64,000 bases of DNA, from NCBI GenBank assembly GCA_052426225.1, contig JBNJNM010000013.1, forward strand, positions 1,302,001 through 1,366,000, given 5' to 3'. Shown here in pieces: positions 1-64,000 of this stretch. The position numbers and the translations under genes were made by a program. The DNA comes from Zancudomyces culisetae HAW-14-8. Taxonomy: Eukaryota > Fungi > Kickxellomycota. Numbering within the stretch: position 1 is the stretch's first letter; every line of letters begins with the position of its first letter. A model generated the notes under the pieces. That model was not told the origin of the DNA. It ran no database searches and saw nothing but the letters and a program-made list of their open reading frames with translations.

Positions 1-12788: not shown

Positions 12789-14453
12789 ATGGTTAAAGTG
12801 CTTTATTACTTTCTCAATTTTGTCAATTGGGTGACTGGGGCTATAGATTTTGTGGGAGCAGCTAAGCATACTATACAGAATAATGCCCTTATTCATGTCT
12901 TTATAAGTCTATCAGTAGTCATTGTAGTGCTACATGGTATAGGTTCAGATTTCGGTACAGACGGTATTTGGATATGGAAACTAGTGTTAGTACTACTACG
13001 AGGTTCGTTTGGGATCATTATCCTTTATACTGGCATTATTGAAAAGTTTAAAACGATTTTAAAAGGGCTTGCGGTACCATATGGGGGGAAAAAAGTCTAT
13101 GGCTCTTTGTGTGATATGTCGAAGCTTGATACGAATTCGAAGAAATTCAGAGAATATTTTCTGGGCGAGAAGATGAACAATAGTATTAAAGCTATATTCT
13201 TAAATTCAAAGGTTATGTTAATGGGTGGTAAATTTTCAAATGAGTTTACAATGTTTCCCGATGAAATACTGAATGTAAACAAGGCCAGAAACATGATACG
13301 TCACAAGTATACAGTGATCACAAGGGGTGAACATACAAGAGATACGTTACTAGCGAGGTATTTAATATATTTTTCTTCGTATGTTGACTTACCAGAGTCG
13401 ATTTCTGCAATACAGCCGAGCTTGGAGCAAGTAATAATTAAGAAAGTACAAAATTCGGGAAAAATGTATGAGAACAATGAAATTCAAATCGAAAGTCTAG
13501 AGGATCTAGTACGCGAAATAATGGAGTACGCGGTCATATTTAGATATTTGGGACCATATGCGATTAAGGATAAAGAGCTAGTAGATTGTTTCTTAAAATC
13601 AATGGATCGTACTTCTATTGATATATACAGCGAGAATCTCTACTCTATGTTGTTCAGAAACGGGGATGTGGGAAAAAACTACATATACGAGTACATCGAA
13701 CTGGAATCAAAGCGTAGGAAATATTTGCCCGAATTTGGCAAACCCATGGATATAATTCAGTTCTTGGTGGATAATAGCAATTATGTAGAGGAGGATGTAG
13801 CGAAAATGGGATTCCAACTTCAACGTGTTATAGAATCGGGGATAATGATAATAGCGAATAGGTTATACAGTCTGGTAATAGAACTCAGTATAAGACATGA
13901 AGAGTGCAAGGAATTACTAGAAGAACAACTTTCTCTAATCGAAATGAACAACGGATCCACACACATTTCGTTTGAGATGCTGGATGAGATGGTATTACTT
14001 GATGCGTTTATCAAAGAGTGTTTTAGAATGTCAGGCGGAACAACATTTATGCTTCGTAATACAACTCAAGATGTAGTAATGTCAAATGGTGTAACTGTAC
14101 CTAAGGGTGAGTATGTATGCTTTAACATTCAAACACACAACAGAAATCCAAAATTATTTGGACCCAACGCAAATAGCTTCGACTATAAGCGGCATATTCG
14201 TCTTGGAATGAAGCTTTCTGATGCCTCATTGGCCAATTTGATTTGGGGTGCTGGAGCCCGCATTTGCCTTGCTAGATTGTATTCAGTTGCCATAATCAAG
14301 TTGGTAATGGCTATCCTTATACGAAATTTTGAATTCTTTCCAAATTACCGCTCCCAACGAAATAGTAAATTTGAAGACTTGGATGCCTCGCATTACACAA
14401 TATTATCGGATCGCAATAAAACATCAGGTCTCTACGCTATACAGAGGTCCTGA
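12789..14453 (+). CDS. Cytochrome P450 (atypical motifs), membrane-anchored
   Basis: N-terminal hydrophobic segments, K-helix KECFR (ExxR), GVTVPKGEYV, HNRNP..FG and heme motif WGAGARICLAR. Confidence 0.92.
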   Translation: MVKVLYYFLNFVNWVTGAIDFVGAAKHTIQNNALIHVFISLSVVIVVLHGIGSDFGTDGIWIWKLVLVLLRGSFGIIILYTGIIEKFKTILKGLAVPYGGKKVYGSLCDMSKLDTNSKKFREYFLGEKMNNSIKAIFLNSKVMLMGGKFSNEFTMFPDEILNVNKARNMIRHKYTVITRGEHTRDTLLARYLIYFSSYVDLPESISAIQPSLEQVIIKKVQNSGKMYENNEIQIESLEDLVREIMEYAVIFRYLGPYAIKDKELVDCFLKSMDRTSIDIYSENLYSMLFRNGDVGKNYIYEYIELESKRRKYLPEFGKPMDIIQFLVDNSNYVEEDVAKMGFQLQRVIESGIMIIANRLYSLVIELSIRHEECKELLEEQLSLIEMNNGSTHISFEMLDEMVLLDAFIKECFRMSGGTTFMLRNTTQDVVMSNGVTVPKGEYVCFNIQTHNRNPKLFGPNANSFDYKRHIRLGMKLSDASLANLIWGAGARICLARLYSVAIIKLVMAILIRNFEFFPNYRSQRNSKFEDLDASHYTILSDRNKTSGLYAIQRS

Positions 14454-14750
14454 AAGTGCTCATAACTACATGGAAAATCATGTTTATTTAACTTCAACCT
14501 CATTCGCATCTATAATATTTTTACCAATTTGAGTTTTGAGGTTTGAGTTTTTCAAATATTGTAGATTGTGCTTTTTATAACAAAAAATACTAAATCTAAT
14601 TATATTGATGTAATTTTGATTAAATAAAACTCGAATAAAAATTAAAAAAGTCAAATATTTACAGAGTAACAAGAAATTATTGATTTAAAAATTGAGGCGT
14701 TAGCTTATGAATCTTAATATAAAAAGCAAATAAAATAAAGTAGCTCTAGA

Positions 14751-16517
14751 ATGAACGAAAAAAAGTCGCGATGGGATCACGAAGATCTGGTGTCTGATTC
14801 GGATGAAGGTAAGAAATTCAAAGTTTTTGTAAACTATCTTTTCATGTTCTATATAGGATTTATACGCTAATAAATGGAAAAGTATGATGAAAGCTAATAT
14901 GCTATGTTTATTTTTTCTAGAGCATAAAAAGCCGAAAAAGCAAAAGATAATCTATGATAAAAATGCAGAATCCAAATGCAACGAGAGATTGGACTTAATT
15001 ACAGACGAGAAAAAAATGAAAAAGAGATTACATACAATAATGGAGTGTAGAAAGTTTGAGGAGACGTATGAAAAGTTAAATAAGATCGAGGAGGGAACGT
15101 ACGGGGTGGTATTCAGAGCTAAAAATAAAATCACAGGGGAAATTGTCGCACTTAAACACTTGAAGCTTGAGAATGAAAACAACGGATTTCCAATTACAAG
15201 CTTGAGAGAGATATATACATTACTATTTGCAAAACATAACAATATAGTAAATGTCAAAGAGATAGTTACAGGAAAAGCGCTGAATAGGTAGGTTTCAGTT
15301 TTTTCTTCTTTTCATAGTTTATGCCGATATATGCACAGTACATCTACAGTTGTGGTAAAAAAAAAACTCATAAGTGCACTTGTGCGTGTATTTATACAGT
15401 ATCTATATAGTCATGGAGTATATTGAGCACGATCTAAAATCCCTGATGACAGACATGCCCTCACCGTTTCTGCAATCCGAAGTTAAAACATTGATGCTCC
15501 AGCTTCTTTCAGCGGTTGAGTTTTTACACAAAAACTGGATAGTACATAGGGACCTGAAAACATCTAATTTACTCGTGTCTAACCTGGGTCAAATCAAGGT
15601 CGCAGTTTTTGAATTAGCAAGGAAATACAGTAGTTCTTTGGGATCAATGACACAACTGGTGGTTACTCTTTGGTATCGTGCCCCTGAGCTTCTATTTGGT
15701 GAGAACAAGTACTCCACAAAGGTCGATATGTGGTCGATTGGGTGTATTTTTGCTGAGTTACTGCATTCAGAGCCTTTATTTCCTGGAAGAGGCGAGCTGG
15801 ATCAAATCAAAAAGGTATGTTTCATAATCTGATTAGCTGGACCCAAACTGATATTGAGCAAAAAAAAAAGTTTATTACACTGTTTTGTTATTATAAAGCA
15901 ATATATCGAATGCAACGGTTAATAGATGCTTTGAATTTAAACATGTGCAAATAGATATTTTCGATGCTAGGGACTCCAGACGAAAAAAAATGGCCGGGGT
16001 TTAAAGACCTTCCAAATGCCAAGCTATTCAAATTTTCTGTGCTGTCAAAAAACAGGATACGAGAGAAATTTACAAACTTGACACATAATGGAATAGATTT
16101 ACTTTCAAAATTACTTGAATACGACCCAGACAAGAGAATTAGTGCTAACGAAGCCATTTCACACCCGTATTTTGGGTACGTAAGCCAAAACACTTTTCAT
16201 TAAAATTTCACCAACACAGTATTGGTTTTTTGCTTTTTATATATTTTAAGACCAAAAAAGCCCGATAAATATACCCTAACAATTAAATTAGCGAATCGCC
16301 ATTACCAAAAGATCCAAGGCTATTCCCCACTTGGCCTTCTAAAAGCTCTAGCGAAAAGAGAAAGTCGATTGCAAGTTCATCTCTACCCAAGGACACCAAG
16401 GATAATTTTCTCAGTGATAATACGTCTGTTGATAAAGATTCGCTAAATTACAACAGAATGTTGTTCGATATAGACACCAAAGCCAGCGATACTTCAATGT
16501 TTAGATTGAGACTATAA
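14751..16517 (+). CDS. CDK11: PITSLRE-type cyclin-dependent kinase (CDK11/CDK10 family) with DFG replaced by VFE; 5 exons: 14751-14808, 14921-15287, 15400-15814, 15955-16175, 16292-16517
   Basis: [54 protein letters not shown] and the family tail PxxFPTWPSK. Four GT-AG introns join the exons in frame. Confidence 0.88.
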
Positions 16518-18425
16518 TATCTATATTCTGAAACGTTCTAATCATGATAGTGATACCGTTCTTTCATTCAAAAATATTGAATGGATCTGCTATTATATAT
16601 TCAAGTACTGTACTAACATCGTTCATTCTTTGCCTATTTACAGCTATAGACTAAAATATTTGTAGTACATATTTTATTTTTTTGATATTTTTTTATCTAT
16701 TTTTTATGATAAATACAAACTTCTCACCTTTTATTCAGTGTTATATGTTTTCTAAAAAAAAGTTTAAAAATAGAAATTAAAGCACAATAAATTATTAAAA
16801 CTGTTGATATAAGTTATTGCTTCACGAAAAATTAAGCACAGCAATAAAAATGAAATGTGAACCTATTAGATTTAATAATATAATATAAAAACAAGTGTTA
16901 GTAATATGGCATCATCAGAACAAAACTAAAATATTTCACTATTTGTATGTAAATAAAAAACTAAACAAAAATAAGGTTAAGTTGGTTCTGCACCAACCAT
17001 TTCTACCTTACACATGGGTCGGTAATAGACCAGGTCTTAGGAATATAAATTCTGCTGAACCTGAGAAAGCAAAACTTGCTTTCCGTAAAATACTGTCAAT
17101 TAAAACTGGAAGATAGTAATTAAGGAAATCTTCGATACTCTGTCAGAATTCGAAACAAGCTTTTACATCGAAAAAAAGAAAGCCTGCATATAGGCCATAC
17201 GTCGATTATACAAATAGTAGTAATTTACATAGATTATTGGTTCACTGAATTCTTGATAATTGAACTTTGTTATTCATAGAAAAACAACTTATCCCATTAA
17301 TAAACTTGAAAAGAAAAAGTTTAAATCAATAGTTAATGCAACCATTATTGATAAACACGGACAACTAATATCATTACATCAATAAAAATGTTAAATGTAT
17401 GTTCAAAATAAAAAATAAAATTATAGATAAACAAAAAAGTCATCATAAAAAAAGCAATAGGCTATGATTATATGTTCGATTTAAACTGTGAAATGTCAAT
17501 TCTAATTATGTAAATAGTTATTTAGTCTAGTTTAAATATCAAAAACAGAAATATAGATAGCTAAAATAATACTTTAAGAATACACAGTATTTAAATCTAA
17601 ACTAGAAATCTTTTATAATAAAATTATTGAACCTATAAAAAAGTAATTCAAATTATTCATTAAGCAAAATTAATATTATTTCAATAGTAGAAATTTAAAC
17701 TTAATTTTAGTAATCCAGATTTTAACTATAAATAATAAATTAAGCTAAAAATTATAACATTATATAAAATAGATTATATCATATGTAACATATTAACTTT
17801 ATTTGAGGTAGAGTAAATTATTATGTTTTAAATAGAAATTGAAGAAAATAGTTTAAGCTAGTGAGTTTATTTCAGGGTAAAGTACTAAAAGAAAAAATAA
17901 CTGTAAAAAGACGCATCAGAGGTGTTTTGTTAATAATAAATTAAATAATTTTGGTAAATACAGATTAAATAATGTAATGATTCAAAAATAGATTAGCTTT
18001 AAATTGTTACTATAAATAAAGTAAGTTCTAAAAGAAAATATATGATAATTTAGATACTATGTCGTCTAAAGTCATTATCGAAATGTTTTGAAATTCAAAT
18101 TTACAATGAAGTTCCTTATTAATAGATTAATCATTTTATATATAAAAATTGTATAAAACGTTATTTGCTATAAGAATAGAATACTAAATTATGGTATATT
18201 AATAATAAATACTACTTTTATATCTATTATTAAATACTTTAAAAATCTCTATGCATTTTCAATTCATATAATAATAGACTATATATTTATGTAAATCTAA
18301 AGTTGTTCACTTAATATCCAGCCAGCTGTTCAATTAATAATCTTTATACTCTTTCGAATTCTATACTCGTCTCGAGTTGAATTACTATAAGGCTAAAATC
18401 GAAATTGATACGCTAAAAAATATAT

Positions 18426-18855
18426 TGTAATATATAATAGATGTTATTAATATCTGATATATTTTTCAGCTAATGTGATGGCTGGGTTTGGTATAACACT
18501 GGTTATGTCAGTTATACTAAGGTCTCGGATCACTTCACTAGTTTTGATTGCCGAAATAAGAGTGATTAATATCTTTTATTATTGTTATAATAATAATAAA
18601 ACACCAAGTAAACTATACAGTATCAAGTGCTATTTGCTATTAATAAGTATTAAAAATTATATGTAAAAGTATTCCGTTAAAAAGGAAAAGCGTATTTTTC
18701 GTTATCGGCTTCCGTTAATTCACTGATTATTCTATTAAACAACTTTACAATTGTAGTTATTTTAATATATATACAATTACACGTTAATTGGTAGTTACAA
18801 TGTGCTAGGAACGGAAATATTTAGCTAGCTAAAAGTATTGATACGCTCTACTACA
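18426..18855 (-). mobile_element. Family-E solo LTR (diverged)
   Basis: TG...CA termini and colinear similarity to the E LTR at 49560-50000. Flanks ATAT/ATGT may be a decayed 4-bp TSD. An older E-like remnant lies immediately to the left (~18250-18425). Confidence 0.8.
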
Positions 18856-18893
18856 ATGTTAGTTCAAATGTTGAACTTAACAAACTTTGCTAT

Positions 18894-19334
18894 TGTAATA
18901 TATTGTAGATGTTATAAGTTATCTGATATATTTTTCAGCTAATGTGATGGCTGAGTTTGGTATAGCACTGATTCTGTCAGTTATACTCAGGTCTCGGATC
19001 ACTTCACTAGTTCTGTTTGCCGTATGAAGAATGTTTTAAATACTTTTTATTATTGATATAATACTAATAAAACACTTAGTAAACTATATCAGTAAGGTGC
19101 TATTTTCAATTATTAAGTATATTTAAACGTAATTGTAAAGTATATTCCGCTAAGAAAGGCTAAAGATGTTTATTTTCCTTGTCCGCTTCGCTTTTATTCC
19201 CTGATCGTTCAGATATTCAACTTTACTGTTATAAATATTTAGATATAAATTAACTACAAGTTAATTGGTAGTTATATTATGCTAAGGAATCGCAATTGAT
19301 TCGCTAGCAAAAAGTATGTAGCCGTTATACTACA
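18894..19334 (-). mobile_element. Family-E solo LTR, chimeric (441 bp)
   Basis: The first ~170 nt are identical to the E 5' LTR. The remainder matches the 55551 LTR variant better. Flanks are non-matching (TTAC/ATAG in element sense). Confidence 0.9.
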
Positions 19335-19415
19335 GTAAACGTTATACTACACTATAACAAATTAGACATACATTAATATTTATAATTTATGTAAAAAAAC
19401 AAATTAAACCCAAAA

Positions 19416-19497
19416 TGGTATCAGTGAGATTCGAACTCACGCCTCTTTCGAGACCGCAACTTGAGTGCGGCGCCTTAGACCGCTCGGCCATGATACC
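19416..19497 (-). tRNA. tRNA-Leu(CAA), copy 1
   Basis: Acceptor stem GGTATCA/TGATACC-A, A-box TGGCCGAGCGG, anticodon arm CCGCA-CTCAAGT-TGCGG, long variable arm, B-box GTTCGAATC, followed by a TTTT terminator. Confidence 0.97.
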
Positions 19498-19504
19498 CCT
19501 ATTT

Positions 19505-22500
19505 TGTTAACTTTCGACCCTTTTCTGCTAGTAGTCGTAGTTATTCGTATTTAGTTGGTTTAAAATTTAATAGAAAAGTTAATTATCTACTTGTTTTGTT
19601 CGAAACTCTAACTAACTATTAAGACTTGCTTATTATTTTGGTTATTATTCTTTATTTTTTATTGCTAAAAAGTTGTTATCCTAAAAGTTATTCTTCCAAA
19701 CTATAAATAAAATTTATATATAAACTATTTTTTTTCCATCTATTTTGTTATCTCAATTTTTTTGTGTTATCAATTTTTGTTTTGTAATTTCTTGGCTCAT
19801 TAAAAAAACCCAAATTGTTAGGGAAAAAAGAGTCCAATTTTTCCACTAATTTTAATATAGTAATTTATCAGAATTGACTTTGTCAATTCGTATTTTTTAT
19901 AATATATAATTAATTATGCAACAGAACCCCCATCCCAAATTGGACGTACAGGGTTTTTAAAACGCTGCAACTTCGATCTAAGCTGTGTAGTAACTTCAGG
20001 AACCATTCGATTACTATGGAAAAAACTTTTCAGTGAATCGCCATTCACAATGTCACGATTTCCATCCGAATCTGCGATCAGGTAAGCACCTAAATTTAGT
20101 TTTTTCAACACTCGGTATGGACCTTCCCATACCTCCTGAAACTTGTCGGTAACGTGTTCAATCAGTTTTAAGACCATTTCGTCAACTTTGAAATTTACTA
20201 ATCTTACTCTTCGGTCATATATTAACTTCATATTTTGCTTTGCTTTGACACTTTTTTGATAGCCTATGCTTCGTAGTTCGGGTATACTGGTGTTTATGGC
20301 TGCAATTCTTTCCTGGATGGCGAGATCTAAATCGCTGATTTCGGCCGGCGGAGACCATAACGCAGGCGTACTTAACTTTACTCCGTATAGTAGTTCGGCC
20401 GGGCTCATGCCTGTGCTTCTGTTTCTCATTGTCCTGATAACCAGTAGCGACTTCCATAAGTAAGAGTCCCAATTGTTTTTGTCTGCTTTGCATTGTCTTG
20501 CTAACGTATTTTTTAGGGTTTGGTTCAGGCGCTCGACCTGACCATTTGACTGCGGGCGATACGGTGTGGATGGTGTATGTTTAATTCCGAGGTACTTATA
20601 AACTGTGTCTGCTGCTTCGCTGATAAAACCCGAGCCTCTATCAGTGATTATTTGATCGGGGGTACCGTAGTACTGAACTATGTGAGTTATTATAAAGTTA
20701 ATTATAGTATCCGATTTTATATTTTCTACGGCCTCAGCTACAGGCCAGCGCGTAAAATAGTCAATGCCCGTGAGAATGTAACGGTTTCCTTGAGCAGATA
20801 CTGGACTAATAGGGCCAACTGCATCTAGTCCAAAGATGCCAAAAGGTTTGTGGACGTATATCGGCTGAAGCTCGTTGTTCCTATTGCGATTTCCAATATA
20901 TCTCTGACATACTAGACATTCTTTTACTACTTTTTTAACAGTTTTAAATAAATCGTTTCCTGTATACTTCTCTGCGATTCTCCTCCACGTATTCTCGATT
21001 CCTTGATGAGACTCGTCATGAATCTCTTTAACCTTTTCAGTTATGTTATTTCTTAATAAAACTTCCTTCCAAACTTCCTTACATAATTTGAATAATTTGT
21101 TGTTGATAAGCTTGAATTTTTTAGATAAATAATTAATCTTTTTCTTTGACACTTCGTCGCTTTGCTCTGGGTACCTATTATTTAGTAAATATTCTAAAAT
21201 AGTTTCGTTAGATATTTTTGTTACAGAAAATACATCTATAACTTCCTCAACCGATGTAGTAGGTTCTAATCTTGATAGGGCATCAGCGGGGTTTGACTTT
21301 CCTTTGCAATGGACAATTGTATAGTCATAATTTCGAAGAATCATAGCCCACCTGGCTACTCTTCCGGCTATATCTTTTCCATTGAACAAATTCAGTAAAG
21401 CTTTATGGTCCGTACGTATAGTGAAATGGCGTCCCCACAGGTAATGTTTGAATTTTTTTACGCCCCAAATTACAGCTAAACCCTCGAGATGGGTAATAGA
21501 GTAATTTCTCTCATGCTTGTTTGTGGTTTTACTAGCAAAACAAATAGGTCTCTCGCCAAGTTCCGAAGATTGTGAAAGTATAGCACCAACGCCTTCAATT
21601 GAAGCGTCAGTGGTAAGTATAAACTCTGAATCCCAATTTGGATGAGCTAATGTGGGTGCGGTACAAAGGCTTTGTTTTAATAAATTAACTGCATTTTCTT
21701 GTTCAATAGACCATTTCCAAGTGTTTTCTTTCCTAAGTAGTTTGACTAAAGGCGCGGAAATCAATGCATAACGGTCCACGAATTTGCGATAATACCCGAC
21801 TAGACCGAGAAAAGATTGTAGTTCCTTGACGTTATTAGGTACCTTTGCTTCTGTAATTGCTTTTATTTTATCATTTGTAGTACCAATTCCCTCAGAAGAC
21901 ACGGTATGTCCCAAGTAACACAATTTATTCATTCCTAATAAACACTTATCACTATGCAGTTGAATTTTATGTTGTCTAAGTAGCTCAAATACCTTTTTTA
22001 AATCCTCCACATGCTGCTCAACTGACTGAGAGTAAATAATAATGTCGTCAATAAAAACGACTGCGATCTTCCAAAGTACTGGCGAAAGGGCTTTCTCCAT
22101 AAGTCGTTGAAAAGAGGCCGGGCTGTTTGTCAGCCCAAACGGCATGACATTGTAGCAGTAGCTACCGCCTCCAGGGATTGCAAACGCGGTTTTTAATCTG
22201 TCTTTGGCTGCCATTCTTATTTGCCAAAACCCAGATAGCGCGTCTAAGCTGGTAAATATTTTGCTTCCGGCAAGCGACATAAATATATCATCTATAGTAG
22301 GTAACGGATAACAATCCTTTTTGGTTACCTGGTTCAGCTTCCTATAATCTGCACATATCCTTAACCTGCCATTCTTTTTATAAACTGTTACGACTGGCGA
22401 ACACCACTCTGAATAACACGGTGAAATTATTCCTTTATTCTCCATTTCAATTAACTCATTTCTAACCTTTTCTTGCATATGATAGGGAATTCTGTATGGG

Positions 22501-24821
22501 CGCTGCTTGATCGGTGTATGATCTGTTAGTTCAATACTATGCTCTGTGAGATTAGTTTGGGTAAGCTCCCCTATGTCTTCAACAAAGATATCAGCATATT
22601 GCTCTCGTAGTTTGATAAACCTTTCATTCTCGATTTGCTTGTTATCACTTTCAACACCATTTTCACTCTTCACCATAAAATATAGCTCAGTTTCTTGTGG
22701 CCAGTAAGTCGTATCTTCTGCAAGTATTTTCATTGGTATAACTAATATTTCTGAATGTGTGTGTATCTTTAGTTCTCTGCTTCTTGGATCTATAATCCCG
22801 TGGTGCCTATACAACCAATCTGTGCCGAGAATTAAAGTACTTCCTTTGCGATTCATAACTATGAGCTCTGCTTCTAGTAAGTGATTTCCTATAGTTATAG
22901 GTACTTTGTTCATAACACCTTCAGTGAGATGTTTTGTTCCATCAGCTGTTACCAACACTTGTCTGTGCCAACCCTCTGGTTCTATGCCCCACTGCTCAAC
23001 CATGCTTGGTGTAGTTACAGAACAAGCGGCTCCAGAGTCAACAACAGCCCAATAGTTTTTGTTGAATACCGTGACCATGACCCGGCAGTTGCTGATTTTT
23101 TGTGGTAATATCCTGATTTCATTTACTTCTTGTTTTTTTATTTTTTTAGAAAGACTATTAAACTCTGTTGCTATGGTAGGAGAAACGGCTATTAACTGAG
23201 GTAGACTAATCTTTGGATAAAACTGGTTAAATTCAGATTGTAGATTGAATGGCTCGACGTTTTCGATAATGCGCTGGATGGTTTTCTGTTTTTTATTCAC
23301 TATAGTGACTTCAGGTGTAACTTCCATATCCATGTCCACAACATTATCTGTTATAGTTGCCTCAGGTTTTATAATAACAGGTTTCATCTTTCTAACTGGT
23401 TTATTATCACTTATATATGGCTTACTGATATTTGATTTAGCTTTTTGCCTTTGCACTAAGTAAACATCATTATCTGGCGTGTCATCAGTGTCAATATCCG
23501 TGTCATCGACTGGTAGTAACTCAATAGTGCTGATTTCTTTTTTACTTTGTACCTCATCTGTTTTGGTAGTTCCAATCTTTGTACACTGACTCTTGTAGTG
23601 TCCTGTTGTTCTACAGATAGAACAGTACGGTGGCCTTTGATAACGCTGTTGCATACTTTTACTTATAGCAATGTCAATTTTCTTTTCAACAACCTCTTCG
23701 ACTTTTGAAAGTAAGTTTATACTCCATTCTTCCATCTTGGATATCATCTCATCATAACCAATCTTTTGATCAGTCATTTCTTTTATTGGTTTGCCAGGTC
23801 CGGTTAGTCTGTAAGATTTTGATGTAGATGAATTTGTCTCTGCGATGTCTGTAGAATTGTAACTAGGGGTATCTATATCCAGATTTATGGCATTTATGAT
23901 AGTATCCCACTCTTGATAATTTGATTCTAGGACTCTTGCTTTATATTTTGGACTCAATGCACTGATTAACCAATTGACCTTATGTTTGTCATCTGTTATA
24001 CCAGATTTTTGTAGAGCTATTTCTAAAGCATACTCAAATTCGTCAACAGAATTGTAACCTGACTGACAAATGCTTTTTAGTGTCTCGATTGACTGATGAG
24101 CTTTGATTTTATTTATGAACTTTTTATTGAATGAAGAAACGACAGAATTCCAATCGGTGAATGTACTCTTTTGCCTAATATACCAAATCTTTTCACGGTT
24201 ACCTAGATGTGCAGGTAAATATTTTATTAGATCTTCGTCAGACCAATTTCTGAGTCTGGCACTCAAACTGTACGAATCAATCCAATCTTCTGGGTTGTCA
24301 ATTTCTGAGTTAAACTTTTCAACTAGTGTCATGTTTGATTTAAAGGTGTTTATTTAATATTTTAGCTATAAAACGGACTCCAAGTCCTGGCTGGATCACC
24401 ACTGTTAACTTTCGACCCTTTTCTGCTAGTAGTCGTAGTTATTCGTATTTAGTTGGTTTAAAATTTAATAGAAAAGTTAATTATCTACTTGTTTTGTTCG
24501 AAACTCTAACTAACTATTAAGACTTGCTTATTATTTTGGTTATTATTCTTTATTTTTTATTGCTAAAAAGTTGTTATCCTAAAAGTTATTCTTCCAAACT
24601 ATAAATAAAATTTATATATAAACTATTTTTTTTCCATCTATTTTGTTATCTCAATTTTTTTGTGTTATCAATTTTTGTTTTGTAATTTCTTGGCTCATTA
24701 AAAAAACCCAAATTGTTAGGGAAAAAAGAGTCCAATTTTTCCACTAATTTTAATATAGTAATTTATCAGAATTGACTTTGTCAATTCGTATTTTTTATAA
24801 TATATAATTAATTATGCAACA
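19505..24821 (-). mobile_element. Ty3/Gypsy LTR retrotransposon, family A, full length
   Basis: 419-bp LTRs at 19505-19923 and 24403-24821 look identical. TG...CA ends, 4-bp TSD ATTT (19501-04 / 24822-25), PBS TGGTGATCCAGCCAGG and PPT GGGATGGGGG. Confidence 0.96.
19914..24332 (-). CDS. Gag-Pol polyprotein of element A (single ORF: CA, CCHC, PR, RT, RNase H, IN)
   Basis: CSICRTTGHYKSQC, VVDSGA, VMPFGL, FIDD, TTDAS, HxxxH...CxxC, integrase D-D-E (GLDA, ITDRG, GQVER) and WEGPY. Confidence 0.96.
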   Translation of the reverse strand: MTLVEKFNSEIDNPEDWIDSYSLSARLRNWSDEDLIKYLPAHLGNREKIWYIRQKSTFTDWNSVVSSFNKKFINKIKAHQSIETLKSICQSGYNSVDEFEYALEIALQKSGITDDKHKVNWLISALSPKYKARVLESNYQEWDTIINAINLDIDTPSYNSTDIAETNSSTSKSYRLTGPGKPIKEMTDQKIGYDEMISKMEEWSINLLSKVEEVVEKKIDIAISKSMQQRYQRPPYCSICRTTGHYKSQCTKIGTTKTDEVQSKKEISTIELLPVDDTDIDTDDTPDNDVYLVQRQKAKSNISKPYISDNKPVRKMKPVIIKPEATITDNVVDMDMEVTPEVTIVNKKQKTIQRIIENVEPFNLQSEFNQFYPKISLPQLIAVSPTIATEFNSLSKKIKKQEVNEIRILPQKISNCRVMVTVFNKNYWAVVDSGAACSVTTPSMVEQWGIEPEGWHRQVLVTADGTKHLTEGVMNKVPITIGNHLLEAELIVMNRKGSTLILGTDWLYRHHGIIDPRSRELKIHTHSEILVIPMKILAEDTTYWPQETELYFMVKSENGVESDNKQIENERFIKLREQYADIFVEDIGELTQTNLTEHSIELTDHTPIKQRPYRIPYHMQEKVRNELIEMENKGIISPCYSEWCSPVVTVYKKNGRLRICADYRKLNQVTKKDCYPLPTIDDIFMSLAGSKIFTSLDALSGFWQIRMAAKDRLKTAFAIPGGGSYCYNVMPFGLTNSPASFQRLMEKALSPVLWKIAVVFIDDIIIYSQSVEQHVEDLKKVFELLRQHKIQLHSDKCLLGMNKLCYLGHTVSSEGIGTTNDKIKAITEAKVPNNVKELQSFLGLVGYYRKFVDRYALISAPLVKLLRKENTWKWSIEQENAVNLLKQSLCTAPTLAHPNWDSEFILTTDASIEGVGAILSQSSELGERPICFASKTTNKHERNYSITHLEGLAVIWGVKKFKHYLWGRHFTIRTDHKALLNLFNGKDIAGRVARWAMILRNYDYTIVHCKGKSNPADALSRLEPTTSVEEVIDVFSVTKISNETILEYLLNNRYPEQSDEVSKKKINYLSKKFKLINNKLFKLCKEVWKEVLLRNNITEKVKEIHDESHQGIENTWRRIAEKYTGNDLFKTVKKVVKECLVCQRYIGNRNRNNELQPIYVHKPFGIFGLDAVGPISPVSAQGNRYILTGIDYFTRWPVAEAVENIKSDTIINFIITHIVQYYGTPDQIITDRGSGFISEAADTVYKYLGIKHTPSTPYRPQSNGQVERLNQTLKNTLARQCKADKNNWDSYLWKSLLVIRTMRNRSTGMSPAELLYGVKLSTPALWSPPAEISDLDLAIQERIAAINTSIPELRSIGYQKSVKAKQNMKLIYDRRVRLVNFKVDEMVLKLIEHVTDKFQEVWEGPYRVLKKLNLGAYLIADSDGNRDIVNGDSLKSFFHSNRMVPEVTTQLRSKLQRFKNPVRPIWDGGSVA

Positions 24822-24826
24822 ATTTT

Positions 24827-27800
24827 TGTTATATTTTTTGGGTATAAAATATATTTTTATTATAAAACTTATATCCTAACTTTCAACACTATGCTATTCT
24901 TGTATATTAAATATTACTATGTATTGAAAACAGTGTATATTATATATAGTTTTGTACTTATATTTTGTATATCTTTTCGTTTATTCTCTTACTAATTCTT
25001 TATTTTTTGACTAAAATCACTTAAAAAACTAAAAAAACTAAAACTAACTAATTTTTTATCTACTTTATCAAATTTTATAATTTTTATGCTATTTTTTAGC
25101 GATTAGAAAAATTTGCCAGCAACAAAAAACTAATCAAAAAAAATGTCGTATCTGCTATACGACAGATTCCCCCCCTTAAGCGCGGATGCCCTCATCGCGC
25201 CTTGGCTGCTTGAACCGTTTGAGTTTTGTCTTCAGAGTGGTTGTTACATCAGGGATCATGTGGTTACTCGATATATACTTCTTCAACATATCTCCATGAA
25301 CGAGCTCCCGGTTGCCTTCATTATCGTTTATGATATATGTCCCTTTACTCAGTACTCTTTCCACTCTATACGGGCCTTCCCAATAATGCTCCAGTTTGGA
25401 TCGTTCCATATCCACTAGTTTCAAAACAAATTCACCCGGTTCGAACCTAAATAGTTTTACCTTCACATTATATCTTTCCGCTTGCACCTGTTTAGACTTT
25501 ACTGATCTTCGTAGTCCTATTTCTCTCAACTGCGGCAACTCGTCTTTAATCTGCTTCACTCTACTAATTATCAATTCCTCGATATTATCTATGTCTCCAT
25601 TATAATTCCATGTAGACGGTAACTCCAAATCGATACCGTATAGCATCTGAGCTGGTGATAATCCAGTTGATTTATTCCGTAATGTTCTGATTACTAGCAA
25701 GGTTTTCCACAAATATGAATCCCAACTTTGCTTATCATTCCGACACTGCTTTATAAGCACGTTAACTAATGTCTGATTCAGTCGCTCTACCTGCCCATTA
25801 CTTTGGGGTCGGTAGGCGGTCGTCGGTGTATGATTTATACCAAGCCACTCATATACCTGTGTTGCTGCTTCAGATAAAAAACTCGGTCCTCTATCGCTTA
25901 TCAGCTGTTGTGGAACACCATAGTATGCTACCACTTCGTTTACTAAAAAGTTTACAATCGTATTACTCTGGATGTTTGGAACGGCAGCTGCAATAGGCCA
26001 TTTAGTAAACAGATCGATTGCCGTCAGAATGAACCTGTTACCATTAGCCGAGACCGGTGAGATGGGACCGACTGCGTCAATTCCGACAATTTGGAATGGC
26101 TTCGAAGATAATATCGGAACCAACGGGTGTCGTCGCGATCTTGCCCCTTTATAATGCTGGCATGTCCTGCAACTTTCCACTATCTGTTTAACTTCCTTAT
26201 ACAAGTTCCTGCCTGTGTATTTTTGAGTGACTCTATTCCAAGTGTTTTCGATCCCTTCATGACCCTCCTCATGAATTGATCTTATCAGAGCTCTGCTGTT
26301 TTCTGAGTGTAATACTACTTTAGTTGTGTTATTTACTACTTTCAATAACTTACCATCCGTGACTATATAATGTTTTGCCCCCCTCTTAAGCCTCCTCTTG
26401 TACTCCTCATCAGCTTGATTGGGCAGTGTCCCATCAACAATATAGGATGTAATATCCTCATACTCTAGTCTGTCCATAGCATACACCTTCAGTTCGTTAA
26501 TAGTTTTTTCCGACTCTTCCTGGTGCAGTAGCCGGGAAAGTGCATCTGCCGGATTAACGGCTCCTGGTAGATGTTCTATTTCGTAGTCAAAGTTACGGAG
26601 ATACATTGCCCAGCGGGCAACTCTTCCTGTGATTTCCGAACCATGGAATAACTGCAGCAAGGACTTATGATCCGTTCTAATTCTAAATTTTTTTCCATAA
26701 ACGTAGAACTTAAACTTTTTCACGGCCCAGATGACCGCGAGCCCCTCAAGATGGCTAATGGCGTAGTTTTTTTCAGATTTTGTAGTCGTTCTGCTTGCGT
26801 ATTCTATCACCTTTTCGCCTTCGTCTGTGAATTGAGTCAGTACCGCTCCTATTCCTACGATTGAAGCATCCGTCGTAATAACAAATTCTCTAGTCCAATC
26901 GGCATGTCCAAGTACAGGCGCCGATGCCATTAGCTCCTTTAGCTGTCTCAATGCTGCTTCCTGCTCTGTATCCCAGCTCCATACACTTTGCTTTCTGAGT
27001 AACTTAGTAAGTGGCTGTGTAACCTTTGCATAGTTTGGTATGAATCGGCGGTAATAGCCTGTTAATCCCAGTGCCGATTGTAATTCCTTTACGTTGCGTG
27101 GTGACCTAATATTCATAATAGCTTCTACCTTCTTAGCACTTGTCCCTATTCCATTTTTTGAGATTGTGTGTCCAAGGTATTCCAACTCTGTGAAACCTAT
27201 TACGCACTTATCCGAATGCAATTGTATGTTATGCTCCTTAAGTAACGACAAAACTCGTTTTAGATCTTCTCTATGCTCCTCTACACTCCTTGAATAAACT
27301 ATAACATCATCTACAAAGACGACTGCGCACTTCCACAACACTGCATTTAACGCCTTTTCCATCGCTCGCTGAAATGTCGCCGGACTGTTGGTGAGTCCGA
27401 ACGGCATAACGTTATATTCGTACGCACCGCTACCGGGTATGGCGAAAGCTGTTTTCGATTTATCTGCCGGGTGCATTCTTATTTGCCAGAATCCGCTCAT
27501 GGCGTCAAGCGAGCTAAAGATGGCTGCACCTGATAGAGCCATAAACAGATCCGCAATAACGGGAAGTGGATAACTATCCTTTTTCGTTACCTCATTTAAC
27601 CGGCGATAGTCTGCGCAAATACGGATTTTTCCGTTCTTTTTGTGAACGACAACTACGGGAGCGCACCACTCAGAAGTAGTGGGCGATATGATCCCTTGTT
27701 TCTCCATTTCTACTAACTGGTTTGCAACTTCTTCTTGTAGTCTGAATGGAATTCTATAGGGTCTTAGCCTAATTGGCATATTATCATTTAGCACTATTCG

Positions 27801-30083
27801 ATGTTCTGTAACTCCTGTCTGAGTTAACTCCGAAAGGTCATTAACGAACAGGTCCTTGTATTCGCTAATTACGTCCTTAAACTCAGTTCCCTGCGATGTT
27901 CCTACGCCTACTGGTGTGTCTTTAATAACGGTGTATAACTCTGTATCTTCCTCCTCTGGCCCTTCTTCGCAAGACGTTTCTAGTCTGGTTACTATCTCAA
28001 CGTTTTCTACTGGTATTCGAAGCTCTGGTACTTTCAGATTCAAGGATACTCGGTGTTGAAGTAACCAATCTGTGCCTAGTATGAGAGTGTCATCATTCCT
28101 TGACATCACTACTAAGTTTACCGGGAGGGTGAAACTTGAGATCATTACGGGAACCTGATTGACTTTTCCTAATGTACTGTGACGCTTCCCGTCTGCAGTA
28201 ACCAATGTCAATCCTTTTTTGCTATCCAGTTCGATTCCCCAGCCTTCTACTAAATTGTATGTGACTACGGAGCAAGCTGCTCCCGTGTCCACCACCGCCC
28301 ATAGCTTCTGTCCGAAAACATTAACTAATATTCGACAGTTTGATGTTTTCTTCTCCTGCAACTGAATTTCATTTAACTCAGCAGCCTTTTCTTTTCTTAA
28401 GAAATTTGTCAATTCTTCTGACAATGCCGGAGCGCTTTCTAGCAGTTGTAACACGTCTATCTTTGGATGTACCTTCCGCAGCTCCTCTACAATGGAAAAC
28501 GTCTTGTTACTGTTTTTCAGTGTTTGTTGGCTTCTAGACGACTGCTTGCTATGTGCTGTACTACCATCATTAATAGTGGTTCCTTCTCTGAACTCAGTAA
28601 CTGAACTGCCTATGATACTTGGTTCGGCTCCTTGAAATGAGTCTCTGCTCACACGTGTGGTCTTGTATCTTGAAGCTCTTTGCTCACTACTGCCACCAGC
28701 TACCTCGTTGTGTTTTCTCTTATCTACCGCAAACACGTCTGCATTGTTTTCATCTGTGTCCGTATTCCTATCTAACTCTATGTAGTTTATACTTTTCTGT
28801 ATATCTACCTTTCCACTATCTCTTGGTTCACTTTCCTTCATCTTCGGGCATTCGTACCTGCGGTGCCCTTGTTCATTGCAGTAGTAACATCTAACCACGT
28901 AAGGTTGTGGTCTATGGCTACTCACTGTAGCCTCTTTTAATCTCTTATTCACTAATTGTTCTACCTTGGTTATTAAACTGACACTCATTTCTTCAAACTT
29001 TTTCAACATGTCTCCCATAGGTATTTGCTGCTTTGCCAGGTCCTTTACACTCTTTCCCCTTGACGCTGCGTTAGCGTTATATTCTTTACTTGGCCCGCTA
29101 CTTTTCTCTCTGAGTTCCTGCTTGCGAGGTATACTCTCTGTAGATCCTTCCTCATTCAACAATAGCTCCATAACTCTTTCCCACTTTTTGATATCTAATG
29201 ACTCCACCTTTTCTTTTGTCTCCCGTTTGAGTGTGCTAAGGAGGATGTCAAACCTTATCTCTTCATCCTTAATCTTTGCTTGATCTAACAACTGAACGAG
29301 TTCTACCTCGAACTCATCAACGTTTCCGAATTCTGTCTGTTTGATAGATCTTAGTCTTTCCCACACTTTTCCTTTTGAGCTTTTAGTACTAAACTTTTCC
29401 TTAAACTTTTTAGCTAGCTCATCCCAAGTATTAAAAGTTGTCCTATTCTTTTTATACCAAATTTTTTCCCTGCTCCCCAAGAATAGTTTTACTAAGTCAA
29501 TCAGATCAAAATCATTCCATCCATTCAGTTTTGCTATAAGTTTAAAATCCTCTATCCACTCCTCAGGGTCTATACCCTTGTTCACCTCAAACGTTTTAGG
29601 TGTTGTAATTGTCATGCTATCTTTGATTCGTATTAATTATGTAGAAATTATGTTTGCTATTCATCTAATAAGTTTATCTACGTCCGTCTTGCTCTTATCG
29701 TGAACTGGACTAGTCTGTTTCAACTAGTCCCACCGTGATCGCCACTGTTATATTTTTTGGGTATAAAATATATTTTTATTATAAAACTTATATCCTAACT
29801 TTCAACACTATGCTATTCTTGTATATTAAATATTACTATGTATTGAAAACAGTGTATATTATATATAGTTTTGTACTTATATTTTGTATATCTTTTCGTT
29901 TATTCTCTTACTAATTCTTTATTTTTTGACTAAAATCACTTAAAAAACTAAAAAAACTAAAACTAACTAATTTTTTATCTACTTTATCAAATTTTATAAT
30001 TTTTATGCTATTTTTTAGCGATTAGAAAAATTTGCCAGCAACAAAAAACTAATCAAAAAAAATGTCGTATCTGCTATACGACA
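24827..30083 (-). mobile_element. Ty3/Gypsy element, family B copy 1, full length (5257 bp)
   Basis: 338-bp LTRs at 24827-25164 and 29746-30083, PBS TGGCGATCACGGTGGGA, PPT AAGGGGGGGAA. No matching TSD. Confidence 0.96.
25176..29615 (-). CDS. Gag-Pol polyprotein of element B1
   Basis: 1479 aa. CYYCNEQGHRRYEC, VVDTGA, FVDD, TTDAS, GQVER, WEGPY. Confidence 0.96.
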   Translation of the reverse strand: MTITTPKTFEVNKGIDPEEWIEDFKLIAKLNGWNDFDLIDLVKLFLGSREKIWYKKNRTTFNTWDELAKKFKEKFSTKSSKGKVWERLRSIKQTEFGNVDEFEVELVQLLDQAKIKDEEIRFDILLSTLKRETKEKVESLDIKKWERVMELLLNEEGSTESIPRKQELREKSSGPSKEYNANAASRGKSVKDLAKQQIPMGDMLKKFEEMSVSLITKVEQLVNKRLKEATVSSHRPQPYVVRCYYCNEQGHRRYECPKMKESEPRDSGKVDIQKSINYIELDRNTDTDENNADVFAVDKRKHNEVAGGSSEQRASRYKTTRVSRDSFQGAEPSIIGSSVTEFREGTTINDGSTAHSKQSSRSQQTLKNSNKTFSIVEELRKVHPKIDVLQLLESAPALSEELTNFLRKEKAAELNEIQLQEKKTSNCRILVNVFGQKLWAVVDTGAACSVVTYNLVEGWGIELDSKKGLTLVTADGKRHSTLGKVNQVPVMISSFTLPVNLVVMSRNDDTLILGTDWLLQHRVSLNLKVPELRIPVENVEIVTRLETSCEEGPEEEDTELYTVIKDTPVGVGTSQGTEFKDVISEYKDLFVNDLSELTQTGVTEHRIVLNDNMPIRLRPYRIPFRLQEEVANQLVEMEKQGIISPTTSEWCAPVVVVHKKNGKIRICADYRRLNEVTKKDSYPLPVIADLFMALSGAAIFSSLDAMSGFWQIRMHPADKSKTAFAIPGSGAYEYNVMPFGLTNSPATFQRAMEKALNAVLWKCAVVFVDDVIVYSRSVEEHREDLKRVLSLLKEHNIQLHSDKCVIGFTELEYLGHTISKNGIGTSAKKVEAIMNIRSPRNVKELQSALGLTGYYRRFIPNYAKVTQPLTKLLRKQSVWSWDTEQEAALRQLKELMASAPVLGHADWTREFVITTDASIVGIGAVLTQFTDEGEKVIEYASRTTTKSEKNYAISHLEGLAVIWAVKKFKFYVYGKKFRIRTDHKSLLQLFHGSEITGRVARWAMYLRNFDYEIEHLPGAVNPADALSRLLHQEESEKTINELKVYAMDRLEYEDITSYIVDGTLPNQADEEYKRRLKRGAKHYIVTDGKLLKVVNNTTKVVLHSENSRALIRSIHEEGHEGIENTWNRVTQKYTGRNLYKEVKQIVESCRTCQHYKGARSRRHPLVPILSSKPFQIVGIDAVGPISPVSANGNRFILTAIDLFTKWPIAAAVPNIQSNTIVNFLVNEVVAYYGVPQQLISDRGPSFLSEAATQVYEWLGINHTPTTAYRPQSNGQVERLNQTLVNVLIKQCRNDKQSWDSYLWKTLLVIRTLRNKSTGLSPAQMLYGIDLELPSTWNYNGDIDNIEELIISRVKQIKDELPQLREIGLRRSVKSKQVQAERYNVKVKLFRFEPGEFVLKLVDMERSKLEHYWEGPYRVERVLSKGTYIINDNEGNRELVHGDMLKKYISSNHMIPDVTTTLKTKLKRFKQPRRDEGIRA

Positions 30084-30085
30084 TA

Positions 30086-33000
30086 TGACGGAATTTAATT
30101 TTTCCTTGTCGGTTTTACCCGACTTTACCGCCTTAACAAGTATTTTGAAAGTTTATACTATAATCTAATAACTACCTGAAGACGGTAGGACCCAGATTCA
30201 ATGGCTTAATGTGTTTATTTTTGATTATAAACTAAAGAAAAAAGATACTGAATTCAGTAGGTCAGATACTTAGCCTTATATCTGATCTCTCATATTTTAA
30301 ATAAACTAACTATATTATAACTATATAAGAAACATTGATAAAATTAATATAAAATTAATATAAAAATTAATAGAGATTTACACGGGAAAAACCTCATAGG
30401 TGAAAAACACCGTGTAAGTCTTTGCACATCACATGAAAGCACCCGTGTGATGTACATCCTGTCGCTCATTGATGCGACAGTTCTCCCCCCCCCCCTTTAA
30501 GCGCGGATTGAGGGATCCCGCACTTGTTTATATCTTCTGAGCTTTGTTTGTAGCTTTGGTCCTACGATCGGTATCATAAATTCAGACTCCTTATATAACT
30601 TTAAACTATCTCCATTGCATAACTCTCGATTAGCTCTATCATCACTCAGTACATATACTCCTTTATTTAACACTCTTGTTACTTGATATGGTCCTATCCA
30701 AGCTTGTTCAAGTTTTGCTTTTTCTCCTTCTACTAGTTTTAGTACTAGGTCACCCGCTTTAAAATTAGTTATTTTAACTCTCTTATTATATGTTTTCTGA
30801 TCTGACTTCTTAGCTAGTAAATTATTTTGATGTGCTAAGCTTCTTAGGGCAGGTAAGTAGTCGTTGATTGTACTTATTCGGTTCGATACTAGTTCCTCTT
30901 CATCATCAATTTCACCATTAAATTCCCAAGCTTTCGAAAGTGTTGGTTGAACTCCATATAGTAACTGGGCTGGGCTATATTTAGTTGACTTAGAAACAAG
31001 AGTTCGTATTATTAACAGTGATTTCCACAGAAAACAATCCCAGTTTTTCATGTTGTTCCTGCACTGTTTTCGTAAAGTGTTTTTAAGTGTCTGATTAAAC
31101 CTCTCTACCTGACCATTGCTTTGTGGTCGGTAGGAGGTAGTTGGAGTATGATCTACTCCCAACCATCTGAATACTTCCGTTGTCATTTCACTTTTAAATC
31201 CGGAGCCGCGGTCTGTTATTATTTGTTGTGGGATACCGTAATATTGTATAATGTGATTCATTACAAAGTTAATAATTGTCTCGCTAGTGATATTGGACAC
31301 AGCAACGGCCACGGGCCATTTAGTGCAATAATCTATTGCAGTGAGGATATAGCGGTTACCACTTTCGGTAACGGGTGAAATCGGTCCGATCGCATCCATC
31401 CCAAAAATTTCAAATGGTTTGGAGCTTATTATAGGTACCAGCTGATGTTTTCTTGTTTTACCTCCATCGTAGAATTGACAGATATTACACTCTTTAACTA
31501 TTTTCTCGACAGCTTTGAATAGCTTCTTACCACAATATTTTTCAGTAACTCTACGAAGAGTACTACGAATACCCTCATGACATTCATCGTGAATTTCTTT
31601 TATGACTTTATCTGTGTTAAACTCATTTAATATTTCCTTATACTGTTGATTTACCTTTTTAAATAATTTCCCATTCTTAACGATGCATTGTCTCGAACTA
31701 TTTCTTATCTTACTTCTAATTTCATTATCTGCATTCAACGGGTACTCAGCAGTTTGTATATAATTTTTTATTATCTCGTACCATGACAAGTCCATCGAAT
31801 ATATTTCAAGAGGCTCATTTTTATCCGTTTCGTTAACTGGGTTCCGAGACAAGATATCCGCTGGGTTCAGCTTACCGGGAACATGTTCAAGATCGTAGTC
31901 AAAGTTCCGCAAAAGCATGGCCCATCTGGCCACCCTTCCGGTTATCTCGGAGCTATCGAATAACTGCAGTAAAGATTTGTGGTCGGTACGGATTACAAAT
32001 CTTGTTCCCCAAATGTAGTATTTGAATTTGGTTACTGCCCATACCACCGCCAACCCTTCAAGGTGTGATATGGAGTAGTTTTGTTCATGTTTGTTCGTTG
32101 CGCGGCTTATAAATTCAATAGGCTTTTCCCCTTCGTCTGATATTTGTGACAAGATAGCACCTAACCCTACTTTACTGGCGTCTGTGGTTATTATAAAAGG
32201 AACATTCCAGTTTGGATGTGTTAATAAGGGTGCTTTCATTAACGATATTTTTAATTTTATAAGCGCCTCCTCGGCATTATTATCCCAGATCCATTTTACA
32301 TCTTTACGTAGTAAATTTGTTAACGGTTTTGCGATAACTGCAAAGTTATTAACAAATTTCCTATAATATCCTAAAAGACCTAGAACGGACTGAAGTTCTT
32401 TGATATTTTTCGGTGGTTGTACGTTTTTAATTGCTTCTACTTTACTCTGACTTGTGCTGATCCCCTTTCCATTTATACGATGTCCTAAATAATCAATTTC
32501 CGTTTTGCCGATATAGCATTTGTCTCGGTGTAATTGAATTTTGTTTGCTCTGAATAACTCAAAAACATCCATTATATCCTTCTTATGTGCTTCTATTGAA
32601 GTTGAATAAACCACCACATCATCCACAAACACAATGGCTGACTTCCACAACACGGGAGCTAACACTTTCTCCATTGTCCTTTGAAACGTTGCCGGGCTAT
32701 TGGTCAAGCCAAACGGCATAACGTTGTATTCATAACTACCTTTTCCTGGTATTGAGAAGGCGGTCTTCTCCTTGTCTTCCTCCCTTAGCTTTATCTGCCA
32801 AAAACCACTCATGGCGTCTAGTGTGCTAAATATTTTAGCACCTGACAACGCCATGAAGAGGTCATCCACAGAAGGTAATGGATATGTATCTTTTTTTGTT
32901 ATCATGTTCAAACGTCTGTAATCCGTGCAAATACGCATTTTCCCGTTTTTTTTCCATACCACTACAAGTGGTGAACACCATTCTGATTGTGAAGGTGAAA

Positions 33001-33232
33001 TTATTCCCCTGTCCTTCATTAGCGATAGCTCTTTTTTTACTTCTTCCTGAAGAGTTTTTGGGATGCGATATGGTCTTAACTTTATTGGATTGTCATCCTT
33101 TAGTATAATTTTGTGCTCTGTGATATTTGTTTGTGTAAGTTCGTGTAGCTCACTCACAAATATATTTTTATACTCATGTAGTACTTCATGAAATGATTCA
33201 TTTTCATCTGTTTCCAACAAGTTATAACTTCC
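30086..33232 (-). mobile_element. Ty3/Gypsy element, family C, 5'-truncated (3' LTR 30086-30479 plus RT-RH-IN)
   Basis: A G-rich PPT precedes the LTR. Gag, protease, PBS and 5' LTR are missing. The break coincides with a TGTCA LTR-like end at 33233. Confidence 0.9.
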
Positions 33233-33238
33233 TGTCAT
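30497..33238 (-). pseudogene. Truncated pol (RT-RNase H-integrase) of element C, frame still open
   Basis: 913 aa with FVDD, TTDAS, GQVER and WIGPY. The apparent ATG lies in the adjacent LTR-like unit. Confidence 0.85.
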
Positions 33239-33643
33239 GAACTGATTCTAGAATGTTCGAAAACGTTCTAGAATCATTTGATTTTATTCCGCAGTAATGT
33301 TTAGAATGTTGGGGAACATTCTAGAACATTACCGAAAATTCACATTATTTATTAATTTTTCTTACGTAATAATTTTCACATGTTTAATTTTATTAGCATT
33401 CGAGTTTGATTTTTGTTTGATTACTAATCCAATTTGATTAGTAATCAAACACGTTTTTCTTTACATTTCATTTTTAGCAATTCCGCAGTTTTCTAGAAAT
33501 TTTGTTCAAAAACCAAGTCTGGAAAAAAGTATAAAAAGGGTACAATTAACCTGTCTTGGATTCTGTATCTAGTATCTAGTATAAATTCATACAATATACA
33601 TTATAATAATAATTTAACTTTCTCTTGACTCCAGACCTTGACA
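33233..33643. mobile_element. Solo-LTR-like unit with three hairpins and a TATA box
   Basis: TGTCA...TGACA inverted ends, hairpins near 33244, 33294 and 33414, and TATAAAAAGG near 33530. No TSD. Confidence 0.6.
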
Positions 33644-33866
33644 ACATGTTCATGCTACATCTATATTATCAAACCTAAATATTATTTTATTAGTTATACC
33701 TTATCATGTTTATAGTCTATTTGGAGAACAAAATGATTTTATAGTTTATATTTAAAGGATACAAGGTGAAAAAGAAACCATCATCCATGAATTACCATAC
33801 GGATTAGTAATAAAGATTATCTAAATAAAGATTTTTAAACAGCAAAAATAAAAGTAAAAAAAAAAA

Positions 33867-34229
33867 ATGATCAACTATCTTTTTGGTACAGGTGCGAATG
33901 AATCTAGGAGAGATTCTTCCATCTCATCAAACAGCACCAGGGGCAGTAGCATGGACCAAGAGACAGGGGTGTTAAGCCCCCGAACACTTGGGGAGTTGAC
34001 GGAAAGTGTTCGTCAACTTCGAATCCGTAGAAGCCCAGAGTCAATGTCCGTGAGTACTATCTCACCGACATTGTATAGGGATAATAGCTCAACTGAGCCT
34101 CCCTTGATGCACATCACGCTACGGGGTAGCAGTGCATCGATATCCAGTGATTATACCCGAACCGGTATGTCACGTGAAGAGACTAGTATTCAGAACTCTC
34201 AGGGTTTTGAATACTACGACATGTGTTAG
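33867..34229 (+). CDS. Ser/Thr/Arg-rich 120-aa protein, paralog 1, inside an LTR-like unit ending TACGACA (34221)
   Basis: Paralogous to 37859-38239 with a strong excess of synonymous differences. Preceded by a shared TATTTAA box and TCATCCATG..ATACGGA motif. Confidence 0.7.
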   Translation: MINYLFGTGANESRRDSSISSNSTRGSSMDQETGVLSPRTLGELTESVRQLRIRRSPESMSVSTISPTLYRDNSSTEPPLMHITLRGSSASISSDYTRTGMSREETSIQNSQGFEYYDMC

Positions 34230-34956
34230 ATTCAATTTAATATCAATTCTAACTGCTTCTACTAGAGGGGTGGTATCACTAGACTGGGTTTAACCCTTTT
34301 AACTAGTTACCACTTTCTAGTCATACGTATAAATGGAACCGGAACATTTATATGGGTCAAGATTTGACAATTTATTTAGATTCAAAATAACAATTTCTTA
34401 AATACTAAATTTTACTAGAAAAACTAATAAAATTACTAACTATAAAATTAACCAATAGTATGCAAACATTCTATTTTGCATACAACATTTGTTGAATAAT
34501 TAAATTTTTACTTATAATTATTTATATTTTTCTTATTTATATATGTATAATATGTATCGTATAATTATTGTTATAAATTATAAACTTAGTTGAAACTATT
34601 ATAAACTTAATATAAACATCTGGAGTTGACCATTACTATTTATTTACTTCTATAAAGCTTGTATGATAGAATGATATTTATTTCCTTATGCAATAACTAA
34701 CCCTTTAAAAACTTTTCCTAGTATTATAAACATACTAATAAATAACTATAGTATTAGTAAAACTAAATAAACTAATACTGAAACAATTTAAATGAGTAAT
34801 CAACTAATACTCTTAGAAAAAACATCAATCAATCAGTTTCATTGAATACTAAAAAAACTAAAACTAAAAGTATATTATTATTTAAATTATTTCACTGATG
34901 ATAAACATATAATATTAGTTTATCACCAAGGGTTCATGTCACTATATGACAGATTT

Positions 34957-35113
34957 TGTCGTGAATTTAAATCATTGCAATATATATTTTTTCCCAATGG
35001 GTTTTTAATGAATTGCAAAGATGGTTAAATTAAATTCACGTAACATCCTTGTAAATCTGAGAATCACACCGTCATAAATGAGTCATGGGTATCATCTATA
35101 AATGATTTACAAC
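34957..35113 (+). mobile_element. Solo-LTR fragment, inverted homolog of the 37066-37440 unit
   Basis: TGTCGTGAATTT...TTCCCAATGGGTTTTTAAT...GATGGTTA matches the reverse complement of ~37335-37440. Confidence 0.6.
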
Positions 35114-35144
35114 ATCTTTTCCCATTCAACAAGGGGAAACCCCC

Positions 35145-35466
35145 TGTTTCAATATTAAATGTATCTTCATTAATATTGTGTATATTAATGATGTATAATT
35201 AATAATTTATTATTATTAGTTTTATTACTAGTTTAAGTTTTATATTAATATTTATAACAAACTTAATTGTATAAAAGAGGATACAATTCCTTTTCATGAA
35301 CAATTAAGTTTGTCAATCTCGTTTAACAATAATAAAGATATTATTAACTAATATTTTATATATTTCTGTGTGTTTTAAACTAGTATAATTAATAATAACT
35401 TTTATAAACTAACTGTGTGATAGTTTGTTAATACCATTATTATTGTGTATAATATTGGTATAAACA
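35145..35466 (-). repeat. LTR-like repeat, inverted homolog of the unit starting at 36148
   Basis: Blocks such as TAATAATGGTATTAACAAACTATCACACAGTTAGTTT and AACGAGATTG-CAAACTTA-TTGTTCAT are shared in opposite orientation. Confidence 0.65.
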
Positions 35467-35795
35467 ATTACATAAATTTCAATAATTTATTTTGTTTATC
35501 AGTATTTTTATTCATCTAAAACTTTAGAAAAAAAAAAGATAAGGAAAACTAACAAAAAAATCATAAAATAGATAACAACAAAAAAAAAAGGAATAGGTAT
35601 ATTTAGTAGTTTTAATTTTACTCTCTTGATTAATCATCAAGTTTTTGGATAGTATTAACTGTTAGTAAATAAAGTTACTATTTATGCCTATGAAATAAGA
35701 ACATATACAGTATTTTTTTATAGTTTAATACCAATAATAATTACTGGAAAGATAGGTTAGTATAGTTTATTTTCTATAAAAATATTACAAAAAAT

Positions 35796-36147
35796 TGTCG
35801 TGTAAATAATGAGTTTATATTAACTCAACTAAGTGTAATGAGTACGACGAGGCTGTATACACTAAAAGATAGTATTAAAACTATAAATTATTGGTCCAGG
35901 ACCTTTCTAAGCATTAGTTTTGGTATTATTAAACCTTTATTTAGTATATAACTATAAATAAACGCTATAGAAGAAAAGATATGATTCCCGACCAGGATTC
36001 CATGAATTCCTTGTCGTCGTATTTATAAAGAGTATCAATATAAAGTATAAAATATAAAATATATAAAAGACGTTGCTTAATTGACAATTGCTGTCTGCAA
36101 TTGTCCGATTGTTCTCGGGAACAATCACCAATTCCTTGCCTAATTAC
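35796..36147 (-). mobile_element. Family-D-related solo LTR, diverged and interrupted
   Basis: Shares TGTCGT, AGTACGACGA.GCTGTA, TTGGTCCAGGACCTT and CCTTGTCGTCG with the D LTR at 38481. Confidence 0.75.
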
Positions 36148-37065
36148 TGTTAGATACCAATATTATACCCAATAATAATGGTATTAACAAACTATCACAC
36201 AGTTAGTTTTTGAAAGCTATTAATTATTTGTTTATGAAAACACACAGTAATAATAAAATATAACTAATATAACTTTATTTGTAATTAACGAGATTGTCAA
36301 ACTTAGTTGTTCATCAAAAGAAAATGTATACCCTTTTATACAACTAAGTTTATAATAAAACGTAATATAAAACTAAAACTAATATTATGATAAATATTTA
36401 TAAATAATAAACTTATTTCATTAATATACATAATATTAATGATGACACATTTAATATTGATCATTGTATCAATATTAATGTTTTAAACTAATTATTAAAT
36501 AATAATTAAATAATATAAACTAAAAATTAATTAATATTAATGATACACATTTAATATCATTAATATTAGTTAATACCATATTGTATTAAATATACAATAT
36601 TGTTATATAGTGGCTAGAGCTACCTCTAGTCATTATATAATTTTAACTTACCAGTTATTCATATACTTTTATATTTTATTATAGGTTTATCATTTAATAT
36701 AAGATATTATTTATTATAGGTTATTTATTATATTATGTGTTGCCTAGTTTTTTTTATCCTTCTGGATTTTTTCTACAGCAACACTCTAGTTCAATTTAAT
36801 ATATATTTTATAGGATTTTTATAAAATTAGTATAAAATTATTTCAGAATATTGTAATAGTCATTTTTAAAATGTATATATATGGCTAGATATTCATTTAG
36901 TAATACATTATAAATAAATATAGTTTATTTAAGTTTGGTCTATTTATTTTAGCATAGTTACTATAGTGAAAACAATTTTATACATAGTACTTAGTATAGT
37001 ATTTCTATCAAAATAAATATATAATAATCAATATAGGGAAGTAAACCTGTGTTTCGCTAACAAAA

Positions 37066-37440
37066 TGTCGTATAAATATAATAAAAGTAAAACTGTATTT
37101 GAGAACTGATGTTGTTTTATTTTAGAAATACTAAACCTTATATATAAATTCTATAAAAATTATAATCCTAATAAAATACTTTAATCATATAAATTTTATG
37201 ATAACATGTATAATAATAATAATCTGAAACAAGTAAATGAAACATAAGCTAAAATTGTAAATCCAGTCATTAAAATTTATAAACGTGTTGGGGATGATTT
37301 TCTCAACTGTCGATCCATCTTAAATGCTTTGTCATGCGGATTTACGGGAATGTAACGTGAGTTTAATATAACCATCTTAGCAATTTATTAAAAACCCAGT
37401 GGGAAAAAATTATAAATTGTGGTGATTAAAATTCACAACA
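37066..37440 (-). mobile_element. Solo-LTR-like unit (375 bp)
   Basis: TGTCGT...ACAACA termini and homology to 34957-35113. Confidence 0.6.
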
Positions 37441-37441
37441 A

Positions 37442-38212
37442 TGTCGCATTATTAACAATTTGTACAATAGCACGTGGATGTGCCTGAAAATGGTACACTC
37501 AGTGCGAAAATGCAAATTCATTTTTGTTTACTTTTTTTAAATAAATTCAAATAATTTCGAGCTCAGTATGCAATCAATTTTTCATACTGAGCTAGTTCAA
37601 TAATGATGAATGTAAAATGTAAAATGATCCCAGGCATTTTACATTTATCATTAATAACAAACAAATTATTAATAATATTATAACAATAGTCATATTTTAG
37701 TATATAGTTTATATATAGTGGTTTAAAATTTGAATAATATATTTAAGGAGACGTATGGATGACACATGAAAACCTCATCCATGTCTCGATACGGAATAAA
37801 GAAAATATAATTAAATAAATTTATATTATAAAAACCAAAATTAACTCTTTAAATTACAATGTTTAACAACAACTGGATTGGAACTGGGGATGACTCCAGG
37901 AGGGAGTCATACACTTCTACCAGCATGAGCAGGGGCAGCAGCATGGATCAGGATGCAGGGGTATTAAGTCCCCGCACCCTTGGTGAGTTGACAGAAAGCG
38001 TCCGTCAACTCCAGATCCGTAGGAGCCCGGAAGAAATGTCGGTGAGTACAATTTCACCGACACTGTACAGGGGTATTAGCTCACCCGAGCACCCCTCGAT
38101 GCACATTGCATTACGCAATAGAAGTGCATCAACCATCAGTGATCGTACCAGAACCGGTATAACACGTGATGGTAGCGCTAATGGAAGTAGTGATACTTCA
38201 CATTATGCGACA
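37442..38212 (+). mobile_element. 771-bp solo-LTR-like unit carrying a conserved ORF
   Basis: 8-bp inverted termini TGTCGCAT...ATGCGACA, internal hairpins at 37562-37590 and 37603-37651, and a TATA-like box near 37738. Confidence 0.65.
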
Positions 38213-38239
38213 CATTCGCATGTTGTATGCCTACAATAG
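37859..38239 (+). CDS. Ser/Thr/Arg-rich 126-aa protein, paralog 2
   Basis: Core GVLSPRTLGELTESVRQLxIRRSPExMSVSTISPTLYR is shared with 33867-34229. Confidence 0.7.
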   Translation: MFNNNWIGTGDDSRRESYTSTSMSRGSSMDQDAGVLSPRTLGELTESVRQLQIRRSPEEMSVSTISPTLYRGISSPEHPSMHIALRNRSASTISDRTRTGITRDGSANGSSDTSHYATHSHVVCLQ

Positions 38240-38480
38240 GTGAAACATTTCCATTGGTTAGTTGTGTTTTGTAATTTTTAGTTAGATTTTTTGTAGATTT
38301 TATTGTATAAAATTGAAATTTTTGTTTAACTAAATAAATGTCCTCTTTTGCAAAATCCAAAGTACTGTATAATAATTCGCAGCATATAGTAAAAGGTAAG
38401 TAAAATGACCCGACCCGTGTGTTATTTGGTGTAAAAAACACTAAATGGGACGTTAAACATGGCAACACACAACAAACAAC

Positions 38481-41400
38481 TGTCGTAAAATAATTGTATA
38501 TTGTATAAAAATATTGAGTGTATTACAGTACGACGAAGCTGTAATCACTATTACTTAATGTTTAAAATTGGTCCAGGACCTTCCTAAAATACTAGTTAAC
38601 TGTAGTTAAAAATCTTTTATTTAGTTATCGTTGGTATAATAAACGCTAGAAGAAAGAGTATAAAATCCCGAACCAGGTATCCTTAGACCTTGTCGTCGCT
38701 ATTTAAGTAGTTTGTTATATAAAGTATTATAAAATCCTAATAGTAATAAAGTAAACCATTGTCTGATTGTTGCTGCACAAAGGAAAACCACAATGGTGAA
38801 AACAAATGTGCAAGCATCTGCAACAATCAGACAATCAGTATGAATAATAGAGATTTACAGTAGATTAACCTACTATACATTATCATCTATATATTCATAC
38901 GACATCCCCCCCCTTAAGGTTCGATAGTCCCTATCGACCTCCTCCTATTTCTCTGATCTCGTAAACTCGAAATTATTCGTGTCGAAATCACATTTGGAAT
39001 TCCGATCGTGTTATATGGCTTGAGTCTATCGCCATTGATTATATCGTGATTGTTGTTCAAATCGCGTACCATATATGTTCCATTTTCTAGCACTCTAACT
39101 ACTTCGTATGGCCCCTTCCATTTCTCTGCAAATTTCGATTCTGGAATATCATTGTGCTTTAACACCTGCTGTCCTTCACTAAATTTGTATTCTTTTACAT
39201 TGCTGTCGTACCTAAATTTCTCATATTTTTTATTAGTTTTTAGTTTATCTACTGCTAGCTCTCTCAACTCTTTAAAATTTTTATTAACAAATTCAAGTCG
39301 CTCTAATATTGCCTCATCTAAGTTTTCATTAGTATTAATGTTATTCCATGACTCTGGTGTAGTGATATTTAAACCATATAATAGCTCTGCAGGCGATTTT
39401 TTTGTAACCCTATTTTTAGTACTTCTTATAACCAATAAAACTTTCCATAAATATTTATCCCAATTTGTTTTATCATTTTTGCAAATTTTTGAAAGGACAT
39501 TTTTTATGTATTGATTTTGCCTTTCTACTTGACCATTTGATTGTGGTCTATAAGCTGTAGTAGGGTTATGATTTATGCCCATAAATTCATAAAATTCAAG
39601 TACTGTGTCACTTAAGAAGTTGGATCCTCTATCTGTTATCAATTTTTTTGGTATCCCATAATTGGCTATTACGTCGTAAACTAAAAAATTAATTATAGTA
39701 TCAGATTGAACTTGTTCAACAGCTCGACAAATCGGCCATTTAGTTAAATAATCTATCGCGGAAATAATGTATCTATTTCCTTCTGTTGAGATTGGATTGA
39801 TTGGTCCTATTATGTCTAATCCTATAATTTCGAATGGTTGAGTAGCAATTATTGGGTTTGCTAAATTTTTTCTTATTCTTGATGATTTATATCGTTGACA
39901 AATATCGCAAAAATTAACCACATGTTTTGTAATCTCGAATAATTTTGGTGAATAATATTTTTTCTTAACCAATTCCCATGTATTGTTAATTCCAAGGTGA
40001 TTTTCATTATGAATTTCGATAATTTTTTCCTTACAATTCAACTCGTGTAATACCTCTCGTATTCCAAATTTAGATGAGTATTTGTATAATTTATCATTCT
40101 TCAATTCGAAACGTTTAGACTTAGTTCGTAATTTGTTTTTGTAAGTTTCGTCACTATTTGAGGGGTAAGTGTTGTTAGTCAAATAATTTTTTATAACTGT
40201 GTAATCGATAAATTCCATGTAGAACAACGCCTTTGAATTTTCTTCATCGTTTGTAGTTTCTTCTGTTTTATCTATAATTTCTTTTTCTTCATTTTTCTTT
40301 TCTTTAAAGTTAATAAAACTAAAGTCCTTATACACTAATTCTTCACTTTTTAAACCTTTTTCATTTGTATCGTCTGTAGTATAATCCGGGATACACCTCG
40401 ATATTAGATCTGCAGGGTTATTCTTTCCCTTTCGGTGTTCTAATGTATAGTCGTATTCTCGCAAAATAATGGCCCATCGAGCTAGCCTTCCTGATGCTTC
40501 CTTGGAGTCGAAGAGTCTGACCAGCGCTGAATGATCGGTTACAATTTTAAATTGCCTTCCCCAGATGTAGTTTCTGAACTGGTTAACTGCGAATATTATG
40601 GCAAGTCCTTCTAGGTGAGTTATCGAGTAGTTTTTTTCTGATTTTTTTAATGATCTACTTACATATGCTATAGGATGTTCTTTTTGGTCCTGAACTTGGC
40701 TTAATATACCCCCGATACCTTGTAATGAAGCGTCGGTTGTAACTATGAAAGGTATATCCCATTTTGGGTGTGACAGCACTGGTGCGGTAACTAGTTTTAC
40801 TTTTAATGTATCTATTGCATTTTGGCATTCCATATTCCATTTCCATACTGTATCTTTTCTTAATAAAGAGTTTAACGGTCCTGCAATCATTGCATAATTA
40901 TTTATGAATTTCCTGTAATAATTCGTTGTACCGAGAAAGCTTTGTAGTTCTTTTACAGTTGTAGGAGTTGGAAGTTTTTCAATGGCTTCAACTTTTTTTT
41001 GATCTGTTTCAATCCCGTTTACGGAAATAACATGTCCTAAATAGTTTAGTCTCTTTTGTCCGAAACTACACTTACTCGAATTTAATTTTATTTTATTACT
41101 TCTTAATAGATCGAATACCCTTTTTAAATCCAGTATATGTTGCTCCTCATCTTTAGAAAACACAACGATGTCGTCGACAAAAACAACAGCAGACTTCCAC
41201 AGTACTGATTGCAAAACACGTTCCATGAGTCGTTGAAAAGTTGGAGGGCTGTTACAAAGGCCGAAAGGCATTACATTGTAACAGTATAGCCCCTCCCCTG
41301 GGATAGTGAATGCAGTCTTGTGCTTATCTTCTGCTTTCAATTTAACCTGCCAAAACCCCGACAGCGCATCTAGGGTGCTAAAGATACCAGAACCTGTAAG

Positions 41401-44127
41401 TACTTCGAATATATCACTGATATTAGGTAGTGGGTAGTTATCCTTTTTAGTCACAGAGTTAAGTTTTCTGTAATCAGAACATATTCTCAACGTTCCATTC
41501 TTTTTCCAAACAGTGACTACTGGAGCACACCAGTCTGACACACACGGTTCAATTATCCCTTTTTGCTCCATTGTTTTTATTTCTTTTCTAACCATATCTT
41601 TCATAACATTAGGAATTCTATAGGGTCGTAACTTAACCGGTTGTGCATCACCTGTGTCAATACTGTGTTCTACTACGTTAGTAGAAGTGAGTTGCCGGTA
41701 CTCTTCAGCGAATATATCCTGGTAAGTGTTTATCAAGTCTTTTATTCTCTGGTCTACTTCATTTGCATTTTCCATCTGATTAACAATCTCTTTTCCTATC
41801 CCAAAAATTTCGATATCCTTATAGCTTGACTTTTCTGATCTGTTAACTTGGACTTCTCCATCAGTTGTAAAAGGTAATTCCACTGTAACATACTGCTTTG
41901 ATATGGTTATTTTCTGCTTCTGAACATCCATATTAGCCTTATACTTTCTCATCCAGTCAATGCCTAGAATTAATATGTTGTTTGGTATATTCATAATGAT
42001 AACTTCAGTATCGAATAACTCTTCTGCTATCTTTATAGGTAAATTGTGAATTTTTCCCAAAGTATTGTGTCGCGCCCCATCGGCGGTTATAATTGATTCT
42101 GCAGAGCTTGCATCTACTTTGTATTGCAACTTCTCTACCAAAAGTCTTGATATTACACTGCATGCTGCGCCAGTGTCTAACACTGTAAGACATTCGGTTC
42201 CTAATATCTCTACCGTTGTCCTACAATTTGTAACTTTTTCACTACATATAGAATTTATTGCCCTAACTTTAGCAATATTATTATAGAAACTTTCCAACTG
42301 TGATTTAACGATTGGAGAAATTTCAATTAATTGAGGTAAACTAATATTTGCTTTTACTCTTCCTAAATCTTCAACTAATGAATACGATTTGCTATCATTG
42401 TTACTGGATGAACTTGCCGATTTTTGACTACTTTGAGCTGAACGAGTGTTAATAACCCTACTGGTCGAAGGTCTCTTGCTTCCTTCAGGAATAGAAGTAA
42501 CATGATCCGTATCCATTGGTTCGCTGTCATTTCCTTCAGTGTTGGAGTGTAATCTCTTTACAACTTTGGCTGTCCCTGCCTGGGCATTAGTTTCTTCAGC
42601 GTTTTTTCTCTTCTCTGCCATGTACAATTCACTTGGTTCCACTTCCACTTCCAAACAGTTAATCTCTTTTACTTCCGCATTGTTGTTTGGTACCGATTTA
42701 TGAATCTCTTGATCATTCTTTACTTCAGGTTTTCTGTCTCCATTATCATAATTTGAGTAAGTATTCCTCTGGTAATTTCTTTTATCTTGTTGCTGATAGT
42801 TTGAAAACTGATCTTTATTTTTGTTGAAGTAATTATTGTGATTTTGATTATTGTTTCGATTACCATATCTTTGGTTATTTTGACTATTAGCCTTCATAAA
42901 ATCCATTACATTAACATTTAGGCTATCGAATTTTCCAATAAGGACCTCCATCTCTGTACAATTCTTGTTTCGAGCATCATTACTGCTTCCATGATACGTT
43001 AAGTTATTCACAGTGTTTGTGTTAACTACTCCACTCAACATATCTATGTCTTCTTCCTCACGTAATGTATTGATTGCGCTTTCGTACGTCTGAACTTCTC
43101 CTTTAATTAACAATCTTCTCTTTTCTGGGGTTATAGCATTCCAGAGATATTTAATTTTCATCTGCTCGTCTGTGATCTTAGCATTCTTTGCTAACTTGCC
43201 TAACCTGTATGATAACATATCAATGTCTTCACCGGGCTCCTGTCTAATGTTTTGAATCTCAACCCATGCATTATATTCTTGCTGCCTTCCAGCAAACTTG
43301 CTTGTGAACAATTGCTCCAATTCCTTCCATGATGTGAACTTATCCTCATTGATCTCAAACCACATTCTCGCCTTTCCCTCCAAATAATATTCCATTATCT
43401 CTACCGTCTCTACTTCACTCCATCCACCATGTGTAGCAAAGAGATGGTATCTCTTTAGCCACTTTAATGCATCTTCTCCATTATCAGGGTTAAATTTTTC
43501 TGGTTCAAGTTTATTGCTAACCATTCGCTTCTGCTGTTTTTCCATCACAACTTCTGTACTTTCGGTGTTTTGTTTTTGTTTATTTGCACGATCAGTGCTA
43601 GATTTTTCTTTACTTGGTATTGTCATTTGTATGACTTAAATAAAATCAATGTAACTACAACTATGAATACTTTAGTAGTGTCCTGGCTGGATCACCATAT
43701 TCTGTCGTATGAAAAATTGTATATTGTATAAAAATATTGAGTGTATTACAGTACGACGAAGCTGTAATCACTATTACTTAATGTTTAAAATTGGTCCAGG
43801 ACCTTCCTAAAATACTAGTTAACTGTAGTTAAGAATCTTTTATTTAGTTATCGTTGGTATAATAAACGCTAGAAGAAAGAGTATAAAATCCCGAACAAGG
43901 TATCCTTAGACCTTGTCGTCGCTATTTAAGTAGTTTGTTATATAAAGTATTATAAAATCCTAATAGTAATAAAGTAAACCATTGTCTGATTGTTGCTGCA
44001 CAAAGGAAAACCACAATGGTGAAAACAGATGTGCAAGCATCTGCAACAATCAGACAATCAGTATGAATAATAGAGATTTACAGTAGATTAACCTACTATA
44101 CATTATCATCTATATATTCATACGACA
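38481..44127 (-). mobile_element. Ty3/Gypsy element, family D, full length
   Basis: LTRs at 38481-38904 and 43703-44127 differ at a few positions. PBS TGGTGATCCAGCCAGGA lies 5 nt from the LTR, and there is a poly-G PPT. Flanks CAAC/CAAA are an imperfect TSD. Confidence 0.95.
38914..43626 (-). CDS. Gag-Pol polyprotein of element D (no CCHC knuckle; N/Q-rich segment)
   Basis: 1570 aa. VLDTGA, FVDD, TTDAS, GQVER, WKGPY. Confidence 0.95.
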   Translation of the reverse strand: MTIPSKEKSSTDRANKQKQNTESTEVVMEKQQKRMVSNKLEPEKFNPDNGEDALKWLKRYHLFATHGGWSEVETVEIMEYYLEGKARMWFEINEDKFTSWKELEQLFTSKFAGRQQEYNAWVEIQNIRQEPGEDIDMLSYRLGKLAKNAKITDEQMKIKYLWNAITPEKRRLLIKGEVQTYESAINTLREEEDIDMLSGVVNTNTVNNLTYHGSSNDARNKNCTEMEVLIGKFDSLNVNVMDFMKANSQNNQRYGNRNNNQNHNNYFNKNKDQFSNYQQQDKRNYQRNTYSNYDNGDRKPEVKNDQEIHKSVPNNNAEVKEINCLEVEVEPSELYMAEKRKNAEETNAQAGTAKVVKRLHSNTEGNDSEPMDTDHVTSIPEGSKRPSTSRVINTRSAQSSQKSASSSSNNDSKSYSLVEDLGRVKANISLPQLIEISPIVKSQLESFYNNIAKVRAINSICSEKVTNCRTTVEILGTECLTVLDTGAACSVISRLLVEKLQYKVDASSAESIITADGARHNTLGKIHNLPIKIAEELFDTEVIIMNIPNNILILGIDWMRKYKANMDVQKQKITISKQYVTVELPFTTDGEVQVNRSEKSSYKDIEIFGIGKEIVNQMENANEVDQRIKDLINTYQDIFAEEYRQLTSTNVVEHSIDTGDAQPVKLRPYRIPNVMKDMVRKEIKTMEQKGIIEPCVSDWCAPVVTVWKKNGTLRICSDYRKLNSVTKKDNYPLPNISDIFEVLTGSGIFSTLDALSGFWQVKLKAEDKHKTAFTIPGEGLYCYNVMPFGLCNSPPTFQRLMERVLQSVLWKSAVVFVDDIVVFSKDEEQHILDLKRVFDLLRSNKIKLNSSKCSFGQKRLNYLGHVISVNGIETDQKKVEAIEKLPTPTTVKELQSFLGTTNYYRKFINNYAMIAGPLNSLLRKDTVWKWNMECQNAIDTLKVKLVTAPVLSHPKWDIPFIVTTDASLQGIGGILSQVQDQKEHPIAYVSRSLKKSEKNYSITHLEGLAIIFAVNQFRNYIWGRQFKIVTDHSALVRLFDSKEASGRLARWAIILREYDYTLEHRKGKNNPADLISRCIPDYTTDDTNEKGLKSEELVYKDFSFINFKEKKNEEKEIIDKTEETTNDEENSKALFYMEFIDYTVIKNYLTNNTYPSNSDETYKNKLRTKSKRFELKNDKLYKYSSKFGIREVLHELNCKEKIIEIHNENHLGINNTWELVKKKYYSPKLFEITKHVVNFCDICQRYKSSRIRKNLANPIIATQPFEIIGLDIIGPINPISTEGNRYIISAIDYLTKWPICRAVEQVQSDTIINFLVYDVIANYGIPKKLITDRGSNFLSDTVLEFYEFMGINHNPTTAYRPQSNGQVERQNQYIKNVLSKICKNDKTNWDKYLWKVLLVIRSTKNRVTKKSPAELLYGLNITTPESWNNINTNENLDEAILERLEFVNKNFKELRELAVDKLKTNKKYEKFRYDSNVKEYKFSEGQQVLKHNDIPESKFAEKWKGPYEVVRVLENGTYMVRDLNNNHDIINGDRLKPYNTIGIPNVISTRIISSLRDQRNRRRSIGTIEP

Positions 44128-44131
44128 CAAA

Positions 44132-47100
44132 TGTCGTATAGCAGATACGACATTTTTTTTGATTAGTTTTTTGTTGCTGGCAAATTTTTCTAATCGCTAA
44201 AAAATAGCATAAAAATTATAAAATTTGATAAAGTAGATAAAAAATTAGTTAGTTTTAGTTTTTTTAGTTTTTTAAGTGATTTTAGTCAAAAAATAAAGAA
44301 TTAGTAAGAGAATAAACGAAAAGATATACAAAATATAAGTACAAAACTATATATAATATACACTGTTTTCAATACATAGTAATATTTAATATACAAGAAT
44401 AGCATAGTGTTGAAAGTTAGGATATAAGTTTTATAATAAAAATATATTTTATACCCAAAAAATATAACAGTGGCGATCACGGTGGGACTAGTTGAAACAG
44501 ACTAGTCCAGTTCACGATAAGAGCAAGACGGACGTAGATAAACTTATTAGATGAATAGCAAACATAATTTCTACATAATTAATACGAATCAAAGATAGCA
44601 TGACAATTACAACACCTAAAACGTTTGAGGTGAACAAGGGTATAGACCCTGAGGAGTGGATAGAGGATTTTAAACTTATAGCAAAACTGAATGGATGGAA
44701 TGATTTTGATCTGATTGACTTAGTAAAACTATTCTTGGGGAGCAGGGAAAAAATTTGGTATAAAAAGAATAGGACAACTTTTAATACTTGGGATGAGCTA
44801 GCTAAAAAGTTTAAGGAAAAGTTTAGTACTAAAAGCTCAAAAGGAAAAGTGTGGGAAAGACTAAGATCTATCAAACAGACAGAATTCGGAAACGTTGATG
44901 AGTTCGAGGTAGAACTCGTTCAGTTGTTAGATCAAGCAAAGATTAAGGATGAAGAGATAAGGTTTGACATCCTCCTTAGCACACTCAAACGGGAGACAAA
45001 AGAAAAGGTGGAGTCATTAGATATCAAAAAGTGGGAAAGAGTTATGGAGCTATTGTTGAATGAGGAAGGATCTACAGAGAGTATACCTCGCAAGCAGGAA
45101 CTCAGAGAGAAAAGTAGCGGGCCAAGTAAAGAATATAACGCTAACGCAGCGTCAAGGGGAAAGAGTGTAAAGGACCTGGCAAAGCAGCAAATACCTATGG
45201 GAGACATGTTGAAAAAGTTTGAAGAAATGAGTGTCAGTTTAATAACCAAGGTAGAACAATTAGTGAATAAGAGATTAAAAGAGGCTACAGTGAGTAGCCA
45301 TAGACCACAACCTTACGTGGTTAGATGTTACTACTGCAATGAACAAGGGCACCGCAGGTACGAATGCCCGAAGATGAAGGAAAGTGAACCAAGAGATAGT
45401 GGAAAGGTAGATATACAGAAAAGTATAAACTACATAGAGTTAGATAGGAATACGGACACAGATGAAAACAATGCAGACGTGTTTGCGGTAGATAAGAGAA
45501 AACACAACGAGGTAGCTGGTGGCAGTAGTGAGCAAAGAGCTTCAAGATACAAGACCACACGTGTGAGCAGAGACTCATTTCAAGGAGCCGAACCAAGTAT
45601 CATAGGCAGTTCAGTTACTGAGTTCAGAGAAGGAACCACTATTAATGATGGTAGTACAGCACATAGCAAGCAGTCGTCTAGAAGCCAACAAACACTGAAA
45701 AACAGTAACAAGACGTTTTCCATTGTAGAGGAGCTGCGGAAGGTACATCCAAAGATAGACGTGTTACAACTGCTAGAAAGCGCTCCGGCATTGTCAGAAG
45801 AATTGACAAATTTCTTAAGAAAAGAAAAGGCTGCTGAGTTAAATGAAATTCAGTTGCAGGAGAAGAAAACATCAAACTGTCGAATATTAGTTAATGTTTT
45901 CGGACAGAAGCTATGGGCGGTGGTGGACACGGGAGCAGCTTGCTCCGTAGTCACATACAATTTAGTAGAAGGCTGGGGAATCGAACTGGATAGCAAAAAA
46001 GGATTGACATTGGTTACTGCAGACGGGAAGCGTCACAGTACATTAGGAAAAGTCAATCAGGTTCCCGTAATGATCTCAAGTTTCACCCTCCCGGTAAACT
46101 TAGTAGTGATGTCAAGGAATGATGACACTCTCATACTAGGCACAGATTGGTTACTTCAACACCGAGTATCCTTGAATCTGAAAGTACCAGAGCTTCGAAT
46201 ACCAGTAGAAAACGTTGAGATAGTAACCAGACTAGAAACGTCTTGCGAAGAAGGGCCAGAGGAGGAAGATACAGAGTTATACACCGTTATTAAAGACACA
46301 CCAGTAGGCGTAGGAACATCGCAGGGAACTGAGTTTAAGGACGTAATTAGCGAATACAAGGACCTGTTCGTTAATGACCTTTCGGAGTTAACTCAGACAG
46401 GAGTTACAGAACATCGAATAGTGCTAAATGATAATATGCCAATTAGGCTAAGACCCTATAGAATTCCATTCAGACTACAAGAAGAAGTTGCAAACCAGTT
46501 AGTAGAAATGGAGAAACAAGGGATCATATCGCCCACTACTTCTGAGTGGTGCGCTCCCGTAGTTGTCGTTCACAAAAAGAACGGAAAAATCCGTATTTGC
46601 GCAGACTATCGCCGGTTAAATGAGGTAACGAAAAAGGATAGTTATCCACTTCCCGTTATTGCGGATCTGTTTATGGCTCTATCAGGTGCAGCCATCTTTA
46701 GCTCGCTTGACGCCATGAGCGGATTCTGGCAAATAAGAATGCACCCGGCAGATAAATCGAAAACAGCTTTCGCCATACCCGGTAGCGGTGCGTACGAATA
46801 TAACGTTATGCCGTTCGGACTCACCAACAGTCCGGCGACATTTCAGCGAGCGATGGAAAAGGCGTTAAATGCAGTGTTGTGGAAGTGCGCAGTCGTCTTT
46901 GTAGATGATGTTATAGTTTATTCAAGGAGTGTAGAGGAGCATAGAGAAGATCTAAAACGAGTTTTGTCGTTACTTAAGGAGCATAACATACAATTGCATT
47001 CGGATAAGTGCGTAATAGGTTTCACAGAGTTGGAATACCTTGGACACACAATCTCAAAAAATGGAATAGGGACAAGTGCTAAGAAGGTAGAAGCTATTAT

Positions 47101-49388
47101 GAATATTAGGTCACCACGCAACGTAAAGGAATTACAATCGGCACTGGGATTAACAGGCTATTACCGCCGATTCATACCAAACTATGCAAAGGTTACACAG
47201 CCACTTACTAAGTTACTCAGAAAGCAAAGTGTATGGAGCTGGGATACAGAGCAGGAAGCAGCATTGAGACAGCTAAAGGAGCTAATGGCATCGGCGCCTG
47301 TACTTGGACATGCCGATTGGACTAGAGAATTTGTTATTACGACGGATGCTTCAATCGTAGGAATAGGAGCGGTACTGACTCAATTCACAGACGAAGGCGA
47401 AAAGGTGATAGAATACGCAAGCAGAACGACTACAAAATCTGAAAAAAACTACGCCATTAGCCATCTTGAGGGGCTCGCGGTCATCTGGGCCGTGAAAAAG
47501 TTTAAGTTCTACGTTTATGGAAAAAAATTTAGAATTAGAACGGATCATAAGTCCTTGCTGCAGTTATTCCATGGTTCGGAAATCACAGGAAGAGTTGCCC
47601 GCTGGGCAATGTATCTCCGTAACTTTGACTACGAAATAGAACATCTACCAGGAGCCGTTAATCCGGCAGATGCACTTTCCCGGCTACTGCACCAGGAAGA
47701 GTCGGAAAAAACTATTAACGAACTGAAGGTGTATGCTATGGACAGACTAGAGTATGAGGATATTACATCCTATATTGTTGATGGGACACTGCCCAATCAA
47801 GCTGATGAGGAGTACAAGAGGAGGCTTAAGAGGGGGGCAAAACATTATATAGTCACGGATGGTAAGTTATTGAAAGTAGTAAATAACACAACTAAAGTAG
47901 TATTACACTCAGAAAACAGCAGAGCTCTGATAAGATCAATTCATGAGGAGGGTCATGAAGGGATCGAAAACACTTGGAATAGAGTCACTCAAAAATACAC
48001 AGGCAGGAACTTGTATAAGGAAGTTAAACAGATAGTGGAAAGTTGCAGGACATGCCAGCATTATAAAGGGGCAAGATCGCGACGACACCCGTTGGTTCCG
48101 ATATTATCTTCGAAGCCATTCCAAATTGTCGGAATTGACGCAGTCGGTCCCATCTCACCGGTCTCGGCTAATGGTAACAGGTTCATTCTGACGGCAATCG
48201 ATCTGTTTACTAAATGGCCTATTGCAGCTGCCGTTCCAAACATCCAGAGTAATACGATTGTAAACTTTTTAGTAAACGAAGTGGTAGCATACTATGGTGT
48301 TCCACAACAGCTGATAAGCGATAGAGGACCGAGTTTTTTATCTGAAGCAGCAACACAGGTATATGAGTGGCTTGGTATAAATCATACACCGACGACCGCC
48401 TACCGACCCCAAAGTAATGGGCAGGTAGAGCGACTGAATCAGACATTAGTTAACGTGCTTATAAAGCAGTGTCGGAATGATAAGCAAAGTTGGGATTCAT
48501 ATTTGTGGAAAACCTTGCTAGTAATCAGAACATTACGGAATAAATCAACTGGATTATCACCAGCTCAGATGCTATACGGTATCGATTTGGAGTTACCGTC
48601 TACATGGAATTATAATGGAGACATAGATAATATCGAGGAATTGATAATTAGTAGAGTGAAGCAGATTAAAGACGAGTTGCCGCAGTTGAGAGAAATAGGA
48701 CTACGAAGATCAGTAAAGTCTAAACAGGTGCAAGCGGAAAGATATAATGTGAAGGTAAAACTATTTAGGTTCGAACCGGGTGAATTTGTTTTGAAACTAG
48801 TGGATATGGAACGATCCAAACTGGAGCATTATTGGGAAGGCCCGTATAGAGTGGAAAGAGTACTGAGTAAAGGGACATATATCATAAACGATAATGAAGG
48901 CAACCGGGAGCTCGTTCATGGAGATATGTTGAAGAAGTATATATCGAGTAACCACATGATCCCTGATGTAACAACCACTCTGAAGACAAAACTCAAACGG
49001 TTCAAGCAGCCAAGGCGCGATGAGGGCATCCGCGCTTAAGGGGGGGAATCTGTCGTATAGCAGATACGACATTTTTTTTGATTAGTTTTTTGTTGCTGGC
49101 AAATTTTTCTAATCGCTAAAAAATAGCATAAAAATTATAAAATTTGATAAAGTAGATAAAAAATTAGTTAGTTTTAGTTTTTTTAGTTTTTTAAGTGATT
49201 TTAGTCAAAAAATAAAGAATTAGTAAGAGAATAAACGAAAAGATATACAAAATATAAGTACAAAACTATATATAATATACACTGTTTTCAATACATAGTA
49301 ATATTTAATATACAAGAATAGCATAGTGTTGAAAGTTAGGATATAAGTTTTATAATAAAAATATATTTTATACCCAAAAAATATAACA
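44132..49388 (+). mobile_element. Ty3/Gypsy element, family B copy 2 (mirror of B1)
   Basis: LTRs at 44132-44469 and 49051-49388. All B1/B2 coordinates sum to 74215, and the translated ORFs are identical. It ends 8 nt before tRNA copy 2. Confidence 0.96.
44600..49039 (+). CDS. Gag-Pol polyprotein of element B2
   Basis: Same 1479-aa translation as 25176-29615. Confidence 0.96.
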   Translation: MTITTPKTFEVNKGIDPEEWIEDFKLIAKLNGWNDFDLIDLVKLFLGSREKIWYKKNRTTFNTWDELAKKFKEKFSTKSSKGKVWERLRSIKQTEFGNVDEFEVELVQLLDQAKIKDEEIRFDILLSTLKRETKEKVESLDIKKWERVMELLLNEEGSTESIPRKQELREKSSGPSKEYNANAASRGKSVKDLAKQQIPMGDMLKKFEEMSVSLITKVEQLVNKRLKEATVSSHRPQPYVVRCYYCNEQGHRRYECPKMKESEPRDSGKVDIQKSINYIELDRNTDTDENNADVFAVDKRKHNEVAGGSSEQRASRYKTTRVSRDSFQGAEPSIIGSSVTEFREGTTINDGSTAHSKQSSRSQQTLKNSNKTFSIVEELRKVHPKIDVLQLLESAPALSEELTNFLRKEKAAELNEIQLQEKKTSNCRILVNVFGQKLWAVVDTGAACSVVTYNLVEGWGIELDSKKGLTLVTADGKRHSTLGKVNQVPVMISSFTLPVNLVVMSRNDDTLILGTDWLLQHRVSLNLKVPELRIPVENVEIVTRLETSCEEGPEEEDTELYTVIKDTPVGVGTSQGTEFKDVISEYKDLFVNDLSELTQTGVTEHRIVLNDNMPIRLRPYRIPFRLQEEVANQLVEMEKQGIISPTTSEWCAPVVVVHKKNGKIRICADYRRLNEVTKKDSYPLPVIADLFMALSGAAIFSSLDAMSGFWQIRMHPADKSKTAFAIPGSGAYEYNVMPFGLTNSPATFQRAMEKALNAVLWKCAVVFVDDVIVYSRSVEEHREDLKRVLSLLKEHNIQLHSDKCVIGFTELEYLGHTISKNGIGTSAKKVEAIMNIRSPRNVKELQSALGLTGYYRRFIPNYAKVTQPLTKLLRKQSVWSWDTEQEAALRQLKELMASAPVLGHADWTREFVITTDASIVGIGAVLTQFTDEGEKVIEYASRTTTKSEKNYAISHLEGLAVIWAVKKFKFYVYGKKFRIRTDHKSLLQLFHGSEITGRVARWAMYLRNFDYEIEHLPGAVNPADALSRLLHQEESEKTINELKVYAMDRLEYEDITSYIVDGTLPNQADEEYKRRLKRGAKHYIVTDGKLLKVVNNTTKVVLHSENSRALIRSIHEEGHEGIENTWNRVTQKYTGRNLYKEVKQIVESCRTCQHYKGARSRRHPLVPILSSKPFQIVGIDAVGPISPVSANGNRFILTAIDLFTKWPIAAAVPNIQSNTIVNFLVNEVVAYYGVPQQLISDRGPSFLSEAATQVYEWLGINHTPTTAYRPQSNGQVERLNQTLVNVLIKQCRNDKQSWDSYLWKTLLVIRTLRNKSTGLSPAQMLYGIDLELPSTWNYNGDIDNIEELIISRVKQIKDELPQLREIGLRRSVKSKQVQAERYNVKVKLFRFEPGEFVLKLVDMERSKLEHYWEGPYRVERVLSKGTYIINDNEGNRELVHGDMLKKYISSNHMIPDVTTTLKTKLKRFKQPRRDEGIRA

Positions 49389-49396
49389 AAAATAGG

Positions 49397-49478
49397 GGTA
49401 TCATGGCCGAGCGGTCTAAGGCGCCGCACTCAAGTTGCGGTCTCGAAAGAGGCGTGAGTTCGAATCTCACTGATACCA
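49397..49478 (+). tRNA. tRNA-Leu(CAA), copy 2
   Basis: Exact reverse complement of 19416-19497, followed by a TTTT terminator. Confidence 0.97.
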
Positions 49479-49559
49479 TTTTGGGTTTAATTTGTTTTTT
49501 TACATAAATTATAAATATTAATGTATGTCTAATTTGTTATAGTGTAGTATAACGTTTAC

Positions 49560-52500
49560 TGTAGTATAACGGCTACATACTTTTTGCTAGCGAATCAATT
49601 GCGATTCCTTAGCATAATATAACTACCAATTAACTTGTAGTTAATTTATATCTAAATATTTATAACAGTAAAGTTGAATATCTGAACGATCAGGGAATAA
49701 AAGCGAAGCGGACAAGGAAAATAAACATCTTGAGCCTTTCTTAACGGAATATACTTTACATATACGGTTTTTACATACTTAGTAATTGACAATAGTACTA
49801 CATTGAGATAGTTTACTTAGTATTTTATTATTATTACAACAATAATAAAAGTTATTAAAACATTCTTATTACGGCAAACAGAACTAGTTAAGTGATCCGA
49901 GACCTGAGTATAACTGACACAATCAGTGCTATACCAAACTCAGCCATCACATTAGCTGAAAAATATATCAGATAACTTATTACATCTACAATATATTACA
50001 ATTGGGGGCTCTGCCGGGAAATTTAATCTCCATATATCTCAGTTGAGGGAGAATTGAATGTTTATTTACAAAAAGATTCAATTACAGTAGTACAACAACG
50101 TCAAAGTATACAGATTCAAATGATGGAAAAGCCTGTCATATTTGAGGCTCAAGGTTCATTAGATCCAAAAGAGTGGATTTACAGATATAAATTAATAGCT
50201 AAAGTAAACAAATGGTCAGATACCGATGCTATTGAGTTGATTCAGCTTTATTTAGGAAAGAAAGAATTACAATGGTACAAGAAAAACACTAAAGAGTTTA
50301 AAGACTGGGATACTCTGGTTACCAAGTTTACAGAGAAATATTCAAGCAAAGAGATGAATTTTGTATACTGGAAGAAAATTCAGATGATCAAACAGGAAGA
50401 TTTTGCCTCAGTTGAAGACTTTGAGTTAGAACTAGAGGAATTGTTTGAGAAGGCAGAAGTAACAGATGAAGGTGTCAAATGGAACTGTTTGATGAACGCA
50501 CTAAGTGAGAAGAACAAGCGCAAGGTGTTAGAGTCAGATAATAAGAAATGGGCAGATGCAATTAAGCTAATTGGGAAGTCGGAAAAGATTAAAGAAGCAG
50601 TAAAACCGAAGCCAGTAAAACCGAAGCCACTTAGTTCCAAAGACAGATTGAATGAGGCCAGGAAAAGATTTCAGGATAGCAAAGAAAAGTTTGAGCAGCG
50701 AAATAAGATGCGGGAAAAGGCAAAGCAGGACAATGACTATAATGACATGATGAAGCAGTTTGAAAAGCTAAGTGTAAATGTCATGAATAAAGTAGATGAG
50801 GCGGTTGATAGGAGATTTAATAATACAAGAGGGAGAACTTACCATGATCGTTTTATACCCACATGCTACCACTGTGGAAGGAAAGGACACAGGAAATATG
50901 AATGCAGACAGTTAGCCCAAGAAGAAACGGAGTATGAAACAAGCAGCGAAGATTCAGACGATTTAAACTGTATCGAGGTCGAAGATGTTAGCTGTGATGA
51001 AGTTTTTGGAGCAGACCGCGTGGATAAAAATAAACCTGCCATCGGACCCTATAAAAAAAATGAATATTTAAATAATAATATTAATAAATTTGAAGTTAAA
51101 CCAAAAGAAAATAGAATAAAAAATACAAAAGTTATAAAACCATATAAAACAATTAAAGAGATCGAAATGAAGAAAGCACCTACATTAAGAAGTCGAGAAT
51201 CAGATTCGAAAGCCAAAGCGTATACAAAGAAGAAATACACGATTAAAGCGGCAGAAAACACAGACAGTTACTCACTCAAGGAAGATTTAGGAGCGGTATA
51301 CCCTAAAATTAGTATGATACAATTACTAGAAGCCTCACCAAAACTCGCAAAGGAAATGGCAAACCTGTGCAAACGAGTAGAGGATAAAGAGGTAAACGAA
51401 ATAAAATATAAGGAGACAAAAACTAGTAATTGTAAGGTTACCGTGGAAATATTCGGACAAGAAGTGAAGACCATTCTGGATACGGGTGCAGCGTGTTCAG
51501 TTGCCACTCCCGAGTTAGTCGAGAATTGGGGACTTGAGGTAGAGCAGGATTCTAGTCAGATGATCATCACTGCAGACGGAAGTAAACACGCATCGTTGGG
51601 AAAGGTATTGGACGTGCCTATAAGGATAGGAAAGCAAATATTTAACGCGGATCTAACTGTAATGGAAAGACATGATCAATCGTTAATATTGGGTACCGAC
51701 TGGTTAGTCAGACACAAAGCAACTATAGATCTTGAAATATCACAACTAATAATTTCAAATGGAGAGCTTTCCGTTCACTTACCATTAAAAACTTCAAAGG
51801 CAACAGTACTGACAAGCTACGACGAATCCGAACTTTATGCTATAGTTAAAGAGAAATACATTGAAGTTGATAATAGTTTAGTAGATACAGATGAGAGAAT
51901 AATAAAGTTAGTTCAACAGTATAAAGGGATGTTTGTAAACGAATTGGAAGAATTAAAGCAGTCGGATACAACCGAACACAAAATTATACTTACCGAAGAG
52001 ATACCAATAAAACAGCGGCCATACAGGATACCTCAGGCAAAACAGCAGCTAGTGCGGAAAGAACTGGAGCTTATGGAACAGCATGGAATCATCTCACCAG
52101 CCTCTTCACCATGGTGCTCACCTGTGGTAGTAGTAACAAAGAAAAACGGTAAGCTTCGAGTGTGTGCAGATTATAGGAAATTAAATAGTATTACAAAGAA
52201 GGATACTTACCCGTTGCCAGTCATTGACGACATTTTCATGGCATTGTCCGGAGCGACGGTTTTCAGCAGCTTGGATGCTATGTCAGGCTTCTGGCAGATA
52301 CCTATGAGTAGAGAAGACAGAGATAAGACAGCGTTTGCTATCCCTGGAGGAGGAAGTTATATATACAATGTAATGCCGTTTGGTTTAACCAACAGCCCGG
52401 CTACATTTCAACGGGTTATGGAAGAGGTCTTACATTCAGTTCTGTGGTCCTGTGCTATTGTATTTGTCGACGACATTATAATCTATTCGAAGAACATGAA

Positions 52501-55477
52501 ACAGCATTTAGAAGATTTAGAACAAGTATTTAAGTTATTACAGGCAAGAAACATTCAGCTTCACAAAGACAAATGTGTTTTAGGAAAGGATGAAATAACT
52601 TACCTGGGACACAGGATTTCAAAGGAAGGGATAAGCACCTGTGAAGATAAACTAGCAGCAGTTAAAAAATTAGAATCTCCTAAGAATGTTAAAGAAGTAC
52701 AATCAATATTGGGATTAACAGGATATTACAGGAAGTTTATATATAACTATAGTAAAATATGTTTACCTTTAACTAACTTGCTGAAGAAGAATAAAGAGTG
52801 GACATGGTCAGAAAACGAAGAAAAAGCACTGGATCAGCTTAAACAAGCACTGCTCGACGCACCGGTGTTAGCACACCCTGACTGGAACAAAACATTTACC
52901 GTTACGACTGACGCATCGATAGACGGAATCGGAGCAATACTCTCCCAAGAGTACGATTCGGGAGATCGCCCTATTGCATATATAAGTAGAAAAACAACCA
53001 AACATGAGAGAAATTACTCAATCAGTCACCTAGAAGGGTTAGCTGTCGTTTGGGCTGTAGTTAAATTTAAATATTTTGTATGGGGCCGAAGGTTTATAAT
53101 AAAAACAGACCATAAAAGCTTGTTAAATCTGTTTAACGGAAAAGAACTTACGGGAAGAGTAGCTAGATGGGCCATGCTACTACGCAACTACGATTATGAG
53201 ATTCAGCACCTACCAGGAAAGAAAAACCCAGCAGACAGTTTATCCAGATTGCCAACCGAAATATTATCAGACGAAAACGATTCCGCAGCAGAATTTAGAG
53301 ATCTAAATTGTCTTGAGATAAGTGAATATAATAACATAATGAATGATATTCTAAATCCAAATAATTTACCAAATTCCCAGGACGATACTAGAACATATAC
53401 CAGAGTTCAAAATACGAAGCGATATTTCCTTAAGGACGGATCATTATATATAAAAATCGGAAATACTGAAAAGCAGGTATTAAATACGGATAACGCAAGC
53501 GAAGAAATATATAAAGTGCATTTCGAGACGCACGAAGGCGTAGAAAACACTTATAACCGAATTAAACAATTGTTTCATGGAAAGAATTTATTCAAAATAA
53601 CGAAAGATATAGTAAAAAGTTGTGAAGTTTGTCAACTGTATAAAGGAAATAAAAGCAAAAAAAATTACCTAACAACTGTTGAAGGAAACCGCCCATTCGA
53701 AATATGGGGAATAGACGCCATGGGTCCAATTAACCCAGTTTCAAAGAGCGGAAACCGCTACATACTAACTGCGATAGACTACTGCACCAAATGGCCAGTA
53801 GCCTTACCAGTTCCGAATCTATTAAGTAGCACCATAATTAATTTCATTATATATAAAATAGTAATGGACTATGGAGTCCCGACTCAATTAGTTACAGACC
53901 AAGGTTCAAGTTTCATGTCCGAAGCAACCAAGGCAGTATACAAGTGGTTGGGCATAAAGCATGCACCCACCTCAGGTTATCGACCTCAGAGCAACGGACA
54001 GGTCGAACGATTAAACAGGTCTATAAAGTCAATAATGTCGAAACAAATAGATGAAGACTACCTTAACTGGGATACCTACCTTTGGAAGACACTGCTAATA
54101 CTACGGACACTGAGCAGCAAGACAACTGGCTTCACACCGGCAGAACTACTCTATGGTAAGGACCTGACTATGGCACACAACTGGACTCCTGCCAATCTAA
54201 TCGACACAAGGAACGAGTTAGTGCACCATAGGATCGAATTCCTTAGCACTGGATTAAAGGAAATTCGAGAACTAGGTTTGGAAAATTCGAAAGTAAAGAA
54301 GTTGAAACAAAAAGGATACTACGACAAAAAAGTGAAAGAAAAATTATTTAAGAAAAACGACATTGTTTTGAAGTACATCGAAGGCGAAAAAACGAAATTT
54401 CAAAGAATTTGGAAAGGGCCGTACAAAGTCGAAAAAATTTTGATAAACGGAACATACGTAATTGTCGATAGCGAAGGAAATAGCGAACTAGTCAATGGCG
54501 ACACTATTAAATTATTTCACGATTCAAATTAGCCAATTAATTATTTATTTACTATGAAATGTTCGAAAATTGATAAGAAAAAAAATTTTTGAATTGAAAA
54601 ATAAACTCGAAAACACGAAACGACTACATAAAAATCAGAAAAACCGAAAAATCGAATTGAAATAAAAATTAGAAAAGACAGAAATCGAATTGAAAAAAAA
54701 ATCAGAAAAGATAAATAATCGAACGGATAAAAATCAGAAAAGTCAAAAAATCAAATTGATAAAAATCAGAAAATTAAACAAAGCTACAACATAAAAATCA
54801 TAAAATATAATAATCCAAAAACATTAATATATACTTTATTTTTAACAGAATTTAGGGCGAGATTAACGATATGGAAAACATAAACGGAGAAATGAAGTAA
54901 CATTAATACGAAATTGGAACAACGAGATTCGAGATTATCGAAATGGGCTTTGAAAAGCGGAGTATAGGAGATTAGGAATCGAAATTGAAGTTTCGAGATT
55001 CGAGATGAGGACACTTCGAAATAAAGCGGGGGGTATTGTAGTATAACGGCTACATACTTTTTGCTAGCGAATCAATTGCGATTCCTTAGCATAATATAAC
55101 TACCAATTAACTTGTAGTTAATTTATATCTAAATATTTATAACAGTAAAGTTGAATATCTGAACGATCAGGGAATAAAAGCGAAGCGGACAAGGAAAATA
55201 AACATCTTGAGCCTTTCTTAACGGAATATACTTTACATATACGGTTTTTACATACTTAGTAATTGACAATAGTACTACATTGAGATAGTTTACTTAGTAT
55301 TTTATTATTATTACAACAATAATAAAAGTTATTAAAACATTCTTATTACGGCAAACAGAACTAGTTAAGTGATCCGAGACCTGAGTATAACTGACACAAT
55401 CAGTGCTATACCAAACTCAGCCATCACATTAGCTGAAAAATATATCAGATAACTTATTACATCTACAATATATTACA
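49560..55477 (+). mobile_element. Ty3/Gypsy element, family E, full length, nested in an older E LTR
   Basis: 441-bp LTRs at 49560-50000 and 55037-55477 look identical. TSD TTAC, PBS TGGGGGCTCTGCCGGGA (tRNA-Pro type), PPT AAAGCGGGGGG. The interrupted older LTR is at 49543-49559 and 55478-55550. Confidence 0.96.
50120..54532 (+). CDS. Gag-Pol polyprotein of element E (likely start MMEKP at 50120)
   Basis: CYHCGRKGHRKYEC, ILDTGA, FVDD, TTDAS, GQVER, WKGPY. The ORF-track start at 50054 is a TTG. Confidence 0.93.
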   Translation: MMEKPVIFEAQGSLDPKEWIYRYKLIAKVNKWSDTDAIELIQLYLGKKELQWYKKNTKEFKDWDTLVTKFTEKYSSKEMNFVYWKKIQMIKQEDFASVEDFELELEELFEKAEVTDEGVKWNCLMNALSEKNKRKVLESDNKKWADAIKLIGKSEKIKEAVKPKPVKPKPLSSKDRLNEARKRFQDSKEKFEQRNKMREKAKQDNDYNDMMKQFEKLSVNVMNKVDEAVDRRFNNTRGRTYHDRFIPTCYHCGRKGHRKYECRQLAQEETEYETSSEDSDDLNCIEVEDVSCDEVFGADRVDKNKPAIGPYKKNEYLNNNINKFEVKPKENRIKNTKVIKPYKTIKEIEMKKAPTLRSRESDSKAKAYTKKKYTIKAAENTDSYSLKEDLGAVYPKISMIQLLEASPKLAKEMANLCKRVEDKEVNEIKYKETKTSNCKVTVEIFGQEVKTILDTGAACSVATPELVENWGLEVEQDSSQMIITADGSKHASLGKVLDVPIRIGKQIFNADLTVMERHDQSLILGTDWLVRHKATIDLEISQLIISNGELSVHLPLKTSKATVLTSYDESELYAIVKEKYIEVDNSLVDTDERIIKLVQQYKGMFVNELEELKQSDTTEHKIILTEEIPIKQRPYRIPQAKQQLVRKELELMEQHGIISPASSPWCSPVVVVTKKNGKLRVCADYRKLNSITKKDTYPLPVIDDIFMALSGATVFSSLDAMSGFWQIPMSREDRDKTAFAIPGGGSYIYNVMPFGLTNSPATFQRVMEEVLHSVLWSCAIVFVDDIIIYSKNMKQHLEDLEQVFKLLQARNIQLHKDKCVLGKDEITYLGHRISKEGISTCEDKLAAVKKLESPKNVKEVQSILGLTGYYRKFIYNYSKICLPLTNLLKKNKEWTWSENEEKALDQLKQALLDAPVLAHPDWNKTFTVTTDASIDGIGAILSQEYDSGDRPIAYISRKTTKHERNYSISHLEGLAVVWAVVKFKYFVWGRRFIIKTDHKSLLNLFNGKELTGRVARWAMLLRNYDYEIQHLPGKKNPADSLSRLPTEILSDENDSAAEFRDLNCLEISEYNNIMNDILNPNNLPNSQDDTRTYTRVQNTKRYFLKDGSLYIKIGNTEKQVLNTDNASEEIYKVHFETHEGVENTYNRIKQLFHGKNLFKITKDIVKSCEVCQLYKGNKSKKNYLTTVEGNRPFEIWGIDAMGPINPVSKSGNRYILTAIDYCTKWPVALPVPNLLSSTIINFIIYKIVMDYGVPTQLVTDQGSSFMSEATKAVYKWLGIKHAPTSGYRPQSNGQVERLNRSIKSIMSKQIDEDYLNWDTYLWKTLLILRTLSSKTTGFTPAELLYGKDLTMAHNWTPANLIDTRNELVHHRIEFLSTGLKEIRELGLENSKVKKLKQKGYYDKKVKEKLFKKNDIVLKYIEGEKTKFQRIWKGPYKVEKILINGTYVIVDSEGNSELVNGDTIKLFHDSN

Positions 55478-55550
55478 TTACATAATTTTTGCTAGCTAAT
55501 CAATCGCGATTCCTTAGCGAAGTTAACCACCAATGAATGCATAGCGAGAT

Positions 55551-55985
55551 TGTAGTATAACGGCTACATACTTTTTGTTAGCGAATCAATTGCGATTCCT
55601 TAGTAGAAGATAACTACCAATGATAGCTAGCAGAATATATAGTAAAAATGATCTAAGATAGTAAAGTGAATAACAAACCGAATAAAACAAGAGCGGACAA
55701 CGAAAATAGCATCTGCAGCCTTTCTAACAAGAATATACTTTACATATACGTTTATATATACTTAATAATTGAAAATAGCACCTTACTGATATAGTTTACT
55801 TAGTGTTTTATTAGTATTATATCAATAATAAAAGGTATTTAAAACATTCTTCATACGGCAAACAGAACTAGTGAAGTGATCCGAGACCTGAGTATAACTG
55901 ACATAATCAGTTCTTTACCAAACTCAGCCGTCACATTAGCTGAAAAATATATCAGATAATTAATAACATCTACTATATTTTAAAA
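55551..55985 (+). mobile_element. Family-E solo LTR variant
   Basis: Begins TGTAGTATAACGGCTACA and is colinear with the E LTR. The 3' end is decayed. Confidence 0.85.
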
Positions 55986-56350
55986 TATACTGGTTATGTC
56001 ATCTATACTCAGGTATTTGATCAAGTAATTATTACTGTTTACCAATAGTGAATGAACCACTTTTAATTTTATTATTATATTATAAATTTATACAAATGTA
56101 ATATCAATTCCTTCTGGACTTTAAAGAAATCTATATAGTTTGAATATGTAAATGTGAGATTATTCGGATTTGAAAGTCTAGTTTCTCGCGTTTCACTATC
56201 TGGTCTCGTTTTTATTTGCCGTTTCTTTTGCTGTTCAATTTTAATACTTGATCATTCTATAAAAATTTACCACTAGCGCTCTCATTAGTTGTCTTATAGC
56301 TATTGAATTGTATTTGATTTGCTAGCAAAAGAATGTTGCTAATGTACTAC
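55986..56350 (-). mobile_element. Old E-like solo LTR, reverse orientation
   Basis: CTGGTTATGTCA..TATACTCAGGT and TGCTAGCAAAAG...TACTACA resemble the reverse complement of the E LTR. Confidence 0.55.
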
Positions 56351-57642
56351 ATGTTGCTTATCTTATTTGCAACGTTTGTTTAACCTAATGTATTATTATG
56401 TTTCTCACTTTCTTTCTAGCGAACCAGTTGCTTTTTTCATCGGCTAACGATTTACCATATACCACTGTTGTAGATAATTTAAGTATAACATATACGAAAT
56501 GAGAATGCATCTCGGTTAATTATTTAGAGTTAGCGGACAGGAAATAAAGTAAAATACGCTATTTTAACAATATACTATAAATGTTTAGTTTAATTTATAA
56601 GGACAGTTGTGGTACATATAAATTATGGTATTTTAATAGTGCTTTAATATTCAATTTTATTATTAATTGATGAGTAAACCTTCAAACTCATTACTATATA
56701 ATTCTGAAATTACGTTAGAGGCATGATCTCTCAGATTACTAGCAAATTCTCGTTACATTGCAGTACGTTTATCAGCTTAAGCAATTTCTGAATTTGATTG
56801 CGCATTATTGCATGATTTTGATTCACTTTTGCTAACATATATGTATTTCGTTTTGGTTTAAATGCTACTATTATTATAGATACAATATCCAACCAATATG
56901 TTTTTTATAGCTAGTATTAATAAAATATTATTTTATTTTAGTGAATGTATTTAAGAGGTGTATTTACTAAGAAAGTTAGTATTTACTAAGAAAGTTAGTA
57001 TTTCTTGATATAGTGGAATTTTAACTTTTGATTAATTTATTTTCCAAAATCAACATCGAGATTGTTCTAACACTTTCATTCTTATTTTATAGAATCGAAG
57101 TTGACTAATAATTAATTGTGTTTATACACATCTAATAAATATAGTAGTATTGGACAAATTTTCTATCGGGTTTAGATTTTAGAAATCTATGATCTTAATA
57201 ATGCTATTAGTTGAACTTTGAAATACCATCTTGTTAAAACAATAAATATAAAATGGAAACTATTGTTACTTCAATTTTATTCAATTTATAATATTTTAAG
57301 TGTGTAGTTAATAATAATTTTACCATTTTGAAGATTAGAGAATTGTTACAATAATGTACTAGTTTGATTATCCTTGGACCTTTATTTCGCGAATCACTTC
57401 TTTTCCATTCTGCTATCAATTGAAAATATATTCAAATACCCAGAATCATAAATCTAGTAACAATAAATCCAGTACTATACACATTTAATATTTTTAATTT
57501 ATTGGTTTTTTCTTTATCCCTAGTCACTTTATTCTTAATTTCTAATCTTTTAATATTCCTTAATTCTCGGAATTTCATTTCAAACTGTTCGCAACTAATA
57601 TTACTCCCAGAAAATCTAATGTCAGCACTTTTTGTCAAGTTG

Positions 57643-58603
57643 TTCTAGGTCCTGTAGTATTTATGTTGCTCCTATACGGTCTTCAAAAAGCTTTGAATGC
57701 TAAAGTATTGCGAGCCATAGATCATCCTGGCACCTATGATCTTGGTCCGTTAGATAACTGTCAAGGTGAAACAAGAAGTAGTTCTTGTATAAACATGATG
57801 TACACACCATCCAATTCCGACACTGATGCGATTATGCAACGATTCGCCAACAAAAATATGCAACGAAGTGGACTGAATAGTGATAGTAGCAATGCGATTC
57901 GCTATGAAGGTGCTTTTGACTTGGGAGTGCAAGACAGTCCAAAAAGAAAATATGGTGTAGTGAGTGTTCCGGATACACAATTTGTATACGACTATGTATT
58001 GTATAATCCAAATACCACTGCTTTTGCTGTATCCTTTGAGGTAAACAGAAACGATAACCAATTCAAGTATCAACTATGGTACAATACAACTGTGCAAAGA
58101 AATGGAACTTCACCATACAACACTAGAGTTTTGGGAATTATGAGAGGATTAGACGAAGCAATTATTGGATATTCAGGAAACAAGGATGCCAACATAGATG
58201 TAACTTTGAAGGACTGGCCTAAAGTACCTCCAAAATCATCTGGTGATCTTATAATCTCATCTCTGGGGCCCATGTTTTTCTTTAGTGCACAGATGGTTAT
58301 ATTCATTAACGTTTTGATGATGATAGTTGGTGAAAAAGAGAAAAAACTCCGTGAAGCTATGCAGGTTGTGGGATTGCGTTCAGAAGTGTACTGGCTCAGC
58401 TGGTATTTAGCATATGCAGTACTGGAACTCTTTTGCGTGTTGGTTACAATGGGAATGAGTTATGCACTTGGATTTGCCGCCTTTACGAACTCCAATTTCT
58501 TCGCAATGTTCTTCACCTTTTATATTTTTAATCTGTCATGTTGGTGTTAGCATTTTTTATTTGTGTGGTTATCGGATCATCCCAAGCAGCAACGCCGTTA
58601 TAG
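57643..58603 (+). pseudogene. ABCA-subfamily transporter fragment (first TM domain and exoplasmic loop only)
   Basis: IVGEKEKKLREAMQVVGLRSEVYWLSW is the ABCA signature. A frameshift near 58540 continues as MLVLAFFI to a stop. No nucleotide-binding domain and no N-terminus. Confidence 0.8.
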
Positions 58604-58609
58604 AATAAG

Positions 58610-58900
58610 ATGTATTGAAACCTTTTATTTAGTCGTGTGTGTTAACGGAAAATTGATGTAATGCACTTAGGATGGATTAAATGCTTCAGGTATCAGGAAA
58701 GGTTATCTTGATGGCCATTGACTACCTTTAATATTAATATACTATTAAAAAAGTGCATAATACATTATATGATGAAGGACATGCTCATATGAAACTGGTA
58801 CATCTAAAAACTTAGTGATCTTTTTTATGAATTGTCCTGAGTTGATCTTTGTGAATACACCCTTCATCGAGCAACTAGTATTCAAATTTTTATCTATTGG
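58610..58900 (+). mobile_element. Decayed Gypsy integrase remnant
   Basis: KPFYLV...SG.R.VILMAIDY resembles KPFEIxGxD...SGNRYILTAIDY in the intact elements. Stops and frameshifts are present. Confidence 0.45.
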
Positions 58901-59404
58901 ATTTTTTTTACAGTAACACTAGGTGTTTTAAAAATATTATGAACCTGAGTGATACTTGGCCGAATTATGATTAGTTTAGAAATAGTTTTTTGTTTAGGAC
59001 TTTATTTAAGACTTTTTATCAACGTTTTGAACTTGCGTAATACTAGTTATGTTAATAAGAGATAAAATGGGTTTAATTTCTATGGGTCTTTAGCTTCTTG
59101 ATCAAGCATTTGATACACAAATACCAAAAAAGGTAAATAATTCAATTCTATAAGGCTTTATTGATGGTGAAAATACCACTCTAATGGTATTGCATAAGGA
59201 TAAGAGAAATAAAAAAAAATGGAATGGTTTATCTGATCTCTTTGGTGATCAAAAGGCTAGACAAAGATATTATTTTTTTCTAGGTGTATAGAAATCGGAA
59301 ATTTGCAAGTCCTTGCATTTGCAGATTCAAGTACAATTTTAATAAAATACGACAATGTTGTTTACTGGGAATGTTTTATTTTCTTTCGTTTAGTTTGAAG
59401 ATAG

Positions 59405-59764
59405 CTATTTAGGCAGGTTGGCCTTATTGTCCAAAAATTCCTTGGCTTCGTTAATCTTTGTAGCTAAATACGGTGATCCACCACGATCTGGATGGTTTTT
59501 AATCATCAGCTTACGGTGGGCATCTTTTACCTTGTTCTTGGTGAGTCCAAGCTCCTTAACACCTAGAATTAATGCAGCTTCTTTTTTACTCATTTTTAGA
59601 TTAAACCCACCCTTGACGAATTTCTTGTCAACCTTGTCAACACCTTTCAGTATTCTGCTTCCGGATTTTAACATTTGCGAACTACCTGAGGATTTTAAAA
59701 CCATTCGAGTTAGAATGGCTGCAGAGGCTATTCCTGCACCGACATACATGAAAACGTTGCTCAT
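59405..59764 (-). CDS. PAM18: Mitochondrial import motor J-protein Pam18/Tim14
   Basis: N-terminal TM segment, [17 protein letters not shown], and J-domain [19 protein letters not shown]. Confidence 0.95.
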
Positions 59765-60396
59765 TCTCGACTTCTTTTATCTCTGATTTCGAGGTTTTGA
59801 CTTTTTTTGTTTTAGTATTTTAGTATTTGAAATTTTTACAAGCCAAAAAAAATTGATAGCTTAATAATATTAGTTACTTGCAACTAGTAAAAAAAATTTT
59901 CAGGCCAAATAGGATCGATTTATGTAATTTTTCTTGCTGATAAAGTAGTGTTCCAAGAAATAAATCGAGAATACTGAAAAACAAAATGTAGGTCAAAATA
60001 ACTGATATATTGTAAAATTGTAAAAATGAAGCAAATACAGCTTATAAATAAGTGTTGAGTAAAGCCTTGCTTGATTCCTGGTAATTCTCAGGAGATAAAA
60101 GATATAGAATTCTGCGTTTTCTAAGACTCTATATTTTATTTTTTTGATCATGCAATATACTTTTGTGCATATAGAATGAACTCTTGGCATCATGTTTTAC
60201 GATCATAAAAAGTAGCGCTTATATTCTCATAATTCCTCCATCCTCCCTAAATAGTAGTGGATCAAAAAAATGATAGTATTATCTCTATAATGGTAACAAG
60301 ATGTAAAAAGTAGTGAATCGTCTTATAAAAGATATATACCAAATACATTATGAAAAAGATAATACTAGAACATGGCCAAAAAAGCGTTACTGATTG

Positions 60397-61047
60397 TTAT
60401 CTAGAATTAATAACTGTAAAAAATATAATGTACATTATTATACTAGAAAAGAAATAATAAACTTTAATTACAGAGAGCTTTTTAGTGAGAATTTCGGCTT
60501 TTTCTACCTCTGCTTCAAATCTCTCTATCATTTCAGCGGAGGTTTGCTGAGCTTGAGTTTCCGCAGGTTGGGTGGGTATTAGAGAAGAGGTGCTTGCTTC
60601 ATGTATCGTTTCGGTTGAAAGACGGCTAGCTTCATCAAAAGACTGACTTTCTTTAATGTTCTTGCCTATTGTTTCCATTTCAATTTGCTCCTGATCTCCA
60701 TCGTTTATCTGTATTTGCACCTGGGCAGAATTATTGTTTTGTAGTTGATTAGTGGCGGAGGCTAACATAATATCCGTAGCTTGAGCAACAACAATGTATT
60801 TTCTGTATTCTTCCAAATGATAGCATTTCACAGTGACAAAAAGTGTTAACATAAATAGAATTACAAAAGATGAAAGCATGGTTATAAGAGCGAGAATACG
60901 GAGAGAATGATATCCCCTGAAACTCAACCTTATACCACCTGATACTGTTACAACTACCAATATTGGAAATTTTAGTTTGTAATAGAAAATGGCATTGGTG
61001 ATCTTAGTCTGAAGTTTTGTCGTACGTGCAATGGATTTTTCAAGCAT
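60397..61047 (-). CDS. Hypothetical membrane protein, possibly a fragment of a multi-pass (GPCR-like) protein
   Basis: 216-aa ORF with ~3 hydrophobic segments and a long polar loop. No family recognised. Confidence 0.45.
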   Translation of the reverse strand: MLEKSIARTTKLQTKITNAIFYYKLKFPILVVVTVSGGIRLSFRGYHSLRILALITMLSSFVILFMLTLFVTVKCYHLEEYRKYIVVAQATDIMLASATNQLQNNNSAQVQIQINDGDQEQIEMETIGKNIKESQSFDEASRLSTETIHEASTSSLIPTQPAETQAQQTSAEMIERFEAEVEKAEILTKKLSVIKVYYFFSSIIMYIIFFTVINSR

Positions 61048-61728
61048 TTTCTTCTTAGTTTGTTTCTTTTTGATATTCTGATACTTATTTTTGGAGTGGG
61101 ATTCGTAAAGGTAGGAAGTATATCTTTTATAATATAAAAGCGCAAGCTGACAAAACTAAGAACTAAAAAAAAACAATTACTTTAGGACTTCATTTTCACT
61201 TTTTTGGAAGCAAAGTTGGATTTTTATTAGTAACTTGATTAATCAACCCATATTAGCTAAAAGTAAATAAGTTTAACAAAGCAAAATACTTGGAAACATA
61301 GTTTTCGACATTTTTTTTTGATTTTCTAGATGGATGATTGTAATTTTTTAAGCTTTGTATTGGTTATCCATTAAAGTCTATGAACCAACATAATTGGGTA
61401 AAGCCAGGATTTTGGATATCTCTTGATAAACTGGTCTGGAGCGGATTAGCTGCGCTATTATCATCCCAACCTCATATTGTTTGAAATCCTCAAAATGGTA
61501 TTTTCATATATGTGAATTGGCCAAAACTTTACACCATTACAATTACGGATATTTTATTTGCTAGAATATAGTTGGAATAATTTGAGATTAACACATGATA
61601 TACTTATAATGTTGCAATGAAAAAAATAAACATGGGTCGAAGTTTTTTTAAAAAAAATAAAGCTCATCTAGGGATTTAAAAAAATGACATGAATCAAAAC
61701 TGCCACAAGACCAAAAAGTAGCGTGGGA

Positions 61729-64000
61729 TTAGTCGACATCCATCTCACTGGGAGTAGTGGTGTCATCTTTAGAGTTTTCAGGATTGGCATTGCTGTCAGT
61801 CTTTGATTCAGCAGAAGGGGTTGTCTCGGCAGCTGGTGTTGGTACTGGTACTGGTGCTGGTTTTGGCTTGTTCATGATGGTTGAAGCACCCCGGGCAAGG
61901 GTTTGAAGCTCATTTTCAATCTGGTAGGTGAAGAGAACAGGTGATTCATAGAGTTTGAGGCCCTTTTGGCGGATAGAAGCATCATCGAGCCATTCCTGAG
62001 CCTTTTCGGCAAGTGCACAGACTTTTTGGCGGTCATCGTTGGAAATGTGATCGTACTTGGCATCCTTTGACATGGCCAAGTCGGACCAGAAGTAAATGGC
62101 GTCACGTAGTTCCTTGGATTTGGCTGGTCTTTTTTCGTGCTCAACAGCCCGCTCGGTGATAAGATCGCCAGTTTGCTTGAGGGCAGAGAGTTTATCGTTA
62201 AAGACGGTGTATGAGCTGGATTCAGCCTCTTCTGAGTAGACCCAGTCTTCAGTATCGTTAAGTAGAGAAACATAGGAGTCCTTGGTTGAGGGGTCAACGA
62301 ATGGGGCGTATTTACCATCGACCTTAGAGCGGATATCATAGATGTATTCTTCAAGTGAGTTTTTGGCGTTTTCGGCAAGAACGACTTGCAAATCGCTCTC
62401 AAACATCTGGGCCTCAGCCTTCTTGTAGACATCAAGCTGGGCGGGTGAATAGCAGTGGGCAGTTTGTTCGACGGGGAGGTCGGCTTTCTTGACAAGTTTG
62501 CGGACCATTCGGGTTTGTTGCATTGGTTCCTCACCCTCGGCTGGAGGAGTTTGGCTCTCAATTACTTCTTCGACTTCTTTTTCTTCAACAGAGTAAGCAG
62601 AAGTGATGTTTATAACACCATTGAGATCAAGACGTGCCTTAACCTTAACGGTACTGTTTGGCTCAACCTTTGAAATGGAAAAGTCCAGCAAGTGAGGGTT
62701 TGCTCCAGCAATGAGGTTTTCGACTGAAGAGTATTCGGCGGAAACTGAGAAATCGGAGCTGCGAACAAATGTTGAAAGCTTGGTTGATGGAATCTTGTTC
62801 TTGCTGGGGAAGATTTCTAGCTCAACATCTTCGTCTTCGGGTACGCGATCCCACTTGAATGTGATTGGGTACGCAGCAATATCGTTGACTGCGAATTCAC
62901 GAACACGGAATACTGGGGACAACATTGCACATTGGAAGGCACAACCACGAGCAACAGCCTCGTCTTGGTTCAGTGTAAAACTCAACTCCTTTTGCATCTG
63001 CTCAGAAAGACGCTTCTTAACAGCTGGGACTCTGATTGAACCACCAACGGTTTCAACAGCGTAGATATCACTGAGAGGAACGCCAGCATCAGCAAGTGCT
63101 TGTTGCAGTGGGGCATCCATTCGCTTCAAAACTGGCTCAATCAGTTCTTCAAACTCTTCACGCCTCATGGTTGCTGAAACATCAATATCTTCCATGATGC
63201 TTTCAACCGAGATGTTGGAGACTGGGTTGGCTGACAACATCTTTTTCAGCTTCTCACATCCTGCTCGTAGTCTCAGTCCAGCCTTGGCGTTGGAATCAAT
63301 GTCGATCTTGTATTTCTGGCCAAACACCTTCTTGAAGTGTTCCACCAACGCTGTATCCAAATCTCTTCCTCCACAGTTGCGTGAGTAGGCTGTCGAAAGC
63401 ACTGTAGATTCTCCCTTCTTAAACGCAACTACGGCTACTGTAAATGTACTGTATCCCATATCTACAAACACCACATTTCGTGCCTTGTCCTCTGGAAGAT
63501 CTGTCTTGGTGATTCCGTAACTCAATGCTGACGCCATATAGTCGTTCATCAATCGCAAGCAGTTCAATCCTGCAATTTCACATGCTTGCAATACACAACG
63601 TCTTTGTCTGTCTGTGTACCATCCTGGCACTGACAATACTGTGTACAAACTCTTGTTCTTCAGTTCCTTTGCTGCTGTCTCCTTCAGCTTGACCAGGTAC
63701 ATTGCGTACAACTGTGTAGCGCTGAATTTTGTTCGTTCGCCTCTGTAATCTACCTCTACTCCTACCTCTCCATCTACGTCTACTATCTTGGCTCCAAAGT
63801 ACTTGCCTTCCTCTTGGATCCCCTCTTCATCAACCGATCTGCCTATCAATCTCTTCAAACCGGTAACTGTATTTCGGAAATTTCCCATTTCCAAATTCTT
63901 TGCCATCTCTCCGATATTTCTGCTTCTTGAACCAAACGACACCATTGTTGGTGTCGTTCTGTTTGATACATCATTTGTAAGTATATCGATTCCTCTGTTA
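61729..64000 (-). CDS. SSE1: Hsp110/Hsp88-type Hsp70 nucleotide-exchange factor, 5'-incomplete
   Basis: The frame stays open to the window edge (NRGIDILTNDVSNRTTPTMVSFG). Motifs SYGITKTDLP, TLNQDEAVARG, KNSLEEYIY and C-terminal EMDVD. Confidence 0.95.
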   Translation of the reverse strand, partial: NRGIDILTNDVSNRTTPTMVSFGSRSRNIGEMAKNLEMGNFRNTVTGLKRLIGRSVDEEGIQEEGKYFGAKIVDVDGEVGVEVDYRGERTKFSATQLYAMYLVKLKETAAKELKNKSLYTVLSVPGWYTDRQRRCVLQACEIAGLNCLRLMNDYMASALSYGITKTDLPEDKARNVVFVDMGYSTFTVAVVAFKKGESTVLSTAYSRNCGGRDLDTALVEHFKKVFGQKYKIDIDSNAKAGLRLRAGCEKLKKMLSANPVSNISVESIMEDIDVSATMRREEFEELIEPVLKRMDAPLQQALADAGVPLSDIYAVETVGGSIRVPAVKKRLSEQMQKELSFTLNQDEAVARGCAFQCAMLSPVFRVREFAVNDIAAYPITFKWDRVPEDEDVELEIFPSKNKIPSTKLSTFVRSSDFSVSAEYSSVENLIAGANPHLLDFSISKVEPNSTVKVKARLDLNGVINITSAYSVEEKEVEEVIESQTPPAEGEEPMQQTRMVRKLVKKADLPVEQTAHCYSPAQLDVYKKAEAQMFESDLQVVLAENAKNSLEEYIYDIRSKVDGKYAPFVDPSTKDSYVSLLNDTEDWVYSEEAESSSYTVFNDKLSALKQTGDLITERAVEHEKRPAKSKELRDAIYFWSDLAMSKDAKYDHISNDDRQKVCALAEKAQEWLDDASIRQKGLKLYESPVLFTYQIENELQTLARGASTIMNKPKPAPVPVPTPAAETTPSAESKTDSNANPENSKDDTTTPSEMDVD

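What the first reader, a model, noticed from the sequence alone, without database searches (positions are those of the whole stretch)
18250..56350. Two-sided tRNA-targeting system: related Ty3/Gypsy families partition the upstream and downstream flanks of one tRNA-Leu gene
Seen: A ends 7 nt and B2 ends 8 nt from the mature tRNA 5' end. Removing A and one ATTT copy puts B1 at the same 8 nt. Further elements are stacked behind with gaps of 5 nt (A-B1), 2 nt (B1-C) and 4 nt (D-B2). Family E LTRs occur only on the 3' side, starting 64 and 81 nt after the tRNA end, mostly co-oriented with it. Known: yeast Ty3 integrates at Pol III start sites via TFIIIB, and Dictyostelium has separate upstream (TRE5, DGLT-A) and downstream (TRE3) tRNA-targeting elements. 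Inference: a lineage of single-ORF, chromodomain-less, 4-bp-TSD Gypsy elements in an early-diverging fungus has evolved both upstream and downstream Pol III targeting. I know of no description of this.
Basis: partly seen in the sequence, partly recalled or inferred. Interest (0 to 1): 0.88.

Follow-up and report, generated by a model that had tools for sequence, protein, structure and literature searches.

The report
Retrotransposons flanking both sides of tRNA genes
In the mosquito-gut fungus Zancudomyces culisetae, closely related Ty3/Gypsy jumping genes split tRNA genes between them: several families land 6-8 bases in front of the gene, and one derived family lands 20-250 bases behind it, which has so far been reported for LTR elements only in social amoebae.

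Summary
The window holds two inverted, recently duplicated copies of one tRNA-Leu(CAA) locus. Elements A, B and D end 7-8 nt from the mature tRNA 5' end. E-type LTRs lie only on the 3' side, starting at +64 and +81.

In the 27-Mb genome, 11 of 12 full-length A copies lie 6-12 nt upstream of a tRNA gene. So do copies of B, C, D and a sixth family, F. Each family keeps one orientation. All 31 near-intact E LTRs are accounted for. Twenty-five lie 22-250 nt downstream of a tRNA, representing about 21 independent events with 4-bp target duplications. The other six are the far LTRs of those same elements. None lies upstream.

E is nested inside the upstream-targeting clade, so its downstream preference is derived. 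E integrase stops just before a roughly 28-residue tail that all the upstream families share. That tail is a candidate targeting peptide, but this is inferred, not shown.

Earlier follow-ups of this scan already reported the upstream stacks in this genome. The look-ups I ran showed no follow-up on the downstream family. Two-sided targeting by Ty3/Gypsy elements is known in dictyostelids (DGLT-A and Skipper-2). I found no report of it in fungi. Verdict: a new variant of a known kind.

The parts
19416..19497 (-). tRNA-Leu(CAA), copy 1
   Evidence: ARAGORN and Rfam RF00005 at 58.5 bits.
49397..49478 (+). tRNA-Leu(CAA), copy 2, identical to copy 1
   Evidence: The tRNA plus 335 nt downstream is identical to copy 1.
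19505..24821 (-). Element A, a full-length Ty3/Gypsy. LTRs at 19505-19923 and 24403-24821 are 100% identical. ORF 19914-24332. ATTT target duplication. The 3' LTR ends 7 nt from the tRNA1 5' end, and the element is co-oriented with the tRNA.
19917..20006 (-). Coding region for the 30-residue C-terminal integrase tail of A. This tail is the motif shared by the upstream-targeting families.
   Evidence: Alignments. In one search the alignment of A's integrase to Ty3 stops at the SH3 C-terminal domain.
24827..30083 (-). Element B1, full length with 338-bp LTRs. It is an exact inverted copy of B2.
   Evidence: 0 mismatches in 5257 nt.
30086..33238 (-). Element C, truncated at its 5' end. 3' LTR at 30086-30479. 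The ORF 30497-33238 covers RT, RNase H and integrase only.
38481..44127 (-). Element D, full length. LTRs at 38481-38904 and 43703-44127 are 98.6% identical. ORF 38914-43626. It is divergent to tRNA2 and sits behind B2.
44132..49388 (+). Element B2, full length. ORF 44600-49039. The 3' LTR ends 8 nt from the tRNA2 5' end, and the element is co-oriented with the tRNA.
48956..49039 (+). Coding region for the 27-residue integrase tail of B2, plus the stop codon.
49543..49559 (+). 17-nt head of an older E-type LTR, starting 64 nt after tRNA2. It was split by the nested insertion of the young E.
   Evidence: Direct reading of the sequence. The remainder resumes at 55478.
49560..55477 (+). Element E, full length. 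LTRs at 49560-50000 and 55037-55477 are 100% identical. ORF 50054-54532. TTAC target duplication. It starts 81 nt after tRNA2.
54533..55036 (+). A-rich non-coding spacer of about 505 nt between E's stop codon and its 3' LTR. In A-D the ORF ends within 20 nt of the LTR or just inside it.
   Evidence: Three-frame translation.
55478..55982 (+). Older E-type LTR remnants behind the young E: 55479-55537, and 55551-55982 at 83% identity.
18426..19351 (-). E-type LTRs 3' of tRNA1: the 17-nt head at 19335-19351, an LTR at 18894-19334 (93%) and an LTR at 18426-18855 (79%).

Best explanation
Zancudomyces culisetae carries one clade of single-ORF Ty3/Gypsy retrotransposons without a chromodomain, and all of them use Pol III-transcribed tRNA genes as integration targets. 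Families A, B, C, D and F integrate with a 4-bp duplication covering about -8 to -4 from the mature tRNA 5' end. Each family has a fixed orientation: A, B, C and F run the same way as the tRNA, and D runs divergently. Repeated hits push older copies outward into stacks.

The most likely mechanism is that the intasome is tethered to the TFIIIB/TFIIIC complex at the Pol III start site, as for yeast Ty3. This is inferred. The integrase is built differently from Ty3's, however. After the SH3-like C-terminal domain it has only a conserved basic tail of about 28 residues, where Ty3 has a vestigial chromodomain.

Family E branches inside this clade as sister to B and C, and it has lost the tail. It integrates, also with 4-bp duplications, anywhere from about 20 to 250 nt downstream of the tRNA 3' end, past the T-run terminator. 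It does so in both orientations, and often into the head of an older E LTR. Its targeting is therefore regional rather than exact to the base. It probably uses a different contact, such as TFIIIC on its downstream side, the terminating polymerase, or the first downstream nucleosome. This too is inferred.

The window shows both behaviours on one tRNA-Leu(CAA) locus that was recently copied in inverted orientation.
For: All five ORFs run gag-PR-RT-RH-IN with no chromodomain hit.

Upstream families, genome-wide. Eleven of 12 full-length A copies lie 6-12 nt 5' of eleven different tRNA genes, all co-oriented. The twelfth sits in a stack above tRNA-Ser. B (2 copies), C (2) and F (2) lie at 6-11 nt and are co-oriented. 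D (5 copies) lies at 7-8 nt, always divergent. Solo LTRs with no tRNA in the fetched flank abut other LTR ends after 4-6 nt, which means they sit in stacks.

Family E. Of 31 LTRs at 91% identity or more, 25 lie 22-250 nt 3' of a tRNA and 6 are the distal LTRs of those same elements. Matching 4-bp duplications are seen at most sites. About 21 events are independent. The split between upstream families on the 5' side and E on the 3' side gives Fisher p about 3e-13. In a tRNA sample not chosen for transposons, at least 11 tRNAs have an E LTR within about 250 nt on the 3' side and none has one on the 5' side (coordinates compared by eye). At least 12 other loci carry both an upstream element and a downstream E-type LTR.

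Phylogeny. The Harpellales clade has 100% support. D is basal and E groups with C and B at 98%. A tree that keeps E outside the tail-bearing families is rejected (AU p=0.0145).

Integrase tail. It is conserved in A, B, C, D, F, two further Z. culisetae proteins, a Smittium culicis protein and one unnamed Logan (lgn) protein, P0002. E and two E-type Z. culisetae proteins end just before it. A's integrase aligns to Ty3 (7q5b) only as far as residue 1451 of 1547. That leaves no room for the chromodomain that contacts Brf1 in Ty3 (PMC8632968).
Against: - No insertion was observed as it happened. Everything rests on fixed genomic copies in one assembly.
- The Pol III start sites are not mapped, so 'at the start site' is inferred.
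- The link between tail and target rests on a single evolutionary loss, which is a correlation with n=1.
- E also differs from its relatives at many other residues and has a 505-nt 3' spacer.
- The tRNA list is incomplete. Only flanks of LTR hits and 63 scored Rfam hits were examined, and only 40 of 128 E candidates were scored.
- Some loci are segmental duplicates.
- I named the group for the AU test after seeing the tree.
Confidence: 0.85

Rival explanations
1. The elements integrate more or less at random. Only copies in harmless spots next to tRNA genes survive selection, so the pattern reflects retention rather than targeting.
For: The island lies between intact host genes: subtilase and P450 on one side, ABC transporter and Hsp70 on the other. 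The genome is compact at 27 Mb.
Against: Retention cannot explain positions exact to the base (6-8 nt) with a fixed orientation for each family. It also cannot explain the strict split by side. The 5' side plainly tolerates insertions, yet no E copy is found there, and the reverse holds for the 3' side. Copies with 100% identical LTRs, which have had little time to be filtered, already follow the rule.
Confidence: 0.04
2. E homes to older E LTRs by sequence preference rather than to tRNA genes. The tRNA association is inherited from a few founder insertions.
For: Young E copies often sit in the first 17-43 nt of an older E LTR: in the window, and at C23:767302, C12:1431265 and C9:864576.
Against: Many E insertions lie directly in unique, non-LTR DNA 22-62 nt from the tRNA end and have their own 4-bp duplications. 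Examples are Val +22, Ile +29, Lys +32, Ile +36, Gln +37 and Lys +47. Nesting into LTR heads is what a distance-based window predicts once an older LTR occupies that window.
Confidence: 0.05
3. The apparent recurrence is mostly segmental duplication or assembly error involving a few tRNA-plus-transposon blocks.
For: The window itself is an inverted duplication. A similar inverted B pair exists on C12. Four E loci share identical flanks with another locus.
Against: After removing duplicates, 21 E events and more than 20 upstream events remain. They sit at different tRNA species and have different flanks and target duplications.
Confidence: 0.03

Closest known systems
Ty3 of Saccharomyces cerevisiae, with Tj1 of Schizosaccharomyces japonicus and the Yarrowia and Candida Ty3-like elements
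   Same: All are Ty3/Gypsy LTR elements that integrate within a few bp of the Pol III start site upstream of tRNA genes without damaging the gene (PMC5911963, PMC8632968). Families A-D and F behave the same way, at 6-8 nt from the mature 5' end.
   Different: Ty3 and Tj1 have separate gag and pol frames. The elements here have one ORF. Ty3 integrase carries a vestigial chromodomain after its C-terminal domain that binds Brf1. The elements here have only a tail of about 28 residues. Orientation is fixed for each family here. I found no report of a downstream-targeting relative in yeasts.
DGLT-A of Dictyostelium
   Same: Single-ORF Ty3/Gypsy element without a chromodomain, found upstream of tRNA genes (PMC5006619).
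   Different: DGLT-A sits 13-33 bp upstream, against 6-12 nt here. It belongs to an amoebozoan lineage. I could not test its relationship to these elements because no DGLT-A sequence was at hand.
Skipper-2 of dictyostelids
   Same: A Ty3/Gypsy LTR element found 7-136 bp downstream of tRNA genes, over a broad window. It co-exists with the upstream-targeting DGLT-A (PMC5006619, PMC5911963). E's window of 22-250 nt is similar.
   Different: Skipper-2 is a chromovirus with a diverged (group II) chromodomain and two ORFs, and most copies have a polypyrimidine tract in place of a primer binding site. It is a separate lineage from DGLT-A. E has no chromodomain and a single ORF. Its primer binding site reads as complementary to the tRNA-Pro 3' end. 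E arose from within the upstream-targeting clade.
TRE3 non-LTR elements of Dictyostelium
   Same: They insert 40-150 bp downstream of tRNA genes, a window thought to be set by TFIIIC at the B box (PMC5911963).
   Different: TRE3 is a LINE-type element that integrates by target-primed reverse transcription and always lies in the tRNA's orientation. E is integrase-driven and is found in both orientations.

Membership tests
Ty3/Gypsy (Metaviridae) LTR retrotransposon | Domain order PR-RT-RNase H-IN in the polyprotein | tested here: met
   Pfam hits appear in that order in A, B, D and E. C keeps RT-RH-IN.
Ty3/Gypsy (Metaviridae) LTR retrotransposon | Direct LTRs ending TG...CA, a short target-site duplication, and a primer binding site and polypurine tract next to the LTRs | tested here: met
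   LTRs are 338-441 bp and end TG..CA. The 4-bp duplications are ATTT for A and TTAC for E. TGG-type primer binding sites and G-rich tracts can be read at the LTR borders.
Ty3-type integration directed by TFIIIB | Insertion within a few bp of the Pol III transcription start site upstream of tRNA genes | tested here: inconclusive
   The position is fixed at 6-12 nt from the mature 5' end at more than 20 loci. The start sites themselves are not mapped.
Ty3-type integration directed by TFIIIB | Integrase with a vestigial chromodomain C-terminal to the SH3 domain, contacting Brf1 | tested here: not met
   The alignment to 7q5b ends at Ty3 residue 1451 of 1547. Only 27-30 residues follow the SH3 domain in A-D and none in E. 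Pfam finds no chromodomain.
Ty3-type integration directed by TFIIIB | Physical contact between the integrase and TBP/Brf1 | not testable with these tools
   No host TFIIIB proteins were modelled and no complex job was sent.
Skipper-2 / chromovirus | Location tens of bp downstream of tRNA genes | tested here: met
   E lies 22-250 nt downstream, median 71, at 21 independent loci.
Skipper-2 / chromovirus | Chromodomain (group I or II) at the integrase C-terminus | tested here: not met
   E integrase ends directly after the SH3-like domain. Pfam finds no chromodomain.
Skipper-2 / chromovirus | Two ORFs (gag, then pol) | tested here: not met
   E has a single 1492-residue ORF running from gag to integrase.
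DGLT-A | Single ORF, no chromodomain, upstream of tRNA genes | tested here: met
   The distance differs, at 6-12 nt against 13-33 bp.
DGLT-A | Phylogenetic grouping with dictyostelid DGLT-A | not tested
The nearest relatives found are from Harpellales.

The most novel reading that the evidence does not exclude
Family E is a natural switch of target within one retrotransposon clade. Losing a roughly 28-residue C-terminal integrase tail removed the tether that places the intasome at the Pol III start site. What remained was a second, weaker affinity for the downstream side of the tRNA transcription complex. On this reading the tail is a small, portable upstream-targeting peptide. E would also be the first LTR retrotransposon outside the social amoebae shown to target the 3' side of tRNA genes.
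Probability: 0.3. Interest if true: 0.8.

Novelty: new variant of a known kind. Interest (0 to 1): 0.62.

Why it matters
Targeting of tRNA genes is the textbook case of a transposon choosing a safe landing site. How integrases read the Pol III machinery has been solved structurally only for Ty3. A 2018 review states that downstream insertion is found only in dictyostelids (PMC5911963).

Here a fungus shows both behaviours in sister families that are 45-58% identical. Both include copies whose two LTRs are identical, which suggests recent insertion. They differ by one clear-cut feature at the integrase C-terminus. That gives a matched natural pair for domain-swap experiments on what sets the side, the distance and the orientation of integration.

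It also shows that upstream targeting can work without Ty3's chromodomain. Finally, the stacked insertions on both sides of tRNA genes are a dated record of transposon activity in a little-studied fungal lineage.

Tried and rejected
- **Other Pol III genes.** Rfam at gathering thresholds found only tRNAs, both in the window and in 20 loci holding LTRs with no nearby tRNA. There was no 5S, U6 or 7SL. Those LTRs turned out to abut other LTRs in stacks.
- **Public reads.** Only two runs held 7-9% of the sampled words, and none was RNA. I therefore did not run read laying. Neither the assembly of the inverted duplication nor expression could be checked.
- **Conservation in Smittium culicis.** A tail-bearing element lies co-oriented upstream of a tRNA cluster, but a run of N hides the junction. 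This is consistent with upstream targeting but inconclusive.
- **B1 and B2 as independent hits at -8.** Rejected. They show 0 differences over 5257 nt, the tRNA flank is identical, and B1 has no target duplication. Undoing an inversion between the two B copies does not restore a duplication either.
- **Hidden C-terminal extension of E.** I looked for a downstream ORF or a frameshifted extension. None exists in any frame.
- **Complex prediction of integrase with TFIIIB.** Not sent. The host proteins would have needed intron-aware gene models, and a negative result would carry no information.
- **Allowance limit.** C-family loci and most A-family flanks were fetched as short pieces (250-nt flanks or about 0.9-kb stretches), two A flanks came from loci fetched earlier, and I did not attempt a full-genome map.
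Full report
**Observation**

ARAGORN and Rfam find two identical tRNA-Leu(CAA) genes, at 19416-19497(-) and 49397-49478(+). Their 5' ends face each other across 30 kb. The part of that interval that I analysed consists of Ty3/Gypsy elements; I did not annotate 33239-38480.

By exact extension of the repeats, the elements are as follows.
- A spans 19505-24821. Its 419-bp LTRs are identical and it has ATTT on both sides.
- B1 spans 24827-30083 and B2 spans 44132-49388. Both have 338-bp LTRs.
- C starts at 30086 and lacks its 5' half.
- D spans 38481-44127.
- E spans 49560-55477. Its 441-bp LTRs are identical and it has TTAC on both sides.

A ends 7 nt from the mature tRNA 5' end and B2 ends 8 nt from it. 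Removing A plus one ATTT copy puts B1 at 8 nt. All long ORFs read gag-PR-RT-RH-IN in one frame, with no chromodomain hit.

E-type LTRs occur only 3' of the two tRNAs. The '+64' LTR is the 17-nt head of an older E LTR. The young E inserted into it at +81, and the older LTR resumes after 55477.

**The locus is duplicated**

B1 and B2 differ at 0 of 5257 positions. The tRNA plus the next 335 nt is identical in both arms, with the first mismatch at 49732 inside the E LTR. B1 has no target duplication (CATA/AAAA) and B2 has an imperfect one (CAAA/AAAA). The two arms are therefore a recent inverted duplication or a conversion of one locus. A inserted afterwards into one arm.

The independent upstream events in the window are D, B and A. 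C's history is unclear. A similar inverted B pair exists on contig C12.

**Genome-wide test**

The window is C13:1302001-1366000 of a 27.09-Mb assembly in 25 contigs. I searched it with each LTR, fetched flanks (loci L001-L116) and ran ARAGORN on them.

*Upstream families*
- Family A: 11 of 12 full-length copies, all with LTRs at or near 100% identity, lie 6-12 nt upstream of a tRNA gene. The genes are Thr, Leu x2, Tyr x2, Ile, Ala, Val, Thr, Pro and Arg, and every copy is co-oriented with its tRNA. The twelfth copy sits in a stack whose innermost member is an A LTR 7 nt from tRNA-Ser. Three solo A LTRs lie at 7-8 nt.
- B has a solo LTR next to tRNA-Arg.
- C has copies 6 and 8 nt from tRNA-Phe and tRNA-His.
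- D has five copies at 7-8 nt, all divergent to the tRNA.
- A sixth family, F, has two copies at 7-8 nt.
- Solo LTRs with no tRNA in the fetched flank are followed after 4-6 nt by another LTR start. They are outer members of stacks.
- No other Pol III gene was found beside them.

*Family E*
- All 31 LTRs at 91% identity or more are accounted for. Twenty-five lie 22-250 nt (median 71) downstream of a tRNA 3' end, and six are the distal LTRs of those same full-length elements.
- Matching 4-bp duplications are visible at most sites.
- After removing four loci with identical flanks, 21 independent events remain, at many different tRNA species. Fourteen are co-oriented and seven opposite (p=0.19).
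- More diverged E-type LTRs (70-85% identity) are also found only on the 3' side.
- No E copy is on a 5' side and no A-D or F copy is on a 3' side (Fisher p about 3e-13).

Among 63 tRNA hits that were not chosen for transposons, at least 11 have an E LTR within about 250 nt downstream and none has one upstream (coordinates compared). At least 12 further loci carry both an upstream element and a downstream E-type LTR.

**Relationships**

The best protein hits to E are named Zancudomyces culisetae in NCBI, at 87-99% identity. Smittium culicis follows at 44%.

In a maximum-likelihood tree of the RT-RH-IN region rooted on chromoviruses, the Harpellales elements form one clade with 100% support. 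D is basal. Next comes a pair formed by a Smittium culicis protein and an unnamed Logan (lgn) protein, P0002. Then the A group is sister to (E,(C,(B, a Z. culisetae protein))), which has 98% support. A tree that holds all the tail-bearing families together without E is rejected (AU p=0.0145). I named that group after seeing the tree. Upstream targeting is therefore the ancestral state, and E's downstream habit is derived.

**The integrase C-terminus**

A, B, C, D, F, two further Z. culisetae proteins, the Smittium culicis protein and the unnamed Logan protein P0002 share a tail of about 28 residues after the SH3-like C-terminal domain. Its core reads M-[IV]-P-x-V ... L-x-x-K-L-x-R-F-K. E and two E-type Z. 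culisetae proteins stop immediately before it.

In E, the stop codon is followed by about 505 nt of A-rich non-coding sequence before the 3' LTR, and no frame is open. In A-D the ORF ends within 20 nt of the LTR or just inside it.

A's integrase aligns to the Ty3 chain of 7q5b only up to residue 1451 of 1547. In Ty3, the segment beyond that point is the vestigial chromodomain that binds Brf1, while the SH3 domain binds TBP (PMC8632968). These elements have no room for such a domain.

**Mechanism**

What is shown: integration is integrase-type with 4-bp duplications. Position and orientation are fixed for each upstream family. E has a broad downstream window and no significant orientation bias. 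The tRNA and its T-run terminator are never disrupted.

What is inferred:
- The upstream families are tethered to TFIIIB/TFIIIC at the Pol III start site, as Ty3 is. The duplicated 4 nt often contain CA, a typical start context.
- The conserved tail replaces Ty3's chromodomain as part of that tether.
- Having lost the tail, E uses another contact on the downstream side, such as TFIIIC, the terminating polymerase or a positioned nucleosome. Its frequent nesting into the head of an older E LTR follows from a window set by distance from the tRNA.

One A copy sits inside a Thr-Thr tRNA dimer, 8 nt before the second gene. Its duplication (CACT) regenerates the end of the first gene. So the measuring point is the tRNA gene that follows the insertion. 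It is not a sequence lying upstream of the tRNA transcription unit.

**Comparison and novelty**

Upstream targeting by Ty3/Gypsy elements is known from Ty3, Tj1, the Yarrowia and Candida elements, and DGLT-A. Downstream targeting by an LTR element is known only from dictyostelid Skipper-2. A 2018 review states that downstream insertion is found only in dictyostelids (PMC5006619, PMC5911963).

E is not a Skipper-2 relative by architecture. It has no chromodomain, it has one ORF, and it arose from inside the upstream clade. Searches of the held library found no paper on transposon targeting in Zancudomyces or Smittium, and none on fungal LTR elements downstream of tRNA genes.

Earlier follow-ups of this scan already described the upstream stacks in this genome. 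The look-ups that I ran showed no follow-up on the downstream family. Verdict: a new variant of a known kind.

**Limits**
- The evidence comes from one assembly, with no read-level or expression support.
- The tRNA and LTR maps are incomplete.
- The link between tail and target rests on a single evolutionary loss.
- The one informative Smittium junction is hidden by an assembly gap.

Noticed in passing
Genome-wide, for example L032 (C23:740978-741128) and C10:644242-644388; also L114:6446-6673 in Smittium culicis: Many tRNA genes are arranged as head-to-tail dimers or trimers with spacers of only 1-5 nt. Examples are Ala-Lys, Thr-Thr, Glu-Met, Ser-Val, Gly-Pro, Phe-Leu and Val-Glu-Met. This suggests polycistronic tRNA transcription units are common in Harpellales.
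   Followed up: partly
L084/L085 (C6:847881-853353): A full-length A element sits inside a tRNA-Thr(agt)-tRNA-Thr(tgt) dimer, 8 nt before the second gene. Its 4-bp duplication (CACT) regenerates the 3' end of the first tRNA.
   Followed up: yes
window 18426-30083 versus 44132-55982; also C12:1299798-1305052 and 1316550-1321804: There are large, perfectly identical inverted duplications of tRNA-plus-transposon blocks. In the window the block is B, the tRNA and 335 nt downstream. A second inverted B pair with identical flanks lies on contig C12. Their origin (fold-back, conversion or assembly artefact) is unresolved.
   Followed up: partly
window 54533-55036: E carries an A-rich spacer of about 505 nt, internally repetitive and non-coding, between its stop codon and its 3' LTR. 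Families A-D have nothing comparable.
   Followed up: partly
window 50001-50022; 24383-24402; 29726-29745: The primer binding sites differ between families. The sequence after E's 5' LTR reads as complementary to the 3' end of a tRNA-Pro. A and D share a second type and B has a third.
   Followed up: no
window 5466-9836 (+): A 1456-residue ORF has no Pfam hit. About 2.7 kb of it encodes (T-N)n and P-T-N repeats, and this is the source of the extreme GC skew at 6-10 kb.
   Followed up: partly
window 33239-38480: An AT-rich core (24-25% GC) lies between C and D. It has no long ORF.
   Followed up: no
D family loci (C11:1963917, C13:266551, C6:1831922, C8:841088, C9:864656, window D): Family D always lies divergent to the tRNA, with its 5' LTR next to the gene. 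A, B, C and F always lie co-oriented. Each family's intasome seems to dock in a single polarity.
   Followed up: partly
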